Origin: a virus
Lineage: Duplodnaviria > Caudoviricetes
DNA length: 64,000 nucleotides
Virus record (IMG/VR): IMGVR_UViG_2710264778_000001
Coordinates: 165,130-229,129 of that record
Strand: one strand, 5' to 3'
In this document: piece after piece, positions 1-64,000 of the stretch
Layout of the letters: every line of letters starts with the position of its first letter
How positions within the stretch are numbered: position 1 is the stretch's first letter
Made by a program: the position numbers and the translations under genes
The notes under the pieces: generated by a model
Told to the model about the DNA's origin: nothing
The model's database searches: none
The model's input: the letters and a program-made list of their open reading frames with translations, nothing else

Positions 1-452
1 TCAGACTCAAGTATCCCACTTTCCCACTCTTTTCTCCATTCATTAGAATTTATTTTAAAGAATGTATCAGCATCATAGTTACCTTTGACGGTAGTTAAAT
101 ATATTTTATTACAATAAGGTAAGAATTGTTCATATATTAACCCTCCACCAATAATAAATACTTCCTCTGATGAGTTCTTATATTCTTCTATTAATTCATT
201 TATATTATTTTTAAATATTAAAGATTCTTTTGGACTCATAGTGTTTATTCTATTTGATGTAGTTATTACTATATTATGTCTGTTTGGCAATGCTCCATTA
301 GGCAAACTGTCATAAGTTTTTCTGCCCATTATTATGGTGTGTTCTGTGGTAAGTTCTTTAAATCTTTTTAGATCTTCTTTAATTTTAAATAACAGATTAT
401 TGTCTTTCCCAATACCACCATTAATGTCACATGCGACTATTATTGATAACAT
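1..452 (-). CDS. folA: dihydrofolate reductase (3' end runs off the window; missing from ORF track)
   Basis: Manual translation from ATG at 452: MLSIIVACDINGGIGKDNNLLFKIKEDLKRFKELTTEHTIIMGRKTYDSLPNGALPNRHN...IIGGG. These are classic DHFR motifs, and the gene lies directly downstream of thyA. Confidence 0.95.
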   Translation of the reverse strand, partial: MLSIIVACDINGGIGKDNNLLFKIKEDLKRFKELTTEHTIIMGRKTYDSLPNGALPNRHNIVITTSNRINTMSPKESLIFKNNINELIEEYKNSSEEVFIIGGGLIYEQFLPYCNKIYLTTVKGNYDADTFFKINSNEWRKEWESGILES

Positions 453-454
453 AA

Positions 455-1315
455 TTAAACACTCACTTTCATACTAATTTTTCCCATATTCTCATAATCC
501 TCTAATTTAATATCATCTATAGTAAAATCATAGAAATTTGTTATATTGGTATTTAATTTAAGTTTGGGATTTGACACAAAAACACTCATCAGTTCTTTAT
601 TTTTAAGTAATGATAAATCATCCTTAATATGATTATATGTGTTTAATATATTATATCTTTTAACTTGTTCCTTCATACCATCTATTTGATTCTCATATAT
701 ATGAGCATTATTTATTACATGCGTAAGTTGTCCCACTTTCAGTTCTGTTATTTGAGCTATCATATGGACTAAAACTGCATATTGAGTTGTATTAAATGGC
801 ACACCTAATGGAATATCTCCAGAACGTTGTACAAGCATACAATTAAGTCTGCCATCTGTTACATCCCAAATAGTTTGATAACAACAAGGTTGTAATTGCA
901 TATCAGGTAAGTCTTCTATATTCCACAAAGATACAATCATGCGTCTATCTTGAGGGTTATTTTTAAGAGTTTCTATTAGCTTATCAAGTTGTTTATATTT
1001 TGCAATTTGATATCCATAAGCTTTACCTATAGTGTTGTTTGAATCAACCCATTCATCCCAAATATGAACATTTTGATTTTGCAATAAGGTAACATCATTT
1101 GATTGTGATTGCCATATCCACAACATTTCTTTCGTTGCTGTTTTGAATGCTACTTGTTTTGTTTTTAATATTGGGAATTCTTTTTGTAAATTCACTTGGA
1201 TTATTTGGTGTGGTAATTTATATGTTGGAACACCGGTTCTATTATTATCATAATAACCATTATTTAAAATATTCTCTACTATAGTCATGTATTGTTTTTC
1301 ATAATTATTTGCCAT
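455..1315 (-). CDS. thyA: thymidylate synthase
   Basis: [18 protein letters not shown], catalytic PC(C), [13 protein letters not shown] and AHIYENQ motifs. Confidence 0.97.
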
Positions 1316-1351
1316 TCTCGTTCTCCTTAAACTTGATTATATTTTGTTTTA

Positions 1352-1669
1352 CTAAGATATTTTAAAATCTCTTTCTGCTGAGGTATAAGCATTTATTAAT
1401 TCATCCTCATTATAATCTTCATCTTGTTCAGATGATTTTCTTTCAAATAATGTTTTATCATATCCTAATAATTCATTATCATTTTGTTCTGGATTTTCAA
1501 TTATATTATGTAATAATTCATTGTCAGCTTGTAATTGTTCGACTAAATTTAATAAAAATCTACTATTTGATTTCCACTCTTCTTTTTCCTTTTTTAAGGT
1601 TTCTATTTCTAATAATAGTTCGTCTGTATTTTTTTCTTTGCTTTGTTTAATTTCCATATCATTTAACAT
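1352..1669 (-). CDS. hypothetical coiled-coil protein
   Basis: Minus-strand ORF with RBS, directly downstream of a sigma-A promoter. Confidence 0.6.
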   Translation of the reverse strand: MLNDMEIKQSKEKNTDELLLEIETLKKEKEEWKSNSRFLLNLVEQLQADNELLHNIIENPEQNDNELLGYDKTLFERKSSEQDEDYNEDELINAYTSAERDFKIS

Positions 1670-1733
1670 AATTTATTCTCTCCCTTATAATTTATCTTTT
1701 TATTATTTAATATCTCTTAGTTACCATAATATT

Positions 1734-1762
1734 ATTATAGAGCATATATTTGGACAAGTCAA
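1734..1762 (-). promoter_or_regulatory. sigma-A type promoter
   Basis: TTGACT-N17-TATAAT on the minus strand. Confidence 0.75.
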
Positions 1763-2001
1763 CACTATTATCTATATTTCATTTACTATTTGCAACTTTA
1801 TATTACTAATTAGATTAATACTTTATCGTAATTAAACTCTTCATCTAATTCATAGTCTTCATTCTCGCTAATTATATAGCTTAACTTAGTAGTTGCAGTT
1901 TCTTTGTCAGTTGCTATAACTAAAACTTCTTTGTCAGTTGTTTCATTCCAAACTGAAAATAAAAATGCTTTTAACAATTTGCTTCACTCCTCTTCTAATT
2001 T

Positions 2002-2331
2002 TTAAATATCTATTTTTCTTATAATGTCTTCTTCTTTCACATCAAAACATTTTGTTTCTTCCCATTCTCTTTGAAATAAAAAGCTTTCATATGTTGCAGT
2101 TGATTCAACTACATATGCCTTCCCATAATGAAAAGGATCTTTTACTTTTAATATTTCTCCACTTCCTTTCATTGTTTTATTAGAAGAATAAAGTAGAAAT
2201 TCAACTATATCTCCAACCTGATATTTATTAGGTTCTTCTATATTATTTGAGGGCATAAAACACCAAATAATATAGGATATAAAAAATATTGTTAATATTA
2301 TAATTGCATAAATCATATAAAATATAATCAC
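2002..2331 (-). CDS. hypothetical membrane-anchored protein
   Basis: Hydrophobic N-terminus, AGGAGG RBS. Confidence 0.6.
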   Translation of the reverse strand: MIIFYMIYAIIILTIFFISYIIWCFMPSNNIEEPNKYQVGDIVEFLLYSSNKTMKGSGEILKVKDPFHYGKAYVVESTATYESFLFQREWEETKCFDVKEEDIIRKIDI

Positions 2332-2370
2332 CTCCTAACCACATAAAATTTCAGTTTTATATATACTTTA

Positions 2371-2598
2371 TTATAATCTATTTACTATAATTTCATAGTC
2401 TTTGAATTTTATTTCTTCAATACTATATATTGAGTATTCTTTTGATTTTAACTTAGAATCTATAAGTATATTTAATGCTTTATCTTTATTTATTGCAGGT
2501 ATTATTTGAACTGTTGTATTTGGGTAGCTATAGTCTTTATCTTCATCACTCCACCATTCTCTAAATGAAATTTTATATAATTTATAATTATCTTTCAC
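2371..2598 (-). CDS. hypothetical protein
   Basis: ORF with AGGAGG RBS. Confidence 0.55.
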   Translation of the reverse strand: MKDNYKLYKISFREWWSDEDKDYSYPNTTVQIIPAINKDKALNILIDSKLKSKEYSIYSIEEIKFKDYEIIVNRL

Positions 2599-2791
2599 TT
2601 TAAATCCTCCTTATTGTGATTATTCGCACCCTTAAAGAATGCAATTATTCCTAATATCATTATTGTCCAAATTATTAAACTTATAATTACTACCTTGAGC
2701 ATATGTAACACCACCTCTTTATTATTTATTTATATTTAATTTAATACATGCTTATTTCAGTTTTATCATGTCTAATAATTCCTTTCCATGT

Positions 2792-3550
2792 TTAGTCATT
2801 AATATCCACTTCATATTTATACATGGAGTTATATAACGCATTAGGAATTATATTTTTGTATTCATTAGCAACCTCTTTAATATATTTTTCTTTTGCTATT
2901 TTATATTTTTTATGTGCTTCAAATTTATCACTGAAACTTCCCAAATATACTTCCCCTTTTAATGTATGTAATCTACTTCTAAATGAATTACTATCTGAAT
3001 TTTCACTTACACCTATTGGCAAATTACCTCTTGACGCATTTGATTTTAAAAATAATTGATTGATTCTTTTTGGCACAAATATACATGTTTCAGGACTGTA
3101 AACTGTATTGCCTTTATAAAGTATATCTTTATCTAATTCAGTTTTACCTAATTCATTTATTTCATAATAATTTTTTTCAAACCATTTGGCAAAGTTTTGA
3201 AAACACAACCAATCATCACATACATATTTGTTTTTATAAGTTGGTTTTTGTGTTTGATATTCTTCACTATAGCAACGCTGTAACATTCTAACCCAATAAC
3301 AATATGCTTTTGTCTTTTCCTTATCTTTGTATGGCAAATAATCTCCCACACCTAAATAACCAACACCAAACACTTTTTTATCATAAGGATTCTTGATTTT
3401 CCCTAGTTTAAATTCTTTATATTGGCAATTAACCACATATTTAAAACTATCTTGGAATTCTACATACATATTATCACTTCTTATATATTTTATAATTTTC
3501 ATTTTAGTACCATTTGTATTTTCTCTTATTTCTCCTATTCTATCTTTCAT
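2792..3550 (-). CDS. free-standing HNH-type homing endonuclease (copy 1 of 4)
   Basis: W..ML.RC, W..FQNFA.W, LDKDIL...N..YS...C.FVP..IN and YLG.F motifs; directly downstream of the ligase gene. Confidence 0.75.
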   Translation of the reverse strand: MKDRIGEIRENTNGTKMKIIKYIRSDNMYVEFQDSFKYVVNCQYKEFKLGKIKNPYDKKVFGVGYLGVGDYLPYKDKEKTKAYCYWVRMLQRCYSEEYQTQKPTYKNKYVCDDWLCFQNFAKWFEKNYYEINELGKTELDKDILYKGNTVYSPETCIFVPKRINQLFLKSNASRGNLPIGVSENSDSNSFRSRLHTLKGEVYLGSFSDKFEAHKKYKIAKEKYIKEVANEYKNIIPNALYNSMYKYEVDIND

Positions 3551-3563
3551 TTAAAATCTCCTT

Positions 3564-4832
3564 TTAATAATAACTTGGCTCACATTTATCAAATCTCCAT
3601 TCGAGAAATACAGGGAATCTTAAACTAGGTTTATTATCTTTACTATTGGTTGTTTCTTCAAAATATTGTATTTTTGCTATTTTCCCTATATATTTATTTG
3701 GATTATTATAGACTTCATTTCTCATTTCATCTGAAAATCCAGAACCAACTCCAATAGTATTATTTTTATATTCAACATTTATTCGACCCAGTGTTCCTTT
3801 ATTTTTTCCTTCGCCTTCCTCGATTGATAGTACTTTAAGGTCAGCATCTTGAAACTTCTTTACTTTTAGTATATTTGACGTTCTTTTACATTCATATGGA
3901 GCATTCGAAAGATTAACCATTACTCCTTCTTCATCATTAGCTATAGCTTCATCTAATAACTTAATTATTACACTTTCATCTTTACCTATGTATCGAATTG
4001 GTACCTCAATTATATTTGTAAATCCATGTACAGATATTAAATTGCTTAATTGTTCTTTTCTCTCTTTACATTTTGTTTTTGAAATACCTTGTTTAAATTC
4101 TTCAAATGTTAAAATATCAAATGCATGTAATGCTAATCCGTGTTTAACACCTTTCTTTCTTGATTCTTTCATTGTTTCTCTATATAAATCCTTCGAATGT
4201 AGCCCCTCTATATTTAAAAGTAATTCTCCGTCTATTACAGTATTATTAGGTATCTTTTTAGAATCTTCTTCGAACTCTACTAATCCTTCTATTTCTTGCC
4301 CTTGTCTTGTAAAATATTTAACTTGCCCATTCTCATCTTTAATTAAAACAAATCTGCATCCATCTAACTTTTGAGTAATAATAAATTCTTTACCTTTTAC
4401 TTTTTGTGGCTTCTCAAAGTATTTATCAGCTAACATCACATTGAACTGTGGAATTAAATCTTTCCATACTTTATTAATACCTTTTGCATTAATACCCATT
4501 CTTAAATCTTTCAGTAAGATACATTTATATAGTTCCATTTCATTTTCATTTTGAATACTTCCAAGAAATGAATTTGCAGTAGCCCTTAAAGAATCATTAA
4601 TGTTTGAACTTGATAATATATCTAACAATTCAAATATATCAATAGTAAAATTAGCACTATTAATTGGATTAATTGATTTCTCACTCATTCCATATTTTTT
4701 AAATGGATCATATGTATACAACAAAACTTTCTTTAATAATTCATTGTCCTTATTCTTTTGTAATATTGCTATTTTTCCATTTGTTGAAGACTCATTTCTT
4801 AATTTTTGTACAATTTCTATTACTTCTTTCAT
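3564..4832 (-). CDS. lig: ATP-dependent DNA ligase
   Basis: KLDGCR adenylation motif, DGEL, AFDIL, EGVMV, ILKVK, and OB-fold VGSGF and LRFP motifs. Confidence 0.95.
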   Translation of the reverse strand: MKEVIEIVQKLRNESSTNGKIAILQKNKDNELLKKVLLYTYDPFKKYGMSEKSINPINSANFTIDIFELLDILSSSNINDSLRATANSFLGSIQNENEMELYKCILLKDLRMGINAKGINKVWKDLIPQFNVMLADKYFEKPQKVKGKEFIITQKLDGCRFVLIKDENGQVKYFTRQGQEIEGLVEFEEDSKKIPNNTVIDGELLLNIEGLHSKDLYRETMKESRKKGVKHGLALHAFDILTFEEFKQGISKTKCKERKEQLSNLISVHGFTNIIEVPIRYIGKDESVIIKLLDEAIANDEEGVMVNLSNAPYECKRTSNILKVKKFQDADLKVLSIEEGEGKNKGTLGRINVEYKNNTIGVGSGFSDEMRNEVYNNPNKYIGKIAKIQYFEETTNSKDNKPSLRFPVFLEWRFDKCEPSYY

Positions 4833-5087
4833 TAAACTCTCTCCTTTAAGTTTTATAATTTTGTATATTTTATTTATTCAATGTTTGCGTTCTTGAAAGC
4901 TTGTTCATATTCACTCATATCATTTTCATCAAACCATTTGCTATAAATATCTGTAACATCTGGAATAGAATCAAATAAATCAACAATGTTATTTGGCATA
5001 ATACAACCCCTCCTAATTTTATAATATAATTTATGTATTTCATATAAGGCTTGGACTATTTACTATTTAGTTCCTACCCTTGATATA

Positions 5088-5116
5088 ATAATACTACTAT
5101 TGCATATTATTGTCAA
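5088..5116 (-). promoter_or_regulatory. sigma-A type promoter with adjacent 19-bp motif
   Basis: TTGACA-N17-TATTAT; recurrent motif at 5119-5137 immediately upstream. Confidence 0.65.
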
Positions 5117-5188
5117 CAACTTATTTATATTTTATTTACATTATTTAAAAAAGGTAGAAAAATAATTTCCACCTTTTAATATATGTAT

Positions 5189-5896
5189 TTATTTAATTAT
5201 AGAAACATCGTCCTGTGACACTACATCATAGTTATTTACTGAAAATCCTATATTTACTTTATCTGAAACATAAGTATGTATTTGATCTGTAATATTTTCT
5301 TTTAAATTTTCTATGCCTTCTTTTCTAAAACTTTCATTAGATAATATTGTATTTCTAGCATAATCTCTAATTCTAGAATTAATTGAATTAATTTCTGAAG
5401 ATGAAAAGTTATTTTGTAACCATCCTACTCTTTCATTAGTCTGAACATCTGATAATTCACATTTATTTAGAGATAGTTTATTATAAGATAAATCAATATA
5501 AATAGTATCATTCTTGATAGTAACTTGAGGATTAGACATATTATAGCTAAACATAAAAGAGAATTGTGAATCTACAGTTATATCTTTACTATTCCAAGTA
5601 TCTATTTTATCTCTTAACCATTTCATTGTTACATCATTTTCAGTTATATTTTTATTGGTAAAAGCACATCTAGTATTAACTATACCTTTTAATACATTAA
5701 GACTATTTTCTTTACTTAGTGCTTTTATTACTGATTCCTTATCTATCACTCTATAGGTTTGTTGTTCTAATGTTGTTTGATTATTTGTATTCGAACTGGC
5801 TTTATGTATGTTCTTGTAGGATTTACATGTGAATAAACTAAGTGTAATTAAAATAATTGTTAATCCTATTATTATAATTTTAATCATCTTACTCAT
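5189..5896 (-). CDS. membrane-anchored hypothetical protein (DUF4230-like)
   Basis: N-terminal hydrophobic segment; family assignment tentative. Confidence 0.5.
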   Translation of the reverse strand: MSKMIKIIIIGLTIILITLSLFTCKSYKNIHKASSNTNNQTTLEQQTYRVIDKESVIKALSKENSLNVLKGIVNTRCAFTNKNITENDVTMKWLRDKIDTWNSKDITVDSQFSFMFSYNMSNPQVTIKNDTIYIDLSYNKLSLNKCELSDVQTNERVGWLQNNFSSSEINSINSRIRDYARNTILSNESFRKEGIENLKENITDQIHTYVSDKVNIGFSVNNYDVVSQDDVSIIK

Positions 5897-6140
5897 TATG
5901 ATCTAGCTCACTTTCATTTGAATTGCTAGACATATTGTCAATTTTTATAATTAAATCTACTATAGGTGAAAATACAAATACTATCCAGTAGTATGTCATA
6001 AGAATTTTTCTATTTTTAGTATGTAGTTTTTGTCCTATTAAAAAAGTAAATGAACCTAAAAGTGAGTAAATTAGAATTATATATAATATTATTATCATTT
6101 TAAATCTCTCCCCATATTTTATTAATTGAAATTTACCCAC
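5889..6140 (-). CDS. hypothetical membrane protein
   Basis: Two hydrophobic segments; overlaps the next gene. Confidence 0.5.
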   Translation of the reverse strand: MGKFQLIKYGERFKMIIILYIILIYSLLGSFTFLIGQKLHTKNRKILMTYYWIVFVFSPIVDLIIKIDNMSSNSNESELDHNE

Positions 6141-6173
6141 TTTCTACTCTTTTGTTATTGTTTTATTTTATTA

Positions 6174-6431
6174 TTAATCTTTTAATAAATCTTTCATTTT
6201 TGTTTCCATTATCTCTATGTTTTTCTCTAGTGTTTCAATGTATTGAGTTATTAAATTTGTAGAATCAAATAGATGTGTTCCAATATATAAATCTTTATCT
6301 TTTTCATATGATTTTAACTGAGTGTTCATTTCTTCCAATAATTTAGATTGTATTTTGATTAATTTCATTATTCTTTTGTGAGTTTTTATGCTTGTATACA
6401 TTAATTTAAGCATAGTAATAAACTTATTCAT
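6174..6431 (-). CDS. hypothetical protein
   Basis: ORF with RBS. Confidence 0.55.
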   Translation of the reverse strand: MNKFITMLKLMYTSIKTHKRIMKLIKIQSKLLEEMNTQLKSYEKDKDLYIGTHLFDSTNLITQYIETLEKNIEIMETKMKDLLKD

Positions 6432-6534
6432 AATCTACTCCTTTCTATAACTTAGTTATAATTTATCTATAAGTAGTTAAATGTATGATTTTAACTAGTT
6501 TTTATAGTTTGGGAGGCTAGTAATAGCCCCATTC

Positions 6535-7173
6535 TTATTTGCCACTAGAACCTCTATTACCTTCTCCTCTTTTAGATGGTATTGATTTTAATTCTTCTAA
6601 TGAAATTTCTTTAACATTCATTTTAGGGACAGGTAAAACAACAGCTTGACATATAGCTTTTTCATATGGATATATAATATGATCTAAGGATAAGTCATCA
6701 ATTAATTCTTCATTCTCTTTTTTAATTATTGCTATAGGATTATTAGTTGTATTTGTTATAGGAACGAACCACTCTCCTCTATATCCTGAATCAATAACAC
6801 CACATCTTTGAGCAATACCTTTTGTTCCTGTAGAACCCCTCTCTTTTAATACAATTGCATAATCTTCACTACAAGCACTACAAATTCCTGTAGGTATCAT
6901 TTTAGTTTCATGAGGATTAATTAACATATATTCTTCATGAAAATCTGCATATATATCATAACCCATGTTTTCTTCATCTTTAGTTGGTATTTTAGCAGTT
7001 TCACTTGTTTTTGCAAATATCAAAGTATTTCCTAATCCTTGATTTAAAATTTCTGTCTTCATGTGTTCTAATGTTTCTTTATTATTGAAATCCATTGTGT
7101 ATCCTACTTCCATGTCAATTCCTCCATTAATTTTAGTATTTACTATTGTGTTGTTGTCTCCTATATTTATCAT
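6535..7173 (-). CDS. dut: trimeric dUTPase
   Basis: GYDIYA, RGS, GVIDSGYRGE, ICQ and C-terminal RGEGNRGSSG motifs. Confidence 0.93.
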   Translation of the reverse strand: MINIGDNNTIVNTKINGGIDMEVGYTMDFNNKETLEHMKTEILNQGLGNTLIFAKTSETAKIPTKDEENMGYDIYADFHEEYMLINPHETKMIPTGICSACSEDYAIVLKERGSTGTKGIAQRCGVIDSGYRGEWFVPITNTTNNPIAIIKKENEELIDDLSLDHIIYPYEKAICQAVVLPVPKMNVKEISLEELKSIPSKRGEGNRGSSGK

Positions 7174-7273
7174 TTATTTCTCTCCTTTAATTTTAATTTG
7201 TTTTATATTTTATTTTTATTCGTCTAACTAACTGCACTTGTGAACAAGTTCGTAAGTTAATTGATATTTTACT

Positions 7274-7528
7274 TTATTTTATAATTAACTTATCTAAATC
7301 TTCTTCATCATAGTTATAAAATTCATCTACTATATGACCAATAAATCCAAATATATCTTCTATTGCTTGTTTAACTTTCTTTTCTTCATCTGTTGGCTGA
7401 TATGTATTAATATCTACTTTATCTAATATCTTTTGGCCTGTTATAGCTAAGTCTGTTTTGAAAATATCTTTTACCTTAGTTATGGTGTCTTTTAATTCTG
7501 TAAGTTCTGTTAGTATTTTAGATTCCAT
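7274..7528 (-). CDS. hypothetical protein
   Basis: ORF with RBS. Confidence 0.55.
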   Translation of the reverse strand: MESKILTELTELKDTITKVKDIFKTDLAITGQKILDKVDINTYQPTDEEKKVKQAIEDIFGFIGHIVDEFYNYDEEDLDKLIIK

Positions 7529-7749
7529 TATATTAATCTCCTTTTAGTAAAATATATAATTTTTATTTGAACCTTCGGTAATAGAATCTCTTGATAATTT
7601 TTCATTTGGGTATTCAGAGTCCCCAAGTTCTATAGTATAATCTTGATTTAATGTTTTAAGATATTCTATTAATTCTGCTACTGTCATTGCATCTTCCATT
7701 TATATTAACTCCTTTCCCAATGCTTTAAATTGTAGTTTTTATTGTCTTT

Positions 7750-8187
7750 TTATTCCCAATCTAAACTAGCAGTTTTCTCTTCAAACTCACCATCTTTAAT
7801 GATAAATCTAAAATGTTCTCCGTCTTCACCACTAAATTGTAAAAATCCATCCTCACAATATGGAGCTATTATTTTAAAGAATGTGTCATCATCACCATAT
7901 TTTTCACCTAAGAAATCTGTTATTATGTAGAAATTATCTTCTTCTTTAATTTCATATCTTAAATCTGACCAAACATCTTCTATTGACATTAATTCATCTT
8001 CTTCATAATCATCGTCCCATGAATGGTCTTCTTTATCTGTCCCTAAGTCAATTTCATTAATATCAAATCCATCTACCCAACGTAAAGTATTTGATTTAAA
8101 ATAATCTGATAGTGTTTGTAGTATTATCTTCATATTTTCCTTTTTAATTTTTATAGTTCCTTCTTCATGACTTATACAATATCCCAT
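7750..8187 (-). CDS. hypothetical acidic protein
   Basis: ORF coupled to the upstream gene. Confidence 0.6.
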   Translation of the reverse strand: MGYCISHEEGTIKIKKENMKIILQTLSDYFKSNTLRWVDGFDINEIDLGTDKEDHSWDDDYEEDELMSIEDVWSDLRYEIKEEDNFYIITDFLGEKYGDDDTFFKIIAPYCEDGFLQFSGEDGEHFRFIIKDGEFEEKTASLDWE

Positions 8188-8189
8188 AA

Positions 8190-8483
8190 CTAATTTTCCT
8201 CCTTGTTTAAAAATAATTTCTTTTCTTCATTTAAATTTAATTTATACTTTTTAACTATATAATCTAATAATTCATCATTGTCAATTTTACTACCATTACA
8301 AAATGGACACATATGTTTAGGTACACTACCACCATTCCCATTTATAATATCAAACCAATCTTTACCTTCTGTATTTTCTATGCATTCGTCACACAAGCTT
8401 CTTCCACATTCCTCACATTCTGATACATACTCTTCATACCTTGCATCTCCACAACAATCACAACTATAATAATCTACTGACAT
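8190..8483 (-). CDS. Cys-rich putative zinc-finger protein
   Basis: Four CxxC pairs. Confidence 0.6.
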   Translation of the reverse strand: MSVDYYSCDCCGDARYEEYVSECEECGRSLCDECIENTEGKDWFDIINGNGGSVPKHMCPFCNGSKIDNDELLDYIVKKYKLNLNEEKKLFLNKEEN

Positions 8484-8595
8484 TTTACATCTCTCCTCTT
8501 TCTTTTATTATTTAATTTATTTGTAATGTCATAAAATATTCTTTTGATTGACTTTTTTGTTTTAAGATAAGGGAATAAATCCCCTATCTATTAGC

Positions 8596-11391
8596 TTAAT
8601 TTAAATCAACTTCATATTGATTGCTTGAACCATACATCGAATTTTCACATTTCTTATCTTTTTCAAACTTTCCACATATTAACTTATCAATATATTTTGT
8701 TTGTTCTAAATTTTTTATATCATTGTATTCATATCCAGTCCAAACAAAAATACTACAATCAGGAATTTCTTCTTTTACTGATTTTAATAAATCTAATAAT
8801 TCTTCTCTATTATATGGTGCGAATGGTTCACCACCTAAAACTGATAAAGCCTTTCTTTCTTTACATAATTCTATTATTTTTTGTTTATTTAATTTAAATT
8901 CTGTATCATGTTTCCATAAAAATTGATTATGACAATCTTCACAATGGTGTGGGCATCCTGTAAACCATACTGATACTCTTAATCCTTCACCATTTAGTAT
9001 TTCAAAATCGTGAATTCCTCGTTCAACTTCTCGTCCATAATGAACTTCTCTATCTTGATTTTCTTGTTCTTTTCCTTCATTTACTCTTGTATCACCATCA
9101 ATAACATAATAAGAAAGATATCCACAAACTCTGTCAGTAACTATTATTTTTTTACTACCACAATGAGAACAATGAGGATTTGTTTTATCATAATCAAGTA
9201 TTTCTTTGCCACAATTCTCACAAATAGCTGAATCGAAGTTTACTCCTTCATATAATCCCATTTTCATAGCATGTCTTGTAACTTGACTTATAGCTTTTAT
9301 ATTGTGATTTATAGGGTACTCGCTATAAAAAATGTGACCACCATTGCTTAAATCAAACATAGGTTTTTCTATTTTCATTTTTTCAAATGGATCAATTTTA
9401 GCAGTAACATTTACATGAAAACTATTCATAAAATATTTTTTGTCAGTTATTCCTTTAACTTCACCAAAATGTTCAAATTCTTTATCTCTACAAGTTTCAG
9501 CATACTTTTCGGCAGGTGTTCCGTAAATTGCAAATAATAATCCATGTTTTTTGATGGCTTCATCTTTCCACTTGTTTAAATGTTCTAAAACTTTGATAGA
9601 AAAACTGTTATCTTCATGTTCTTCTTTTCCAGTCATTAATAAATTCACTTCATTTAACCCTATATATCCATATGACCAAGTAAAAGTTCTTATTGCTTTT
9701 TCAATAGTTTCATCAGGTTTAAGTTTCATATGACATCCACCCTCACAAAAGAACAATGGATTTGAACTAGCTAAAACATTTTTCATTCTATTAAATTGCC
9801 ATAAATGTCCTTCAGTTGCTAAGTCAAAATACTTTTTAAGTTCTTTGAAATAAGCTTTTTCATCTCTTGTTTCTCTAAACATTAATGCTGGTCTTACTGT
9901 ATTTAAAGTTATTGCACCACAATTTGCCCTTCCATTAAATACTGGGTTGCCATTTTCATCAAACCATACTGATAAATAAGCTCTACACACTTCATTCTAT
10001 TATTTCTAATAGCGTGGACTATACCTTTATATACCTTTTAACAAGAGTTTATTTGTAGTTACTCTAAAGATATATACCTCACATTAAGCTAATTTAAATA
10101 TAATTAACTTACACATATTGGTCTACAAAACCTTCTGTGAAGTCTCTACACCGTTGCTTTATTACTAAAGCCTTTAGGCTCGGTATTACCTTATCATAAG
10201 ACTTAGGCTTCACCGATTTGAGTGAGGTTTTGTATGGGCAGTAGATTATATTCTACCCATAGGTGCTAATGCATATCCATACTTTTTCCATATCTCTCCA
10301 CAATAGCCTTCATCAAGAGAAAGAAAGTCAGGATAGTTTCTTTTACTTCTACATTTAATTGCTAAGTTGTATAAATCTTCATTAATTCCACCTTCTCCAT
10401 GTATTTCATCTCTATAAAAGAATACTATTTTAGGAAATATTGCAGTTTGATGGAGTTTACCACAACCTTTTAATCTAGTTTCCAATATTATTCTAGTAAC
10501 AAATTTAGCCCAAAATGAAGTTCTATTTCCAAATGCTATTGTTTCAAATGGAACTTGCATATTAGAATTCGATATAGAATTTAATCTAGTTTCTATTCCA
10601 TTCCATCTTTTTCTAAAGGCACGTTCTACAAATTTCATTGCTAAATCTTTAATAGTTTCTTCATCTACTTTATCTCCTAGTTGATTTTTATAATATGTAA
10701 TTGATTTTTCATAAGATTTCTCAAGAACATCTTCTAATACATGGTCAATTTCATTTATTGTAAAGCCACCATATTCTTGAGAGCTAGCTTCAAGCAAAAC
10801 ATCTGATAAAACACCTAAGTAAGCTTCTATGCTATCAGCATCATCATATAATAAACCATTTATTACTGGATTATTGTCTATAACATTTTTCATATCAAAT
10901 AAGCAACAATTTATACTTCCAAAATAACGATCTGCTAAATCATGAAATTTCATTTTATTATCTATATGTGCATCTGCTAATTTTCTAGGTAATACATGGG
11001 TTAACATTTCATTTTGAATAAATGAGTCTAATATATGTCCTTTTTTGGTAGATATTAAATATGAATTTTTATTTGCATTTTCTCTATTAGGTTTTGTTAA
11101 TATGTTGTAAAATTCACTTCTTAATTCTTTATTTCTTTTGTATTCTTGTATTGCTCTATATCCTTCATAAGATAATGCAATATCTTTATTTTTATTTTCT
11201 ATAAGTAATAACACTACATTCTTTTCTATATTTACTACAGATGGTTCAATTTCGTTATTGATTAATTTCTCTTGGATTCTATTTGCTACTTTTTCAGCAA
11301 TCTTGTCTGTTCCTCCAGCTTTTTGAATAGCTTCAACTATTCTTTGTTTATTGAAGTCTTGTTTTTCTCCTGTCCTTTTTGTAATTTGCAT
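8596..11391 (-). CDS. nrdD: anaerobic ribonucleotide reductase NrdD fused to activase NrdG; exons 11391-10255 and 9987-8596 (about 842 aa spliced)
   Basis: N-terminal ATP cone, INCC, NYPD, PMG|CR rejoined across the intron, YGTPAE, GGH, Zn CxxC pairs and the RVCGY glycyl-radical loop. These run in frame into NGEGLRVSVWFTGCPHHCEDCHN (NrdG CxxxCxxC), LGGEP and GSSNQ. Confidence 0.93.
9988..10254 (-). ncRNA. group I intron (267 nt, no ORF) in nrdD
   Basis: 5' exon ends in U. P1 AUGGGU/GCCCAU has the U-G wobble; P10 UCUAC pairs with GUAGA in the 3' exon. P-like AAAUCGGUGAAGC, Q-like AAUACCGAGCC, R GUAGAGACUU and S AAGGUAUAGUCC are present, and the terminal base is G. Removal restores PMGCRAYL. 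Confidence 0.93.
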
Positions 11392-11418
11392 TTGACCACT
11401 CTCTTTCTATTTTATAAT

Positions 11419-12615
11419 TTATTTATCATATTTTGTATTAGGTTTAACCAACACAAAACTAATAATCATTGCTATTGTATAAAGTATTAATAAAATATAT
11501 AAAACATCATTGTAATTATGTGTTTTTGATATTATATAAGCACTTAATTGATTTCCTGTTATTCCTGCTATAGCCCATGCTGATAACTCTAAACCATGAA
11601 TTGTACTTATATTTTGCATACCATATCTATCTGATAGTAAGGTTGGCAGATTACTAAACCCACCGCCATATCCAGCATTAACTACACAAAGTAGAATTAT
11701 AACTAAAATTATTATTGAATTACTTATTGCATTTGTTAGTATAGTTGCTAATATGAAACCTATTGATAAGCCAAATATTAATTTATATATAGTATTTCTA
11801 TCTTTTAGCTTGTCACCTATAGATGAGAAAACTAGTCTACCTCCAGCATTAAATATAGCTGATAATGAACTTGCAAATGCTATTGCTGTAAATCCCATAT
11901 ATGTATAAATGTCTTTTTCTTGTGCAATTAAAGCTAGTCCACATGTAATGTTTATATAAAACATGATCCATATTCCTATGAAAGTTTTATTCTTAATAAT
12001 TGATAGTTTGTTAATTGGAATATATGTATCATTATCTTGATATTTTTTAGGCTTCTTTAATAATAAATGTCCTATAAACATTGATATAAAGTACATTCCA
12101 CCTAATATATAAAACATATTATATATGGTTGTTATTTGTTGTAAGTATTGCATTATTGGACTTGCTATAACTTTTGCTAAACCAAATCCCATTACTGCTA
12201 TTCCTGTGGCTAATCCTTTATTTTCTTTAAACCAAATCATTAGTGTTTTTACTGGTGTTAAATATCCAATACCTAATCCAATTCCCATTATCACGCCATA
12301 TGAAATGTAAATGCCTATTAACGATTTAAAATATATTGATAAACCTGTTCCAAACATTCCTAGTGTAAATAATATAGTTGCTAGTAGTGAAGATTTATGA
12401 ATATCTTTTTCTACAAATTTACCACCAAAACTAGCTGACATACCTAAGAAAAATATTGCTATACTAAATGCCCATTCTACTGAATTAACACTTTGTCCTA
12501 TGTAATTTGCTATATTACCTTTAAGTAAAGACCAACAATAAACTGTACCGATTGAACAATGAATTAGAAGGGCAGGTATTGCCCCATTAATCCATTTATT
12601 TTGATTTAATTTCAA
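11419..12615 (-). CDS. MFS transporter, oxalate:formate antiporter (OFA) family
   Basis: About 12 hydrophobic segments; G.VY.WS, GIGLGIGY.TP.K....WF...KGLATG.A..GFG, FNAGGR...S..GD and YGGGF motifs. Confidence 0.85.
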   Translation of the reverse strand: MKLNQNKWINGAIPALLIHCSIGTVYCWSLLKGNIANYIGQSVNSVEWAFSIAIFFLGMSASFGGKFVEKDIHKSSLLATILFTLGMFGTGLSIYFKSLIGIYISYGVIMGIGLGIGYLTPVKTLMIWFKENKGLATGIAVMGFGLAKVIASPIMQYLQQITTIYNMFYILGGMYFISMFIGHLLLKKPKKYQDNDTYIPINKLSIIKNKTFIGIWIMFYINITCGLALIAQEKDIYTYMGFTAIAFASSLSAIFNAGGRLVFSSIGDKLKDRNTIYKLIFGLSIGFILATILTNAISNSIIILVIILLCVVNAGYGGGFSNLPTLLSDRYGMQNISTIHGLELSAWAIAGITGNQLSAYIISKTHNYNDVLYILLILYTIAMIISFVLVKPNTKYDK

Positions 12616-12907
12616 CTTATCACATTCTTTCTACTTAGTTATATTTTGTTTTATGTATTTAATCTTTCATTGTTTGTTCAAAAAACCATATAGCTGTTAC
12701 GATTGACCCACAAATTGCAGTACTTCTTAAATTTGTAATGCTTTGACTTACAAATGAATCATATATTAAATACAACCAATAAGCACCACATATTAAATTA
12801 AAAACTTTCCATAGTCTTTGCATTTTAAATTGCTCCTTTATAAACTTAATTATATTTTATTTACATTTATTATATTACCATCATAAGAATAATTTGTAAA
12901 TAGGTAA

Positions 12908-13153
12908 TCATAATTTATTCTTTATTTCTTCTCTACTTCCACTCTTCCCACATTGAGTACAATGCATTTCACTACTTCTCATTTCATATGTACTATCATA
13001 CTCTATTGTGTATTCTCCCTTTTCATCTTTATGGTCACAATCATCTTGTAAATCTTTTATCTTTTCAGTTATCTCTTTATTTACCTCATCTAATAAAGTT
13101 TTTCTTTTTAAATATAATCCCTTTAATTCCATTTCTATATCATTATTTTTCAT
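12908..13153 (-). CDS. hypothetical protein (C-x-H and CxxC)
   Basis: ORF with RBS. Confidence 0.55.
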   Translation of the reverse strand: MKNNDIEMELKGLYLKRKTLLDEVNKEITEKIKDLQDDCDHKDEKGEYTIEYDSTYEMRSSEMHCTQCGKSGSREEIKNKL

Positions 13154-13174
13154 AATATTATTTCTCCTTTTTAA

Positions 13175-13426
13175 TTAATTATATTTTCCACTACCATTAC
13201 AACGAGGACAAGTCACCCAATCATCAGATGACTTATGATAAGGATCGCCACCATCATTACAAGGTTGATAAATTTCTCCTTTTCCATAACATGAGGGACA
13301 CGCATTTGATATTTTACATAAATCTTCTTTAGACTTGTTTAAGTTATTAATAATAATTTGTCTTTCTTTTATTTCTTTTTGTAATGTTTCAATTGATTCA
13401 TCCATTTTCTTAATTGTTGTTATCAT
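13175..13426 (-). CDS. DnaJ-type zinc-finger protein
   Basis: Two CxxCxGxG repeats (CPSCYGKG, CPRCNGSG). Confidence 0.6.
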   Translation of the reverse strand: MITTIKKMDESIETLQKEIKERQIIINNLNKSKEDLCKISNACPSCYGKGEIYQPCNDGGDPYHKSSDDWVTCPRCNGSGKYN

Positions 13427-13644
13427 AATTATCTCTCCTTTTATATATCATATATTTTATTTACTTTCCCTTAAAATTAACATTTTAACAGGTTATCTGA
13501 CCTCTGTAAGCTAGTAAACAAGCCATTCTTAAATTTAATTTTTATAAAAATTGACTAATTTTAAGAATTTGCTCTATAATCGCTTAGAAATCAATTTTTC
13601 TCAAAAATTCTGTTTTTAACAATTCTATATAATTATAGACGACT

Positions 13645-13851
13645 TTATTTATTATCTATAATCCACTGAATAAACTTGAAAGCTCCTAAATTATATTTAT
13701 CATATTCTTCTAGTTTAGCAAATTCAGAATAGTATTCCCAAAGTAATTTATCATTATCTTTCTTAATTTGTTTATTAATAAATCCAACCAAACTATTCCT
13801 ATCATTTGTAATTTTTTCTTTATCTAATAGATCTTGCATTTGATTTCCCAT
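13645..13851 (-). CDS. hypothetical protein
   Basis: ORF with RBS. Confidence 0.5.
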   Translation of the reverse strand: MGNQMQDLLDKEKITNDRNSLVGFINKQIKKDNDKLLWEYYSEFAKLEEYDKYNLGAFKFIQWIIDNK

Positions 13852-13867
13852 ATGTATTCACCATCCT

Positions 13868-14482
13868 TTATAATAAGATCCATTTATCTGATTCTATAGT
13901 TTTTAAACTAAAAGCACATTCTTCGCTATCTTCATGGCAATATATTTTATCTCTTACAATATAATATGTATATTCTTCGAATTTTGCATCTCCTCCTTTA
14001 CGCATATGTTCTTTTGCTGTCATAAAGTCAACATATTCGGTTTTATTTTTCAATTCTGTACAATAGTCATATACTTCTTGAAGCCACTTAATTGTTTTAT
14101 GAATATCATCGTATGTAAGAACACCATCTTCACAATTAATAATATATTCATTTGTTTTTAAATTTTTAATAAAATTATTTTCTGTAATATCTGAAAAATA
14201 CATCTCATTAATTGGAGATTCTTTTAATTTCTCAAAAGTTAATTCTGATTTATTATTATAAGTATTTTCTTCTTTTTCATCTTCTTGAATACCTGAATCC
14301 CAACATTTTGTACAATTCTCGTTGAAATGTTCACACAGTTGTTCATCATCTTCAAACCCTTTAATTTTCAAACTATATTCTCCATAAGGGCAACAATTTT
14401 CAATTAAATCTTCTTTACTCTCCCATTGGTTACACTTGGGTTCTTGTAAATTTTCACTCCAAGCTTTATCTATTGCTTTCAT
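13868..14482 (-). CDS. hypothetical protein
   Basis: ORF with RBS; Cys-rich N-terminus. Confidence 0.6.
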   Translation of the reverse strand: MKAIDKAWSENLQEPKCNQWESKEDLIENCCPYGEYSLKIKGFEDDEQLCEHFNENCTKCWDSGIQEDEKEENTYNNKSELTFEKLKESPINEMYFSDITENNFIKNLKTNEYIINCEDGVLTYDDIHKTIKWLQEVYDYCTELKNKTEYVDFMTAKEHMRKGGDAKFEEYTYYIVRDKIYCHEDSEECAFSLKTIESDKWILL

Positions 14483-14699
14483 ATTTTATAACTCCTTTAT
14501 TAATTTATTTTTATATTTTATTTAAATCTATTCTTTTATTGTTTCTTGCATTCTTCATACATAAAATTTAATATCCCTATTATAGCTATAAACTTTAAAT
14601 AAGATATATCATTAGTAATTAGTATGCAAATAATAACTAGCACATCTAATATCAATGATATCTTTGTAGATAATTTCATTATTTATATTCACCTTCTTT

Positions 14700-15278
14700 T
14701 TATTTTATTATTTGACCTTTAACTTTAATTTTACCCATCTTATTTACCCGATTATAGTATGTGCTATCACTTTCTCCATTTTCTTTTGGTACGAAAACAT
14801 CTAACCTATAATCATTATTAAAATATTTATCAGAACCTCGATCTAAAACAGTAACTTCTCCCCAACCTTGTAATTTTATTTTTGTATTGATTTTATAATA
14901 ATTTGAAGCCACTACACCATCAAACAATTTACTTCCTGTACTTGTAATACCTCCACATCCCGAATAATTTTCAATATCTAAATTTGAATAAAAGGTTAAT
15001 TCAAACTCTTGCCATTCAGGTTCATTTTTCTTTTGTTCCTCTAACTCCTTTTCTTTTCTCATTTTTTCTTCCATCTTTTGTTTTTCAAATTCAATTTTAT
15101 CTTTTTCTGTTTGTATTTCGAAATCAGTTTTTATCATTCCTAGTTTATTTGTTTGAAATACCGTTTTATTACTACTTTCAACAACTTCTGTTGCTCTCCA
15201 CGGTGTTTGTGCATTTACATTACAAGTTGTAAATAACAATGTTGTACTTAGTAAACACATAATCCTGTTTGTAAGCAT
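14700..15278 (-). CDS. secreted 3D-domain protein (lytic transglycosylase-like)
   Basis: Signal peptide, coiled coil, and LTFY, ITSTG, VLDRG and RLDVF motifs. Confidence 0.8.
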   Translation of the reverse strand: MLTNRIMCLLSTTLLFTTCNVNAQTPWRATEVVESSNKTVFQTNKLGMIKTDFEIQTEKDKIEFEKQKMEEKMRKEKELEEQKKNEPEWQEFELTFYSNLDIENYSGCGGITSTGSKLFDGVVASNYYKINTKIKLQGWGEVTVLDRGSDKYFNNDYRLDVFVPKENGESDSTYYNRVNKMGKIKVKGQIIK

Positions 15279-15302
15279 TCGATCACTCCTGTCTTATGTT
15301 CA

Positions 15303-16190
15303 CTATTTTATTAATTCTTTTTCGATAATTAATTTTATGTCCTCAGTTTTTTCAGAATATTCAATTGCATTAGTAGTTAATTGTTGTGTAGTTTCAGCTA
15401 TTTGATCAACTGCTGAATTAGTATCTAGTATACTTTCATTAATTATATTAATGTTCTCACTTCTAGCTTCATTTTCTTTATAGAATTTTTCTGCTTCTTG
15501 CTTACCTTCAAATGCTTTTGAACTAGTTTCATTAGCTTTAGTTAATAAGTCTTTTACAATGTTTTGAATTTCAATACTTGATGATTTTGCTTGTTCAGCT
15601 AATTTTCTTATCTCACTTGCAACAACAGCAAATCCTCTACCAGCTTCACCAGCTCTAGCACTTTCTATACTTGCATTTAATGATAATAAATTAGTTTGTT
15701 CAGCAATAGCATTTATAGCTTGTGTTGCTTTAGATATCTTTTTCATTTCCTCATTTAAATCATTTGTATTGTTATATGCATTAGAAATATTATTAACAAA
15801 GTTTTTCATTGATTCTCTGCTATTCTTAGCATTTTCTGAAGCTAAATTAACTTTTTCAGATATATGAGATATTGAAGCATTTAACTCTTCAACCGTAGCA
15901 TTGTATTCTTCTGACATTGAAGCATGTGTTGAAAGTGAAATATTCATTTCATCAATATCTTTTAATATATCGGTTAATAGTTTTTTATTATAAGTTTCAA
16001 TATTTTTAGATATTGCTTTTTCTTTATCAAGTTCATTATGTAGATCATTATTTATAGTTTCTAATTTTTTAATTTCATTATCCTTTTCTTTTCTAAGTTC
16101 TTCTAATCTTTGATTCATTTCTAATCTTATTGCTTTCTCAAGTTCCTTTAAACCTTTTTCATTTTTAAATAACCCTCTCATATTTAACAC
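15303..16190 (-). CDS. soluble methyl-accepting chemotaxis (MCP signal domain) protein
   Basis: [38 protein letters not shown] hairpin tip; no transmembrane segment. Confidence 0.9.
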
Positions 16191-16390
16191 TCCTTTATTA
16201 TTTTAATTTGGGTTGGCTTAGTATTCTGTCAACTCTAAATTGTCGGAATGTCATGATATTAATTAATTTTATTATGTAATAATTATTATTAGTTGTATAA
16301 ATAATATCACATTTTTTGTATTATTAGTATAAAATTCTTTCGACATTTGGTAGATGTTATATTAGTAAATCTCTGGTTAAAATCTGCAAT

Positions 16391-16588
16391 TTACTTATTC
16401 TGTAATTGATAAAAATTAACACCAACTTTTCCAACATCAATATCTGCTATAAGTATTGTATTGATTCTTGTAACTATAATATTACTCTTATCATTTGTAA
16501 TACTTATATTATCAATTTCTTTATCTCCATTAATATTAATATACTTCTCAACTTCATTTCTAATATCACTTAATTTCATTGGTTTCAC
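16391..16588 (-). CDS. hypothetical protein
   Basis: ORF with RBS. Confidence 0.5.
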   Translation of the reverse strand: MKPMKLSDIRNEVEKYININGDKEIDNISITNDKSNIIVTRINTILIADIDVGKVGVNFYQLQNK

Positions 16589-16613
16589 CTCTCAACTTAT
16601 TTATATTTTGTTT

Positions 16614-16916
16614 TTATTCTTTTATGTATCCACAACTTGTACATCCAAACTTATACATTTTTTCATGGACTTCTCTACCACACATTTCCCCTCTAGATTC
16701 ATTCCATTGGTCTATTATCTCTAAAGATTCTCCACATTTTCTACATCGTCCAGTTCTATCAGCCAAACTATAATTTTCTTCTCGCAATTCATATGTAAAA
16801 TTTTTAAAATTACTATCGATATCATTAGCTAATTCATTCGCATATTGTATTGTGTCTTTAACATCAAAATTGCTTCGGTTTATCATTTGTATAAGATCGT
16901 ATTTACTTACTGGCAT
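16614..16916 (-). CDS. hypothetical zinc-ribbon protein
   Basis: CxxC...CxxC. Confidence 0.55.
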   Translation of the reverse strand: MPVSKYDLIQMINRSNFDVKDTIQYANELANDIDSNFKNFTYELREENYSLADRTGRCRKCGESLEIIDQWNESRGEMCGREVHEKMYKFGCTSCGYIKE

Positions 16917-17112
16917 TTATATCACTTCCTTTCATAACTAATATTACCATATTAAATTTAGTTTGTCTATACTTAATTATATTTTATTTATATTGTTTTC
17001 TTTTGTATAAAATTAATAGCTATAAAGGATTTATTGGTTTGTTTATCCTCTATAGCTATATATTACTACTATTTTATACCATAGTCAAGCATTATTAATT
17101 ATATTTTGTTTT

Positions 17113-19173
17113 TTATTGTTTAATAACTTGTGCTGAAACAACTTTCCAATCTTTCTTACTTGATTTGAATACAGTAACCCCTATACTCTTTCTAGAAGCC
17201 TTCTCATTAATATCTTTAGTGTTTATTACTTTAGTCTTTCCAAAGCAATCAGTTAACTCTATATCAGTATCATTTTCTATCTGAGTTATTAATAATACTA
17301 ATCCATTTTCATCAGTTAAAGAATTTGACAATTTGGTTCTATTTGTTTTAGTTTCGAATGATTTTAATGGTGTTTTTAAAATCTTACCATTTTCAAAACA
17401 ATATACGCAATAACCTTTATATTGATTGGTTGATAGCATACCTATAATAGTTTCATCTCTTTCTAGTGGCAGAATATTCAACAAATAGTCACCAATCACA
17501 GATGGTTGTTTTTCATTTACTTCCCATAGATTTAATAAATAAGCGTTACCTTGATTAGATATGAATATTGCTTTATCTTTATTGCTACATTGGATAATTG
17601 TTCGAATTTGATCTCCTTCTTTCAATTTTTGTGTTTCGCTATATCTACGAGTTTTCTTAAAGTATCCTTCTTTACTTAAAATTAATGTGCATGTAAAGTC
17701 CTCAATCAGCATATCATTAGATATTTTTTCAACTTTATCATTATAAATTATGTCTGTTAATCTAGGTTTACTAAATTTCTTTTTAACTTCTTCAAGTTGT
17801 TCTATTATTATATTGTTTATATTATCCTCGGAACTAAGTGTATTTTCTATATCTTTTATGAATGATTCTAAATTGCTTATTTCTTTTATTTTATTTCCTA
17901 TAAATCCCTTGTTTATATTAATAAGTTTTATTGTTAAAAAATATTCAGCTTGTTCCTTGTCTAATGAAAATATTTCTATAATGTTATTTTTAGCGTCTTC
18001 TTCTGTTTCAGAATTTTGAATTATTGATATAGCTTTATCTAAACCATTTAATATTTTTTCTAGGCCTTTTAATTGATGTAATTTTTTTTCATATCTATCT
18101 TTATCAAATTTCAATTCGTTTTCTATACAAGTTTGTCTATGTTTTATCCATCTAACGTAAATATCCTCTAAAGACATACATTTTGGTGTTTTCCCATCTA
18201 AATCAAGTATAGTAAAATTACAAGCAAATTTGCTTTCAAAAGATGTGAATTTTCTTAATTTTTGAATTACAGCATTAACATCTGCACCTTTTTTTAAATA
18301 CAATTCAAACTTTAATCCATCCTTATCTGAGCCATTATGATAGTCAATTATTTCTTTTGAAAATTTATCTAATTTAGATTCTAATTCTTCTTCTATATTT
18401 TCTAAATATGTTGTATATGGTATTTCATAAATAGTAATTGTATTAGTGCTCTTGTCATATTTATATTTTCCGATTATGGTAAATGATCCATTGCCCTCTT
18501 TATATATCTTTTCAAAGTCGTTTTTATTATAAATTATAGCCCCTCCACTTGGTAAATCAGGAACTTTAATTAACTCAATTGATTTATCTATATCTTTTGT
18601 TTTTATATATGATTTCAAACTAGTACATACATCTTCTAAATTATGCGAAGGCATTTTATTTGCTTCTGCTACGGCAATACTCATTCTTAAATTTACTAAT
18701 ATATTAGGAATTTTAGATGGTAATAATATAGGCTCTTTTTCAGTAGCGTCATAGTTCCATTTCATAGTAACTGCATTTTTATTTATTCCCTCTAACATAT
18801 ATTCAGAATAGGCATCTAATTTACACTCTATATATCTAGGAGCTGAACCTTTGCTTTTTTTAAAATTCTTGTTGCCAAAGCTTCCTTTTGGCATTAAATA
18901 TTTATGTAAAATATAATTATTACCCATATTTTTCATAACTCCACAAAGAGGCATATCCCCTAGAACATAATAATCAAATATTCTACCACTTGCTTTTAAC
19001 ATCTTGTAAAATTGTTTGTCACTAGTCATTCCAGCTTTTTTCATTCCCCAAATTACTTGTCTTTGAGATACTAATAATCCGTCTATTGATGGAAGATTAT
19101 TTATTAATACTGGTGCAGTAAAATCTAGCATTTCTGTTTGTAATACTTCTATTATTCCCTTTTCCATTTTCAC
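17113..19173 (-). CDS. gyrA: type IIA topoisomerase subunit A (GyrA/ParC-like)
   Basis: LP.IDGL, GSFG, SAPRY catalytic Tyr, P..LP..IPN.LVN, PDLPSGG, EIPY; C-terminal pinwheel-like repeats. Confidence 0.9.
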   Translation of the reverse strand: MKMEKGIIEVLQTEMLDFTAPVLINNLPSIDGLLVSQRQVIWGMKKAGMTSDKQFYKMLKASGRIFDYYVLGDMPLCGVMKNMGNNYILHKYLMPKGSFGNKNFKKSKGSAPRYIECKLDAYSEYMLEGINKNAVTMKWNYDATEKEPILLPSKIPNILVNLRMSIAVAEANKMPSHNLEDVCTSLKSYIKTKDIDKSIELIKVPDLPSGGAIIYNKNDFEKIYKEGNGSFTIIGKYKYDKSTNTITIYEIPYTTYLENIEEELESKLDKFSKEIIDYHNGSDKDGLKFELYLKKGADVNAVIQKLRKFTSFESKFACNFTILDLDGKTPKCMSLEDIYVRWIKHRQTCIENELKFDKDRYEKKLHQLKGLEKILNGLDKAISIIQNSETEEDAKNNIIEIFSLDKEQAEYFLTIKLININKGFIGNKIKEISNLESFIKDIENTLSSEDNINNIIIEQLEEVKKKFSKPRLTDIIYNDKVEKISNDMLIEDFTCTLILSKEGYFKKTRRYSETQKLKEGDQIRTIIQCSNKDKAIFISNQGNAYLLNLWEVNEKQPSVIGDYLLNILPLERDETIIGMLSTNQYKGYCVYCFENGKILKTPLKSFETKTNRTKLSNSLTDENGLVLLITQIENDTDIELTDCFGKTKVINTKDINEKASRKSIGVTVFKSSKKDWKVVSAQVIKQ

Positions 19174-19179
19174 TTCTCC

Positions 19180-19959
19180 TTAATCAGTTATTTCTACTTT
19201 CCAATTATACATAGCATTGTAAAGTTTAATTGGAATTTTATCCTTATATTTATCAGCAACTTCTTTGATATATTGCTCTTTAAAAGGTTTATATCCTTTA
19301 TAAAAAGCATCTTCTGGAGTTTCAAAGCTACCTAATTTTTTATTATATGAGGAGTTAATATCTAAATTATATACACTACAACACGCTCGATAGTTATTAT
19401 TTAATTTATTATAGCTTACCCCTAATGGGAAATTACCTCTAGCTTTGTCACATTTAACAAATAAATTATTTATTCTTCTTGAAACAAATACACAATTATC
19501 AGGAGAATATATTTTATTTCCCTTAACCAATATGTCTTTATCGAGAGACATTCGCTCTCCTTCAATTTCATAATAATTATCATCAAACCATTTTGCAAAG
19601 TTTTGAAAATTATGCCATTCTTCACAAACAATACAATTTTTATATGTAGGATATATTTTTAATTTATTTGGATTATAACATCTATCTAACATACTTGTCC
19701 AATACTTATAATGAATTGTTCTTGCTTTAATCCCTTTGAAAAAAGTATAATCTCCTTCACCTAAATATCCTATGTTATGTACTCCTCTGTCATATGGATA
19801 TTTTGTATCTCCATTAATAAAATGATGATATGTAGTTTCAGTTTTATATCCACTTTCAAATTGTACAGTTATATTATTTGCATCTTTATATTGAATGATT
19901 TCCATTTTATTATTAAACTTATTAAAATTTATTTCACCTATTCTGTTAATTTCTTTCAT
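19180..19959 (-). CDS. free-standing HNH-type homing endonuclease (copy 2) between the topoisomerase genes
   Basis: Same MLDRC, FQNFAKWF and LDKDIL motifs as 2792-3550. Confidence 0.75.
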   Translation of the reverse strand: MKEINRIGEINFNKFNNKMEIIQYKDANNITVQFESGYKTETTYHHFINGDTKYPYDRGVHNIGYLGEGDYTFFKGIKARTIHYKYWTSMLDRCYNPNKLKIYPTYKNCIVCEEWHNFQNFAKWFDDNYYEIEGERMSLDKDILVKGNKIYSPDNCVFVSRRINNLFVKCDKARGNFPLGVSYNKLNNNYRACCSVYNLDINSSYNKKLGSFETPEDAFYKGYKPFKEQYIKEVADKYKDKIPIKLYNAMYNWKVEITD

Positions 19960-19970
19960 TATATCTCCTT

Positions 19971-21962
19971 TTAATTTATTTCTTCCAAGTTTATATTTGT
20001 AATAAATTTTTTAACAAAATCCTTTCGGGGACTGCTATCCTCACCCATATAATCTTCAAAACATTGAGCAATCACTTCATCAATATTATCATAATTAACT
20101 CTAATAAATGTTTTTTCTCTTGCTTCTGGACATAATACTTTTTCCCAAAAGTCATCTTTATTTATTTCTCCGATTCCTTTCACAATACCTATATTATAGA
20201 TATCATCTTCATTTATTATTTTCATAAATTGTTCTTTTTCTCTGTCATTATATACATATACCATTTCTCCACTTTTCATTTTAATTTCATAACGAGGAGA
20301 GATAATTATATAAATTCTATTCTCTTTTAATAATGTTGGTAAATATTTATATATAAAAGTGAGTAATGCTAACCTTATACCTGATCCCCAACAATCTGCA
20401 TCCGTAAGTATTCCTATATTTCCATATCTCAAATTATCTTTATCAAATGTCTTTATATCTTTAAACATTTTTCTTTCTTCATAAGGTATTTCAATTCCAC
20501 ACCCTAATGCTTGAATTAATGTATATGCTGGAACATTATTTAGAACTTCTTCTACACTTTTCTTTAGGCATGAAATAAATCTACCTCTTAATCCTAGTGC
20601 TCCCATAGTATTATTATCGTATGCTTCTACTACAGTTTCTTTTGGAGATAATCCTTCCACAACAAGTAAAAATCTATCATCTAATTTACTCTTCTTCATA
20701 TCACAATCGGTTAATCCATCAATTTTTACTCTTCCACCTTTATTTGAATCTTCTAATTTCTTTTTAATATTTTGTCTTGTTTTATCAGCACTTAATCTAG
20801 CTCTTGAATTAATTAAAACTTGATTACAAATTAACTCACTTTGTATTGGATTTTCGATAAAAAATATTTCCATATAATTTTCAACAAATTTTTGTAGTAT
20901 TGGTTTGTAATATTCTGCTTCAGTTTTTTGTTTTATTTGATTTTCATATTCTACCAATTTATTTTTAACATTGCATATATAATTTAATCCAGTCATAGTA
21001 TCTTCAAGAGTTATATTTTTTTCATTTTTATTATATTTATTATTATTTTTAAGCCATTTATGTATGGAATTTTTTAATCCTAAAATAATACCATCTTGAA
21101 TTGTTCCATGCTTAATTAAATCAGCAGTATTTAAGAAATCTTTTTGTATATCATCATTAGAATCATTAGAATATCTAAATATAAAATCAATATCAAATTC
21201 ATCTGTATATTCTTCATCTTTGATTTTGAAAGTTTCTTCAAAAGTTTTAGTATTTCTAATTAAATCAGATATAAAATTTTTATTGCTTGTTAAATCATTA
21301 AAGTATCCAATGATTCCATCTTGATATTGATATGTATTTTCTAAATTATTAATAACATCTATTACATTAATAATTACATTACCTAAACTGGATTGTCCTT
21401 GTGCTATTTGACATACTTCATCAAAGTTAAAATGAGGATTATTCCAAACTTCTCTATCTAAAGTGAATATTATTTCAGTAAATGTTTCTTCAGTTTGTCC
21501 TATTATATTTAAATCTTTTATTCTATCCCCTTTATGATATGATAGGTTATATATATTTCCATTTGGTCTTCCTATATTTATTTCAATATCTTCACTTGTC
21601 ATAGCTAAAGACCATAAGAATATACCATTTTGTCCTACAGTTTTTGCAGTAGCTCCATATTTAGTTCCACCAAATGGATGTTCAAATATAGCTTCATAAT
21701 TGTTATTTCCCTTTTTAGATATTCCTTCGACTGGAATTCCACGTCCTGAATCCCTATATCGTATCTTATTAGAATTTATAATTTCTATTTCAATATGATT
21801 TAATTCTTTAATATTAAACACATCTAAACTATTTCCTATGTTTTCTTTAATCATATTTATGTAATTATTAGATGATCCATGCCATAGATTTATTCTTGTT
21901 CTAGCCTGTTCTTTGTCTGACAATTCATCTACTTCTTCATTTATTAAAAATTCTTCTACCAT
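19971..21962 (-). CDS. gyrB: type IIA topoisomerase subunit B (GyrB/ParE-like)
   Basis: GHKL motifs E...NS.D, DSGRGIP, GTKY and GQNG; TOPRIM motifs VEG, LRG, TDAD and KGIGE. Confidence 0.9.
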   Translation of the reverse strand: MVEEFLINEEVDELSDKEQARTRINLWHGSSNNYINMIKENIGNSLDVFNIKELNHIEIEIINSNKIRYRDSGRGIPVEGISKKGNNNYEAIFEHPFGGTKYGATAKTVGQNGIFLWSLAMTSEDIEINIGRPNGNIYNLSYHKGDRIKDLNIIGQTEETFTEIIFTLDREVWNNPHFNFDEVCQIAQGQSSLGNVIINVIDVINNLENTYQYQDGIIGYFNDLTSNKNFISDLIRNTKTFEETFKIKDEEYTDEFDIDFIFRYSNDSNDDIQKDFLNTADLIKHGTIQDGIILGLKNSIHKWLKNNNKYNKNEKNITLEDTMTGLNYICNVKNKLVEYENQIKQKTEAEYYKPILQKFVENYMEIFFIENPIQSELICNQVLINSRARLSADKTRQNIKKKLEDSNKGGRVKIDGLTDCDMKKSKLDDRFLLVVEGLSPKETVVEAYDNNTMGALGLRGRFISCLKKSVEEVLNNVPAYTLIQALGCGIEIPYEERKMFKDIKTFDKDNLRYGNIGILTDADCWGSGIRLALLTFIYKYLPTLLKENRIYIIISPRYEIKMKSGEMVYVYNDREKEQFMKIINEDDIYNIGIVKGIGEINKDDFWEKVLCPEAREKTFIRVNYDNIDEVIAQCFEDYMGEDSSPRKDFVKKFITNINLEEIN

Positions 21963-21975
21963 TATGTAATCACTC

Positions 21976-22740
21976 CTAATCTGTTATTTCTACTATATAG
22001 TTATATAGTGCATTGTATAGTTTTTTAGGTATTATGCCCTTGTACTCATCAGCCACTTGTTTTATATATTTTTCTTTAAATGGTTTATAGCCTAAATAAA
22101 AAGCATCTTCAACATTAGAATATATACCTAAATATATAGTTTTTCTTTTTTTATTATTTAATGTACTACAATAAGACTGATATCCATTATTTTTACAACT
22201 GACACCTATAGGATATTCGCCTCTAACTTTATTACATTTACAAAACAAAGTATTTATTCTTTCAGGGACTATCAAACATGTTTCTGGCGAATATATTTTA
22301 TTATTTTTATGTAAGATATCTTTGTCTATACACATCTTTTCGTTATCTACTTCATACCAGTTATTATAAAACCACTGTGCAAAGTTCTGAAAATTTAACC
22401 ACTCTTTGCAAATAGTAACCTCTTTATAACGTGGTCTTTTGCTTAAATCTTTGTCGTTGTAACAACGTTTTATTATGTCATTCCAGTATCTGTAACACAG
22501 TGTTTCTTTTTTATTTATGTATGGATTATATTTACCTTCTCCTAGATAGCCAATACCATATACAGTTTTACAATATGGTGATTTAATACGATTGTTTTTA
22601 AAATTATCATATGTACTAATTGTTTCATATCCATTATCAAATCTTATTTTTATATTCATTGCATTTAAATATTCTATTATTGTCATTTTACTTCCGAAAT
22701 TATTAATTTTTGTTTCTCCAACTCTATCTATTCTTTCCAT
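21976..22740 (-). CDS. free-standing HNH-type homing endonuclease (copy 3)
   Basis: FQNFAQWF, IDKDIL and YSPETC motifs. Confidence 0.75.
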   Translation of the reverse strand: MERIDRVGETKINNFGSKMTIIEYLNAMNIKIRFDNGYETISTYDNFKNNRIKSPYCKTVYGIGYLGEGKYNPYINKKETLCYRYWNDIIKRCYNDKDLSKRPRYKEVTICKEWLNFQNFAQWFYNNWYEVDNEKMCIDKDILHKNNKIYSPETCLIVPERINTLFCKCNKVRGEYPIGVSCKNNGYQSYCSTLNNKKRKTIYLGIYSNVEDAFYLGYKPFKEKYIKQVADEYKGIIPKKLYNALYNYIVEITD

Positions 22741-22769
22741 TGTACCACCGTTACCTAGTTATATTTTAT

Positions 22770-23063
22770 TTATATATAAGTTTCTTTATCAAAATAAATA
22801 TCATCTTCTGTAAATCTATAAAGATTTTCTGATACATTGACTGGAATAAAATCAACTAATTGAATTGTATCTGATTCAAAATAATCTTTTAGTTGTTGAA
22901 TTAATATTTCCTCTATAATTTGAGTTCTTTCAAATTCTAGATCTTGTTCTAAATCATTTTTATCTGGTTTTATATAAATATCATCCTCTATTGTAAGTAT
23001 TTTATCACCATTTAATTCTATATCATTTATATAATATTTATAAGTTACTATGTAATCTATCAT
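22770..23063 (-). CDS. hypothetical protein
   Basis: Translationally coupled ORF. Confidence 0.55.
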   Translation of the reverse strand: MIDYIVTYKYYINDIELNGDKILTIEDDIYIKPDKNDLEQDLEFERTQIIEEILIQQLKDYFESDTIQLVDFIPVNVSENLYRFTEDDIYFDKETYI

Positions 23064-23362
23064 TATAATGTCCCTCCATTTGCATATAATTTATCAAAAT
23101 CTTCTTTCCACATTAATTCGGCTATTACATCCATATCACCACACATCATCATTTGAATCACTACTATTTCTTTATTTTTTGCGTAAGAAGTATTGGTTTC
23201 ACTAATTTTTGGATTTCTATTTAAAATTTGTTTTCCTAATGGACTTTCTAAATGAAACCTTAAAAAGAAACTATCTTTATAATTCTTTAATATTGTTCCA
23301 GTAATAGCATTAATATTTAAATTATTATTACTTGTTGAATATGTATTATTTGTATTAAACAT
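23063..23362 (-). CDS. hypothetical protein
   Basis: Translationally coupled ORF. Confidence 0.55.
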   Translation of the reverse strand: MFNTNNTYSTSNNNLNINAITGTILKNYKDSFFLRFHLESPLGKQILNRNPKISETNTSYAKNKEIVVIQMMMCGDMDVIAELMWKEDFDKLYANGGTL

Positions 23363-23554
23363 TTATACTTCCACCCTTCCTAAAATTAATGCTGAAAATA
23401 CTAATTGCCCATTATCAAGTGTATTGGTTTTATATTGTACTTCAACTTCTTGACCATCATTTTGTAAATTATTTATTGATTGCTTTAAATCATCATTAAA
23501 TTTCTCAAATTCAGTATTACTTATATGAAAATATCCTTCTATCTTTTTCATCAA
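23363..23554 (-). CDS. hypothetical protein
   Basis: ORF with RBS. Confidence 0.55.
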   Translation of the reverse strand: MMKKIEGYFHISNTEFEKFNDDLKQSINNLQNDGQEVEVQYKTNTLDNGQLVFSALILGRVEV

Positions 23555-23618
23555 TATTCACTCCTTAATATTTATATAATTTATTTCTAAATAAAATTTC
23601 TCTTTTAAAAAATTCGCA

Positions 23619-23834
23619 TTAAAAACCATTTATTTCGTAATAAATATAATCTTGTACTTCTGTTGTTTCAAAGGTAACATTGTTTGGTATATCAAAATAC
23701 TTTAATATATGTTGTTTAGCATCATTTTCATCAAAAGCACAGCATAAATATGTAGCATATTTCTTTGCTTTTACTTCAATATCTCTGTCGCCAACTTGTT
23801 CTAATTCATAAACTGAAACTAAATATCTTTTCAT
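23619..23834 (-). CDS. hypothetical protein (probable start MKRYL)
   Basis: GGGAGG RBS precedes the internal Met of ORF 23619-23900. Confidence 0.5.
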   Translation of the reverse strand: MKRYLVSVYELEQVGDRDIEVKAKKYATYLCCAFDENDAKQHILKYFDIPNNVTFETTEVQDYIYYEINGF

Positions 23835-23835
23835 A

Positions 23836-24387
23836 TTAATTATCCTCCCTATCCCATGTATAAAATAAATCTTTATGTAATCCACATCCCCAAGGTGCAT
23901 CTATAACATGTCTACTAGCATCAAATTGTCTTAAATAATTAAACATATCCATACCACTTCTTCCATAAGTATCTAAGTCTATAAATTTAACTATATCTTG
24001 ATTCCCTCGTCTAAAACATACTACCGCCCAACTACCAGTTCCACCTTTATATCCACCTGATTGTTGAATATCAGCACCCATTTTAACACACGCTTGAATT
24101 GTTCTATGTAATGAATCATATTTGTTATCTAGTTCATTATAGTTATTTCTATAATCTTTCCTTAATGTAGAAATATCATCATTAGTAGATTCAATTGATT
24201 TATTAAGAGTCTTAAAATTATCTTTGTCTTTTTCGGTTAGACTTATAATATCTTGATTATTTTTAGTTTTATATGTATTAAAGTCTTTGCTTACATTAAT
24301 AAGATTCGAATTAAGCTTGTCTATTTCTAGCCAATGAATTAATTTTAATCTTATTTTACTTTTTAATCTTCTAAACAATTTAATCAA
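23836..24387 (-). CDS. hypothetical coiled-coil protein
   Basis: ORF coupled to the HslV-like gene. Confidence 0.55.
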   Translation of the reverse strand: MIKLFRRLKSKIRLKLIHWLEIDKLNSNLINVSKDFNTYKTKNNQDIISLTEKDKDNFKTLNKSIESTNDDISTLRKDYRNNYNELDNKYDSLHRTIQACVKMGADIQQSGGYKGGTGSWAVVCFRRGNQDIVKFIDLDTYGRSGMDMFNYLRQFDASRHVIDAPWGCGLHKDLFYTWDREDN

Positions 24388-24391
24388 CTCC

Positions 24392-24979
24392 TTATTCTTG
24401 AAACTCTAAGATTTCATCATCAATAGTATTCATAATATAAAAAGGTTTATCTACTCCACAACTAAAATGTGAAGCTCCTTGTAAAGCAATATGTATTTTA
24501 TCAGTTATAGATTTATTACTATCCTGTAATGCAAATAAACTACCGTTAGCATGATATTCGCCACAACCACAAGTCTCATATTCTTCAAAACTCTCACTGA
24601 CCTGAAAATCACATTGTACATAAAACAATTTATCTTTATAAGCTATTAAGAAAAATCCACCTTCATCTTTTGTTCCATAATTGCCATCTTCAAATAGTTT
24701 TTTAATTTTAGGTATTAATTCAGTAACCATATATTTGTGATTCATTTCCCATTTCTTAAATGTTATTTCTTCTTCTGTTGGGAATATATCTGAATACATT
24801 AATAGTTGTCCCATTCTGTAAGAACTTGTAAACCCTAATAAGAAATTTTTATTCTTTTCTGGCTTAAATATCTTTTTATCTTTTCTATATGTTTTTGTGC
24901 TTCCATTTGAACCTAGACTGTCGCACCCCATATAAACCTTACTATTCTTTTTATCAATTACTCCTATAATACATGTCAT
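24392..24979 (-). CDS. HslV/proteasome-beta-like Ntn peptidase
   Basis: N-terminal MTCIIG (Thr nucleophile), MGCDS, KIF and GCG...A.G motifs. Confidence 0.7.
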   Translation of the reverse strand: MTCIIGVIDKKNSKVYMGCDSLGSNGSTKTYRKDKKIFKPEKNKNFLLGFTSSYRMGQLLMYSDIFPTEEEITFKKWEMNHKYMVTELIPKIKKLFEDGNYGTKDEGGFFLIAYKDKLFYVQCDFQVSESFEEYETCGCGEYHANGSLFALQDSNKSITDKIHIALQGASHFSCGVDKPFYIMNTIDDEILEFQE

Positions 24980-25134
24980 TTTAACATCACTCTCTTTCTT
25001 TTATTTTTAACTTAATTATAATTTATCTATATTCTTATAAAATACAAATTTGATTGGGATAATATTTATCAATGTTCGTATTGCTGATGTATTATCCCGT
25101 AATTTTTATCATTTTTCAGTTGTTTTAATTTATA

Positions 25135-25776
25135 TTATTCGTGTTTTCCTCCAAACATATCATCTAAATTAATTCCAAAATCACCATACCCTTTTAAATC
25201 TTTATGACATTTTTTACTTGATATTTGTTTCTTTCTTTTAAATTCTTCTTTATTGAAAGTTAATCCAAAAGTTTCACACATTAATTCATATACATATTCA
25301 TTAGGCAAATACTTACCAGTTTTAAATAAATACATATCATCTCCATTTAAATATCTAGCTAATACACAACCTACTGCTCCACTTCTTGATATTCCCATAG
25401 TACAATGAATATAAATATTTGTTATTTCATCTTCAATGCAATCATCTATTACCTCTTTTATAATATCTGCTTGTGATTTACTCATTAATTTACATTTAGA
25501 ACCTTTTTCTATAACTCTAGGTGTTATATCATCAAAATAAAGTTTTAGTAACGAAATACTAGGATTTGTTTTAAAATCTATTTCTTCTCCAGTATCTATT
25601 ATTGATATTAATTGAATTTGTTCATCATTGTTATATGTATTATAAAAATTAATAGCTTCATCTTTACTTAGAATTTTTATGTTATATCTCATTTTATTCA
25701 CCTCCAATACATTTCCAATCTTTGTCGCAATATTCAAAGAACCAAATTTTATTAGTAGTAAAAACACTGAAACCAT
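25135..25776 (-). CDS. protein tyrosine/dual-specificity phosphatase-like protein
   Basis: HCTMGISRS (HCxxGxSRS) P-loop, FDDI and PN motifs; true start probably near 25690. Confidence 0.8.
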   Translation of the reverse strand: MVSVFLLLIKFGSLNIATKIGNVLEVNKMRYNIKILSKDEAINFYNTYNNDEQIQLISIIDTGEEIDFKTNPSISLLKLYFDDITPRVIEKGSKCKLMSKSQADIIKEVIDDCIEDEITNIYIHCTMGISRSGAVGCVLARYLNGDDMYLFKTGKYLPNEYVYELMCETFGLTFNKEEFKRKKQISSKKCHKDLKGYGDFGINLDDMFGGKHE

Positions 25777-25780
25777 AATA

Positions 25781-25975
25781 TCAATCTTGAATATAAGTTA
25801 CTAATTCATGTGGAAAGAAAGTACCATCAGTATCTACTATTCTTAATGGTTCTCCAACTTTAATAGTTGACCTAGAATAATCTATTTTTCTATTATTATA
25901 TTGTGAATATACTTCTAGCTGAGTATTTTTATTGATTAGATTTATCAGTTTAATATTCTGTGTTGTCATTTGCAT
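25781..25975 (-). CDS. hypothetical protein
   Basis: ORF with RBS. Confidence 0.5.
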   Translation of the reverse strand: MQMTTQNIKLINLINKNTQLEVYSQYNNRKIDYSRSTIKVGEPLRIVDTDGTFFPHELVTYIQD

Positions 25976-25990
25976 TATTTATCACCTCAT

Positions 25991-26482
25991 TTAACAAATT
26001 TGCCACCAATAATCAAAGACTTTTCTATAGGAATTACCTTTTAATTTAAAGTCTTTATTTCTTCTGACTTTAACATTACTAAATTTCTTATAATAAACTG
26101 TTCTGCTATATTTATTACTATGATTGGTTAAATAGTTTCTTTCTAAATATCCATCTCTTTCTGATACAACATAGTAAGAACAAATATCTTTTATGTTTTG
26201 TAATTTTTGTTGTGTTATCTTCTTACGTTCATATTGATTTAATCTAGGATTTCTTTTCTTTTTAACTAGTTTAGGATTATTCTCATCATAGTATTCTATA
26301 GCTTCTTCTAAGTTTTGTTGTATAATACTAAAATATTCATCTTCTGAGCCTATTAATTCTTTTGGTTCATTATATAAATCTTCAACTCCAAAACACCAAT
26401 ATTCAAATTCATCATCTTGGAGGGTTCTATATGCTTGTACTTCAATTAAATCTAGTTGTAAATCTTCTAATGATTTATTCAT
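25991..26482 (-). CDS. hypothetical protein
   Basis: ORF with RBS. Confidence 0.6.
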   Translation of the reverse strand: MNKSLEDLQLDLIEVQAYRTLQDDEFEYWCFGVEDLYNEPKELIGSEDEYFSIIQQNLEEAIEYYDENNPKLVKKKRNPRLNQYERKKITQQKLQNIKDICSYYVVSERDGYLERNYLTNHSNKYSRTVYYKKFSNVKVRRNKDFKLKGNSYRKVFDYWWQIC

Positions 26483-26584
26483 AATGTCACCTCTTTTAAA
26501 CTTAATTATAATTTATTTATTTCCTTATAAAACAAGCTTTTTAACTAGTTGTCCAACTCTCTAAATGCCCTAGAATAGCCATTA

Positions 26585-27013
26585 TTAATTTTCTAACAAT
26601 TCAAGATTTTGATAGATATTACCTATTACTTCTAACTGATCTGTATCATATCCACAGAAAGTATCTAATTCAAATTTATCAGTTACAGATTCAAGCCTAT
26701 AATATCCACAATCCTCAGTATATTTCACAATATAATCAATTGAATTTCTTTTATTTGCCCATGTAACTTTTACTATATATCCTTCATAAATTTCTTTTTC
26801 ATTACAATCTTTAATTCCTATGTATTCTAATAATTTAACTTCGTCTTCAAAGAATTGCACTTCATCAGTTAATTCAATATCATCTATGTATTTACCATTT
26901 GGTATAATTACTGTAACTACTAATGGATTAAAATTAATTGACTTGACTTTAAATATACCAGTTCCATGTATAGGATTATTTATATATGCTTTGTATTTAT
27001 GTTCTCTACTCAT
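26585..27013 (-). CDS. YopX-family phage protein
   Basis: REHKYKAY, EYIGIKDCN.KEIYEG.IV and EVIGNIY motifs. Confidence 0.8.
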   Translation of the reverse strand: MSREHKYKAYINNPIHGTGIFKVKSINFNPLVVTVIIPNGKYIDDIELTDEVQFFEDEVKLLEYIGIKDCNEKEIYEGYIVKVTWANKRNSIDYIVKYTEDCGYYRLESVTDKFELDTFCGYDTDQLEVIGNIYQNLELLEN

Positions 27014-27394
27014 TTAATTTTCCTCCCATATTTCTTCAAGCATATTTTCAACCTCATGAAATGCTATTTTATTATTTCTTGATTTATTTACAATATCTTT
27101 TATTTGAGATAATATTTTATCTTTTTGATTTTCTAATGCTTTATTTTCTTCATATAAATCATCATAATCATTATCAAGTCTATCATATTTTTCTTGAAGT
27201 TCACCAATATACTCATTTGCATCTGCTAAATCTCCAGCTAATGATTCATTTTCTATAACTATTTTGTCAGCTCCATCGAATTTATCTTCAAGCAAATCAT
27301 ATATTTCTTTATCTATGTATGGTTCAATTTGTTTTAATAAATTACTATCTTCAAATATTGTAACTGTTTGTCCGTTGTCTAATTGTATAACCAT
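27014..27394 (-). CDS. hypothetical coiled-coil protein
   Basis: ORF with RBS. Confidence 0.55.
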   Translation of the reverse strand: MVIQLDNGQTVTIFEDSNLLKQIEPYIDKEIYDLLEDKFDGADKIVIENESLAGDLADANEYIGELQEKYDRLDNDYDDLYEENKALENQKDKILSQIKDIVNKSRNNKIAFHEVENMLEEIWEEN

Positions 27395-27408
27395 TAATTA
27401 TCACTCCC

Positions 27409-27669
27409 TTATAATTTTATATTTTCACATTCTCTTATTAAATTTAAATGACTCAATCTCATGCTTGCATAGTTTATAGGTAGTATTGTTTCTCTATAAT
27501 TTTCAATGCAATTATTTTTATCCAAGCTATTTACAAGTTTACAAATGACTTTATCTAGTACCCTTTGTCCAAGTTTCGTACATAAAATATCATTCATTTT
27601 TAATAATCCAGTTGCAAAATCAATATTGTTTTTATCTTCTGTCGACATTTCTAATCCATTATAATTCAT
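27409..27669 (-). CDS. hypothetical protein
   Basis: ORF with RBS. Confidence 0.5.
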   Translation of the reverse strand: MNYNGLEMSTEDKNNIDFATGLLKMNDILCTKLGQRVLDKVICKLVNSLDKNNCIENYRETILPINYASMRLSHLNLIRECENIKL

Positions 27670-27989
27670 TAATTATCAATCCTTTCATTTCTTAACTTAT
27701 TTATATTTTATCTTTATTTAGATTATTTGTCAATTTAAATTTCTAATATTACCATAAAATTCAAGCTTTAATGGGATTTATAATTTCTCAATCCCTAAAT
27801 CATTATTTTCTCTTATAAACTCAGCTCTACCACCTAATAATATTGCTCCAGTATCTTGCCTATTCTTGAATGTATCATCTATTAAGTTTTCTATCTTATT
27901 AATTATTTCATTTCGCTCCTTACAATCATCAGCAAATCCAAAATTTAAACTTAAATTGAATCATATTATATTATTATCTTCCATTATCG

Positions 27990-28238
27990 TTACTCCTTTC
28001 TATCTTTTTTTAAATCATTTAAAATTTTATCCAAACTCTTTAATTCTGATTCTATTGTTCTTGGATTACCATACTTTTTAATACATTTATCAATATCTTT
28101 CATTACTGTTTTATCTTTATGAAATAATTTATCTTGTTCGTCAATAGCTTTAACTAGTTTATTTATTAAGTCTATTTTCTTCTTTTCTAATAGTTCAATA
28201 TCGGATTTAATTTTATCATCTATATACATGAGTGACAC
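27990..28238 (-). CDS. hypothetical protein
   Basis: ORF with RBS. Confidence 0.5.
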   Translation of the reverse strand: MSLMYIDDKIKSDIELLEKKKIDLINKLVKAIDEQDKLFHKDKTVMKDIDKCIKKYGNPRTIESELKSLDKILNDLKKDRKE

Positions 28239-28302
28239 CTCCTTTTGATTCCATAATATGACAATAAATTATCTAATTTATTGACTTATGTATAATCTGT
28301 TT

Positions 28303-29079
28303 TTAATCATTTATGTCTATTTCATATGTATATAATGCATTATATAATTCAATAGGTATTCTATCTTTATAATCATCTGCTACTTCTTTAATTACTTTCT
28401 CTCTATATGTCTTGTACACTTCAAATGCTTCGTTTTCATCATAGAATACTTTACCTAATTTAACTGGTTTTCCATTCTTATTATTTGTACTAACTGTATA
28501 TGTATTACTACCCTTTTTATTTTCATGAACTCCTAATGGGAAATCTCCTCGATTCAATTTTCTATTTATTAATAATAAATTAATTCTATGTGGTACAAAA
28601 ATACAATTGCTTGGACTATATTCTTTATTGCCTTTATGTAAAATATCTTTATCTAAATCCATTCTCTCTGTACCTATATCATAATAATTATCTTCCCACC
28701 AGTCTCTAAAAGTTTGATAATTATGCCACTCTTCGCAAACAGTACAACCTTTATATGAATTTTGTCTAGCATTCCATTTAGGGGTATAGCACCTTCCTAT
28801 CATATTGTGCCAAGTTTTATATTCTTTAAATAATTTATTGTTTTCACTAATTTTCCATCTTCCGTCACCAGTACAGGCAACGCCACAAATTGTTTTATCA
28901 TATGGATTTTTAATTACACCTCGATTAAAATTGCTATATGTAGTATCTTTTGTGTATTTATGTTCATCTTCAAACTGTATCTTTATATGCTCTGTATTCT
29001 TAAATTCAATTATTGTCATTGTTGTCCCATTTTTATTAACATTCTGTTCTCCAATATGTTCACTATAATCTCTCTTCAT
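28303..29079 (-). CDS. free-standing HNH-type homing endonuclease (copy 4)
   Basis: WHNMIGRC, LDKDILHKGN and YSPSNCIFVP motifs. Confidence 0.75.
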   Translation of the reverse strand: MKRDYSEHIGEQNVNKNGTTMTIIEFKNTEHIKIQFEDEHKYTKDTTYSNFNRGVIKNPYDKTICGVACTGDGRWKISENNKLFKEYKTWHNMIGRCYTPKWNARQNSYKGCTVCEEWHNYQTFRDWWEDNYYDIGTERMDLDKDILHKGNKEYSPSNCIFVPHRINLLLINRKLNRGDFPLGVHENKKGSNTYTVSTNNKNGKPVKLGKVFYDENEAFEVYKTYREKVIKEVADDYKDRIPIELYNALYTYEIDIND

Positions 29080-29119
29080 CTTATCTCTCCTTAATTTTAA
29101 ATTTACTTATATTTTATTT

Positions 29120-29599
29120 TTACACTTCTACAAAATTACCATCTCCAACTTTTTGAAATGAATATTGCATATCATAGCCACAATCTATAAATTCTTGTCT
29201 AAAATTATCCATGTACTTATGAACGTCTTTATTATCCCATGCTTTAACTAATATTGTGTCTATTTCATATTCGCTATCTAATATTTCTAATAATCTATAT
29301 TTATAATTTACTATAAATAATTCTTTTTCATATATAATCTCATTTGCTTTGCAACTTCTAGTTATCTTACCTTTAATTTTTATTGGTTGAATAACTGAGC
29401 CATTTTCAAATTCTATCTTATCATTATTTAGATAATGATTCTCGTCTTTTCCTCTCACCTTAGCTAGTTCTTTCATTGACTCTTCATAATCTATTGGTAA
29501 GTTATGTACTGCTTTAATGAAATTATTATATCCTTGTTCTAATTCTTCTGGTGTTTTATTTTCAAGTTCTTTTTTAAATTGTTCAAATTTTTCATTCAT
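29120..29599 (-). CDS. hypothetical protein
   Basis: ORF with RBS. Confidence 0.55.
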   Translation of the reverse strand: MNEKFEQFKKELENKTPEELEQGYNNFIKAVHNLPIDYEESMKELAKVRGKDENHYLNNDKIEFENGSVIQPIKIKGKITRSCKANEIIYEKELFIVNYKYRLLEILDSEYEIDTILVKAWDNKDVHKYMDNFRQEFIDCGYDMQYSFQKVGDGNFVEV

Positions 29600-29614
29600 A
29601 TTAACAACTCTCCT

Positions 29615-29935
29615 TTAATTCAAACTAAATATTTCTCTATTTTTAAATGTATTATTAATTACTATTTCATCATCATTATTGATATTTTCATACCATATAA
29701 CTCTATGACTTCCATTACAATTTAATAGCATGACTTTAAACCATCCAAATCCAATATACCAATATTCTTTATAATCTCTTTCAACTAAATAAGTTCTACC
29801 ATTGATTTTGTCTGTTATGTATGTATTTAAATATTTGCTATCTTTAATATCTACTTGATTTATTCCTTTTGGCAAACCTAACCTTTGTCTTTCAGCTTTA
29901 ACTTTTTCATAACGGTCTTCATTTCCTATAAACAT
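29615..29935 (-). CDS. hypothetical protein
   Basis: ORF with RBS. Confidence 0.55.
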   Translation of the reverse strand: MFIGNEDRYEKVKAERQRLGLPKGINQVDIKDSKYLNTYITDKINGRTYLVERDYKEYWYIGFGWFKVMLLNCNGSHRVIWYENINNDDEIVINNTFKNREIFSLN

Positions 29936-30127
29936 TTTATCACCTCAATTTTATTATATATTTTATCTTCATTTATTAATTTCCCAATAAGTGTAAAATT
30001 TTATTTGGTTTTACTTTGATTGTTTATGTATTAAAAAATAGATACAAGATTTTCTAATAAACCCTGTATCTATAATATACTCTTAATATTTCTTTTTGTC
30101 AACTTAATTATATTTTATTTTCATTAA

Positions 30128-32482
30128 TTAAAAATCAATGACTTCATCAAATAATTCTACCCTTCTTATGACTGGTTTAATATCCTTTATAAATTCTTTT
30201 AGATTTTCATTGGCTTTTATTAATAAATTACATAAGAATGTTTGCTTCTTTTTGATATTACTATTTGTTACTGCATATCTTAAAGCCTTATTTTCAGCAC
30301 ATAAAATGCAATAGATTTTAGCTCTGGTTAGCATTGTATAAACTAATTCTTTTGTTAATAAAGAGTAATGAGAATAATCTAAACCACATATAACATATTT
30401 AGCTGAACTACCTTGTATTTTATGTGTTGTAATACAATATCCCAATTGTATTTCATTTAAATGCATTTGAGGAATTACAACTTCTTCTTTGTTATTGAAT
30501 TTTACATTAATTGTTCCATCTGAATTTATTGATGTTACTATTCCCAAATCACCATTAAAAATAGGAACTTCAACACTTTTATTTTCAGCAGATGATATTT
30601 GATAGTTATTCTTCATATTTATAATCCTATCACCAACATATATTGTTCTTATGGTATTTTTTTCTTTCTTTTTACTCTCTTTACCTATTGTAACATGGTT
30701 GAGTTTTTTATTAGTTACAATATCTTGAACTAAATTGTTTATATTGTATGCTGAAGCTGAACCTCTATCTTTCATTGGTACAATTAATTGAATATCATCC
30801 ATATCTATGCCTTTATCTAGCAATTCTTTAAGATGGAATAACATTCTTTCAACTGTCTTATCTTTACTACTATATATGTCATATTCCATATCTTGAAGTT
30901 TGCCTTTGACCATCTTGCCAACAAAATCTTTTTCAACTAACTGTTCTTTCCTACTAGCTTTTAAACTTTCAGAAATAATTCCACTAGCTTCAGCTTGTCT
31001 ATGTATTTTAGTTAATTCTACAACTTTTATAACTCCACTTTCTAACATATCTTTAGTTAAATTTCCAAGACCAATGGATTCTAATTGTTTTATATCTCCT
31101 AACATAATTAATTTACAACCATTTGCAATTGATTGAATAAGACTATAGAATATTTCTTCACCAACCATTGATATTTCATCTAATATAACCACATCTGGAG
31201 ATAGTGGATTTTTTCTGCTATGTATAAATCTTGATGTCTCAGGATCAACTCCTAATAATCTATGAATTGTAAAGCCTTCTCTTCCTGTAACATCAGTTAA
31301 ATTACCACTTGCTCTTCCAGATAAGGCTGTTTGTGCATAGGTATAATCATCTTGAAAGACTTCTAGCATTCCTGATACTGTTGAAGTTTTACCTGTTCCT
31401 CCTGAACCGACTACTAATATAACTTGATTTTCTAAAATTGCTTTAATTCCTTCTTTTTGTTCATCTGTAAAATCCCAACCTTGTCTTTTCTCTAAGTTAG
31501 CAATTTTTTCTTCATAATCTTCATAAACAAAGTTATTTTCACTAGTAGATAATCTTATAAGTTCCTTGCAAATAGAGTATTCAAGATTATAATATCTTTT
31601 TAAACCTAGCCTTTCTCTATCTTGACTAAACCATAAAAAATTATCTTCTTCTAATGAATGTATTATCTTAATTATTTTATCTTCATCTAGCCCATTACCA
31701 ATACCATTATCTAATCCATTCCATACATCATCTGAGTACACCCAAGAGTTACCATTCATTGCTTCTTGTTTTAGAAAATGTTTAATATAAGCTGTTATTC
31801 TTTTCTCTGAATATTCTCCTATTCCTCCAGCTAAAGCTATTTTATCAGCCTTTTCCCACCCATATCCTTCAATTTCATCCATAAGAATATATGGATTGCT
31901 TTTTATTTTTTTACAAGTTGTTGTTGCTCCACCATAATTCTCAATTAACTTGTCTATTGCATTTCTAGTTAAACCATAGTCATTTAATTCTATATACGCT
32001 TGTGCATTCATTTTAGAATTCTCATATTTTTCAAGTATACCTGATGCATTTTTTTCACCTATTCCTTTAGCTTCTGTTAACTTCTTAATATCTCCTTCTT
32101 CTAATATTTTTATTGGATCTTTGAAAGTTTCAAATAAACTATCAACTTGTTTTTCAGTTAGTATAGTTAATAAGAATGTTCTTTTGTCCTCAATACTATT
32201 TAATTTAATCTTCTCATTTATATAGCATATTTCGTATTGATACCCCCATTTGTCATCATACTTTTCTTTTGCTAATAGATTATATTTTTTAGCATAACTC
32301 AAAGCACAACAACCACCTTTAACAGAAATTGAATTATATTTATTTAAATGTGGTTCTCCTTCTTCAACATCTTCAACTGTGGCTGAAAAGATGGCAAAAT
32401 TACCATCTTCAACACAACCATTTTTAGGAAATAATATTTTATTTATAGCTATTGTGCATTTTAATATCTTTTCATCTTCCAT
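30128..32482 (-). CDS. recD2: RecD2-like SF1B helicase
   Basis: HhH KGIG, Walker A GSGGTGKT, TIHRLL, DEISMV, GD.KQL, HRQ, T.HK.QGS and YT..TRA motifs. Confidence 0.93.
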   Translation of the reverse strand: MEDEKILKCTIAINKILFPKNGCVEDGNFAIFSATVEDVEEGEPHLNKYNSISVKGGCCALSYAKKYNLLAKEKYDDKWGYQYEICYINEKIKLNSIEDKRTFLLTILTEKQVDSLFETFKDPIKILEEGDIKKLTEAKGIGEKNASGILEKYENSKMNAQAYIELNDYGLTRNAIDKLIENYGGATTTCKKIKSNPYILMDEIEGYGWEKADKIALAGGIGEYSEKRITAYIKHFLKQEAMNGNSWVYSDDVWNGLDNGIGNGLDEDKIIKIIHSLEEDNFLWFSQDRERLGLKRYYNLEYSICKELIRLSTSENNFVYEDYEEKIANLEKRQGWDFTDEQKEGIKAILENQVILVVGSGGTGKTSTVSGMLEVFQDDYTYAQTALSGRASGNLTDVTGREGFTIHRLLGVDPETSRFIHSRKNPLSPDVVILDEISMVGEEIFYSLIQSIANGCKLIMLGDIKQLESIGLGNLTKDMLESGVIKVVELTKIHRQAEASGIISESLKASRKEQLVEKDFVGKMVKGKLQDMEYDIYSSKDKTVERMLFHLKELLDKGIDMDDIQLIVPMKDRGSASAYNINNLVQDIVTNKKLNHVTIGKESKKKEKNTIRTIYVGDRIINMKNNYQISSAENKSVEVPIFNGDLGIVTSINSDGTINVKFNNKEEVVIPQMHLNEIQLGYCITTHKIQGSSAKYVICGLDYSHYSLLTKELVYTMLTRAKIYCILCAENKALRYAVTNSNIKKKQTFLCNLLIKANENLKEFIKDIKPVIRRVELFDEVIDF

Positions 32483-32507
32483 TTTTTCACCTCATATTTA
32501 TTTTATT

Positions 32508-35500
32508 TTAATTGTCGATTCTAGTCCTGTCTGATTGAAAAATCATGTCACCATTATCTTTTATCTCTTTAATTAATTGAACCGTATGTTGGTATATACT
32601 GTTTTTATATCTCTTAGGATAGAAGTTGTCATTTCTTCTAAATCCAGTAACAAAGATTAAATTGCCTTTTTTGAACCATCCCTCTTCTAATGTAACCTTT
32701 TTAGACTTTCCAGTTTTCGGATCAACTTCACCATCAACTGATATATTTTTATCATAAAAACTAAACTGACCAGCATAGAATTTTATATTTGTTACTCCTT
32801 CAGGAGTTAAAATAGTAACCGTATGCTTGTTTTTATCTTTATCAAGTATTGTTCCTACTATATTAGTTAACTTGTAGATAGGGTATCTTACAACCTCTTT
32901 AGTGCTTTTATTAATAAACTCGTTGTATCCTTCAATATTTGGTTGCTCTGGCATTTCAAAAAAATTACTTATTTCATATTTTATTTTATTTACATTAGTT
33001 AATTCATGTTCATGATAATAATATGAAATTGAGTCCATTTCCCATTTAGAAATACCGCCTTGCATATATTCCTTTTTCTTTTCATCTAACTTTATTTTAT
33101 TATAGTAGCTTATACAATCCTCAGTTTCTAACCAGTTTGATAAGGGTTCAATTTTATTACTATAAATATTATCAAAGCTACCTTTCCTTTTTGTTCCTAA
33201 AGCTACGTTTATTAAACCATCCTCGTCATAGTAGTAATCCCTATCTTCTTCCATGTCATTAGCAAAATTATTTAAAAAGAACTCTGTTGTATAATCAGTA
33301 TCTTCTCCACAATCTATCTTATACCAAGTAATTGCTTTCACATTTTCATCTTTTTGTTTTGGTAATGTAGTTAAAAACTTTCTAAAGTTAATATATTTTA
33401 TTTCTGTATTAAATTCTATTGGTACGATTCCTCTCGTGTCCATCTCTTCAATATCTTTTGCTGACATTTTTGATTTTGCTGGATTAATTATTTTAATAAA
33501 ATCTATTAATATTTCTTCTCTTGGTTTCTTTTCAATCTTGTCAAAACTTCCACTTTTTATTAGATTCTCCATTTGTTTATTTGTTACATATGACTTCATT
33601 TGGGTTTTTCCAGTTGATAGCTCAACTTGTCTTTTTGTAGCAACTAATCTATTATAAAAGTCTTTCATATTATTATATGGTCTATTTTCAATTATAGTTT
33701 GGCAAGTATCTTCATTAATCCCAGTTATACCTTTTAAGCCAAACAATATTGAATTATTATCTAAGTTTGGGATAAATCCTAATTCTGATTTATTTATATC
33801 AGGAAAATCAACAATAACTCCTTGATTTTGTATATCTGAAATTGCCTTAGCTACTTTACCATACTTTGTAGGCTTGTCTTTAATATCAAAATCAAATTCA
33901 TATTCTTCTTCTGTTTCTTCAAAACTATCCGTCATTGCAATTAAATTCGCTACGTACCAAAATATTGGAGGATACTTAGTATACAAATAAGCTTCTTGAT
34001 ATCCAATGACTGAATAAGCTACGCAATGTGGCTTCGAAAATGCGTATCCTTTTTGGTAGGAAGTTTGAACATTCCAACAGTAGTCAACTAATCTTTTACT
34101 TGTCCCAATTTCTTGTTGTCTTGATATCAGTAACTTTTCAGCTTCTTTCTGTATTGCTTCTATTTTTTTAGCAATTCCTTTTTTTATAAGATTAACTTCT
34201 TTTACTCCATAATCAGCCACTCTTTTATCCATAAACATTTCCATCATTGACTCTTGGTTAGAGCAAACTCCACATTGGTCATCTAATAACTCATGTAATA
34301 TTTTTCTATCTTCTTCAGAAAGTCCATATTGTATCATCTCTTCTTCCCACAAATGAGGATTGTTTTTAAATTTGATATATTTATCTAAAGGTTGTTCGTC
34401 TCCACTATCAGACATTAAACGCATCAATGCATTGGCATTCGCCATATCAATTAAATTATTAGGTTGTAATTTCTTAATTGCCTCACGTCCAACAGGTGTT
34501 TCACCAAATTGAAAAAGATTCATTACTTTGTTCTGTTTTATATTGTTCCAAACTTCTTTATCCTCCAAGTCAATAACTGAAGGACTTAGATATTTCTTAT
34601 ATGTATCTTTTAAATTTCCTTGCCACTTCATAAAACCATATTTACAAAGCAATTCTATTGTTAGTTGAATTATTGCCATTCCTGTGGTAAGTAGAAAGTC
34701 ATATTTAATTGCTCCACACTTTTCTATTTCATGAAGATCAAAAGATGTAACTAATTCTCCACTAGGAGTTCTCATGATTGAACTATAATATTCTATGTTT
34801 TTATTAATTGGTAAAACTCCTGAAGCATGTGAACCTATTCCACTTACAAGACCTTCTATTTTAAATATATTTTCTAGCAAGTTTAAATCAGAATATTTAT
34901 CAATTATATCAACAAATTCTTTTACTGCCTTTCTATTTTTTTTAGGATTTCCATAGTAAGTATCAGAAATACTCCATACTTTTCCTCTTTCTATAGGAAT
35001 TAAAGAAGATATATATTGATATATGTCATTGTTTATTCCCAATCCCCTACAAGCAGTACTAATAGCTGATTTAGATGTCTCAGTTTTAAAAGTAATTATT
35101 CTAATCATGTCTCCATCAAAACTTCTATAATAATTTCTAGTATTAAAGAACACTTCATTTTTCAAATTACTACTATAATCTGTATCAACGTCGGGCATTT
35201 CTAATTTTGATTTGTGTATAAATCTCCAATGAGGTAATGACATACCCATATCTTCCATTGTTAAAGGATCAATATCTGTTATTTCTAATAAATAGTCAGT
35301 CAAATAACAAACACTTGAACCCCTTCCAACTCCAATTATTGTTGTCTGCCACATTATATCCAAATTATCTTTCATTGTTGTTAAGTAAGCACCAATAGGC
35401 TCTTTCATTGCAACAGATAAACAGTAAATTTCTTCAAGTTCAATATTAATTCTTTCAAAATATCTTTTGTAATTTGTTTTTGATATATTTCGTTTATCTA

Positions 35501-36608
35501 ACCCTTCAAATATTAAATGAATTAAATAGGTATGATATATATACTCATCTTCATATATATTTTTTATATTCTCATATTTATTAATTAATTCTTTATTTAC
35601 AGGATACCATTCATTTTGTGGAGGTAAAGGAGTTAAAGGAATTTTAATAGGCTTAAATAATCCATAGTCATTGTTTTCTCCAACAATACATTTATTCATA
35701 ATCTCCAATGTATTAGCAATAGAATCATCTATAGTATTTTCATCTAAATAGTTCATGCTTGCATATATTTCTTTGGTATCAAAAAACCTAGTTGTTTCAT
35801 AGAAATCATCAACTTCTCTATTAGCATCTTTATCTTCACTTGTTAAAAAAGCCTTATGTGCCCTTCTATCCGCCTCTCTTACAAAATGAACATCAGTAGT
35901 AATAGTTGTTTTTAAATTATAAGCTTTTGCTATAGATATAATAAGTTCGTTATAATTTATTTGGTTTAAGCACATATTTGGTTGCATCTCTAAATAAAAA
36001 TCTTCCTCACCAAATATGTCAATGCACCATTCAATAAAATCTGCCATCTTATCTTTATAAAGTTCTATTAAATTTTCATCTTCTGTCTCATCTATCATTT
36101 GGCTATAGTGACCTAATAATGAACCCAAGCATGCTGTTTGTGCAATTATATGTCCTTTGTCTTCTCCAATAATTTCTTCAATGTCTGAATAATATGTAGG
36201 TACTCTTTGCATTCCTTTATAGTTGAAAAAATTATCTTTCCATGCCCTAGAACTTAATTTTCTTAGTTGCTCATGACCAATAGAATCTTTCGCAATTAGT
36301 ATAAAATGATAGAAAGTCTTTTTACCTTCTACCTCCATATCTTTTTGAGAAACTAAGTATATCTCATTTCCCAGTAATAATTTAAAATCATCACTTATCT
36401 TTTTATTTTGTTTTAATTCATTCAGTGTATTAATTGCTTTAACATGAGCTGTCAAACTTTCGTGATCTGTTATTGCAACACCTTTATTTCCTAACTCATT
36501 AGCATATAAGAGAATATCTTCTATTTTAGCAATAGAATCTTTTAATCTTACATTAGAACCTCTGTCAGTATGTAAATGTGTATGTACAAAATTTTCATTT
36601 GCCAACAT
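32508..36608 (-). CDS. dnaE: DNA polymerase III alpha subunit
   Basis: PHP domain (HLHT, ITDH, TTDVH), GRGS, catalytic PDVDTD, HASG, IKYD, GYAF.KPH and FGLKGI motifs. Confidence 0.95.
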   Translation of the reverse strand: MLANENFVHTHLHTDRGSNVRLKDSIAKIEDILLYANELGNKGVAITDHESLTAHVKAINTLNELKQNKKISDDFKLLLGNEIYLVSQKDMEVEGKKTFYHFILIAKDSIGHEQLRKLSSRAWKDNFFNYKGMQRVPTYYSDIEEIIGEDKGHIIAQTACLGSLLGHYSQMIDETEDENLIELYKDKMADFIEWCIDIFGEEDFYLEMQPNMCLNQINYNELIISIAKAYNLKTTITTDVHFVREADRRAHKAFLTSEDKDANREVDDFYETTRFFDTKEIYASMNYLDENTIDDSIANTLEIMNKCIVGENNDYGLFKPIKIPLTPLPPQNEWYPVNKELINKYENIKNIYEDEYIYHTYLIHLIFEGLDKRNISKTNYKRYFERINIELEEIYCLSVAMKEPIGAYLTTMKDNLDIMWQTTIIGVGRGSSVCYLTDYLLEITDIDPLTMEDMGMSLPHWRFIHKSKLEMPDVDTDYSSNLKNEVFFNTRNYYRSFDGDMIRIITFKTETSKSAISTACRGLGINNDIYQYISSLIPIERGKVWSISDTYYGNPKKNRKAVKEFVDIIDKYSDLNLLENIFKIEGLVSGIGSHASGVLPINKNIEYYSSIMRTPSGELVTSFDLHEIEKCGAIKYDFLLTTGMAIIQLTIELLCKYGFMKWQGNLKDTYKKYLSPSVIDLEDKEVWNNIKQNKVMNLFQFGETPVGREAIKKLQPNNLIDMANANALMRLMSDSGDEQPLDKYIKFKNNPHLWEEEMIQYGLSEEDRKILHELLDDQCGVCSNQESMMEMFMDKRVADYGVKEVNLIKKGIAKKIEAIQKEAEKLLISRQQEIGTSKRLVDYCWNVQTSYQKGYAFSKPHCVAYSVIGYQEAYLYTKYPPIFWYVANLIAMTDSFEETEEEYEFDFDIKDKPTKYGKVAKAISDIQNQGVIVDFPDINKSELGFIPNLDNNSILFGLKGITGINEDTCQTIIENRPYNNMKDFYNRLVATKRQVELSTGKTQMKSYVTNKQMENLIKSGSFDKIEKKPREEILIDFIKIINPAKSKMSAKDIEEMDTRGIVPIEFNTEIKYINFRKFLTTLPKQKDENVKAITWYKIDCGEDTDYTTEFFLNNFANDMEEDRDYYYDEDGLINVALGTKRKGSFDNIYSNKIEPLSNWLETEDCISYYNKIKLDEKKKEYMQGGISKWEMDSISYYYHEHELTNVNKIKYEISNFFEMPEQPNIEGYNEFINKSTKEVVRYPIYKLTNIVGTILDKDKNKHTVTILTPEGVTNIKFYAGQFSFYDKNISVDGEVDPKTGKSKKVTLEEGWFKKGNLIFVTGFRRNDNFYPKRYKNSIYQHTVQLIKEIKDNGDMIFQSDRTRIDN

Positions 36609-36708
36609 TACATATTCCTCCCTTCAATAAAATATATTTACAATTATAATTGTATCACTACTCTTTTAAAATTGCAAATATATTATACTTATTTATATTT
36701 TGTTTTTA

Positions 36709-38499
36709 TTAGAATCTACTTCTTGTTCCTTGAGAAACATTGTAATCTATTATTTCTATTTGAGGGTACTCATTTCCATTAAATTCATTAATAGTGAATT
36801 TACCTACAATATCCATTCTTACTCTCTCAACTGCTTTTCCTAATCCTTTATTATTTTTGAATATCATCTTTTTATATTCTTCCTCACTGGAGAATCCTTT
36901 AACAAACTTTATAGTATTACTGCCTATATCTTTATTAATAATAATAAAGTTCTTTTTTTCTCCAACTAATTTAATATCTTTAGTTTCTAAATTAATATTT
37001 GTTATTGCAAATAAAGGTTCGCTTATTTCTCCACCCCAAATATCTTTCCATTTTCCAACCTGTAGAATATCTGAAGGTTTTAATCTTCCTATGGGAATTT
37101 CATAATCAACCAAGTAGACATCTTCAATTATCATATCCTTATGTTGTTCATTAAAAGTTTTTATCATTTCTTGTATTTTATCTTTTTTGATTTTTATACC
37201 AAAACTATTATCATGCCCATCAACACTTACGAAACAATTAGTTTCCATTAAATCTTTATTAAGATTTTTAATAGAACACAACTTATAGTTTCTGCCACTT
37301 CCACCATATGTGTCCTTGTCTCTTTCTCTTAATACTAAAGCTGGTCTTTTAAAATGTTCTGCTAATTTATTTGCTACCAATCCTGTGAAAGTAGATTCTT
37401 CGATTACATTGGTTGAATCAACTACTATTATTTTGTTTTTATCAAGTTGTTGTTCTTCTATTGTTTTCAACAGTTCTTTCATACTTTTCTCTGCTGACCT
37501 GTTTTGTCTACTTCTTATATTTTGAAAAACTCTAGCCATTGTTTTTTGTAATGTTTGTTGCTCAATTTCTGGATTAGGATTAGTTTTACTTTTTCTAGGT
37601 TTATATTCTATTAACTCCTGTTCTCCATTTATTGCTCTTAGCATATCATTTCTTTCTTCATCAGTTCCACTTCTAATAGTTGCATTAAAACAAGGTGAAA
37701 TATCCCACTCTACATTTGTTATATTAACTGTAGAATCCTTATCATCTAAATCTTTTAATACTTTCTTTTTTATTAGAATTTCTTTTACTGTTTCATTATT
37801 AATTTGACTTAAACCACTTAAAGCAAGATATCTAGTTTCATAATCAGACATGTCCATGTTATCGCCTATCATTCCAATAGCAACCAAATCTAAATCAATA
37901 TCAGCATAATTATATCCATATTTTTTATCAAACTCCTTAAAAAACTTATAACAAACACCAACCCCAGATAAATGTTTATTAGGATATCTACCATCTTGAT
38001 TATTAATAATAATACAATTAGGATTTTCATGTTTCTCAAAATTATGATGATCCAATACTAGAATATCCATCTCATATTTGTCACACAATATATTTTGTTC
38101 TTCTTTATCATTACTTCCAGCGTCAGGAACTATTAATAATTGTATATCTTTAGGTATATTATCTATTTTTATTCCATGTGTTTTTCCCTTGTTCATTGAG
38201 TAAGTAATATTTAAGTCTTTATTTAGTCTATTTAAATAATTATAAGTATATGTCCCACTTGTAATTCCATCATTGTCCACATCATATAGTATATGTATTT
38301 TACTATTATTATCAATATGATATTTCAACATATTTAAACCTCTATCCATATTTTCAAATAACATTCCGTCATGAATATCTTTTTCACTAACATTTAAAAA
38401 ATGTTCTACATCTGCAATTCCTCTATTATGTAATAATTTAGTTAATAAGTCTTTTTCTCTAATGTCAGCATACCCTTTGTTTAACACTTTATAATTCAT
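36709..38499 (-). CDS. recJ: RecJ-like ssDNA exonuclease (DHH family)
   Basis: DVDNDG, DHH, LSGVGV, GSGR and GH motifs. Confidence 0.9.
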   Translation of the reverse strand: MNYKVLNKGYADIREKDLLTKLLHNRGIADVEHFLNVSEKDIHDGMLFENMDRGLNMLKYHIDNNSKIHILYDVDNDGITSGTYTYNYLNRLNKDLNITYSMNKGKTHGIKIDNIPKDIQLLIVPDAGSNDKEEQNILCDKYEMDILVLDHHNFEKHENPNCIIINNQDGRYPNKHLSGVGVCYKFFKEFDKKYGYNYADIDLDLVAIGMIGDNMDMSDYETRYLALSGLSQINNETVKEILIKKKVLKDLDDKDSTVNITNVEWDISPCFNATIRSGTDEERNDMLRAINGEQELIEYKPRKSKTNPNPEIEQQTLQKTMARVFQNIRSRQNRSAEKSMKELLKTIEEQQLDKNKIIVVDSTNVIEESTFTGLVANKLAEHFKRPALVLRERDKDTYGGSGRNYKLCSIKNLNKDLMETNCFVSVDGHDNSFGIKIKKDKIQEMIKTFNEQHKDMIIEDVYLVDYEIPIGRLKPSDILQVGKWKDIWGGEISEPLFAITNINLETKDIKLVGEKKNFIIINKDIGSNTIKFVKGFSSEEEYKKMIFKNNKGLGKAVERVRMDIVGKFTINEFNGNEYPQIEIIDYNVSQGTRSRF

Positions 38500-39698
38500 T
38501 TTATTAACTCCTCCTCTAATTGTTGAACACTCTCTACTAACAATCTTTCACTATATAATTCATTGAAGATTTCTTTCCCTTTATCAAAAGGTGAATCCTT
38601 ATAGTCCAATCTATCATCCCAACAACTAATTACATACATATTCATATATCCATTTACTAAATTAAATATCTTAATTAACTTTTTAATATAATTATTAAAT
38701 TCATTTATTTTCTTTTTTCTTTCCATTTTCTGTTCTATAGTTAAAGATTTTAAAGGAATATTCTCATAATAATCAAGTTTGTCCAATTCATATTGCTTAT
38801 CATAGGCAATAATCAAATCTACTACACCTAAAGATAATAATAAATCTCTTTGATATTTTGTAAAGTTCATACTACATGTAGCTAAAGTTGTATTATTTTC
38901 TTTTCCAAAAAATGTATCTGAAATTAAAGTAGATTTCTCACTTTCTGCAATAATGGCTTTTTTAGTTCTTTTAATATTCTCTTTATTTTGATAAATGCCA
39001 TATAAATTAAAAGATATAGGATATTTATAAGTTAAACCTTCTATTTCTATTGGGACATACTTTAAACCATTTTCAACCAAACTATTCTTAAAATTTCTAC
39101 ATCTAATTCCTATTAACTCGCCTCTTATATCTCTATGTGGTATTATAGCTTGCATTTGTGAAAAATAAATTTTAATTTCAAATCTTTCTCCTACTCTTTT
39201 ATCTATTCCGTCTTCTTCCCATTCAACAGGGAAATAATTATCAAAAATTTTTAATATTTTATCATTATAAGAAGGTAATAATTTAATTGATTTCTCTCTA
39301 GTTATCGTTCTATGTAATTTTAAAAAATCTAAATCTTTATCTTCTCTTTCATTTATTTTAAATCCCTTTTTTCTTTGTCCCATTATAGAAATATTCTTAA
39401 ATTCACATACATATTTAAAAGCTTCTTTAAAGCCTTCAGAATTGTTTTGTAAATCCAACGCACCAATAACTACGTCAAATAGAGACATACACCCACATGA
39501 AGAGTAACACATAAATGTTTTTGAATCTTTGTAATAATACAATTTAAAACTACTACTATGATGGCATATACTTGTAAATATTATTTCGTTGTCATTATTC
39601 CCTCTTTTTTTATCTGCCCCAAGTTGTTTCATTATATCTACTATATCTTCATCTGAAAATAGTTCAATTACCTCGTCTCTATCAATCATAATTATCAC
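38496..39698 (-). CDS. dnaG: DNA primase
   Basis: Zn-binding CH...CYSSC, IIP, NLYG, TOPRIM-like ESEKS and IAYD motifs; adjacent to the helicase. Confidence 0.8.
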   Translation of the reverse strand: MIIMIDRDEVIELFSDEDIVDIMKQLGADKKRGNNDNEIIFTSICHHSSSFKLYYYKDSKTFMCYSSCGCMSLFDVVIGALDLQNNSEGFKEAFKYVCEFKNISIMGQRKKGFKINEREDKDLDFLKLHRTITREKSIKLLPSYNDKILKIFDNYFPVEWEEDGIDKRVGERFEIKIYFSQMQAIIPHRDIRGELIGIRCRNFKNSLVENGLKYVPIEIEGLTYKYPISFNLYGIYQNKENIKRTKKAIIAESEKSTLISDTFFGKENNTTLATCSMNFTKYQRDLLLSLGVVDLIIAYDKQYELDKLDYYENIPLKSLTIEQKMERKKKINEFNNYIKKLIKIFNLVNGYMNMYVISCWDDRLDYKDSPFDKGKEIFNELYSERLLVESVQQLEEELIK

Positions 39699-41284
39699 TC
39701 TTTCATTTCTATTATTGTTTTCTCAATTTCTATTGGATTGTAATACTTGTCAGTAACAAACATATCTATAAACCTTCCTGTTCCCAAATCATTTACTCCC
39801 CATATCTTAATATCTTTATAACGACCACCACGGTTTTTATAAATTGTATAACAAGTATTAGGTACTATTTTATTATTAAAACCACGTTGATATTTTCTTA
39901 TGATACTTTCTAATAGTTCTAATTCTTTATTGGTTGGTTCAAATACAGTAATACCAACATCCACTTTATTAGGCAAGGACCTAGCACCCTTAACTGCCCT
40001 TTGATCTCTATATCCCATTGTTCTTGCTTCATCTGTCGTTTGAGTGTATCCAAAGATAGTTAAATCAAAATTCTTACAAATACTTTTAATTTCTTTAGAT
40101 AGATTTAATAATACTTGGTCTTCTCTAGCTGTCATTCCTCTTGTCATTTGAATGTATTCACCACTCAATGCTGTTGTTAATTCTAAATAATCAATTGCAA
40201 CAGCACAAATATTATAGTCATTCTTATATTTCTCTATTGTATTCCAAAGATAAACCAAGTCATAGTTGTCTTCATCCTCTAGAAATAATTGCATCTCATC
40301 ACTATATTGCATAGCCAAATCTAATCTTTTTTCTTCTTCCTCAGTTAAATCATTTGTCATTATTCTATCTTGTTCGATTCCTGATATAAAAGCCCATATC
40401 ATTGGTTCTATTTCTTCTTCCAAGTCCATTTCTGTTCCTATGTATAACCCTGTATTTCCCATTTTATTCGGATTTACTATGTATTTACTCTTCTTATAGT
40501 CCCATACATAAGGAGAACATATATTTATTAATCTTTTTATTGCATTTCTCGATTTACCACATCCGCTATCTCTAGTTTCTAAGAAAAACTTTTTAGGCAA
40601 AGCACCTCTAGTTATAGTATTCAAAAATTCGCTTTCTAGATTTAATCCAAAAGACGGGTTTTTTCTCAATCTCTCTCTCAGTTCTTTGGCATTTTCTCCA
40701 GACTTCCTTGATTTACCTTCCTCTCTTGTACAAAATTTACTTTTTATGCTCAGTATTTTTTTATCATAGTATCTCTTTATATCTTCTATTGTCATTAAAT
40801 CAAATTTTTCTTGTTGTATTTTTAATAAATTATTATCTAATTCATCCACATCCAATAGATCAGTTACGTTTATCCCTTGTTTTAAGTAATTTCTTAACAA
40901 TGAAAGTTTTCTTACCAATGAGTAATAATAATCAAAATTATTAACATTAGACTCATTAAAAACATCATTAATCCATTCTATGTCATTCTCTTTTTCAAAG
41001 AATAAATTATGTCCTGCCAAATCATTTTTACTTAAATAATTCTCTATATCTGCTACTTTTATTATTTCTAATCCTTGATTTAATAAGTTAACAATACAAC
41101 TAAATAAACAACAATGTTTTTTACCTATAAAATCTTCTATATCAAGTTGGTATTCATTTCTGTTTAGTAATTTAGGATTATTCATTAGAGTTCCTAGAAT
41201 TTGAACTGAAGCTTGAGCATTATAATACTTATCCACTTGATTCCTTGAAGCTAAAAATCTCATTATTCTGTTTGCTCCTTCCAC
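39695..41284 (-). CDS. dnaB: DnaB-like replicative helicase
   Basis: Walker A-like DSGCGKS, GTEM, IDYL, TQ and KNRGG motifs. Confidence 0.85.
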   Translation of the reverse strand: MEGANRIMRFLASRNQVDKYYNAQASVQILGTLMNNPKLLNRNEYQLDIEDFIGKKHCCLFSCIVNLLNQGLEIIKVADIENYLSKNDLAGHNLFFEKENDIEWINDVFNESNVNNFDYYYSLVRKLSLLRNYLKQGINVTDLLDVDELDNNLLKIQQEKFDLMTIEDIKRYYDKKILSIKSKFCTREEGKSRKSGENAKELRERLRKNPSFGLNLESEFLNTITRGALPKKFFLETRDSGCGKSRNAIKRLINICSPYVWDYKKSKYIVNPNKMGNTGLYIGTEMDLEEEIEPMIWAFISGIEQDRIMTNDLTEEEEKRLDLAMQYSDEMQLFLEDEDNYDLVYLWNTIEKYKNDYNICAVAIDYLELTTALSGEYIQMTRGMTAREDQVLLNLSKEIKSICKNFDLTIFGYTQTTDEARTMGYRDQRAVKGARSLPNKVDVGITVFEPTNKELELLESIIRKYQRGFNNKIVPNTCYTIYKNRGGRYKDIKIWGVNDLGTGRFIDMFVTDKYYNPIEIEKTIIEMKE

Positions 41285-41760
41285 TTATCTAAATTTATAT
41301 TCTTCTTTTGATTTCTATAATTGTCTTGCCTTTTAGTTGTTACTGTGTGAGTAACTGCTTCTATGTTGTATTCTTCGGCTTTATCTTCAATATCAAATTT
41401 TTTATTCATAAATTGTTCAGCTTTAGTATAGAAATATGGTATTATTCCTACTCCTTTATCTGTATCTAATTCCATTTCTAAAATTTCATACACATATCTT
41501 AAAGTATGGAACATTCCATAATAACTCATTTTATTTTCATTATTGTACTTCTTTAGTTGAGTTATAATCTGTACAGATACATTTTCAACGTTATATAATC
41601 TTTTTATGTATTCAAACAATTTACACCAGTCTGTCCAATCAGGATCAATTTCATACATACAATCTTCACAGTATTCTTTTCTTCCCTTTTTAATTATTTC
41701 TCCAGTTATTTCTTTTTTACAATTCTCACAAATATGTATTTTATCTTTCACTCTAGCCAT
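41263..41760 (-). CDS. zinc-finger replication-associated protein
   Basis: Two N-terminal CxxC pairs and GIIPY; lies inside the replication operon. Confidence 0.6.
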   Translation of the reverse strand: MARVKDKIHICENCKKEITGEIIKKGRKEYCEDCMYEIDPDWTDWCKLFEYIKRLYNVENVSVQIITQLKKYNNENKMSYYGMFHTLRYVYEILEMELDTDKGVGIIPYFYTKAEQFMNKKFDIEDKAEEYNIEAVTHTVTTKRQDNYRNQKKNINLDKWKEQTE

Positions 41761-41787
41761 AAATTCACCTACCTCTATTTTTAATTA

Positions 41788-41814
41788 AAGGTAAGCACAT
41801 TAAATGCTTACCTT
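41788..41814 (-). terminator. hairpin, probable intrinsic terminator
   Basis: AAGGTAAGCA/TGCTTACCTT inverted repeat right after the stop codon. Confidence 0.6.
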
Positions 41815-41820
41815 ATAACA

Positions 41821-42849
41821 TTAAATAGTTTCTAATTTTTCTTCCAAATTGTTCTTAATACAAATTAATGATTCAAGTTGAGTTTCAGTAGCTTCACTAA
41901 CAGGAATATCTCCTAAGTATTTTTCTACCGTATCTAAGAAGAAATCTTCTAAAGCATGTGAATCATCGTCTTTATCTAATAGTTGATCATATTGTCCTTT
42001 GATAGTTTCTATTACATCTTTGAAATCAACTTTTTCTTCTTTGTAAATATCTTGTTGCTCTTTAAAGTCCACATTGTCAAAACCTTCTGCTTTGTTTTGT
42101 CTTTTAATTCCTTCTACTATTGTAGAAACTAAATTTTCTGCTGTGAAATCTTCAATATATGTATCCATATAGCTAAATCTTGTTCTTGCAAAGAAATCCT
42201 TACTTTCTGCTAAATATGCACTTGAATGAATTGGTTTCCCATTTTCATCTAATCCATTACTTTCTAAGTAGCAAACTATATCAGCGTTATCTCTAATAGG
42301 TTTAATGTTTCTTTCATCACCACTAATTAAGAATTTCTTTTTCTTTCCATCCCATGATTCATGTCCTATAAATACTACTGTATAACCAACTCCTAAAAGA
42401 TTATCAACAAATCCCCATACCAAGTTTTCATATTCTTCCCAGCAACCAAATCCGTCATTGGCTTTTCCGATAGTTGGAACTTTATATTTTTGGCATAACA
42501 TGGCTTTACAATACTTACCTATGTTTTCAAAACCATCAATAATTAATGTAATTTGTGCCCCCTTATCTAGTGCCTCAACAAAATTTCTACTAGTTAACTT
42601 TCTTCCGTTTCTTTCTAAATCAGCCCAACAAGTTGTTTTTAAAACCATTGCTCCATTTATTGCATTAAGTCCTTTTTCACAAGGCATAAATACTGGGTTA
42701 GGTAATCTTGAAGCTTGTAATGATTTACCTAAATTATTACCACCGTAAATTACAATTGCTTTTCCTCTTATATCCTCTGAGATTCTTGATACTTTCACAT
42801 CGTTTTTAAATTCCTTACCAAATAAGTCCATTATATTGCTATCTAACAT
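41821..42849 (-). CDS. AAA_24/Sak4-like ATPase (phage recombinase)
   Basis: IYG....GKS, EKG, IIDG, FIGH and ARTR motifs. Confidence 0.75.
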   Translation of the reverse strand: MLDSNIMDLFGKEFKNDVKVSRISEDIRGKAIVIYGGNNLGKSLQASRLPNPVFMPCEKGLNAINGAMVLKTTCWADLERNGRKLTSRNFVEALDKGAQITLIIDGFENIGKYCKAMLCQKYKVPTIGKANDGFGCWEEYENLVWGFVDNLLGVGYTVVFIGHESWDGKKKKFLISGDERNIKPIRDNADIVCYLESNGLDENGKPIHSSAYLAESKDFFARTRFSYMDTYIEDFTAENLVSTIVEGIKRQNKAEGFDNVDFKEQQDIYKEEKVDFKDVIETIKGQYDQLLDKDDDSHALEDFFLDTVEKYLGDIPVSEATETQLESLICIKNNLEEKLETI

Positions 42850-42918
42850 TTATACATTTCTCCTTTATATTTAAAATTAATATTTTTATGTTTTATACTT
42901 ACTTATAATTTATTTACT

Positions 42919-42942
42919 TAACAGGAGAATTAACTCCTGTTA
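42919..42942 (-). terminator. hairpin, probable intrinsic terminator
   Basis: TAACAGGAG/CTCCTGTTA inverted repeat after the stop codon. Confidence 0.55.
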
Positions 42943-42957
42943 TTATGTTCTTATGTA

Positions 42958-44007
42958 TTAGAAACCTCTTCTTTGTCTCTTCTCTGTTCCTTCAGTGGTT
43001 CTACTTGAGCCTCCCATTCCTCTAGGCTTTTTCTCTTTAGTTTCTTCTTTATCTTCCTTGTTCTTTACTTCTTCTTTTTTATTATCTCTTTGAACTAATG
43101 CTTGTTTAATATCTTCTTCTTCAAACATTCTTTGTGGATCTTCAACTAATTCGCCATATAAAATATTAAATTCATTTATGTAATCTGTTTTTGTTTCAAC
43201 CTTTGCCCTTCCGAATCCCTTTCCACTTGTCTTAGTTTCGGTAATACGTTTTTCAAAGTTAATATCACCATTAGCTGAGAAAGTGTCTCCTTCTCTTAAA
43301 TTATCAAATATTGCTTGTCCCATATCAAAATCGTCACCATTATCATCTTTGATAATTCCAGCTACCAATTCAATTGGAGCTACTAATCCTCCAAACAAAG
43401 GTAAATACCCACTAACTATTGTTCTTCCAGTTGCCTCATTAGTTTCTGGTTTAATTTCCTCTGCAATAGATTCAACATAAATTTCCACATCAAATTCAGC
43501 TTTGAAATCTTCTTCTTTTACATTATCTTTAACTGTTATATTACCAAATCCTAAATTAAGTTGTAAATTTGTTCTTACTTCATTTGTTCTTTTATCCTTG
43601 TACATATTTTCACCAATGTTTGGAGTAAATTGCTTTTCTGGATCGTCACTTGTGTTTCCCCATATATTTACAACTGTTGGTAATTCATCTTCTTTTGCAC
43701 TTGCCATCGTAGGTAATTTTCCATCAGCAATATCCACTAATGTTAAATATTTTTTAGAAACTTCCCCTTTTGAAGTAAGTTCTTTTGATGCAAATGGAGC
43801 AACATGAACATCTATTTCTTTGTACTCCCCACACTTTAAAACCATTTTCCCTGATATTGCATTATATTCATTTCCTTCTTTATCTTTTGCTACAATCTTA
43901 TTCAATTTTTGTTCCTTTATGTACCCTAGTAAGTCTATTTTGTTGATTCCTGTTTTCATTTCTGTGTTTGCCATAATTTTTCTCTCCTTCTGACGTTGGT
44001 TCGTCAC
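42958..44007 (-). CDS. putative single-stranded DNA-binding protein
   Basis: Position next to the Sak4-like ATPase; N...L.G pattern and a charged tail ending in F. Function is inferred. Confidence 0.5.
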   Translation of the reverse strand: MTNQRQKERKIMANTEMKTGINKIDLLGYIKEQKLNKIVAKDKEGNEYNAISGKMVLKCGEYKEIDVHVAPFASKELTSKGEVSKKYLTLVDIADGKLPTMASAKEDELPTVVNIWGNTSDDPEKQFTPNIGENMYKDKRTNEVRTNLQLNLGFGNITVKDNVKEEDFKAEFDVEIYVESIAEEIKPETNEATGRTIVSGYLPLFGGLVAPIELVAGIIKDDNGDDFDMGQAIFDNLREGDTFSANGDINFEKRITETKTSGKGFGRAKVETKTDYINEFNILYGELVEDPQRMFEEEDIKQALVQRDNKKEEVKNKEDKEETKEKKPRGMGGSSRTTEGTEKRQRRGF

Positions 44008-44145
44008 CCATTAATTTTTTTTATTTATATCTTATTAATAATGCATTGGACATTCTCGATACCCACTTAATGCAATTTTAAACTTAATTATAATTTGTTT
44101 TTACTTTCTTAAAAGAACATAAAATTATTCTTTGACTGTCTTTTT

Positions 44146-44871
44146 TTATACCACCCATTTGAATTGTTGACCTTTCCATGATTCTAATTTATTATTGCAA
44201 ATATCTCTTATGTAATTATTTGTTACTATTATATTATGTTTGTTTCTTAAATCATCACTGCACAGATTAATGGATTTATATTCTTTGTCTTCATTTATCC
44301 ATAAAACTTTTCGTCCAGCTCTTCTTCGTGAACCTCTAACTAACTTTGGTAATGGTTCTAATCCAAGATGTTTCCAAACCACACCAAATGCAATTCGATT
44401 TACTTCTTCAGGAATTACTCCATATATTTCTGCTATTTCTTTATAAAGTAATTCACCTTCTTTACATAGATTATATATTTCAATTACTTGTTCTTCGGTT
44501 AATTTATTTGTAGGATTATCTGTTCCAATCATACAACCTAAAACTTCTGTTCTGTGTTTCATATTATAATTGTGAGTACACCATTCTAAATTTTCTGGAC
44601 AATTGTTTTTCTTATTTCCATCTTTATGATTTACTTCATCATCTTCATTTGGTGGTTTACCTAGGAAGGTATATGCTACTGCTCTGTGAACTGATCTAGC
44701 AAAGAACCCGTCCTCAAACTTAACACTACATTGTAGATAACCACAATGATTTTCTCTACAGTTTAGTAGTTTACCTTTCTTACCAATTATTCTTCCTTTG
44801 TTGCTTATTTCATATCCATTGTTTTTAACCCAAATTTCACTTTCGAGATCTTCTATGTATTCTTTCCTCAT
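44146..44871 (-). CDS. NUMOD4/HNH homing endonuclease
   Basis: YEISNKGR, VHRAVA.TF and VNHKDGNKKNN...NLEWCT...N motifs. Confidence 0.88.
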   Translation of the reverse strand: MRKEYIEDLESEIWVKNNGYEISNKGRIIGKKGKLLNCRENHCGYLQCSVKFEDGFFARSVHRAVAYTFLGKPPNEDDEVNHKDGNKKNNCPENLEWCTHNYNMKHRTEVLGCMIGTDNPTNKLTEEQVIEIYNLCKEGELLYKEIAEIYGVIPEEVNRIAFGVVWKHLGLEPLPKLVRGSRRRAGRKVLWINEDKEYKSINLCSDDLRNKHNIIVTNNYIRDICNNKLESWKGQQFKWVV

Positions 44872-45190
44872 TTAACCCTCCTTATCTTAATCCCAGTAAC
44901 TAATTTCTGTCTTTATTACTTCAATCAGATCATCTATTGTTTCAATCTTTTCATCATAATCAGCAAAAGCGAAGAACTCGTCTACTAATAATGGATTAGC
45001 TTGATTTTCATTTAACAGCTTTATTAGTTGAAGTAACCCTACTATCTTTGGTTGTTTTACATCTGCTTGTTCAAACTTTGGTATTTTTATTCTTTTCCAC
45101 TTCCTTTCAAACTTACTTATATTTTATCTTTATTACTTGTTTAGTTTAACATATCATTCCAATATTGTCAATTAATTATTTATAATTTGT

Positions 45191-45607
45191 TTACTTTAAA
45201 TTAATTATTACAATATCTTTGTCTAGCTTATTTTTTAGAAATAAACCTTCTAATTCACCAGCTTTGTTAACTAGCTCTTTATAAGTTTCTAGTATTTTTA
45301 AACCTTCTTCTATCGGTATTTCTTTGAATTTATCCTCACATCCATAATCACCTTCATACATAAATCCATCTTCAGTAACACCAAGTTCTATTGAAAACTT
45401 TTCTTCATTATTTGGATGTGATAAGTATATTAATATACCATTATATGTATCAAAATGATGTGTTGAGTTTAAATCAATTTTACAAGTTTTGTTGTATTTG
45501 ATTAATTCATCAAATGATATATTCATATCAAAGTTTTTAGAAACATTATACATTATTTTTTCACTTCCTTTCATATCTGGATTCGCATAAAATCCTCCAT
45601 TTATCAA
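45191..45607 (-). CDS. hypothetical protein
   Basis: Minus-strand ORF. Confidence 0.5.
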   Translation of the reverse strand: MINGGFYANPDMKGSEKIMYNVSKNFDMNISFDELIKYNKTCKIDLNSTHHFDTYNGILIYLSHPNNEEKFSIELGVTEDGFMYEGDYGCEDKFKEIPIEEGLKILETYKELVNKAGELEGLFLKNKLDKDIVIINLK

Positions 45608-45608
45608 C

Positions 45609-45929
45609 TTACCATTTTAATATAGGTTCTTCTGATTCATCACTACACCCAACCAAAGGTATAATTCTAAGCCAAGACCTACCATCACTTACTAGCCAAT
45701 TTCCAGTTTTCTCTGATTTTTTAATATCTTGTTCTTTAAAAGGTGATTGTCTAATCCAATCTTGAACCGCTTCTTCCTCTGTATTTCCTTTGCATATGTA
45801 ATATCTATAGATACTATATCTCATTTCTGAACCCTGTTCTCCATATCCGATATCATATATCAAATATTCATTTCTTCCATAATACAATTTCCTTTTTGGT
45901 GTTTTGTATTTATCTGATGGATAATTCAT
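45609..45929 (-). CDS. hypothetical protein
   Basis: ORF with AGGAGG RBS. Confidence 0.55.
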   Translation of the reverse strand: MNYPSDKYKTPKRKLYYGRNEYLIYDIGYGEQGSEMRYSIYRYYICKGNTEEEAVQDWIRQSPFKEQDIKKSEKTGNWLVSDGRSWLRIIPLVGCSDESEEPILKW

Positions 45930-45969
45930 ATCAATTTACCTCCTTTTATATTACATTTCTTGAACAGTT

Positions 45970-46074
45970 AATTTGCTCATATGGATAGCTGACTTTTTAT
46001 CAGCCTATCCTCAAGGAATCTTTGATGTATTTATGAAAACTATTGAGTAGGTTATCTACCCATATGAACAAACT
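45970..46074 (-). ncRNA. candidate structured RNA (multi-stem junction)
   Basis: A 13-bp closing stem (UUUGUUCAUAUGG/CCAUAUGAGCAAA) encloses three hairpins; lies downstream of the promoter at 46122-46150. Confidence 0.45.
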
Positions 46075-46428
46075 ATTTAATTTTATTAATATTATTTATA
46101 TTTTATCTTTACCACTTCTTAATCTTAACATTATTTAACTTTCGTGTCAATACTTAATTATATTTTATTTCTTTATGTATTTCTGTTAAGTTATTCCTTA
46201 GTTCTTGTTAATCATACCATTGTTTGGATATGCCTGTCAACTATTATTTTAAACTATTTTATATTTTGTTTAAATCAACATAAAACAGACTATTTATTGG
46301 GTTTTTAAATTCCCATTCAATGGTATCTCTGAATCAAGTCAGGCTTAACCACAGGCGTTAAATAAAAGCCTTCTCTACATATGTTTTATTGTCAATAAAC
46401 AAAATATAAATAATTATTTACTCAACTA

Positions 46429-47898
46429 TTATTGTTCTAATATACTCTTAACCATCCAGAATGGCGTATTTAGATTTATTCTATTATCACCATATCTATT
46501 TTTAATATTTTCACTTGCATTTAAGTCAGCATTATTAGTATGACCACAGTTAACACAACAGAACGTCTCTTGAGTTTTCCTGTTTTCTTTACTAATACTT
46601 CCACAAACTGGACATTGTTGACTTGTAAACGCTGGATTTATCTTAGCAGTATTGATTCCAAAATCATCACAATACTTTAATAAATCTGTTTTAATATTTT
46701 GTATTTTTAATCTCTTCAATAGATAATTAACTTGTTTGCTATGTGTTTTAGAATAACCTATTTCTAAGTTTTCCATAACAATTAAATCATTTTCTCTACC
46801 TTTTAAAAATTGTTTTATTCTGTATCTGTTATCAGTCTTAACAAAGGTAGATAACTTTGTTTGTGATCTTAAATATCTATTGTCTGATAGTTTATAGTTT
46901 TCATCTTGTAATTTGATTTTTAAATGTTCTTCTAACCTTTGTCTATTAGCTTGCTTTTTAACTATTCTATCTAACTTATTTAATATAGCTTCATTCTGCT
47001 CCACTATTTCACCGTCTGAACAAGTAATAAGTTTCTTTAATCCTATATCAATTCCTATAATGTCTTTTACCTCATTCTTATCCTGTTTATCTGTCTCAAT
47101 TTCATAGCATCCAATTATTTCTATTCTATTATATTTATTTAATCTTAGTGTAAATGTATTTGCTAATTTACTACCTTCTAAAACTTGTTTATGATAGTTA
47201 GAAAATTTAACTGGAATAATAAGCTTTTCAAATATAGCCTTATTTCTTCTACCACTCAAAACAGTATTACTATCTATAGTAAATATCCATTGAAACTCTT
47301 TTGTCTCAACCTTAGTGGTGTGAGCTGTATTACAATGAACTTGAAGTTCCTTTTTAACTGGTTGCTTGAACTTATCTTTAATCTCATAGAATCTATTTTC
47401 TATATCAGTTTTAAGTAATTCATATTCTTCTTTGTTATTTATAAGAACTTGAACTTTAGAAATAAAATCATAATATTTTGTATCTTTCTTCTTATATAAT
47501 TTAATTTGTTTAGATATATATTTTTCTAACCCCGTCCACTCAAATACGAACTTAGAGCAATAATTATATATAGCTTGTTGTTCCTTGTCATCAAATTTAA
47601 AGTGAATACTGTTTTTAATTCTTGAATGAATACTCATTAACTCCATATAGGTCAAGTGTAAAACTTGCATATAATGTTGAAATCTCATCTTAGGATTATC
47701 AAGCATTACTCTATTCTTATAAAAGTCCATCCATTTAGGATTATCTATAAGTAAATGATAATTGTCATTGCTCCAATAATGTTCTAGTAGATTATTTTCC
47801 ATTTCTCTACATTCATTTAAAAAGAACAGGATTCTATCTTTCTTAATGTCATTTACTGATTCATCTAAATAGAATTTAATACATCGTTTTTCTAACAT
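46429..47898 (-). CDS. tnpB: orphan TnpB/Cas12f-like RNA-guided nuclease
   Basis: RuvC-I GIDIG, RuvC-II VMENL, TSQQCPVC..CVNC Zn finger, RuvC-III NADLNAS.NI; no tnpA adjacent. Confidence 0.88.
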   Translation of the reverse strand: MLEKRCIKFYLDESVNDIKKDRILFFLNECREMENNLLEHYWSNDNYHLLIDNPKWMDFYKNRVMLDNPKMRFQHYMQVLHLTYMELMSIHSRIKNSIHFKFDDKEQQAIYNYCSKFVFEWTGLEKYISKQIKLYKKKDTKYYDFISKVQVLINNKEEYELLKTDIENRFYEIKDKFKQPVKKELQVHCNTAHTTKVETKEFQWIFTIDSNTVLSGRRNKAIFEKLIIPVKFSNYHKQVLEGSKLANTFTLRLNKYNRIEIIGCYEIETDKQDKNEVKDIIGIDIGLKKLITCSDGEIVEQNEAILNKLDRIVKKQANRQRLEEHLKIKLQDENYKLSDNRYLRSQTKLSTFVKTDNRYRIKQFLKGRENDLIVMENLEIGYSKTHSKQVNYLLKRLKIQNIKTDLLKYCDDFGINTAKINPAFTSQQCPVCGSISKENRKTQETFCCVNCGHTNNADLNASENIKNRYGDNRINLNTPFWMVKSILEQ

Positions 47899-47948
47899 TG
47901 TAATACACCTCCATTTCTTTTATATTTTATTTATTTACTACATTTACT

Positions 47949-47977
47949 ATTATATTCCTATATTTATACTCTGTCAA
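47949..47977 (-). promoter_or_regulatory. consensus sigma-A promoter of orphan tnpB
   Basis: TTGACA-N17-TATAAT. Confidence 0.8.
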
Positions 47978-48089
47978 TAGTTAGTTATGTATATTTTATT
48001 TATATTGTGCTGACTTGGTAACTTAGCTTGTATTTATATATTACTACTAATATTATCCAAAGTCAACACATATTTAATTATATTTTGTT

Positions 48090-48413
48090 TTATTTAGTGT
48101 TATTTGGCTTGCTAACTAGTCCAATAAAATGCATAATTATCATAAAAATATTTACTATAGGTACAAAACACATTACAAAACACATTAGTTCAACTAATAA
48201 TTTATTATTATCAAAAACATCAAGCATACTACTTGCTATATATCGTTTTGATTCATCTGGATTAATAACATTGACTATATCCATAACATCTTTCTTTGTT
48301 GGTGTTTTATCACGTTTTAATACTTTTCTTTGAATAAATAATTTAATTTTGTTTAATATGTATAAAGTTACAGCTATTTTAATTAATGTTATATGCATTG
48401 TTAATAAAAACAT
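48090..48413 (-). CDS. hypothetical membrane protein
   Basis: Hydrophobic N- and C-terminal segments. Confidence 0.55.
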   Translation of the reverse strand: MFLLTMHITLIKIAVTLYILNKIKLFIQRKVLKRDKTPTKKDVMDIVNVINPDESKRYIASSMLDVFDNNKLLVELMCFVMCFVPIVNIFMIIMHFIGLVSKPNNTK

Positions 48414-48414
48414 T

Positions 48415-48735
48415 TTAATTTTCCTCCATTACTTTAATTCTTCTTTTAAATTCATCATTGCCACAAATTTCATCATTGAAATACAAACCTTTTTCCCAAC
48501 CATTATTTAATCTGCTCATAAACTTATAAATCAAATAATGTCCCTTATCAATAATCTTAGAAATTTTAATTTCATCTTCACATTCAAATCCACTAATACT
48601 ATGTTTATAAATAAGAATATCTCCTACTTTAGCCAATGGCGTTTCTTTCCCTTTTGATTCACATTGCTTTGCCTTCTTTTCATGTCTATGTACTTTGTTA
48701 CATATCTCACATTGATAGCACTTAATTTCTCTCAT
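48415..48735 (-). CDS. hypothetical protein with N-terminal CxxC
   Basis: YQCEIC...A..CE motif. Confidence 0.55.
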   Translation of the reverse strand: MREIKCYQCEICNKVHRHEKKAKQCESKGKETPLAKVGDILIYKHSISGFECEDEIKISKIIDKGHYLIYKFMSRLNNGWEKGLYFNDEICGNDEFKRRIKVMEEN

Positions 48736-48809
48736 TCATATCATTCTCCTTTGAAATTATTTATAATTTATTTACATTCCAATAAAATACATTTTTTATG
48801 TACTCTTAT

Positions 48810-48856
48810 ATACAACATATAGTTTATACCAAACATCTAAACACTATATGTTGTAT
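48810..48856. promoter_or_regulatory. tandem NrdR-box-like 16-mers (alternatively a terminator hairpin)
   Basis: ATACAACATATAGTTT (48810) and ACACTATATGTTGTAT (48841), with starts 31 bp apart. Confidence 0.55.
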
Positions 48857-48868
48857 ATGTTTTTAGTC

Positions 48869-48997
48869 TTATTGTTGATTTTCTATAATAATACTAAGTT
48901 GTCCACATGCTGAACCAGATTCAACTTCTGCTTTTGTAGCAATTGCTACAGCATAATCATAACCTTCAGCTTCTAATTGGTTTTTGATTTCTTCCAT
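48869..48997 (-). CDS. 42-aa peptide equivalent to the RlmN/Cfr C-terminus (ACGQL); not in ORF track
   Basis: AGGAGG RBS and ATG; MEEIKNQLEAEGYDYAVAIATKAEVESGSACGQLSIIIENQQ*. Confidence 0.85.
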   Translation of the reverse strand: MEEIKNQLEAEGYDYAVAIATKAEVESGSACGQLSIIIENQQ

Positions 48998-49419
48998 AAT
49001 GATACCTCCTTTTCATTTTGATATTCTTTATGTATTAATGTGAAACCTAGTTGATTTAATATTTTAAAATAATCCCTATATGTTTCACTAAACCATATTT
49101 CATTTCTAGGAATTATAAATCTATACCAAAGTCTATCTAAAAAGAAATTAGATTTATAATATTCTTTTCTGCATTCAATTATTTTAATAGTTCCATCCAT
49201 TTTTAAATATGTATATAATTTATTTATTACAATATCTATATCTTTTATATGGTGTATTACATTTCTTAAATGAAATTTATCTACTGTGTTTTCTTTTAAT
49301 CCAATTATTTCATTATTACTAACATCATAATAATAATTTAAATATGGAGCTTTTGTTATATCACAAGTTTTATATCCTTCTTTTGGATTATAACCACTTC
49401 CAAAATCTATCTTAAGCAT
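48973..49419 (-). CDS. class I SAM-dependent methyltransferase
   Basis: IDFGSG motif I, CD, VIHH and LK.DG motifs. Confidence 0.75.
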   Translation of the reverse strand: MLKIDFGSGYNPKEGYKTCDITKAPYLNYYYDVSNNEIIGLKENTVDKFHLRNVIHHIKDIDIVINKLYTYLKMDGTIKIIECRKEYYKSNFFLDRLWYRFIIPRNEIWFSETYRDYFKILNQLGFTLIHKEYQNEKEVSLWKKSKTN

Positions 49420-50138
49420 GTATTACCTACTTTATCACAATAAGATTCCCACTTACAAAAATTACCCACTGGAGAAATTATAATATCTGTATCGTCATAT
49501 TTACTATAATGTGCAAACACTCCAAATTCATGACCATTCCATGTGTAACTTAAAAAATTATGTCCATCATCTTTTATAAATGTAGCAGGTAACTTTTTTT
49601 CAAAATCAAATTCTCCATATCTACCCATTAAATCTTCACATACTACAACATAAAAATCATCTTCAAGAATTACTTTTAGTATTTCAACTAATTTATCTCC
49701 TGTTGATTCCCAACACTTAGGTATATTAATTCTTGTGTTTGGTACATACTTTTTACAAATTAAAGCTTGTTCTCTTCTTTGTTTATATTGCTCTAATGAA
49801 GATATTGATATTGCAACTTCTGTTAATCCAGCTTCAGAATAACTTTTCATTCGTTCTTCATTTAGTAATATTCCATTAGTAACTAAACAAACATCATTTT
49901 CAACATTATCTCTTGTGAGTCTGATGAATTCAGGTAAATTATCAATTAATGTTGATTCTCCACCCATAATAGTTGCTCTTTTTAACTTTCCTACTTTAGC
50001 CATTGTTTCTTTTGCTTTCTCAATATCTAATCTTAATTTTCTTTTATCTGGCTGATAACAGAAATAACAATTAGGGCTCATATTACAATCTAAATTCGTA
50101 ATTATTCTATATCTAAAAATTCCATCTTTCACACTCAT
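49407..50138 (-). CDS. radical SAM protein (Cx5Cx2C variant)
   Basis: TNLDCNMSPNCYFCY, MGGE, VTNG and AISI motifs. Confidence 0.85.
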   Translation of the reverse strand: MSVKDGIFRYRIITNLDCNMSPNCYFCYQPDKRKLRLDIEKAKETMAKVGKLKRATIMGGESTLIDNLPEFIRLTRDNVENDVCLVTNGILLNEERMKSYSEAGLTEVAISISSLEQYKQRREQALICKKYVPNTRINIPKCWESTGDKLVEILKVILEDDFYVVVCEDLMGRYGEFDFEKKLPATFIKDDGHNFLSYTWNGHEFGVFAHYSKYDDTDIIISPVGNFCKWESYCDKVGNTCLR

Positions 50139-50150
50139 TTTTAATTACCT

Positions 50151-50939
50151 TTAAACTAGATTAATTCCAGTTATAATACCCTTTCCCATATGATTCTTCT
50201 CAGAAACTTCATTTACATTGATAGGTGATAACTTTACAAAGAAAAAATCTTTATTAAAGTATTCTTTAAGTTTACACATATCAAAGTCCGCTTCATCAAC
50301 TAAAGTTAAATTAATTGTTGTTTTAAGATTACTTTGAGTTCTGATTTGTCCTAATTCTCTAATGGTTAATTTATTTACAAATGGTATTAAATCATTTCTT
50401 CTATCATCGTCAAAAGAATGTAATGATATTTGCAATGTTATATTATCTTTTATAAAACTAAAATCTGAACCTTTAACCCCTATAGTAGATATGTAATGAT
50501 GTGTATTAGGATATTTTTCATTGATAATTGAAATAGCCTTTTTAACTTCTTCAATGTTTAAAAATGGTTCGCCCATTCTAGTATAATTGATCTTAAATTC
50601 TTGACTATTTAATGGACTATAATCTTTATTCTTAGAAATAATAAATTCTACTTGTTCTACTATTTCTTCGGCAGTTAAATTTCTATATCTTTTTAATTGA
50701 CCAGTTGCACAGAATTTACATCTTACAGGACATCCACTCATACATGAAACTCCTATCATCCATCTTTCTTTTCTACTACCTAATTCATTATTATCTAGTC
50801 CATTTTGCTTTCTACCTATTGCATCCTTTGTATAGTAAGGTAAAAATGTATCTGTCACTTCTAATGGATAACCATCTTCTGTTTTTAAGGCATATACATT
50901 ACCATTTGAAAAACTTTTATTTGCTAAAACTTTTAACAT
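50151..50939 (-). CDS. RlmN/Cfr-like radical SAM protein lacking its C-terminus
   Basis: VSCMSGCPVRCKFCATG, RNLTAEEIVEQV, MGEP, IST.G and ISLH....RR..LIP motifs; stops before ACGQL. Confidence 0.85.
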   Translation of the reverse strand: MLKVLANKSFSNGNVYALKTEDGYPLEVTDTFLPYYTKDAIGRKQNGLDNNELGSRKERWMIGVSCMSGCPVRCKFCATGQLKRYRNLTAEEIVEQVEFIISKNKDYSPLNSQEFKINYTRMGEPFLNIEEVKKAISIINEKYPNTHHYISTIGVKGSDFSFIKDNITLQISLHSFDDDRRNDLIPFVNKLTIRELGQIRTQSNLKTTINLTLVDEADFDMCKLKEYFNKDFFFVKLSPINVNEVSEKNHMGKGIITGINLV

Positions 50940-51003
50940 ATCAATTCATTTCCTCTCATTTTTATATTTTGTTCACATTCACTTAAAACTAATATTTTAA
51001 AAT

Positions 51004-51579
51004 CTAGTATTCTTTGATAATTTCATTCTCTGCTGTTTCACTCCATAATCTAACTGCATCTTTACCATTGTCAATCCACCAACAACCTTCATCAAATACT
51101 ACTATTCCAGTAAAGTCTGTATCGTCTCCAGTTACAGTTTCTAGTTGATGAACTTCCATTCCTTCAAAAATCATATTTCCATTGATATCATTTATTCCTG
51201 TATATTGACCTACGCTATTTTCTTGAACTTCTATAAAATCAGTATCAGCAACACTTATTCTTGAATTGATATAATATTTATCTACTAAATCCAAAGTATC
51301 TACATGTAAATCTCCATAATGCCAACAATCTAAATTATCTTTTACTCCAAACCAATATTGACTAGCTTCTCTATAATCAATATATTTCATACCATCATAG
51401 GTGTAGTCTCTTACCTTATGTTTATGTACACAAACATTACAAAGTTCAACTAATTCATCTTCAGCATGATTATTGTTCTTATCATTTATAAAAACTTTCT
51501 CACCTTCACCATAACTAAAATCCCTACCACAATCTTTACAAGTACCATATTTATCATCTACCCAATCATAATGTGCCAT
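51004..51579 (-). CDS. YopX-family protein
   Basis: W.YGDL and SVGQYTG..D.NG..IFEG motifs. Confidence 0.7.
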   Translation of the reverse strand: MAHYDWVDDKYGTCKDCGRDFSYGEGEKVFINDKNNNHAEDELVELCNVCVHKHKVRDYTYDGMKYIDYREASQYWFGVKDNLDCWHYGDLHVDTLDLVDKYYINSRISVADTDFIEVQENSVGQYTGINDINGNMIFEGMEVHQLETVTGDDTDFTGIVVFDEGCWWIDNGKDAVRLWSETAENEIIKEY

Positions 51580-51800
51580 AAGTTTACCTCCTATAATTTA
51601 TTTCGCCTTAAAAATCTCATTTTAGACAGATTTAAATTCTATTTTGGCTTTAATTAATAAACAAATCAACTCATCTATTTCAGTAAACTTTAAATAAAAA
51701 CCACAATCAGCTTGTTCACAATTTAAAAATACATCTATATTGTCAATTTTCTTAACACTAAAATTATCTGTTCCAATTCTATTGATTATATTATCCATTC

Positions 51801-51986
51801 TTAATTTTCCTCACTTTCATTTGCTTGAATTCCATATTCATAAGCTTCGCAATCTTCTTTTTCATCGCATGTATCACAATTATAACTTTCTAAATTTCCA
51901 GACTCAATACACTCTACACATATATCACAGTCATTTTCACTGCAATATAATAATTTATTATCTTCTCCGCAACAATTACAACTCAT
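51801..51986 (-). CDS. Cys-rich hypothetical protein
   Basis: Nine Cys in 61 aa; RBS present. Confidence 0.5.
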   Translation of the reverse strand: MSCNCCGEDNKLLYCSENDCDICVECIESGNLESYNCDTCDEKEDCEAYEYGIQANESEEN

Positions 51987-52048
51987 TTTAACTCACTCTC
52001 CATTTATTTATTCTTTATTTATGTATAATTTATTCATATTATATGTAT

Positions 52049-52600
52049 TTAACCTTTAAATTCTTGTAATCTAGCATACTCACCAAAGTATTTCAATTCT
52101 GCCTCATTTCTTACTCGCAGTGCTTCTTCTATGTCGTCATAATACCCTAGGTTGATTGTTTTCTTATTATATTTAATTGTTACTGACCACTTGTTTACAT
52201 TTTTGAAGTAATACCAAAAGATACCTTTATAACCACTCTTATTACTTTTCTTCATACCTAAATTTTTATTATTATCAGCTTGAGTACAAATTCTTAAATT
52301 AATTTTTCTATTATTTAATTCATTGCCATCAATATGATCAACTGTTAATCCTTTTGGTGCATTCATTATGTATCTATATAATAATGTAGAATCTAATTCA
52401 TCATTCTTAGGTGTCACTACATTAAATGTGTTTTCGGGTCGCTTTCTTTTGCTTACATTCCAATGATATTTTTATACCTTCTCTTTATCTTCTGAATCTA
52501 TGTATACTTCTTTTAGTCCATGCGTTGGACTATTAATTAATAATATGGTTGTCCCGTCCTCCAAATCTTTATATTCATTTGTTACTGTATATACTCCCAC
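52049..52600 (-). pseudogene. HNH-AP2 homing endonuclease with an in-frame stop
   Basis: Frame opens at GTG 52600, has TAA at 52474-52472, then continues in frame to VDHIDGNELNNR..NLR (HNH) and an AP2-like SGYKG...LG...R..AE..YFG. Confidence 0.7.
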
Positions 52601-52647
52601 TTATAAAAACTCAACTCCTTTAATATATATTTTATTTAATCAACTTC

Positions 52648-53112
52648 TTAGTCTTCTTTTATATACCATTTACCTTCGTTAATAATTTTACTAGTATGCT
52701 TTTCTGTTTTCCCTAACATCTCAAAAATACATTTTATAGAACTCCAACAATTATTCCAATAACTATTTAATACACATGTACAATTTTCAATATCTCTATA
52801 TTTCTCATTTAATTCAGTAACATCAACTTTAATCATTTTTCCTTCTAATCCAGCATTTATTGCCTCCATAAAACTTACAGGTTTTTGTAATGGAATAAAT
52901 TTAGCATTGATAAGTGTTTTTGATGCTCTTTCTATATCAGCATATTCTTTAAACTTAATTCCACTTTGCAAATTAACAGCTATTAATTTTGTATTATCTC
53001 TTATTCTACAAGCATCATCATGTTTATAATAGCAATCTATTTTTACTTTAAATTCCGTTCCATAAGGCATATTACTTGCTTCAATTATATTTAATTCTTC
53101 CATACTTATCAC
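52648..53112 (-). CDS. hypothetical protein
   Basis: Coupled ORF. Confidence 0.55.
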   Translation of the reverse strand: MISMEELNIIEASNMPYGTEFKVKIDCYYKHDDACRIRDNTKLIAVNLQSGIKFKEYADIERASKTLINAKFIPLQKPVSFMEAINAGLEGKMIKVDVTELNEKYRDIENCTCVLNSYWNNCWSSIKCIFEMLGKTEKHTSKIINEGKWYIKED

Positions 53113-53333
53113 TCTCCTAATTCTTCATCCCAATCTTTGCAACAATCAGGGCATTTATTAGTTTCATTTAAATTACAAGCTAAACAATCCATTTCTACTT
53201 GAATTTCTGCACATTTTACATTTAAATATATAACTCTTGGATTAGTACATTGATCATTTTTATTATGATCGCATTTAAAATTTACACAATTCATAAACTT
53301 CTCTCCTTTTAATTTAATATTTACCAACTTCAA
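53109..53333 (-). CDS. Cys-rich hypothetical protein
   Basis: Multiple Cys residues. Confidence 0.5.
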   Translation of the reverse strand: MKLVNIKLKGEKFMNCVNFKCDHNKNDQCTNPRVIYLNVKCAEIQVEMDCLACNLNETNKCPDCCKDWDEELGE

Positions 53334-53526
53334 AATAGCATGTATTATCTAACCAATGTGATCCTGTTTTAGTGTATCCCATTGTATCATCAATATATTT
53401 AACCATATGTATAATATCATTTTCTAAACATTGTTTTTGATATTTGCATTCATTGCAATTTACTTTTACAGTTGGAATTTTACTTGCCTCTATAAGATTT
53501 TTAAATGTTCCTTTAGGTACTAACAT
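53314..53526 (-). CDS. hypothetical protein
   Basis: ORF with RBS. Confidence 0.5.
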   Translation of the reverse strand: MLVPKGTFKNLIEASKIPTVKVNCNECKYQKQCLENDIIHMVKYIDDTMGYTKTGSHWLDNTCYFEVGKY

Positions 53527-53576
53527 AAGTTTACTACCTCCTAACCTTTTAAACTTTCCATTTTAAAAAATGACTA

Positions 53577-53960
53577 TTATTCTTTGCTAAGTTTCTTTTT
53601 CATAAATACTTCAAATGCCAATAAATCCATTTGCTCAATTAGTTCTTTTTTATCTTTTTCGCTTACACCTATATATTTTCTTACAAACTCTTTAAGGGTT
53701 TCAATATCTTGTAAGCCATTAGTTATTTTATTTTGAGCTTGTAGTTTTAATAACTCATCCATTTTAATATTTAATTCATCCATTAATTTTTCTCTTGAAT
53801 TAGTAGAAACAGTTAATGTAAATTTAACTTTATTTGTATCAATCTTAAAAGCTTCATTTGTTGTAATAATCTCTACTAATTTATCTTTTTCTGCAACAGA
53901 TATAACATTATTCAATGTTTGCATATTGCCATTAGATAAATTTTCTAAATAAATAACCAT
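53577..53960 (-). CDS. hypothetical protein
   Basis: ORF with RBS. Confidence 0.55.
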   Translation of the reverse strand: MVIYLENLSNGNMQTLNNVISVAEKDKLVEIITTNEAFKIDTNKVKFTLTVSTNSREKLMDELNIKMDELLKLQAQNKITNGLQDIETLKEFVRKYIGVSEKDKKELIEQMDLLAFEVFMKKKLSKE

Positions 53961-53998
53961 TTATAATTCACTCCTTTTTTAATTACCTATATTTTATT

Positions 53999-54265
53999 TT
54001 AATAACTCCAACCTTCTCTAACACAATTCTTTAAACCATTCAATATATGTAAATAACGCTCCACAGTTCCGATCCGTTCTAAGTATTCTGGCATCCCTAT
54101 ATAACCTATATTATTGTTTTTACAATATTTATCTTTTGAGTAATTAATATTAATTCCATATGTATCTTGATATATCTCTGACATTTTGGTGTATATATTT
54201 GATATGTCAAGGTTATTTTGCTTACAAAACTGTTCTACTAGGGTAATTAAGTATTCTGCTTTCAA
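53999..54265 (-). CDS. hypothetical protein
   Basis: Coupled ORF. Confidence 0.5.
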   Translation of the reverse strand: MKAEYLITLVEQFCKQNNLDISNIYTKMSEIYQDTYGININYSKDKYCKNNNIGYIGMPEYLERIGTVERYLHILNGLKNCVREGWSY

Positions 54266-54267
54266 TA

Positions 54268-54735
54268 TTAAAATCCCCCTCTATAACATTTAATTTTTGC
54301 TTCATCTCCAAGAATATTCTTTAATAATTTAGTTATACTTTCTTCAAATTCCTCTTTGTTATGAGGTATCTTTTCATTAGATTTATTTTCAACTTTGGGT
54401 TCTTGTTTTGTATTCTTTCTGTAATTATCAAATATTTCTTTATTGTAAAATATTTTCGTTTGTCCAAAACTTTCATCAAGTAAATATCCTTGATTCATTA
54501 TTAATTCTTTCTTTACTTCATCATGAAGTGGAAATTTAACCAATGCAAATTTAGGATACTCACACTTACCATCTATAGCCTGTTTAAATTTATTTTCCAT
54601 ATCATAGAGTGCATTTTCAACTAATCTCATTTGTAATTGTATTTCTCTCTGCAATCTAATTTCTTGTCGTTTCTTTTCTTCATCTTTCTTATGTATTTCA
54701 TTTAGTAAACTATTAAATTGATTTGCTTTAATCAT
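54268..54735 (-). CDS. hypothetical protein
   Basis: ORF with RBS after a promoter-like region. Confidence 0.55.
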   Translation of the reverse strand: MIKANQFNSLLNEIHKKDEEKKRQEIRLQREIQLQMRLVENALYDMENKFKQAIDGKCEYPKFALVKFPLHDEVKKELIMNQGYLLDESFGQTKIFYNKEIFDNYRKNTKQEPKVENKSNEKIPHNKEEFEESITKLLKNILGDEAKIKCYRGGF

Positions 54736-54836
54736 TTTAAATCTTTCCTTTCTTTAATTATATATATTTTATTTGCTTCTTGATATAATCTTACTACCAT
54801 AATATTCTAAAGTCAACAATTATTTATAATTTATTT

Positions 54837-55337
54837 TTATTCCCAAATTTCTTTATGTTTAATTATCTCTTCAATTCTTTTACTCTCACGTTTACCACAC
54901 CAATTACATACTCTTGTAGTGCCATCTGTATATGTAAATCTAGTATTATTAACATCTTGATACCATCCATCATGATCTATAAATAAACATCTGCCTATTT
55001 CTTCGTATCTTTTCCAAAACTCATCTGTAATATCTATGTATTCATCTTTAATATTAATCCTACAACTTAATTTATATATATTTTGACCAGTTACTATTTT
55101 AGACAATGAATTACCTATCACATCAGCATCATTCATATTACCTATATAAATATTTGCAAGTGGTAGAAAATTCATATCTAACTCTATTAAATGTCCATCA
55201 TAATTATCTACAGGATCAAAGTAAACTTTATTATATCCTTGTTTAATATATTTCTTTAAGAACTTATATAAATTACTAGAATATTTATCACTTATTTTAA
55301 TATCATTTGGTTTAAATTTATTAATATCTAATATCAT
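54837..55337 (-). CDS. hypothetical phage protein
   Basis: DIT..FW..Y...GRC and C.WCG motifs. Confidence 0.6.
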   Translation of the reverse strand: MILDINKFKPNDIKISDKYSSNLYKFLKKYIKQGYNKVYFDPVDNYDGHLIELDMNFLPLANIYIGNMNDADVIGNSLSKIVTGQNIYKLSCRINIKDEYIDITDEFWKRYEEIGRCLFIDHDGWYQDVNNTRFTYTDGTTRVCNWCGKRESKRIEEIIKHKEIWE

Positions 55338-55350
55338 TTTTATCTCTCCT

Positions 55351-55563
55351 TTATTTTATTCCTAAATAATTTGCATACACACTTACTAAGTAATAAGCCG
55401 CATTATACCCTATGATAATAGCAGGAATATCTATTAACACTTGAACCCAAACTAAATTTGTATTAATATTTGTATATTTTTTCAATATTATTTCGCTTAA
55501 CTTCCATATTGGTAAACTACATATCCAAACTAAAGTAAATGCAACTATATAAATCTTAAACAT
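55351..55563 (-). CDS. hypothetical membrane protein
   Basis: Two hydrophobic segments. Confidence 0.5.
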   Translation of the reverse strand: MFKIYIVAFTLVWICSLPIWKLSEIILKKYTNINTNLVWVQVLIDIPAIIIGYNAAYYLVSVYANYLGIK

Positions 55564-55886
55564 TATAATCCTCTACCTTTCAGTTTTAGTTTATTATATA
55601 ATTTGTTCCTATTATCGACACGTTTTAAATGCTTTTTGTAAAATCTGTATTTATTGTGATCAATCATTCTTCCCATTTCTAAAAATAATTTTCTTAATCC
55701 TTTTGATTTCTTAAATTTTGTAATTTGTATCTCACCAGTAAAAGATTTAAATGGAGCATCCACGGTTTTAGTTTCTATATCATTAATCTTTAATTTATTA
55801 ATTTGAATATCTTTTAAATCAAATGTACATACTTTAATTCCATTTGACCATAATGTACAATTGTTAAATTTTAATTCTTCTCCCAT
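55563..55886 (-). CDS. hypothetical protein
   Basis: ORF with RBS. Confidence 0.55.
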   Translation of the reverse strand: MGEELKFNNCTLWSNGIKVCTFDLKDIQINKLKINDIETKTVDAPFKSFTGEIQITKFKKSKGLRKLFLEMGRMIDHNKYRFYKKHLKRVDNRNKLYNKLKLKGRGL

Positions 55887-55908
55887 AAATAATTCTCCTT
55901 TATATTAT

Positions 55909-56292
55909 TTAATTTTGTGATTTATTTTTATAAAATAATTTTTGAAATATAGTTCTTTTTTTATTTTTTAAATTCTCTCTAGTTCCTTCTATTTTTAGTT
56001 CAATTTCTTTATTATTAAATATTATATTATTATTTAGTTCATTAAAACTATTCCAACACTCATTATAAAAATTTTTATCATCTTCATTTGTAAAAATATA
56101 ATCTGTGTATAATTCATGTCTGCTTAATTTTATATTATATTTATATTGAAGAATATTATAATCTGTTCCATCTATTGTGATTTTATCATTACTTTTAAGC
56201 TCCCTTTCTGTTTTTATAATTTTAACTTTTTTATTTTCAAGTACTTTCTTTTCTGTTTTAAATATTGGATTATGTAATATATTACGTTTCAA
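55909..56292 (-). CDS. hypothetical protein (5' end possibly frameshifted)
   Basis: Minus-strand ORF. Confidence 0.45.
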   Translation of the reverse strand: MKRNILHNPIFKTEKKVLENKKVKIIKTERELKSNDKITIDGTDYNILQYKYNIKLSRHELYTDYIFTNEDDKNFYNECWNSFNELNNNIIFNNKEIELKIEGTRENLKNKKRTIFQKLFYKNKSQN

Positions 56293-56519
56293 AAGTTCTA
56301 GTTCTTTTATATCATCATATGAATTCGTTTATAAATATAAATATACGGTTTTTTTAAATATTCTTCAAAAGAACAAGGTAAAACAGCAATATTCCTAATC
56401 CATAAAGGGTTAATATCTGGAACACATACATTGTATTTAAATTTAACTTTTTGTCCAAATATACAGTATTCTATCATTATTTCTTCAACTCCTTCATCCT
56501 TATAAAATTAAATTTTTAT

Positions 56520-56702
56520 TTAGACTTGTAATATGCTATCATCATACCATAAAATCCTATATCCATATTCTCTTTCACCAAAGAACATTGATTGAAAATA
56601 CTTTATACAGTCATTTATATTTTCGCCTTTATATATGTAAGTACAACACGTTTGTTTATCTTCGATTTCTAACTCAATTTTGACTGGCTCACTAACTACC
56701 AT
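56520..56702 (-). CDS. hypothetical protein
   Basis: ORF with RBS. Confidence 0.5.
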   Translation of the reverse strand: MVVSEPVKIELEIEDKQTCCTYIYKGENINDCIKYFQSMFFGEREYGYRILWYDDSILQV

Positions 56703-56716
56703 ATTATTTATCTCCT

Positions 56717-57259
56717 TTAATTATTAACTTTCAATCTGTTTAAACTCTCTCCTATAGCTTCAGTATATCCACAACCACCATTATAATAACTTAGTACATA
56801 AGAAATAGTTCCATCTGAATTTTCTTTTGCCTCAAATATATCGTCACCACAACACTCTCTGTCCTCTATAACTTCATATACATTACCTTTATGTATAATA
56901 TATCTTTCGTCAGAATCTCTTATAGCTTCTTCATACGAGTCATAATAGTTGTCTAATCGTTTTATTCCTAGCATTCTCTTACATTGTTCTTCTAAAGTTT
57001 CATTTTCTAATTTTTCTATTAATTTAATTCTTTGAACAATTTTATATTTAAATTCGTCTTCACCTACAATTGTCATTCTGATAAGCCATCTTTGACCAGT
57101 ATATACTTCAAGTTCTGTCATAGTATCATAATAATAACTTATACCTTCATCATCTTTAAAACAATATTGATTTCCTTGGTTTGGATATTTCTCACTCACT
57201 TCATGGTCTGAAGCAATTGTTACAGGCATTTCAATTCTTTTTTGTTCTATTTTAATCAT
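56717..57259 (-). CDS. hypothetical protein
   Basis: ORF with AGGAGG RBS; YYNGG motif. Confidence 0.6.
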   Translation of the reverse strand: MIKIEQKRIEMPVTIASDHEVSEKYPNQGNQYCFKDDEGISYYYDTMTELEVYTGQRWLIRMTIVGEDEFKYKIVQRIKLIEKLENETLEEQCKRMLGIKRLDNYYDSYEEAIRDSDERYIIHKGNVYEVIEDRECCGDDIFEAKENSDGTISYVLSYYNGGCGYTEAIGESLNRLKVNN

Positions 57260-57307
57260 TTTATCCTCCTAATTTCTGCTTAAAATGGCTCTTTTAAATG
57301 AACTACC

Positions 57308-57568
57308 TTATATTAATTTCAGCATCCAATCATCATTTTTATCACTATAAGTTTCTATAAATTTATCTATATTTTTCATTATTTCATCCTCTGTATCTCC
57401 TTCAATTTCTTGTTTACCCGAATCTAATCTATTGTCTTTATTCCATATAAAATCAAAATAAATAATTACACAATACTCAATATTACCTTCTTTATCATTT
57501 GGGCTTTCAATATAAACGTCTTTAAAGCCTTTTAATAATATTTTTTCTTTCAATGTCATTATAAGCAC
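57308..57568 (-). CDS. hypothetical protein
   Basis: Single ORF between two TAAAA-N6-TTTTA sites. Confidence 0.55.
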   Translation of the reverse strand: MLIMTLKEKILLKGFKDVYIESPNDKEGNIEYCVIIYFDFIWNKDNRLDSGKQEIEGDTEDEIMKNIDKFIETYSDKNDDWMLKLI

Positions 57569-57603
57569 GTTCCTTTCATCATAAAATTATTGTTTTATAA
57601 ATA

Positions 57604-57837
57604 TTATTCAACTTCTTCTTTATTTCTTTCAATTTGCTTATTTAATTCTTTTTTTATATTAAACGCCTCTATAAGTATATTAATGCAATTAATTACATTT
57701 TCATCTTTTTGTAATGTTCCAAGTTTAATTAAATCCTGAATAACATCATATTTAAACTTTATTGATTGCAAACTTCTTGTTTCTAAGCCTTTAGTATCCA
57801 ACATAATTATTTTACCTCCATTTCTTTCTAAATTCAT
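57604..57837 (-). CDS. hypothetical protein
   Basis: Minus-strand ORF. Confidence 0.5.
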   Translation of the reverse strand: MNLERNGGKIIMLDTKGLETRSLQSIKFKYDVIQDLIKLGTLQKDENVINCINILIEAFNIKKELNKQIERNKEEVE

Positions 57838-58031
57838 TATTATTATTTTAATGTTTTTTGATTTAATATAACTTCATTACTAATTTGATAATCATTTAAT
57901 GCTTGTTTTATTATATTTAATATACGATTTTCGTTATCATCTTTTTCATTTATAAGTAATTTAATATCATATTGGATTATCATAATTTCACCTCACTTCA
58001 TTTAAAAGATATATTTGATTAAGACTTTGGA

Positions 58032-58319
58032 TTATTTCAAATCCAATAATTTCAAACAACTAGAAACATGATCTTGAGAACTTTTATTATTTTCTGCTAT
58101 AGCACTAAACATTGCAGTTTCAAAGTTATTTACACCAAAGTTATAAAAACATTTTTTACCTTCAATAAATGGGAAATATAAAGAAAAATTTTCATTGTAT
58201 CTAACTTTAGCAATTTGATATTTTCCCTCTATATTTATTACATCTAATACTTCCACTTTAGCCTTTGTTTTCTCATCCTCTAATCTGAAAAATTCTTTTA
58301 CTTTTTCTATCATATCCAT
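58032..58319 (-). CDS. hypothetical protein
   Basis: ORF with AGGAGG RBS. Confidence 0.55.
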   Translation of the reverse strand: MDMIEKVKEFFRLEDEKTKAKVEVLDVINIEGKYQIAKVRYNENFSLYFPFIEGKKCFYNFGVNNFETAMFSAIAENNKSSQDHVSSCLKLLDLK

Positions 58320-58392
58320 TTTTCATTCCTCCTAAATTTTATTAAAATATAGTTTTATAATTACGAGGAAGAAAATTCTTCCTACATTTTAA

Positions 58393-58722
58393 TTAGTCTT
58401 CATTGTAGATTGACTCTTCACCATTCATAAATCTAACAACATCCACATCTAAATTTTCACCAAAATAGGCTTCATACATTTCCGGAGAGATTGGTGTAAT
58501 TTTTGCTTTATTTCTATTTAGTATACTTGCATTCTCATCTACTATTATTTCTGTTTCAAATACAAGCCAGTTTCTATCTACTACTATTGACTCTATTGTG
58601 ATAGCTTCTGGTTCATATTTATTATTAACAAATAATCCTCTTTCTTCACTATATTCATATATAGGCATTTCATGATCACTCCATGCTAAATTATCTAAAC
58701 TTATTGCTTTTACCTTTTTCAT
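58393..58722 (-). CDS. hypothetical protein
   Basis: ORF with RBS. Confidence 0.55.
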   Translation of the reverse strand: MKKVKAISLDNLAWSDHEMPIYEYSEERGLFVNNKYEPEAITIESIVVDRNWLVFETEIIVDENASILNRNKAKITPISPEMYEAYFGENLDVDVVRFMNGEESIYNED

Positions 58723-58988
58723 ATTCTCACTACTCCTTTTATTCTACTATTATTAATTATTATATCCTAAAATCTCTGAATACTCGTCACAACCTAAAGG
58801 TTGGACGGTTCTAAATTAATTAATACTCTTACTAACTCTCATTTATAGCATTGTTATCATCTATATCTTACAACATTTAGTCTATTATATTAATTATCAT
58901 TAGACTTTCTTGCCAATTTCTATATTTAGAAAATTAACGACAAAGGCACGATTCTAATACCTTTTTTATTTGCAATTTTTATTATTAA

Positions 58989-60431
58989 TTATATTCCCAT
59001 ACTTGAAATTAATCTATTATCACTATTTTTAATTCTTATTATTTCAATATCATGCAATGTTTTAAAACTATCAAATTCACTTAGTAATTTATCTCTATCT
59101 ATTGTATCTAATTTCATTTTATCATCTATTATTACATTCTTTATTATTAAACCACTCATTAAATCTCTTTGTATTTTGCAATTCTCAAACTCATTCCATC
59201 TTTGAGATAATTTCTTTTTAATATATTCATCAGTAAATGGATTATATTGACTAGCCTTAACTTTATAAGTATTAACTTTAAATAACCATAAACTTTCATA
59301 TTTTAATTTTCTATTTAGTATTTCTAAAAACATACTCGGCGCTTTGTTTGCTAGACTCTTTCCAAATCTTTTCTTTTTATTAAATTTGCCTGTCTTCTCA
59401 TTTATAGTTGTATTTTTACTTCTAGCTTGTAATCCACTATAATTCATAGTTTCGACTTTTATTATATTTCCTAAAGATAAAACATAATTAGCTAGTTCTT
59501 CATGAGATTGTTTTCTAATCCTAGCCATTTTTCCTTGAATATCTCTTAGTTTATTTTGAGTTTTAATATAATTCTTGGATTTAATCCATTTATCTCTATT
59601 ATGAATATTAATTGTTTCATCTTCATTATATTTATTAGGATTGTTAGCACGTCTTTGTCTATCTAATTTTCTAGATAATCTAGTTTTAACTTTTTGAATA
59701 TTATTAATTCCCTCAGCTAATTCTAATAACTTAGTTTCATTATCTGATACAATAGCTACTGTTCTAGTTCCAATATCTAGCCCAACTTCACCTTGTCCAA
59801 TATCTCTTTTTTTAGGTGGTATTCCTGTTAAAACTAATTGAACATAATATAAATTTCTATTTCCCTTTTGTTTTCTTATTATTCTACAATATTTAATTTT
59901 ATCCTGTAATGCTAATTGTGCATATTCATCATTATTTCTAACAACGCATTCTAAAATTAAATCATTGAAATATATTCTACCATCTCTATATCTAATTCCT
60001 TGTCTATTAGTTAATCCTTCGATAGAATACATTTCATTGTATCTAATAAAATTAACTCGTTTAGCATTTCCAAATCTCATTCTATCTATTGTTTTTATAA
60101 CTCTAGCAGATAATGCTTGAACTGTATTTGCATCTATATCTTTAAATTCATTAACTCTTAAAGAAGTTGAATATTTATTTAAAGCAAATTTATCATAGTT
60201 AGCATATTCTTCTGCTTGTTTAAATAAACTAGATTTAGTTTTCTTATCAGTTTCTATTCTTGCTTGTTGATATAATTTAGATTCTCTCATTAGTCTAAAT
60301 CTTCTTAATCCTTCATCTAGTAAAGCATTGTATAGTTTTCTTGATAATTCAAAGTATTTATCTAATGCCACTATTTCTGATTTATTTGTTTTAAGCTTTA
60401 AAGTTAATACATAACTATCTGTTTTCGCCAT
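58989..60431 (-). CDS. tnpB: TnpB RNA-guided endonuclease
   Basis: R.LYN, GLDIG, KVE, ASQ and QRD motifs; follows tnpA. Confidence 0.88.
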   Translation of the reverse strand: MAKTDSYVLTLKLKTNKSEIVALDKYFELSRKLYNALLDEGLRRFRLMRESKLYQQARIETDKKTKSSLFKQAEEYANYDKFALNKYSTSLRVNEFKDIDANTVQALSARVIKTIDRMRFGNAKRVNFIRYNEMYSIEGLTNRQGIRYRDGRIYFNDLILECVVRNNDEYAQLALQDKIKYCRIIRKQKGNRNLYYVQLVLTGIPPKKRDIGQGEVGLDIGTRTVAIVSDNETKLLELAEGINNIQKVKTRLSRKLDRQRRANNPNKYNEDETINIHNRDKWIKSKNYIKTQNKLRDIQGKMARIRKQSHEELANYVLSLGNIIKVETMNYSGLQARSKNTTINEKTGKFNKKKRFGKSLANKAPSMFLEILNRKLKYESLWLFKVNTYKVKASQYNPFTDEYIKKKLSQRWNEFENCKIQRDLMSGLIIKNVIIDDKMKLDTIDRDKLLSEFDSFKTLHDIEIIRIKNSDNRLISSMGI

Positions 60432-60480
60432 AAATATTCACTTCCTTTCGTTTTATATAATATATTTTGTTACTAATATA

Positions 60481-60509
60481 ATTATACTCTTTTTAGTATA
60501 ATTTGTCAA
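60481..60509 (-). promoter_or_regulatory. consensus sigma-A promoter for IS tnpB
   Basis: TTGACA-N17-TATAAT. Confidence 0.75.
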
Positions 60510-60512
60510 ATA

Positions 60513-60932
60513 TTACTTACCTTGATTTTCAATATATTTCTTTACTACTTCTAGGCTTACGCTTCCTACAGTAGCAATAAAAGTTGACCTACTCCAAAAC
60601 TTTCCTCCCCATAATTTATTACGTTTTATATATGGAAATTCTTCAAATAATCTATGAGCAGAAATTTGTTTTATTAAAGAGACACATTTACAAATACCAA
60701 ATCTAGGATTACAAGTTATTATCATGTGAATATGGTCTCTATCTGTTTCAATATCTTCTATGATAAAATCATAAGCTTTAGAAACTTCTATACAAATTTC
60801 TTTTAATCTATCTGAAACTTTACCTACTAATATTTTATGTCTATATTTAGGACAAAATACTATATGATAACTACAACGAAAAACTAAATGTTCACTCGAA
60901 TAATATTTATCATTTTCTCTATATTGTTTCAT
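60513..60932 (-). CDS. tnpA: Y1 HUH transposase
   Basis: YHIVFCPKYR, DHIH, LWGGKFWS and catalytic YIENQ motifs. Confidence 0.95.
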   Translation of the reverse strand: MKQYRENDKYYSSEHLVFRCSYHIVFCPKYRHKILVGKVSDRLKEICIEVSKAYDFIIEDIETDRDHIHMIITCNPRFGICKCVSLIKQISAHRLFEEFPYIKRNKLWGGKFWSRSTFIATVGSVSLEVVKKYIENQGK

Positions 60933-61543
60933 TTTATTCTCCTCAAAGGGCTATTCCTCTGCACAAGCTAAAGCTTGGCAGTTACCTAGCCTAATTTTAT
61001 ATGTAATTTATTATTGTATAATTCATTTATGCTTATACCAAACTCAATTACCATGTTTTTCACCTCCTTACAAATACTATATTACCATAATTTATTTTAT
61101 CTGTCAAATACTTATTTATATTTGTTTACATCTATATAAAATCACAGATTTATTGGATTTTTCATAATATTTATATTCTTTACTTTAACTTAATTATATT
61201 TTATCCTTAACAGTATTATACAATAAATCAAAACCTTCTCTAGTAAATTTTATCCTTGGTAAATATTCATCATAATTTACAGCATATTCTCATTCTGATA
61301 CTCACAATTTAACTTTTGTTTTCTTCTAATTTGATATATTATATTTTCATTTAATAGTATATCAATTAAATTTTGATAATTGATTTTAAGTTTTCTTTCT
61401 ATATCTGCTGTGCTAAAATATTTAATCTTTTTATTTATTTTCTAATGACTTTGTTTTCATTAATTAATTTTCCTAGTCTTTCTTTTAACATCCAACCTTC
61501 TAATAATAAATTATCTTTTCATTTATTATTATTTTATCTCCAT

Positions 61544-61873
61544 TTAAACTTGTTCTAAAGTATTTTCAATATTATATCCATTATTAATACTATTATATTC
61601 TTGTATATATTTATCCTCATAAACAAGCAAAATGTATTTATCTATAAAATTATCAATATCTTCACTAAGTATTGTCACTACTTCAAACTTAAAGTTATCT
61701 GCTCCATAAGTATTCCAATCAGTTTGCAACTTATAACTATGATGTTTATTATTTTCTAAATCCTCCTTATGTTCTTCCCAACGCCTGTATATGTCCAGAG
61801 ATTCTCCTATATAAACTTCACCATTAATTAAGTTTGTTATTTTATATATTCCTCTTATTTTGTATTTATTCAT
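61544..61873 (-). CDS. GIY-YIG endonuclease (C-terminus frameshifted)
   Basis: GIYKITN...VYIGES, R...H, FKFEV and GYN motifs. Confidence 0.8.
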   Translation of the reverse strand: MNKYKIRGIYKITNLINGEVYIGESLDIYRRWEEHKEDLENNKHHSYKLQTDWNTYGADNFKFEVVTILSEDIDNFIDKYILLVYEDKYIQEYNSINNGYNIENTLEQV

Positions 61874-61930
61874 TTAATTATCTTCCTTTCACTTATGTAT
61901 ATTTTATCTTTATTGCACTCTTAAATTCAT

Positions 61931-62044
61931 TTGCACCCGATAAAGCACTTTTTTTGTCTTTTCTTGCACCCGATTATGGGGTATTACCCTTAAACCTTGC
62001 ACCCGATAAAGGTATATTTATACCTAAACTTGCACACGCAAATG
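61931..62044. repeat. iteron-like direct repeats, probable replication origin
   Basis: TTGCACCCGATAAAG-like units at 61931, 61964, 61997 and 62030 (exact 33-bp period), with degenerate copies at 61913 and 62059 and an AT-rich stretch at 62090-62165. Confidence 0.7.
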
Positions 62045-62188
62045 ACACTTTTGAAAAACTGCACCCCCATTTTTTAATCATGATAGGAGTGTAAATATAT
62101 AAATTAAATAACCATATAGATTAATTAAATATATAAATTAACTATCAATATAAATTAATAACAAGATAGAATCTTCGTAGCTGAAACG

Positions 62189-62950
62189 CTACTCACTTTG
62201 ACTTTTGTTTTCTTTGTCTTGTTTTTCTAGTTTGTTATATTCTTCTTGTAGTAATTTCAATCTTTCTTGTTCTAAATTTGTTATTGTATTTTCATTTATT
62301 TTATTTTCTAATGTATTTATCATTTGCTTTAGGCTTCTTTTTATATTGGATTTGTTCTTGCTTAGTTTATTTAATTTTATAAATCCATTTTGTTCTCTAT
62401 ATCTATTTACTCTATTAGTTAGTAGTTCAATATCCATATATCTGCTATAGAACATTTTAGAATTCTTGATTTGTCCTTTAGTTGTTTCCTTATAACCAGC
62501 ATAATCACAATATAAAATCTCATTAGCTTGTAATATGTCTGTATATTTTACTATAGTTGATTCACCTATTCCAATTGTATCTGATATATTGTTGAATGAT
62601 GGATAGCACAATTTATAATCTTCATCAGTTTCGCTATTATTTATAAATGAGTATATATACAATACAAAATTAATTAATGAATATGTATCTAATTTATATG
62701 TATTAGCTATTTTTAGTAGTTCTAATATTTCAAGATCGTATATTATTGTGTAATCAACAACATCTGGAATATAGCAATACAAAAAATCATTTCTATCAAT
62801 AGATTCTATATTATTTATTTTGTTTTCTTTATAATCATTGAGTACATTTTTATATAGTTCAATAACATTATCATCTATCAGTTGTTGTAGTATTAATTTT
62901 ATATCATTTACTTTTCTATTGTTATTCCTAGAATAATTAAGCATGTCCAT
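62189..62950 (-). CDS. putative HTH replication-initiator-like protein (5' part frameshifted)
   Basis: CYPSF..IS..IGI...TI.KY...L winged-helix-like motif; next to the iterons. Confidence 0.5.
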   Translation of the reverse strand: MDMLNYSRNNNRKVNDIKLILQQLIDDNVIELYKNVLNDYKENKINNIESIDRNDFLYCYIPDVVDYTIIYDLEILELLKIANTYKLDTYSLINFVLYIYSFINNSETDEDYKLCYPSFNNISDTIGIGESTIVKYTDILQANEILYCDYAGYKETTKGQIKNSKMFYSRYMDIELLTNRVNRYREQNGFIKLNKLSKNKSNIKRSLKQMINTLENKINENTITNLEQERLKLLQEEYNKLEKQDKENKSQSE

Positions 62951-63363
62951 TATCCAAGTTATTGAAATAGTACAAGTTCCCTTTACATGATAAATTCATA
63001 CTTGCTAAAGTTAATATAGTTAGTTGTTCACTGGTTAGTATATAGTCTCCATCTTTTATATATTTATCGTCTATCATTACGAATGTACTGTTGTTTTCTA
63101 TTTTTCAACTCTCTCACCTCCTATCCTATTTTACCATATTACACCATGGTTATATATTTGTCAACTTAGTTATATTTTGTTTTTATTATACTTGACTCAT
63201 TAATATTCAGAATTTTTTATTTTAAATAACAAAAAAGAGTGTAATAATTAATACTACACTCACATATAATTCTATATAGGCTTAAAATGCGTTTTAAAGG
63301 CTCAAATTTCAATTTTAGTAGTTAGGCGACACATAATACCTCTTAAGCTGTTAAAGGGCAAAT

Positions 63364-64000
63364 TTAGACGTTATTTTGTGTTTTAATAAATGAATTTGAT
63401 GTAAGACTATTTGTTATATAACTCATCTGGATTATAATCTTTATACCCAACGCCATTTCTTCTAAAGCATCATAATTATAATCCCTACCATCAAAGTTAT
63501 TAAAGTCAGAATTTTTTGGGATAGAAATTTCTTCTCCCCAATTTTCTCTTAGTGCGGTTTTAAGACAGCTAACAACATTTTTTATAGTAGTTTGTTTTGA
63601 GTATTCTCTTACTCTTTCCATCTCATATTCAATATATTGATAAAAACTCATATCAATTTTATGTTTTTTAATTGATTCTATAGCCATATTGGTTAATGTT
63701 GCTACTGTACCTGCTGTTAATGTACAACCTACTCTTTTCTCCATTTCTTCTACTTGTGATTGATCTACAACATCTATATCATCATCTATTTTTGTGAAAT
63801 CAGAGTTTTTTGGGAGATATAGAATTCAATAGCTCCAACTTTTCTACCATATCTTAATTCTTTAAAATTTATATCTAGACTAGTAGATTGATAATAGATT
63901 CAATTGAAGGGTTTAATATATATTTTTTTAAAAATCACTAATTGTTTATATTTATTATCATCATATATACCTAACTTATATCTTAAATCTTCTAACTCAA
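63364..64000 (-). pseudogene. Rep_3/RepB plasmid-type initiator, partial, with several frameshifts
   Basis: Fragments across frames: ELEDLRYKLGI..KY, DFKK, LNPSIESI and LDINFKELRYGRKVGAIEFYI. Confidence 0.7.

Follow-up and report, generated by a model that had tools for sequence, protein, structure and literature searches.

Phage genomes are mosaic. Ever since the modular theory of phage evolution was put forward, it has been an open question how modules can be exchanged while genes stay unbroken. The locus analysed here, a 64,000-nucleotide stretch of the 210-kb genome of an SPbeta-like phage (IMGVR_UViG_2710264778_000001:165130-229129, hereafter the window) in which all genes lie on the minus strand, raises this question in a concrete form: a short palindrome, TAAAA-N6-TTTTA, recurs between its genes. 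In the initial annotation, the palindromes were proposed to be integron-like recombination sites through which the phage gains and loses gene cassettes. Are they joints for the exchange of DNA and, if so, what acts on them? Literature searches on the motif, on YomM and on SPbeta palindromes found no description of such sites.

The motif itself is real. The window carries 10 exact copies, all of them at the positions first reported for them (2344–2359, 13472–13487, 23592–23607, 26528–26543, 48783–48798, 50984–50999, 51609–51624, 56503–56518, 57281–57296 and 57582–57597); about 2.6 ± 1.4 are expected, and 0 of 100 shuffles reached 10. A spike at a spacing of 6 over shuffled background had been set beforehand as the check on the motif, and it proved to be very strong. 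Within the window, a scan of spacings from 0 to 15 gave an excess at 6 only, the remaining spacings yielding 0–3 copies each, and in the intergenic DNA of the whole unique genome (~210.2 kb) 29 sites were counted versus 2.3 ± 1.45 expected. The coding DNA of the whole genome holds 3 copies versus 6.3 expected. Together, the shuffles, the spacing scan and the genome-wide intergenic count rule out chance in AT-rich DNA. A restriction-modification target is rejected by inference, as avoidance would be expected of such a site whereas the palindromes are enriched and intergenic.

The first reading had also included about 14 near-exact copies, a class that turned out to occur at the level of chance: allowing up to one mismatch, the window contains 49 copies versus 46.8 expected, and intergenic one-mismatch copies across the genome number 36 versus 33 expected. 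The sole enriched mismatch class is the innermost arm position (14 versus 6.5 expected), to which belong five possible degenerate sites at 6478–6493, 14523–14538, 16378–16393, 46281–46296 and 61137–61152; those at 6478 and 46281 stand 17 nt from a downstream TATA. Two further one-mismatch copies that may be degenerate sites, at 58003–58018 (altered at an outer arm position, a class not above chance) and 58342–58357, bracket a 95-aa gene at 58032–58319. Compensatory double changes in the arms are not enriched (12 versus 13.3), and the arms tolerate almost no change; this strictness, combined with the lack of a compensatory excess, indicates that the sequence is read as such and not as a hairpin. 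Of the extended form ccww...wwgg that had been suggested, the downstream part stood, with G, G and A on the gene-sense strand at 17, 19 and 25 of 33 sites, and the upstream C did not, being present at only 7–8 of 33; the flank is thus directional rather than symmetric.

At 13 of 22 co-directional junctions a site lies 1–20 nt past the upstream stop codon and ahead of the next RBS, in line with the placement originally described; a further five sites separate convergent genes, and two separate divergent ones. Within the window, the site at 2344 is found 11 nt past the stop of gene 2371–2598 and directly before the RBS of gene 2002–2331, the site at 50984 follows the stop of a YopX-domain gene by 4 nt, and the site at 51609 overlaps the stop codon of gene 51622–51798. 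In many sites of the phages SPbeta and FADO, the left arm itself supplies the stop codon, inside long operons. The palindromes occur throughout the 210-kb genome, in both of its gene-strand blocks, and the replisome block is free of exact copies, as had been noted: there is no exact copy from window position 26544 to 48782, a span that includes this block. Elsewhere the sites bracket units of different size, among them a radical-SAM/methyltransferase module (48869–50939, minus strand) between the sites at 50984 and 48783, the latter at its downstream end, a single gene of 86 aa (57308–57568, minus strand) between 57582 and 57281, and two genes of 60 and 180 aa (56520–57259, minus strand) between 57281 and 56503. 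A duplicated copy of the 48783 site, at genome position 3708, has one T fewer.

If such units are exchanged at the sites, breakpoints of gene gain and loss in relatives should fall there, a check that was likewise set beforehand. When 20 kb of the window were compared with the phage collection by megablast, nothing matched, and a search of viral contigs with the DNA polymerase gave no relative; three contigs reached through the YomM protein (L088, L090 and L092) are too diverged, with only the YomM gene aligning (77–78%). Exact-protein matches led to contigs L095–L098, which represent the same phage at 99.7–100% identity and, being near-identical, offer no variation to compare; one of them, Logan contig L096 at 99.7% identity, breaks off 3 nt past the site at 56503.

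One close relative is contig L099. It matches window positions 58032–57574 at 97% identity, retaining the one-mismatch copy at 58003 and the site at 57582, and its homology ceases 8 nt beyond that site. There follow 1.1 kb with four unrelated genes, then a 16-mer identical to that at 57281, and then another unrelated gene, such that the DNA on both sides of this second 16-mer is unrelated between the two phages. Judged by this alignment, the single-gene cassette at 57308–57568 is replaced between sites 57582 and 57281 relative to L099; no other contig on record carries the L099 cassette genes. A second contig, L091, shows 93% homology that runs into the first bases of the site at 50984 and then stops, and its site there has a different centre. 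Against joints at shared sites, the homology of L091, and that of a small zinc-ribbon gene common to the distant phage G001, stops at gene ends. Soil, root and freshwater samples (sequencing runs X6–X16) contain parts of the stretch. In run X7, joints from 57297 to 57571, from 58024 to 58327 and, weakly, from 48800 to 50968 match units whose bracketing by palindromes had been pointed out before; with short sides (27–36 letters) and a likeness of 88%, they are a hint only. An RNA run, X18, gave 2 reads.

G001 (140.9 kb) extends the comparison to a phage in which little else is shared. Homologues in this genome exist for only 50 of its 254 genes, at a median protein identity of 48%, and 11% is alignable by blastn. 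Seven 16-mers are nevertheless identical between the two genomes, in one orientation and collinear, when 1.36 would be expected by chance (P(≥7) = 4.5e-4; P for that order and orientation = 3.5e-5). Among them are the window sites at 23592, 26528, 48783, 56503 and 57281, with counterparts at G001 positions 113721, 111949, 80368, 74512 and 70975, respectively. None of the seven has blastn homology within 20–136 bp on either side, those at 23592 and 26528 included; the islands of identity measure 16–18 bp, and the genes that separate one site from the next are mostly unrelated. The G001 counterpart of the interval 57281–56503, for example, is 3.5 kb long with 9 genes, none homologous to the two in the window.

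Enrichment of the palindrome extends to SPbeta, phi3T, Goe13, SPR, Geobacillus E3, FADO, Tsamsa and Clostridium c-st (in the last, 31 copies at a spacing of 6 versus 5–13 at other spacings), and its arms are invariant among phages whose hosts are Bacillus, Geobacillus, Staphylococcus, Mammaliicoccus and clostridia. Pairs of Spbetavirus genomes have 21–28 of ~34 16-mers in common, in the same order in 27 of 27, 20 of 20 and 21 of 21 cases, and in 19 of 20 to 25 of 26 for pairs with SPR. In each pair, 4–8 of the shared 16-mers are islands and 1–5 intervals are wholly replaced. Homology blocks start at −2 to 0 or stop at +15 to +16 of the 16-mer, on either side of it, with the centre identical in both partners. 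Block ends favour junctions with a site over other gene junctions (odds ratio 3.4–5; p 0.0007–0.008 in 4 of 6 pairs), an association that could be inflated by the clustering of sites in variable regions; against it, 30–34 of the 41–47 junction block ends per SPbeta pair sit at junctions without a site. An exchange that spans phage groups is suggested by FADO 49735–50098, which is 100% identical to Goe13 122318–121955 over 364 bp amid unrelated flanks; the match runs from the first base of one site to 3 nt past the next, consistent with a transfer between these groups at the sites. Breakpoints at sites were thus found, as the check had anticipated, in L099, G001, the Spbetavirus pairs and the FADO/Goe13 match.

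On these comparisons, we think it probable that the palindromes are exchange joints between related phages. The whole explanation that we favour, namely that they are addressed recombination joints for in-register exchange, probably served by a phage tyrosine recombinase, has in our judgement an even chance of being correct. Each joint, lying in the short linker from stop codon to next RBS, consists of two invariant 5-bp inverted arms and a 6-bp centre, which is different from junction to junction. When related phages share a cell, by co-infection or by infection of a lysogen, they would swap DNA at joints with the same centre, and a block of genes would be replaced in register, with genes unbroken and their order unscrambled. 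A dimer of the phage tyrosine recombinase, for which a YomM-family protein is the candidate, would bind the arms and exchange strands across the 6-bp centre, and for this the two centres would have to match. A joint with a mutated centre would be overwritten whenever a larger block spanning it is exchanged, so that addresses would stay constant across the gene pool. The motif, its strict form, its placement, its distribution among phages, the homology boundaries at sites and the collinear conserved centres are observations; we infer both the crossover inside the site and the identity of the enzyme.

Tyrosine-recombinase core sites consist of inverted arms around a spacer of ~6–8 bp, a geometry that 5-bp arms and a 6-bp spacer match, and inverted arms are found here at exactly that spacing. 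Core-site arms measure ~9–13 bp, whereas the invariant part of the palindrome comprises only 5 bp per arm, with a weak directional flank beyond. Product junctions of the kind expected of such sites are seen comparatively, as homology boundaries at site edges with identical centres in the partners.

The initial annotation had placed the recombinase outside the window, and a gene of the YomM family, a tyrosine recombinase family, is indeed encoded at genome positions 162457–163461, 1.7 kb before the window start, a candidate for that role. Its product is 51.6% identical to SPbeta YomM, the corresponding DNA polymerase comparison giving 38%. The YomM proteins of three relatives are 79–81% identical, and YomM is the only stretch nearby that aligns by blastn (77–78%). 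R182, K213, H284 and Y321 do not vary across 122 family members, of which 121 carry K287 and 121 carry H311; the resulting active site, R-K-H-K-H-Y, is strictly conserved and unusual in that Lys replaces the second Arg. Changes of the second-Arg type cripple model tyrosine recombinases. Of 12 named palindrome-rich phages that were tested, 11 encode a YomM homologue. Clostridium phage c-st has the spike despite lacking a YomM homologue and encodes only a generic tyrosine recombinase of ~20% identity; conversely, MT835469 has a YomM-like gene without a spike (7 versus 5) and Lactococcus 949 one with a weak spike (7 versus 3). The present genome also encodes a canonical Xer-like protein of 327 aa and an MrpR-like gene (PF22822, 24.7 bits). 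Among these, a YomM-family protein is the likeliest enzyme to act on the sites, an assignment that we offer tentatively and hold at somewhat less than even.

Exchange at the joints might instead proceed without a dedicated site-specific recombinase, the 16–18 identical bases serving as microhomology for single-strand annealing of the Sak4/RecT type or for template switching by the replisome, with the palindrome perhaps promoting a pause or break. Several observations fit such a route: c-st retains its sites without YomM; a phyletic search of five palindrome-rich genomes for a universal binding protein recovered only terminase, tape measure, DNA polymerase and a YorJ-like replication protein as common to all; a Sak4-like annealing protein is annotated in SPbeta; and identity islands of 16–18 bp just suffice for annealing. 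The laboratory hybrids Hyb1 and Hyb3 (phi3Ts × SPbeta) have their crossovers in long identical tracts, one within a 40-bp interval without a site. Ordinary homologous recombination is sufficient for these hybrids, which lend no support to site use there. Yet microhomology leaves unexplained why the palindromic arms are invariant across phages of several host genera and why only a spacing of 6 is used, and 16 bases is close to the shortest length on which annealing proteins act. We regard this route as rather unlikely.

A second alternative, raised early on as a dimeric repressor or nucleoid-protein site, holds that the palindrome is an operator for a dimeric DNA-binding protein (a regulator, roadblock or nucleoid protein) and that its link to breakpoints is secondary. 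The 5-6-5 geometry is the same as that of CRP/FNR-type sites, the half-site centres are 11 bp apart and so fall on one face of the helix, and the strict arms without compensatory changes and the directional downstream flank would suit an operator as well. Moreover, at least eight sites (six of them exact), including that at 13472, share a TTTTA arm that precedes the TATA of an abundant promoter-like motif by exactly 17 nt and so occupies the −35 position. Other sites lack a −10 element, however, and four exact sites of the window leave no space for one ahead of the RBS; a sigma-70 promoter is not the palindrome's identity. Nor would an operator readily be expected where the left arm supplies the stop codon within long operons. 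A spacer that is not contacted need not be conserved site by site and in order while the flanks are replaced or unalignable, and the operator reading leaves these conserved six-base centres unexplained. We therefore consider it improbable.

A specific operator can be set aside altogether. The SPBRE boxes of SPbeta-like phages are operators of the recombinase-fold repressor MrpR/YopR/SroF (PMC10516654; bioRxiv 10.1101/2025.11.27.690993) and resemble the palindromes in that they too are repeats scattered between the genes of this phage group, with a reader that has a tyrosine-recombinase fold. They differ in being non-palindromic, 15 bp (MEME) to 24–26 bp (crystal structure) long, bound by an MrpR monomer and present at about ten SigA promoters; moreover, MrpR has lost the catalytic residues that YomM keeps. 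The ten MrpR ChAP-seq peaks lie at SPBRE promoters, away from the 34 palindromes of SPbeta (PMC10516654), and the box derived here from these ten promoters does not contain the palindrome, which rules out an SPBRE/MrpR identity.

An RNA-level element that separates cistrons, either a weak hairpin or a sequence tag with a part in termination, processing or translational coupling, would suit the placement on the transcribed strand between stop codon and next RBS, with the stop often within the left arm, but is very improbable given that 28-nt site windows fold at a mean of only −1.6 kcal/mol (z = −0.9 versus shuffles), that compensatory arm changes are not enriched, that five convergent and two divergent junctions hold sites and that the conserved centres are left without a reason. 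An intrinsic terminator is rejected, the stem being all A-T and neither of the 2 terminator-like sites in 18 kb coinciding with a palindrome.

Returning to addressed exchange joints, it is enticing to speculate that the large SPbeta-like, FADO-like and Tsamsa-like phages of Firmicutes possess a dedicated machine for modular evolution, composed of an ordered grid of ~30 sites and a Lys-substituted YomM-type recombinase, in which exchange occurs between same addresses only, any block can be swapped across species and host genera, and concerted evolution keeps addresses stabler than genes. We advance this wider proposal as a possibility, and a doubtful one. If it holds, one short palindrome family would supply a physical answer to the question of module exchange for a large phage group that includes SPbeta, phages of the Bacillus cereus group and c-st, as well as a simple annotation marker for the borders of cassettes, where accessory genes, including those for defence and anti-defence, are likely to turn over. 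The idea is directly testable in Bacillus subtilis by standard genetics.

Among known systems, the pdif/dif modules of Acinetobacter plasmids, which are acted upon by XerC/XerD, come close: their short arms are inverted about a spacer of 6 bp, their copies are numerous and concentrated in accessory regions, and site-flanked genes recur in other contexts, with movement inferred comparatively (Mindlin et al. 2019, PMC6449649). The pdif arms, however, are 11 bp long and read by the host XerC/XerD, whereas the palindromes have 5 invariant bp per arm and, as candidate, a phage enzyme with an unusual active site. The pdif modules are also free-moving and carried by plasmids, in contrast to the ordered grid of a phage genome, whose junction-specific centres are kept in order by relatives.

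The integron-like label first given to the palindromes did not survive. Integron cassettes are alike in being promoter-poor, co-oriented small genes that end in a recombination-type site after the stop codon, and in their gain, loss and replacement. Yet attC sites are long imperfect palindromes (~57–141 nt) used as folded single strands, whereas the sites here are 16-bp palindromes of a double-strand type, the windows around which fold only weakly. The integron platform comprises intI, attI and Pc, and integron cassettes follow no addressed order. This genome shows no attI/Pc/IntI platform. None of its three integrase-family genes heads an array, and the sites are spread genome-wide, over both gene-strand blocks, each with its own conserved centre.

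For lambdoid phages, conserved 'linker' or boundary sequences were reportedly proposed by Susskind and Botstein, and by Clark et al. in 2001, to mediate modular exchange. These linkers are said to be similar in that they are short conserved intergenic sequences bordering exchanged modules, but they represent heterogeneous ordinary homology, whereas the present sites form one strict palindrome family of fixed geometry, with 30-plus copies per genome in phages of several host genera.

The exact palindrome TAAAA-N6-TTTTA, in which 5-bp inverted arms enclose a six-base centre, is present in 10 copies in the window, where 2.6 are expected, and when spacings of 0–15 are compared, 6 alone stands out. 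In the unique genome, 29 copies lie in intergenic DNA (29.6 kb; 2.3 ± 1.45 expected) and 3 in coding DNA (6.3 expected); both the exact copies reported in the initial annotation and the spike sought at a spacing of six are thus real. The near-exact copies described alongside them are mostly indistinguishable from background: intergenic copies with one mismatch are about as numerous as chance predicts (36 versus 33) apart from changes at the innermost arm position, which are enriched (14 versus 6.5), and paired arm changes that preserve the stem show no enrichment (12 versus 13.3). Nor does a symmetric ccww...wwgg extension stand, as on the gene-sense strand G-G-A follows the right arm in more than half of the sites while the upstream C-C mirror is weak; the flank is directional. 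The site lies 1–20 nt past the upstream stop codon in 13 of 22 co-directional junctions of this genome, and the left-arm TAA itself is the stop codon at 4–12 junctions per genome in SPbeta, FADO, Goe13 and E3. The palindrome at window 48783–48798 differs from its copy at genome 3708 by one T in the right-arm run (spacing 6 versus 5), which is due to a homopolymer error or to genuine heterogeneity of the site.

The record of this phage is 229,129 bp long, and the window, with every gene on the minus strand and a G+C content of ~26%, forms its final 64 kb. Positions 1–15928 of the record recur at 210205–226138 with 99.9% identity (window 45076–61009), and the unique genome therefore measures ~210.2 kb; the duplication represents terminal redundancy or circular permutation. 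The final 5.2 kb (window 58770–64000) are an inverted copy of genome 89965–95196, joined via a 2.2-kb repeat that is an IS200/IS605-type element, and because the inverted copy is joined through this IS, a misjoin probably accounts for the window's last 3 kb. The element (window 58764–61003) encodes a Y1 transposase of 139 aa (PF01797, 138 bits) and a 480-aa TnpB-like ORF, has three genome copies (13689–15928, 66710–68970 and, reversed, 92953–95215), and has a counterpart in Clostridium phage c-st at 76% identity. The phage's DNA polymerase shares 38% identity with YorL of Bacillus phage SPbeta and the genome encodes homologues of YonO, YonN, YopQ and YomM, which by sequence identifies the phage as a relative of the SPbeta group with a large, AT-rich genome. 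Small contig sets (4–7 Mb) from three studies, all under one bacterial species label, contain 0.91–0.99 of the stretch's sampled words; since the stretch is almost whole in them, the phage is probably carried, as a prophage or plasmid-prophage, by cultured isolates of this species.

The spike at a spacing of six extends to SPbeta (34), phi3Ts (30), Goe13 (37), SPR (35), FADO (33), c-st (31, versus 5–13 at other spacings) and Geobacillus E3 (26, 120 kb examined). Set against a reversed-pattern control, the palindrome is likewise in excess in Perkons (17 versus 2), Mammaliicoccus phi36 (28 versus 1), Tsamsa (23 versus 3) and a Staphylococcus SPbeta-like phage (17 versus 8); the same control reveals no excess in Staphylococcus phage K (4 versus 4) or the faecal phage MT835469 (7 versus 5).

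The palindromes are best read, from comparison of these genomes, as an ordered set of addressed recombination joints, at which phages would exchange gene blocks when centres match. In the window's own lineage, contig L099 of a relative (1791 bp) is 97% identical to window 58032–57574, through site 57582, and this identity ends 8 nt later; four unrelated genes (1.1 kb) then take the place of the window's single 86-aa gene (57308–57568), followed by the identical 16-mer of site 57281 and another unrelated gene. A scan for that 16-mer with two flanking bases recovered a distant phage, G001, a viral record of 140.9 kb (57% complete) with its own spike of 32 palindromes, 30 of them intergenic. Just 50 of its 254 genes are common to our genome, with a median protein identity of 48%, and 11% of the DNA aligns at ~70%. 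Seven identical 16-mers are nonetheless shared, collinear and in a single orientation: G001 25716 and 33844 match genome 42740 and 37154, and G001 70975, 74512, 80368, 111949 and 113721 match window 57281, 56503, 48783, 26528 and 23592. Chance predicts 1.36 shared 16-mers (P for at least seven, 4.5e-4; P for that order and orientation, 3.5e-5). Around these seven, blastn detects no homology 20–136 bp on either side, and identity reaches at most 1–5 nt past the 16-mer. It follows that the centres persist longer than the genes, a result that operator, terminator and promoter models all fail to predict. There are counter-examples: in contig L091, YopX-gene homology enters only the first bases of site 50984, where L091 has a site whose centre differs, and in one small gene also present in G001, homology is confined to the stretch between the start codon and a point shortly before the stop codon. 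The YopX-domain protein of the window (51004–51579) is extended at its N terminus by a part resembling a treble-clef zinc finger (PF13451, below cut-off), and its closest relatives (53–91% identical, 120–134 aa) span only about its C-terminal 60%.

Among SPbeta, phi3Ts, Goe13 and SPR, 21–28 of ~34 16-mers are common with identical centres, and their order is kept (27/27, 20/20 and 21/21; 19/20 to 25/26 for pairs that include the circularly permuted SPR record). Of the common sites, only some one-third to one-half have blastn homology on both sides; each pair has 4–8 islands with homology on neither side and 1–5 intervals between consecutive common sites that are wholly replaced. One-sided homology starts at –2 to 0 or stops at +15 to +16 of the 16-mer, on either side, and a single site can be the left border in one comparison and the right border in another. 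Site-bearing gene junctions are richer in homology-block ends than other junctions (odds ratio 3.4–5, p 0.0007–0.008 in four of six pairs), a ratio that clustering of sites in variable regions may inflate, and the majority of block ends fall at junctions without a site. FADO, of another phage group, has 5–7 16-mers in common with the SPbeta group, and shares with Goe13 a 364-bp stretch, 100% identical, running from the first base of one site to 3 nt past the next between unrelated flanks. Gene gain and loss breakpoints thus fall at sites in L099, the G001 intervals, the Spbetavirus block ends and the FADO/Goe13 pair, and this comparative evidence supports the initial annotation's proposal that the sites mark swappable gene cassettes; its label 'integron-like' is not supported. 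In phi3Ts x SPbeta laboratory hybrids, crossovers lie in tracts of long identity and a 40-bp interval around one crossover contains no site; recombination between near-identical DNA therefore does not require the sites. One phi3Ts locus joins the sequence to the left of SPbeta site 87599 with the centre and right arm of another SPbeta site, 88400, homology ending after the left arm's fifth base; this resembles a two-site deletion whose crossover fell at the arm/centre border.

Strand exchange at the sites may be the work of YomM, one of three integrase-family genes in the genome. Another encodes a canonical Xer-like protein (327 aa). The third, in genome 31802–34376 outside the window, encodes a 392-aa MrpR-like protein with a weak N-terminal match to MrpR (PF22822, 24.7 bits, cut-off 27); it lies directly downstream of the YopQ homologue and, because this is the position of yopR/mrpR in SPbeta, is probably the phage's master repressor. 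The 334-aa YomM homologue (genome 162457–163461) lies 1.7 kb ahead of the window and is followed, 5 nt past its stop codon, by a palindrome; a literature search returned no described function for YomM. It is unusually conserved, being 51.6% identical to SPbeta YomM, and its gene is the sole stretch in its surroundings that aligns by blastn (77–78%) with three relatives. Across 122 family members, R182, K213, H284 and Y321 never vary, 121 members have H311, and Lys (K287) replaces the second catalytic arginine in 121, a pattern suggesting that the active site is under selection and unusual in its chemistry. MrpR, in contrast, has lost its catalytic residues, which YomM keeps apart from this Lys for Arg. 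A YomM-like gene occurs in FADO, and in Tsamsa and Lactococcus 949 such a gene belongs to the tail module, adjoining the tape-measure gene. YomM and the palindrome are imperfectly correlated: c-st has palindromes and no YomM, and MT835469 and Lactococcus 949 have a YomM-like gene but show a weak spike or none. A different recombinase may act at the sites, or exchange may proceed by annealing or template switching over 16–18 identical bases.

A link between the sites and transcription signals is real: at no fewer than eight sites in the genome, six of them exact, exactly 17 nt separate the TTTTA arm from the downstream TATA of a much more abundant motif, while four exact sites of the window lack this partner and directly precede an RBS. 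The palindrome itself is not a stable RNA hairpin (28-nt site windows average –1.6 kcal/mol, z = –0.9), a terminator (both terminator-like sites in an 18-kb scan lie away from palindromes), a canonical TTGACA-17-TATAAT promoter (those of the region sit elsewhere) or the SPBRE box of the recombinase-fold repressor MrpR, which, as derived from the ten ChAP-seq promoters, differs from it in sequence and is non-palindromic; the box bound by SroF/MrpR, as a monomer, measures 24–26 bp. The abundant motif, ~AAAyAAAwTATAAwTAAGT, is directional and found throughout the window (for example at 1316–1351, 5044–5100, 12824–12907, 16589–16613, 29080–29119 and 36609–36640); a loose pattern finds 141 sense and 16 antisense copies in the whole genome, 93 of them intergenic. 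It usually starts 2 nt past a stop codon and precedes an RBS or lies immediately 5' of a TTGACA box. Its core, TATAAATA, is T4-late-like, and the motif as a whole resembles either a promoter specific to the phage or an SPBRE relative.

Follow-up and report, generated by a model that had tools for sequence, protein, structure and literature searches.

The window, a stretch of 64,000 nucleotides of phage DNA, carries an intact MFS transporter gene directly in front of nrdD, the gene of a class III ribonucleotide reductase (RNR). We read its product, with about an even chance of being right, as a host-derived transporter of small monocarboxylates, most likely proton-coupled, which is carried as optional cargo upstream of nrdD. 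The pairing of the two genes is real and turns up in a few further large phages, yet it is optional. The phage measures 229 kb and has an anaerobic bacterium as host. The features of the span, listed from upstream to downstream, are the following.

12659..12823, minus strand: small ORF (hydrophobic product of 54 aa) closely preceding the MFS gene, ribosome-binding site AAAGGAG
11419..12615, minus strand: gene of an MFS transporter from the OFA / bacterial SLC16-like family, product of 398 aa, start codon TTG
11392..11418, minus strand: spacer of 27 nt between the MFS stop and the nrdD ATG
10255..11391, minus strand: nrdD exon 1, encoding the ATP-cone and, of the barrel of the class III enzyme, the N-terminal half
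9988..10254, minus strand: group I intron (267 nt, no ORF of its own) that interrupts nrdD one codon ahead of the thiyl-radical Cys
9025..9987, minus strand: nrdD exon 2, NrdD part, beginning at the catalytic Cys (T4 C290 equivalent)
8596..9015, minus strand: NrdG activase domain with CX3CX2C radical-SAM cluster motif, stop codon at 8596..8598

The TTG start of the transporter gene is backed by the agreement of the N-terminus with the MKKxxNKW of its homologues, and the reading frame ends with TAA at 11421..11419. With 90.4 bits against Pfam MFS_1 (cut-off 33.4) the product belongs to the superfamily, and its AlphaFold model exhibits 12 helices (pLDDT 89.7, pTM 0.88). Foldseek returned OxlT and SfMCT as best structural matches (TM 0.84–0.87), followed by human MCT1, MCT2 and MCT8; the phage transporter is equidistant from the first two (23–24% identity, TM 0.85). 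All subfamily models scored below their cut-offs: TIGR00890 for the OFA subfamily (155.4 bits, curated cut-off 374.85), TIGR04259 for OxlT (99.7 bits, cut-off 335) and NF049980 for SfMCT, the best NCBIfam match (248.5 bits, cut-off 320). Homologues at 66–85% identity are labelled 'OFA family MFS transporter' by NCBI and JGI. The original prediction of an intact OFA-type MFS gene of 398 aa could thus be upheld as far as an intact 12-helix MFS protein is concerned, whereas the label 'OFA-type', judged by the sub-cut-off TIGR00890 score, appears valid at the family level only.

Comparison with the copy in a close relative (L001) gave a dN/dS of 0.19, which supports purifying selection on the intact gene. 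With a GC3 of 0.14 and an RSCU correlation of 0.92 with the phage core genes, the gene is fully adapted to the codon usage of the phage. It sits in a clade with 12 metagenomic variants of 75–91% identity. The family is widespread in cellular organisms, with members in many genomes of Clostridia, Bacillaceae and Treponema. A megablast search with the region found nothing among GenBank phages, and tblastn against 50,697 GenBank phage records revealed no relative of the transporter that exceeded 26% identity across the greater part of the protein. Characterised family members at more than 25% identity were not found.

The pocket of the transporter comprises V25, Y26, Y118, F144, N256, R260, Y316, F320 and W347, all invariant across 24 phage and cellular homologues. 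Of the seven residues of the SfMCT ligand site (L28, Y119, L145, N276, R280, Y331 and F335; ligand-site and proton-site residues taken from PMC6573034), five are identical, among them Y119, Y331 and F335 as Y118, Y316 and F320, and two are conservatively exchanged (V25 for L28, F144 for L145). R260 and N256 correspond to R280 and N276 of SfMCT and to R272 and N268 of OxlT. The TM7 proton-site residues H250, R256 and D257 of SfMCT are not kept, with Q232, T238 and Y239 in their places, which leaves the coupling mode of the phage transporter uncertain. In OxlT, Arg272 (TM8) and Lys355 (TM11) are placed in the pocket, the latter supported by Gln34 and Gln63 (PMC10070484). The phage protein exhibits one of these two basic residues, R260; Lys355 is exchanged for W347, which is invariant in the family, Gln34 for V25, Gln63 for I54 and Trp352 for Leu. 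The tryptophan leaves a single positive charge in the site, which fits a monocarboxylate.

Taken at the level of its residues, the transporter therefore fits a monocarboxylate carrier rather than an oxalate:formate antiporter, with formate, acetate, lactate and pyruvate as possible substrates. An antiporter of the OxlT type was ruled out by the exchange of Lys355 for Trp, the lost Gln34 and Gln63 and the sub-cut-off score. The OFA name had been taken as a pointer to formate import. It gives no evidence for it, because OxlT exports formate, and the residues particular to OxlT (Lys355, Gln34, Gln63 and Trp352) are absent in the phage transporter (PMC10070484).

The nrdD gene of this span consists of two ORFs with the intron between them. 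Exon 1 starts with the ATG at 11391, contains an N-C-C motif (T4 N78-C79 equivalent) and terminates with ...PMG. Exon 2 contains YxxPxE, a Cys4 zinc site, the RVCGY glycyl-radical loop and a natural C-terminal tail, to which NrdG is fused in frame by a linker of about six residues. The intron scored 44.7 bits over the full-length model RF00028 (E 2e-10), slightly short of the gathering score, which is 50; it was detected with a 321-nt query and missed with a 5.5-kb query under default filters. P1 is formed by AUGGGU and GCCCAU and places its U.G pair at the 5' splice site; P10 joins UCUAC to GUAGA, and the last nucleotide is G. The predicted splice restores the nrdD frame, joining positions 384 and 385 of model NF006732. 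By the U.G of P1, the terminal G, the core and the restored frame, the element is a group I intron. An independent isolate assembly, run X4, covers the whole span and shows no differences in its eight longest pieces, which cross the intron as well as the nrdD–nrdG fusion junction; minority variants with 1-nt indels occur at 9314, 9326, 9586, 9600 and 12043.

Formate-type reductases (NrdD1, as in T4, E. coli and L. lactis) are recognised by an M-G-C-R finger loop in which no second Cys adjoins the thiyl Cys, together with N-C on the bottom face, YxxPxE, RVCGY and Cys4 (PMC4493059, PMC4390871). The phage enzyme carries N-C-C, PMG/CR across the splice, YGTPAE, RVCGY and CENCG...CSHCG. This agrees with the original prediction of a canonical formate-using class III enzyme and points to the T4/E. 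coli type, for which formate use would follow from homology. NrdD is the only RNR of the phage, and no PFL is encoded by it.

Also confirmed was the statement that the MFS gene ends 27 nt before nrdD on the same strand. This operon-like spacer includes the ribosome-binding site of nrdD, of the GAAAGAGAG type, and no terminator-like hairpin was found anywhere in 8000..13500. A promoter-like site is located at 12900..12872; overall, such sites are not above the shuffled expectation. No NrdR box occurs upstream in the window. From the operon-like position, one transcript with the nrdD(intron)–nrdG fusion is probable; membership of the 54-aa ORF in this unit is uncertain. Reads of this phage were absent from three RNA-seq runs of its host species (0 on the stretch), which therefore do not bear on transcription of the unit.

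Adjacency of MFS gene and nrdD was also observed in L001 and in a distant TAG-recoded phage (L162), and the adjoining NrdDs of both bear the same formate-type motifs as in the window. The homology with L001 is limited to one block, which sets in 7 nt ahead of the MFS start and extends over the first 74 nt of nrdD, and the L001 copy of the MFS gene contains a 1-nt frameshift. In another relative (L219) the MFS gene is absent from all 194 kb. L219 keeps the flanking synteny, an orthologous nrdD (76–78% identity), the nrdD–nrdG fusion and the intron, which is at the identical site with compensatory pair changes; homology of L219 with the window sets in within the MFS ORF, 15 nt from its 3' end. 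The slot between a 192-aa gene and nrdD is different in all three relatives, and recombination breakpoints lie on both sides of the MFS block.

The frameshifted copy in L001 and the missing gene in L219, together with an atypical motif A between TM2 and TM3 (GxFVEKDIHK), could suggest a protein that does not transport, either decaying or with another role such as membrane decoy or superinfection exclusion. This is highly improbable in view of the invariant pocket, the low dN/dS, the confident 12-helix model and the cellular homologues, which share the atypical motif.

The variable slot with its flanking breakpoints would also suit a moron expressed during lysogeny, which scavenges carboxylates or exports acid for the carrier cell, plays no role in DNA synthesis and stands beside nrdD by accident. 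In the same direction point the mostly stand-alone position of the cellular homologues and the phage DNA found in isolate assemblies of one species in three studies, although the prophage or episomal state needed for this explanation is putative. We regard it as rather unlikely, as neither a terminator between MFS gene and nrdD nor a convincing promoter of its own separates the MFS gene, which is co-oriented within a long array of replication and nucleotide genes.

The family is present in 62 IMG/VR contigs, mostly far from nrdD, and about ten other viral records contain both genes at distances of 9–260 kb. All near-complete MFS-bearing viral records examined contain nrdD. On one cellular contig (L030) the order is reversed to an nrdD-nrdG-MFS array, so that an MFS gene beside a formate-type nrdD is seen in three arrangements (window/L001, L162, L030), with two clades of the MFS involved. 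A naive estimate puts the chance of adjacency at ~1% per genome of ~200 genes; ~0.2 cases would be expected and 2 were seen in the lineages examined, which suggests some functional tie and speaks against the favoured reading as optional cargo. Conservation of the adjacency, whose lack had been named in the original prediction as grounds for refutation, was found in part. It recurs in L001, L162 and L030 and is not general, given L219, the distant positions in about ten viral records and the cellular loci, where nrdD lies within 8 kb of the MFS gene in 0/80 GTDB and 1/80 metagenome cases.

Cellular homologues have heterogeneous neighbours, and conserved ones are lineage-specific only (cNMP-binding protein, VanZ, ABC transporters, CheA/CheR and GGDEF-EAL proteins); in one Lachnospiraceae clade the conserved neighbour is purL. 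No fhs was found within 8 kb in 217 cellular loci and no riboswitch upstream of the MFS gene in 31. ZTP riboswitches occur in 15 of 50 genomes, none of them placed upstream of the MFS gene, with several contigs unmatched to loci; the ZTP-like word CCGCCTGGGC occurs inside coding sequence only. NrdR-like boxes were detected in 3/212 upstream regions compared to 26/1060 controls.

The original prediction of formate import for the formate-dependent NrdD, under which transporter, reductase and activase would act as a self-sufficient dNTP module, is partly supported. We judge this module, like formate import by the transporter taken for itself, to be plausible but less likely than not. The wider version, in which large phages of anaerobes have repeatedly recruited a formate:H+ importer beside a formate-dependent NrdD and thereby own a compact DNA-precursor pathway, we hold to be a shade less probable again.

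Several observations are in line with formate import. The reductase is of the T4/E. coli type (MGCR finger loop, N-C-C, YxxPxE), as are the motifs of the NrdDs beside the MFS gene in L001 and L162; it is the sole RNR of a phage without PFL, and the spacing is operon-like. In two clades of the MFS, and likewise in the cellular nrdD-nrdG-MFS array, the adjacency was gained or kept, and nrdD accompanies the transporter in each near-complete viral record examined. In the pocket, an aromatic cage surrounds one Arg as in OxlT, and the bulky Trp at the Lys355 place, compared with the small Cys in SfMCT, would favour a substrate smaller than lactate. With 458,258 nucleotides per genome, the demand can be estimated as tens of millions of formate molecules per burst of 50–100. 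Formate-THF ligase was present in all 50 family-bearing cellular genomes.

Against formate import stands, besides the outward direction of OxlT, the behaviour of SfMCT, the nearest functional model, for which unsubstituted monocarboxylates of one or two carbons failed to compete with lactate (PMC6573034). L219 has the same NrdD without a transporter and the L001 copy is frameshifted. Further, the genes are not adjacent in the about ten viral records with both, no link was found in 159/160 cellular loci, and neither a ZTP or other riboswitch nor an NrdR box or fhs was detected near the cellular homologues.

We therefore return to the favoured explanation of a small-monocarboxylate carrier. A working MFS protein of host origin, from the OFA / bacterial SLC16-like branch, would occupy a variable slot immediately upstream of nrdD as optional cargo. 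Given a shared transcript, it would reach the host membrane while the phage makes deoxynucleotides, and it may alter the small-carboxylate exchange of the infected or phage-carrying cell, presumably to the benefit of the phage. The reductase system would neither require it nor always include it.

Phages rarely carry complete secondary transporters, and formate is a key interspecies electron carrier. If the protein is a formate importer, there are viruses that provide for dNTP synthesis not just the enzyme but its reductant too. The replication of phages in anoxic habitats would then be tied to extracellular formate, and this phage would offer the first known case of reductant import by a virus for its own ribonucleotide reductase. 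If lactate, acetate or pyruvate is moved instead, the virus would change how infected cells exchange fermentation acids.

Among known systems, SfMCT of Syntrophobacter fumaroxidans (PDB 6G9X/6HCL), an L-lactate:H+ symporter and bacterial homologue of SLC16, is similar in fold (TM 0.84–0.87) and in most ligand-site residues. It differs in its low identity of 23%, in the Cys on TM11 where the phage has Trp, and in the proton-site residues that the phage protein lacks. The best-ranked structure is that of OxlT from Oxalobacter formigenes (PDB 8HPK/8HPJ; TM 0.85–0.86, 24% identity); its Arg272, Asn268, Tyr35 and Tyr124 have phage equivalents and both pockets are rich in aromatic residues, whereas the phage protein lacks the additional positive charge that a dicarboxylate requires. 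For exon 2 the closest solved structure is T4 NrdD (E 2e-44), with the same catalytic motifs. T4 nrdD (sunY) bears a group I intron as well. The comparison concerns the presence of an intron; in the present phage the intron is an ORF-less element of 267 nt, NrdD and NrdG form one polypeptide, and an MFS gene stands in front. Virus-encoded nutrient transporters are known as auxiliary metabolic genes, such as pstS of cyanophages and the phosphate and ammonium transporters of prasinoviruses. A literature search found no paper describing a 12-helix secondary carboxylate carrier in a phage of anaerobes. Like those transporters, the protein described here would be a host-derived uptake protein that presumably sustains metabolism during infection; unlike them, it is a full 12-helix secondary carrier, probably for carboxylates, in a phage of anaerobes.

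The virus record is 229,129 bp long, with 25.8% G+C and a completeness of 100% according to CheckV, and the window forms its final 64 kb; nearly all window genes are carried on the minus strand. Isolate assemblies of one bacterial species from three studies contain the same DNA. An independent isolate sequencing run (X4) spans 8000-13500; among the pieces listed, the eight longest match exactly, and minority 1-nt indel variants occur at a few positions. The ORF map confirmed the original prediction that the transporter (MFS) gene lies just ahead of the anaerobic reductase gene nrdD on the same strand.

Features of the locus
12823..12659, minus strand: hydrophobic 54-aa ORF, first of the array, directly upstream of the MFS gene
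12615..11419, minus strand: MFS gene, TTG start (same in the close phage relative L001), N-terminus as the homologues' MKKxxNKW
between MFS gene and nrdD, minus strand: 27-nt spacer with ribosome-binding site
11391..10255, minus strand: nrdD exon 1
10254..9988, minus strand: 267-nt insert (group I intron)
9987..8596, minus strand: exon 2 (nrdD and nrdG)

The 54-aa ORF has a strong AAAGGAG ribosome-binding site and is shorter than the usual ORF length threshold. Since no terminator-like sites were found across 8000-13500 and promoter-like matches there were not above shuffled expectation, it is the spacing that suggests co-transcription of the MFS gene and nrdD.

Aligned to the NrdD model NF006732, the two nrdD ORFs meet between positions 384 and 385. 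AUGGGU, the end of the 5' exon, pairs with a GCCCAU located fifteen bases into the insert, which places a U.G pair at the splice site. UCUAC of the insert pairs with the opening bases of exon 2, and the last base of the insert is G. The match to Rfam RF00028 is full-length (44.7 bits, E 2e-10), slightly below the gathering score of 50. Judged by its sequence, the insert at 9988-10254 is an ORF-less group I intron, located one codon upstream of the catalytic Cys codon. L219, the other close phage relative, carries an intron at the identical site (L219:6726-7000) with diverged interior and helices retained via compensatory changes; L001 nrdD has none. Exon 2 opens at the thiyl-radical Cys (T4 C290), followed by YGTPAE, a Cys4 zinc site and RVCGY. 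The NrdD C-terminus is the natural one, and a linker of about six residues joins it in frame to a complete NrdG with CX3CX2C, so that exon 2 (8596-9987, minus strand) encodes both. This fusion is corroborated by an independent isolate assembly and kept in L219 (L219:6974-8395; 78% identity); separate nrdD and nrdG genes occur in L001, the phage contig L162, the cellular contig L030 and the best GenBank phage matches.

Exon 1 contains an N-C-C motif as counterpart of T4 N78-C79. The spliced finger loop reads PMG/CR (slash, exon junction), with Met two residues ahead of Cys. The E. coli and T4 enzymes share this spacing, and a thiosulfuranyl radical between Cys and Met has been proposed for them. 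The loop lacks a second Cys of the SCCR type (PMC4493059, PMC4390871). The closest solved structures are T4 NrdD for exon 2 and chain 9d3x for exon 1. By homology, the phage NrdD should use formate. The genome holds no class I or II RNR and no PFL-like gene, and this MFS gene is its only one. With NrdD as the sole RNR, no encoded formate source, a large demand (one formate for each of the 458,258 nucleotides of a genome) and a recurring pairing of both genes, the proposal that the transporter is a dedicated formate supply line for NrdD is still attractive. It is, however, based on family name and position, and we regard it as plausible but less likely than not. The best-supported reading, which we hold with about even confidence, is that the phage carries, as an optional gene of host origin, a monocarboxylate transporter placed as in an operon ahead of the formate-type nrdD-nrdG fusion with its intron.

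In L001 (196 kb) the order gyrB, gyrA, MCP, 192-aa gene, MFS, nrdD is kept. The L001 transporter is 82% identical to the window copy, its NrdD just 25-30%; this nrdD is unsplit, accompanied by a separate nrdG, and NF005497-like, the window NrdD being NF006732-like. Window 11317-12622 and L001:7994-9291 constitute the sole block shared at nucleotide level (80%) in the 6.6-kb region compared, reaching from 7 nt ahead of the MFS start to 74 nt inside nrdD. This looks like a cassette swap, in which an ancestral MFS-nrdD junction was preserved and the nrdD body exchanged with a breakpoint inside the ATP-cone. L219 (194 kb; CheckV 78% complete) shares the flanks and an orthologous nrdD with intron and fusion, but no MFS gene is present in this contig, and its homology to the window begins within the MFS ORF, 15 nt from the end. 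The transporter is therefore dispensable for this particular reductase, which argues against a dedicated supply line. As a side observation, a 259-aa ORF (window 19180-19959, minus strand) lies between gyrB and gyrA and is absent there in L001, and a 254-aa ORF directly after nrdD-nrdG in L219 (L219:8543-9307) shows 57% identity to window 28306-29079. The 259-aa and 254-aa ORFs are possibly free-standing mobile, homing-endonuclease-like genes.

Among distant relatives, L162 (150,486 bp) shows the order MFS (57% identity), nrdD, nrdG with different upstream neighbours, and its transporter falls in a different tree clade. Its nrdD (L162:9448-11655) contains three in-frame TAG codons and zero other stops, so TAG is probably a sense codon in this phage. 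L030, with a transporter of the L162 clade, has the order nrdD, nrdG, MFS, zupT, pyrG. In other viral records the MFS gene and nrdD are 9.4 kb (L165/L171), 21 kb (L164), 25 kb (L167), 68 kb (L166) and 134 kb (L169) apart, and at least 160 kb linearly in L175, L203, L205, L208 and L211 (if circular, the last three genomes would still keep the two genes ≥35 kb apart). Five more viral loci lack nrdD within 6 kb of the MFS gene; within 8 kb, it was found at 0/80 GTDB and 1/80 metagenome loci (L030). For a 200-gene genome, the rough chance of immediate adjacency is ~1%. Two independent phage cases and one cellular case exceed this expectation, yet the link is facultative. The predicted conservation of synteny thus holds for L001, L162 and L030 and fails in L219 and most other loci, a further point against dedicated formate supply. 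L172-L217 (IMG/VR contigs of 10-400 kb, mostly >230 kb, 30% G+C) form a large near-identical huge-phage group with a transporter of the same family (40-44% identical) and flanking genes that are conserved but uncharacterised; in the records searched for nrdD, L175 and L203, it lies >100 kb away.

The window transporter is placed in a clade of about 12 metagenomic variants (75-91% identity, L001 included), adjoined by Candidatus Epulonipiscium, Clostridiaceae, Bacillaceae and Lachnospiraceae sequences (63-69% identity). Its gene composition is fully phage-like (GC3 0.14; RSCU correlation with core genes 0.92). In L001, a 1-nt deletion (L001:8480-8500) splits the gene into ORFs of 160 aa and 230 aa. 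As dN/dS against the window copy is 0.19 on each side, indicating purifying selection, the frameshift either inactivated the gene recently or is an artefact of assembly.

No independent pointer to formate was found at the cellular homologues. Riboswitches were not detected upstream; the ZTP riboswitches that these genomes do contain gave no placement ahead of the MFS gene, in an incomplete check with several not matchable by contig number. NrdR boxes showed no excess, fhs, present in 50/50 genomes tested, was never within 8 kb of the MFS gene, and the neighbours are lineage-specific and non-metabolic. In eleven rumen Clostridia homologues (L026, L027, L028, L029, L031, L032, L034, L035, L108, L110, L114), a common inverted repeat, AATTGCAAATCACG ... 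CGTGATTGCAATT, lies ~60 nt ahead of the MFS start, where it overlaps the promoter hexamers; it is probably the operator of a repressor.

The transporter matches Pfam MFS_1. NCBIfam scores are 248 bits for the SfMCT L-lactate transporter (cut-off 320), 155 for the OFA subfamily (375) and 100 for OxlT (335). AlphaFold gave a confident 12-helix MFS model (pLDDT 89.7, pTM 0.88), whose top structural matches are OxlT and SfMCT (TM 0.84-0.87, identity 23-24%), followed by human MCT1, MCT2 and MCT8. All three scores fall below their cut-offs; the predicted OFA-type label applies at family level and no further. Published SfMCT and OxlT binding residues were transferred through phmmer alignments.

Pocket residues (phage; SfMCT; OxlT)
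R260; R280; R272
N256; N276; N268
Y118; Y119; Y124
Y316; Y331; W324
F320; F335; Y328
F144; L145; Y150
V25; L28; Q34
Y26; Y29; Y35
W347; Cys; K355
I54; not mapped; Q63
L344; not mapped; W352

All 11 mapped residues, I54 included, show no variation among 24 aligned phage and cellular homologues. The pocket therefore carries one positive charge only, as would suit a monocarboxylate. An oxalate:formate antiporter is ruled out by this single charge, with W347 replacing OxlT K355. The pocket is SfMCT-like; SfMCT transports L-lactate only, and among unsubstituted monocarboxylates only C3-C4 acids compete (PMC6573034), which argues against formate if the phage pocket behaves likewise. In comparison to SfMCT, the proton-site residues are not conserved, and a bulky Trp (W347) stands for Cys and Phe (F144) for Leu. 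These two replacements point the other way: they would shrink the cavity relative to SfMCT, so a smaller acid may be accommodated.

Follow-up and report, generated by a model that had tools for sequence, protein, structure and literature searches.

A probable two-subunit RlmN/Cfr-type radical SAM enzyme of phages, with the methyl-cysteine motif on a separate 42-residue peptide

Results

Four coupled genes at a gut phage locus

The locus was analysed within a window of 64,000 nucleotides, the whole stretch of DNA under study, which comes from a gut phage of about 210 kb. Four coupled genes lie on the minus strand in the order core, rSAM2, MT and peptide (Table 1). An earlier sequence-only reading of this DNA had placed the four open reading frames at these same coordinates, and both the AGGAGG and the SACGQL that it reported for the 42-residue frame are present. 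Core and rSAM2 are separated by 12 nt, rSAM2 and MT overlap by 13 nt, MT and the peptide gene overlap by 25 nt, and 7 nt lie between the AGGAGG (49010..49005) and the peptide ATG. AAAAGGAGGT is kept ahead of this start codon in L122, L125, L131 and L142, which are loci of the Firmicutes type.

Table 1. Genes and sequence features of the locus
Feature	Coordinates	Strand	Remarks
RlmN/Cfr-like radical SAM core	50151..50939	-	262 aa; cluster motif GCPVRCKFC
rSAM2, second radical SAM protein	49407..50138	-	243 aa; motif CNMSPNCYFC
MT, minimal class I SAM-dependent methyltransferase	48973..49419	-	148 aa; DFGSG
Peptide, RlmN C-terminal homologue (by sequence)	48869..48997	-	42 aa; SACGQL
AGGAGG Shine-Dalgarno of the peptide gene	49005..49010	-	within the 3' end of the MT gene (sequence)
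TAAAA-N6-TTTTA palindrome, first site	50984..50999	.	45 nt upstream of the core start codon
TAAAA-N6-TTTTA palindrome, second site	48783..48798	.	48 nt upstream of the start of the next gene (48735)
A/U-rich hairpin, perfect 16 bp	48808..48858	-	just past the peptide stop

The palindromes that the same reading had seen on either side of the genes, at 50984 and 48783, are there as well. The window holds 10 TAAAA-N6-TTTTA sites against 2.6 expected, and the maximum among 100 shuffles was 6. Judged by its position only, the site at 50984 is a candidate promoter or boundary element. The hairpin past the peptide stop has an MFE of -18 kcal/mol (z -3.3; one of 200 shuffles was as good) and no U tract, and is a candidate 3' end of a four-gene transcript. 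A consensus terminator scan of the window found none, and the consensus promoter and terminator scans were not above chance. Taken together, core, rSAM2, MT and peptide look like one transcription unit.

A core with the RlmN fold that ends ahead of the methyl-cysteine

RlmN is the C2-methyltransferase of 23S rRNA A2503 and tRNA A37, and Cfr, a major antibiotic-resistance enzyme, acts on C8 of 23S rRNA A2503. The two are the standard examples of class A radical SAM methylases; their mechanism needs two Cys in one chain. RlmN came first and Cfr second among the top sequence and fold matches of the core. Against the RlmN model TIGR00048 the core scored 85.2 bits (E 4e-24), below the equivalog cut-off of 290 bits, whereas a true RlmN used as a control (P0333) reached 344.5 bits; against the Cfr model TIGR04432 it scored 56.8 bits, below the cut-off of 550 bits. 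The cluster Cys C70, C74 and C77 (CX3CX2C) are invariant, and the core shares with RlmN the GEP, SLH and other core motifs.

An AF2 model of the core (pLDDT 93.8) matches E. coli RlmN (3rf9_A) with Z 22.9 and rmsd 2.7 over 231 aligned residues, and RlmN structures generally (PDB 3RF9/3RFA, 4PL1, 5HR6/5HR7, 6FZ6) with Z 21-23. Cfr (PDB 9P0P) follows with Z 16.1, its class A chemistry being shared by homology, and the next family with Z 12.6. At the level of this model, the RlmN fold is shown to be kept in the core from about E. coli residue 79 to about residue 324. The N-terminal helical RNA-binding domain (RlmN residues 1-78) is absent, because residue 1 of the core model aligns to residue 79 of E. 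coli RlmN; the first cluster Cys is residue 70 in the core and residue 113 in the canonical P0333.

The core stops (...GINLV) where the C-terminal helix-strand-Cys loop of RlmN would start. The methyl-Cys (E. coli C355, in AACGQL) is not in the core chain, and no CGQ motif was found in G-type cores. Gly63 occupies the position of RlmN C118, seven residues ahead of the first cluster Cys, and this Gly is invariant across all split members (alignment A5). C66, four residues before the cluster ligand, was considered as a replacement resolving Cys and rejected as a feature of the whole family, being Thr or Val in many lineages. In RlmN, C118 is indispensable for resolution of the crosslink (PMC9692996).

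The 42-residue peptide corresponds to the RlmN tail

The peptide profile aligned with positions 300-339 of the 346 positions of the RlmN profile (hhalign 90.5%, E 1.4e-6), and the start of this alignment abuts the end point of the core on RlmN. On this profile evidence the peptide is a homologue of the C-terminal helix, beta-strand and methyl-Cys loop of RlmN, with Cys31 in SACGQL, and it would supply the part that RlmN carries at the end of its own chain. A HMMER comparison of the peptide profile with PDB sequences gave chance matches only, because HMMER misses the short RlmN tail that hhalign with the RlmN profile reached.

Stand-alone homologues of the peptide number 88 and are 37-66 aa long. 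Residues L8, A16, A18, A20, T21, E24, A30, C31, G32, Q33 and L34 are invariant in alignment A3, A16 being merely near-invariant in alignment A1. A pN/pS of 0.135 (pS 0.66) points to purifying selection. Vibrio phage D479 has two tandem copies of the peptide in a single ORF. Comparison of the peptide with longer proteins gave only 9 candidates, none of them a canonical RlmN or a fusion of core and peptide, which is a weak negative.

The split is a family trait

The family was assembled from viral, MAG and isolate contigs and comprises about 150 loci in 51 lineages. A separate peptide is found in nearly all of these loci, with the same break point throughout. It lies on the strand of the core in 78 of 81 viral loci, in 19 of 20 more distant viral loci and in 45 of 47 genome contigs, and it directly adjoins the core, with no insertion, in 38 of the 81. 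Kehishuvirus, Moorella, Vibrio and Pectobacterium phages all have the two-piece form, and core and peptide are conserved jointly across very distant phages. Some phages carry unrelated genes between the halves, such as a GIY-YIG endonuclease gene or small unknown ORFs. The contigs of the remote groups P0303 and P0277 are too short for informative gene context.

Neither near-length nor longer-protein searches found a fused core-peptide form. Fusion by read-through or frameshifting was considered and rejected: many loci have a gap that is out of frame, and gaps of 16, 20 and 22 nt together with the peptide-first gene order of L141 and L163 exclude read-through. All split forms fall in one clade (SH-aLRT 97 in a quick tree), and the single-chain relatives keep both Cys. 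Among the latter, the RlmN-like proteins of Stenotrophomonas phage BUCTxx99 (319 aa) and Salmonella phage Arash (309 aa) resemble the split core in being phage-borne, in having no N-terminal domain and in sharing 35-40% identity over the core. Unlike the split core, they keep a C118-type Cys and an in-chain GGGCGQLW, and they belong to another clade of the tree. Cfr likewise differs from the two-piece enzyme in carrying C105 and C338, both Cys, on one chain.

The sequence-only reading had drawn attention to the split and allowed that close homologues might all be single-chain, with a peptide free of purifying selection. Homologues both close and distant consist instead of two chains, and selection on the peptide is purifying, which goes against that refuting case. 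The split is real and conserved. It is a family trait, ancient and selected, and not decay. The literature on phage RlmN/Cfr-like and radical SAM proteins, on crAss phages and on NARP yielded no published description of a split RlmN/Cfr form. Many crAss-like and jumbo gut phages carry the split family, whose members are annotated as "hypothetical" or as rRNA methyltransferase.

rSAM2 and MT are accessory partners in a minority of lineages

rSAM2 matches PF04055 with E 5.7e-13. Its cluster motif is CX5CX2C, most relatives having CX11CX2C, and six further conserved Cys (C84, C128, C142, C167, C228 and C234; alignment A6) suggest an auxiliary cluster. The closest fold to its AF2 model (pLDDT 86.5) is that of the GTP 3',8-cyclase MoaA, with Z 18.8 over 228 residues that include the C-terminal second-cluster region, and the two have conserved C-terminal Cys in common. 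rSAM2 differs from MoaA in its low identity (17-18%), in its score of about 47 bits against HMM cut-offs of 231-325, in its cluster motif and in having FCxWExYC in place of the C-terminal CX2CX13C. GDGT-MAS (Z 17.2), BlsE (15.3), viperin (15.2) and PqqE (15.0) are only 1.6-3.8 Z below MoaA, so no function of rSAM2 follows from the ranking; SuiB (14.9), SkfB (14.5) and CteB (13.6) are also near. No rSAM2 homologue was found among 50,697 isolate phage records.

The assignment of the 148-residue protein as a class I methyltransferase holds on two kinds of match only, that to PHROG phrog_5399 (E 5.7e-29) and those to Methyltransf_11 clusters among Atlas structures (TM 0.86-0.91), its Pfam matches all being below cut-off. 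The glycine-rich motif I (DFGSG) sits at the N-terminus. In 87 phage records, 83 from Bacillus phages, the MT family occurs by itself, and MT at this locus could be a moron insertion.

The order core-rSAM2-MT-peptide recurs at 40 viral and 17 genome loci, with rSAM2 identity of 56-82%, and the same four components occur in another order in distant lineages (L119-L121, L159/L161). Conservation of the four-gene arrangement holds for a subset of lineages (about 57 other loci). Within flanks of 4-6 kb, rSAM2 is found in 8 of the 51 lineages and MT in 8, leaving 43 without such an MT. That MT loads the peptide, as the sequence-only reading thought possible, is therefore unlikely to be general, the MT family also standing alone in other phages. 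The MoaA-like rSAM2 and MT are accessory partners that only a minority of lineages have; here they are predicted to be co-transcribed with core and peptide.

NAD salvage genes recur beside the core

Counted over the 51 lineages, the recurrent neighbours besides rSAM2 and MT are NadM-Nudix (7), a second type of radical SAM gene (6), NadE (5), PncB (4) and NadV (3), all other families reaching at most 3. Relatives also have another radical SAM gene beside proteins whose tails are rich in Cys. NAD salvage genes are the only recurrent class besides radical SAM and MT genes; they lie beside the core in 11 of the 51 lineages and are absent from the flanks examined in the other 40. A tblastn search of the 229-kb record of the studied phage found no NAD salvage gene, whether of the NARP2, NARP3 or Preiss-Handler route (NAMPT/PncB, NMNAT/NadD, NadE or PnuC), so the NAD lead rests on relatives only. 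The window contains no tRNA genes.

Discussion

We consider it probable that core and peptide together make up, as its two subunits, a single class A radical SAM enzyme of the RlmN/Cfr type. By homology with RlmN, the peptide would dock as the last barrel helix and strand of the core. SAM would S-methylate Cys31 of the peptide, a second SAM would be cleaved at the 4Fe-4S cluster of the core, and the 5'-deoxyadenosyl radical would generate a peptide-S-CH2 radical, which would add to an sp2 ring carbon in a purine (or pyridine). Since the resolving Cys is always Gly in the split clade, the adduct would either be resolved in another way or persist, consuming the peptide. A different general base could also replace C118 and allow ordinary catalytic methylation.

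MoaA and viperin act on nucleoside triphosphates. Free adenine or a nucleotide of the NAD pathway is at least as likely a substrate as rRNA or tRNA, because the RNA-binding domain is missing, rSAM2 folds nearest MoaA and viperin, and NAD salvage genes recur near the core in relatives. An ordinary RNA methyltransferase in two chains, which would form m2A or m8A at 23S rRNA A2503 or at A37 of host or phage tRNA, with catalytic turnover and another residue as the base for C118, is possible but unlikely. It would accord with RlmN and Cfr, all the characterised relatives acting on RNA adenine (PMC9692996), and with the single-chain homologue inside a tRNA gene cluster of phage BUCTxx99. That homologue, however, sits in the other, C118-bearing clade, and the missing N-terminal domain, the Gly in place of C118 in every member, the window free of tRNA genes and the recurrence of NAD rather than translation genes as neighbours all speak against this reading.

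Somewhat more speculative, and unlikely, is a reading in which the peptide is a consumed co-substrate rather than a subunit. The core, its resolving Cys lost, would join the S-CH2 group of the peptide covalently to the adenine or nicotinamide ring of a free NAD-pathway nucleotide. The adduct could next be processed by rSAM2 and MT, with C-S cleavage and S-methylation as an example. What results would be a nucleotide of NAD type in modified form, or an inhibitor, with a use in the conflict of phage and host over NAD.

PqqA is the precursor peptide for PqqE. That the 42-residue peptide is itself a substrate or product, namely a RiPP-like precursor or a peptide-derived cofactor for which an RlmN tail was recruited and is modified by core, rSAM2 and MT, strikes us as doubtful. 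The twitch/SPASM peptide modifiers PqqE, SuiB, SkfB and CteB among the fold neighbours of rSAM2, its extra conserved Cys, the tandem duplication in phage D479 and the Cys-rich-tail proteins beside another radical SAM gene in relatives would fit such a role. Against it, conservation of the peptide runs over the whole helix-strand-loop that matches part of the RlmN structure and shows no division into leader and core; no protease or exporter is among the recurrent neighbours in the 51 lineages, and most lineages have only core and peptide.

Hypermodification of thymidine is known to involve radical SAM enzymes, and the sequence-only reading had named hypermodification of phage DNA bases as one option, with the peptide as a possible alkyl carrier loaded by MT and elaborated by rSAM2. 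The replication and nucleotide-metabolism context (DnaB and nucleases in Kehishuvirus; ThyA, UvsX and a helicase in the Moorella phage) and the existence of one MT-peptide fusion protein (P0215) lend this some colour, yet we hold it to be improbable. Core and peptide occur without MT or rSAM2 in 43 of the 51 lineages (flanks examined), no DNA-modification gene (kinase, glycosylase or transferase) recurs nearby in the 51 lineages, the genome-wide cost of two SAM per modified base would be high, and the fusion could be explained by a single indel in overlapping genes. Decay of an rlmN-like gene split by insertion of a two-gene cassette, with the 42-aa ORF as a relic, would find a parallel in the unrelated inserts of some phages and is scarcely credible given the identical break point in about 150 loci, the purifying selection on the peptide and its own conserved Shine-Dalgarno site, the uninterrupted viral loci and the failure of searches to find a fused form.

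A clade that puts the methyl-carrying Cys on a 40-residue peptide and drops the resolving Cys would offer, in the probable two-piece enzyme, a ready system for the methyl-Cys step in trans. With such an enzyme one expects either that the adduct is resolved by some new route or that peptide and substrate stay joined as a stable conjugate. That unrelated phages repeatedly have it within NAD salvage operons points to a substrate other than RNA and to a possible part in the struggle for NAD. If the peptide were indeed consumed as a co-substrate, this would be unprecedented radical SAM chemistry and a new kind of phage counter-defence.

Four coupled genes on one strand

The four genes that the sequence-only reading had described as tightly coupled, namely the core (an RlmN/Cfr-like radical SAM protein), a second radical SAM protein (rSAM2), a class I methyltransferase (MT) and a separate short peptide, are arranged as listed in the table below. 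The peptide gene has its own ribosome-binding site, a perfect AGGAGG 7 nt before the ATG. The reported bracketing by TAAAA-N6-TTTTA was also found, with one site 45 nt upstream of the core start codon and another 48 nt upstream of the next gene, and a perfect 16-bp hairpin (z -3.3) lies 3' of the peptide stop. Given the gene spacing and overlaps, the flanking sites and the hairpin, the four genes look like a single transcription unit. Scans of the window for consensus promoters and terminators were uninformative. The palindromic TAAAA-N6-TTTTA is approximately fourfold over-represented in the window (10 sites versus 2.6 expected), the three placed sites being 30-48 nt upstream of start codons, and may act as a promoter or regulator site of the phage.

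GC content is 25.8%. The record is 229,129 nt long, and its initial 15,928 nt recur across the module (99.9% identity) with ~3 kb of other sequence after them, so that the module occurs twice in the record. The repeat is probably terminal redundancy or an assembly wrap-around of a ~210-kb genome. A TnpB-like protein is encoded ~1 kb downstream of the module.

Features of the window and of loci of relatives (L-numbers)
Feature	Position	Strand	Remarks
Four-gene module	window 50939..48869	minus
Core	first gene of module	minus	262 aa, GCPVRCKFC
rSAM2	window 49407-50138	minus	243 aa, CNMSPNCYFC; 12-nt gap after core
MT		minus	148 aa, DFGSG methyltransferase motif at start; 13-nt overlap with rSAM2
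Peptide		minus	42 aa, SACGQL; 25-nt overlap with MT
TAAAA-N6-TTTTA sites	window 2344, 13472, 23592, 26528, 48783, 50984, 51609, 56503, 57281, 57582
Repeat of record start	window 45076-61009 (record 210,205-226,138)
TnpB-like protein	window 46429-47898	minus	489 aa; phrog_12300, phrog_506 transposase, E 1e-31
Duplicated peptide, Vibrio phage D479	L003:4803-5084		93-aa ORF, two AGAACGQMAIL units
GIY-YIG-type homing endonuclease gene	L102:6792-7607		exactly at core-peptide junction
SRHHYD radical SAM loci	L054:6817-8165, L107:4327-5884, L117:6778-7665, L119:336-1553, L120:562-2092, L141:1811-2629, L145:5129-6016
Stand-alone MT homologue and NARP3-like pair, Bacillus phage Tsamsa	L087:3001-3432 and 5417-6405

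Core and peptide as the two parts of RlmN

The best families for the core are RlmN (TIGR00048, E 4e-24) and Cfr. Its AF2 model (pLDDT 93.8) superposes 231 residues on E. coli RlmN (Z 22.9, rmsd 2.7), ahead of Cfr (Z 16.1) and of the next family, which reaches only 12.6. The core thus shares the RlmN fold but scores below the family cut-off (85 bits versus 290) and, since residue 1 of the model is the counterpart of RlmN residue 79, lacks the N-terminal RNA-binding domain. At its other end the model is confident up to about RlmN residue 324, and in the family alignment the core ends at the exact start of the canonical helix, strand and AACGQL segment. The peptide profile matches positions 300-339 of a 346-position genuine-RlmN profile (hhalign 90.5%, E 1.4e-6), for which the homologous protein P0333 (344 bits on TIGR00048) served as control. 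Because of this match and the point at which the core ends, the peptide is, as judged by sequence comparison, the missing RlmN C-terminal element carrying the methyl-Cys (E. coli C355). In RlmN this segment belongs to the same chain, whereas in the window it is on a separate peptide.

The split is conserved and under selection

The proposed split, with the methyl-carrier Cys on its own peptide, proved correct in relatives as well: a separate peptide accompanies the core in 79 of 81 viral loci (directly adjacent in 38, 1.2-1.4 kb downstream in 41, none in 2), in 19 of 20 more distant viral loci and in 45 of 47 loci on genome contigs. The latter contigs belong to isolates, Segatella copri and Bacteroides congonensis among them, and to MAGs with the labels Clostridia, Bacilli, CPR and DPANN. 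The crAss-like isolate Kehishuvirus tikkala has a 68% identical core followed after 3 nt by a 43-aa peptide gene; in Moorella phage MTATph1 a 40-aa peptide gene follows after 16 nt, and in Pectobacterium phage Wc4 the peptide is one gene further on. Vibrio phage D479 carries two tandem peptide copies in one ORF, which would suit a peptide that is used stoichiometrically, or one that is simply needed at higher dosage. A total of 88 stand-alone peptides (37-66 aa) are present in protein databases. Of 2,943 core homologues, the best 120 are nearly all 258-285 aa long and end in ...NL[VIL], and the longer ones that were inspected have N-terminal additions only.

Read-through from core into peptide is ruled out because the spacing is frequently out of frame and the peptide gene comes before the core in L141 and L163. 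Purifying selection on the peptide, a check proposed in advance, was evident (pN/pS 0.135, pS 0.66; 27 core codons, 35 distinct DNA sequences). In the Firmicutes-type loci inspected, AAAAGGAGGT is kept within the 3' end of the MT gene. The split form is an ancient and widespread variant of class A radical SAM methylases that has two subunits and is under selection; we found no published description of the two-piece enzyme in the literature. The junction between core and peptide is a recurrent insertion point, occupied in one relative by a homing endonuclease gene.

A recurrent four-gene subtype

In 40 viral and 17 genome loci, which form at least three diverged groups, homologues of rSAM2 (56-82% identical) and MT (44-63%) separate core from peptide. 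In L119-L121 the rSAM2/MT pair is instead ~1.2 kb beyond the peptide, and in L159/L161 core and peptide are followed by a methyltransferase and an rSAM2-like gene (21% identical). This recurrence of the four components in different orders argues for a functional link among them. Against an obligatory link, (i) 43 of 51 lineages (cores <85% identical) have neither rSAM2 nor MT in the flanks examined, (ii) the MT family is found on its own in 87 phage records (83 from Bacillus phages), and (iii) elsewhere the halves are separated by unrelated genes (GIY-YIG endonuclease, small ORFs). The four-gene synteny is conserved in a subset of lineages, as a recurrent subtype of the two-piece enzyme.

The closest fold to the rSAM2 model (AF2, pLDDT 86.5) is MoaA (Z 18.8); GDGT-MAS, BlsE, viperin and PqqE score only a little lower. 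The protein has six extra conserved Cys. The first two cluster Cys are separated by 5 residues (CX5) in the subgroup of the window protein and by 11 (CX11) in most relatives, which carry an NESTGPNG insert (rSAM2 alignment A6). In P0215 (181 aa, on a 2,478-nt ENA contig) an MT homologue is fused in frame to the Cys peptide; this single case is suggestive, but it could be either a true fusion or the product of one indel in the overlapping genes.

A second type of radical SAM gene (288-332 aa, CX3CX2C, SRHHYD motif) adjoins the peptide gene in at least six lineages, mostly between core and peptide. It is often preceded by a protein of 110-210 aa with a Gly/Ser/Cys-rich tail that has Cys as its last residue (...GRC, ...SPC, ...SSC). 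The two look like an enzyme-substrate pair.

Split cores lack the resolving cysteine

RlmN cannot resolve its protein-substrate crosslink without C118 (PMC9692996), which lies seven residues ahead of the first cluster ligand. Every split core has Gly at this position. In a quick maximum-likelihood tree all 38 Gly-type proteins fall on one side of a well-supported branch (SH-aLRT 97) and 16 with Cys there on the other; the Cys-type relatives mostly have CGQL in the same chain, e.g., phage proteins of Stenotrophomonas BUCTxx99 and Salmonella Arash. A Cys four residues before the ligand in the window core was rejected as a general replacement, since other lineages have Thr or Val there. The Gly-type clade must have another way of finishing the reaction, or the peptide-S-CH2-substrate adduct must persist.

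Further RlmN-like groups without a C118-type Cys were seen among the homologous proteins (P0292-P0325, P0268-P0350, P0277/P0293). One is single-chain, with ...CDAG and SNCGQ; another (KIGVSL...YCFTN, 258-284 aa) ends straight after the beta-strand without any Cys loop; a third is single-chain, with Thr at this position and a C-terminus much like the phage peptide.

NAD genes near the core and the possible substrate

Clustering of all flanking ORFs over the 51 lineages gave as recurrent neighbours rSAM2 (8 lineages), MT (8), NadM-Nudix (7), the second-type radical SAM (6), NAD synthase (NadE, 5), NAPRTase (PncB, 4) and NAMPT (NadV, 3); each of the remaining families occurred in 3 lineages or fewer. 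Families were checked with Pfam. An NAD gene lies within ~4 kb of the core in 11 lineages, and a few further loci came from searches with NMNAT, NadD, PncA and PnuC. Some examples are operon-tight. The order is PncB, NadE, core, peptide, NadM in L162, and PncB, one gene, core, rSAM2, MT, peptide, NadE in L131 and L135, with NadD one gene later in L131. In L157, L165 and L102 a putative NMNAT-like or nicotinamidase-like gene, named by tblastn queries and N-terminal motifs, overlaps the core start. Bacillus phage Tsamsa encodes a stand-alone MT homologue at a distance of 2 kb from genes for a PnuC-like transporter and an NMN adenylyltransferase, which form a NARP3-like pair.

For comparison, 5.4% of sequenced phages carry NARP1 or NARP2 (10.1101/2024.02.11.579819); a radical SAM partner is mentioned neither there nor in the paper on NARP3. 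We found no NAD gene in the window's own virus record, so the NAD lead bears on the family and not directly on the window locus. By analogy with RlmN, the mechanism can be inferred as far as radical addition. As substrate, a free nucleotide or NAD-pathway compound would rank somewhat above RNA, with DNA lowest.
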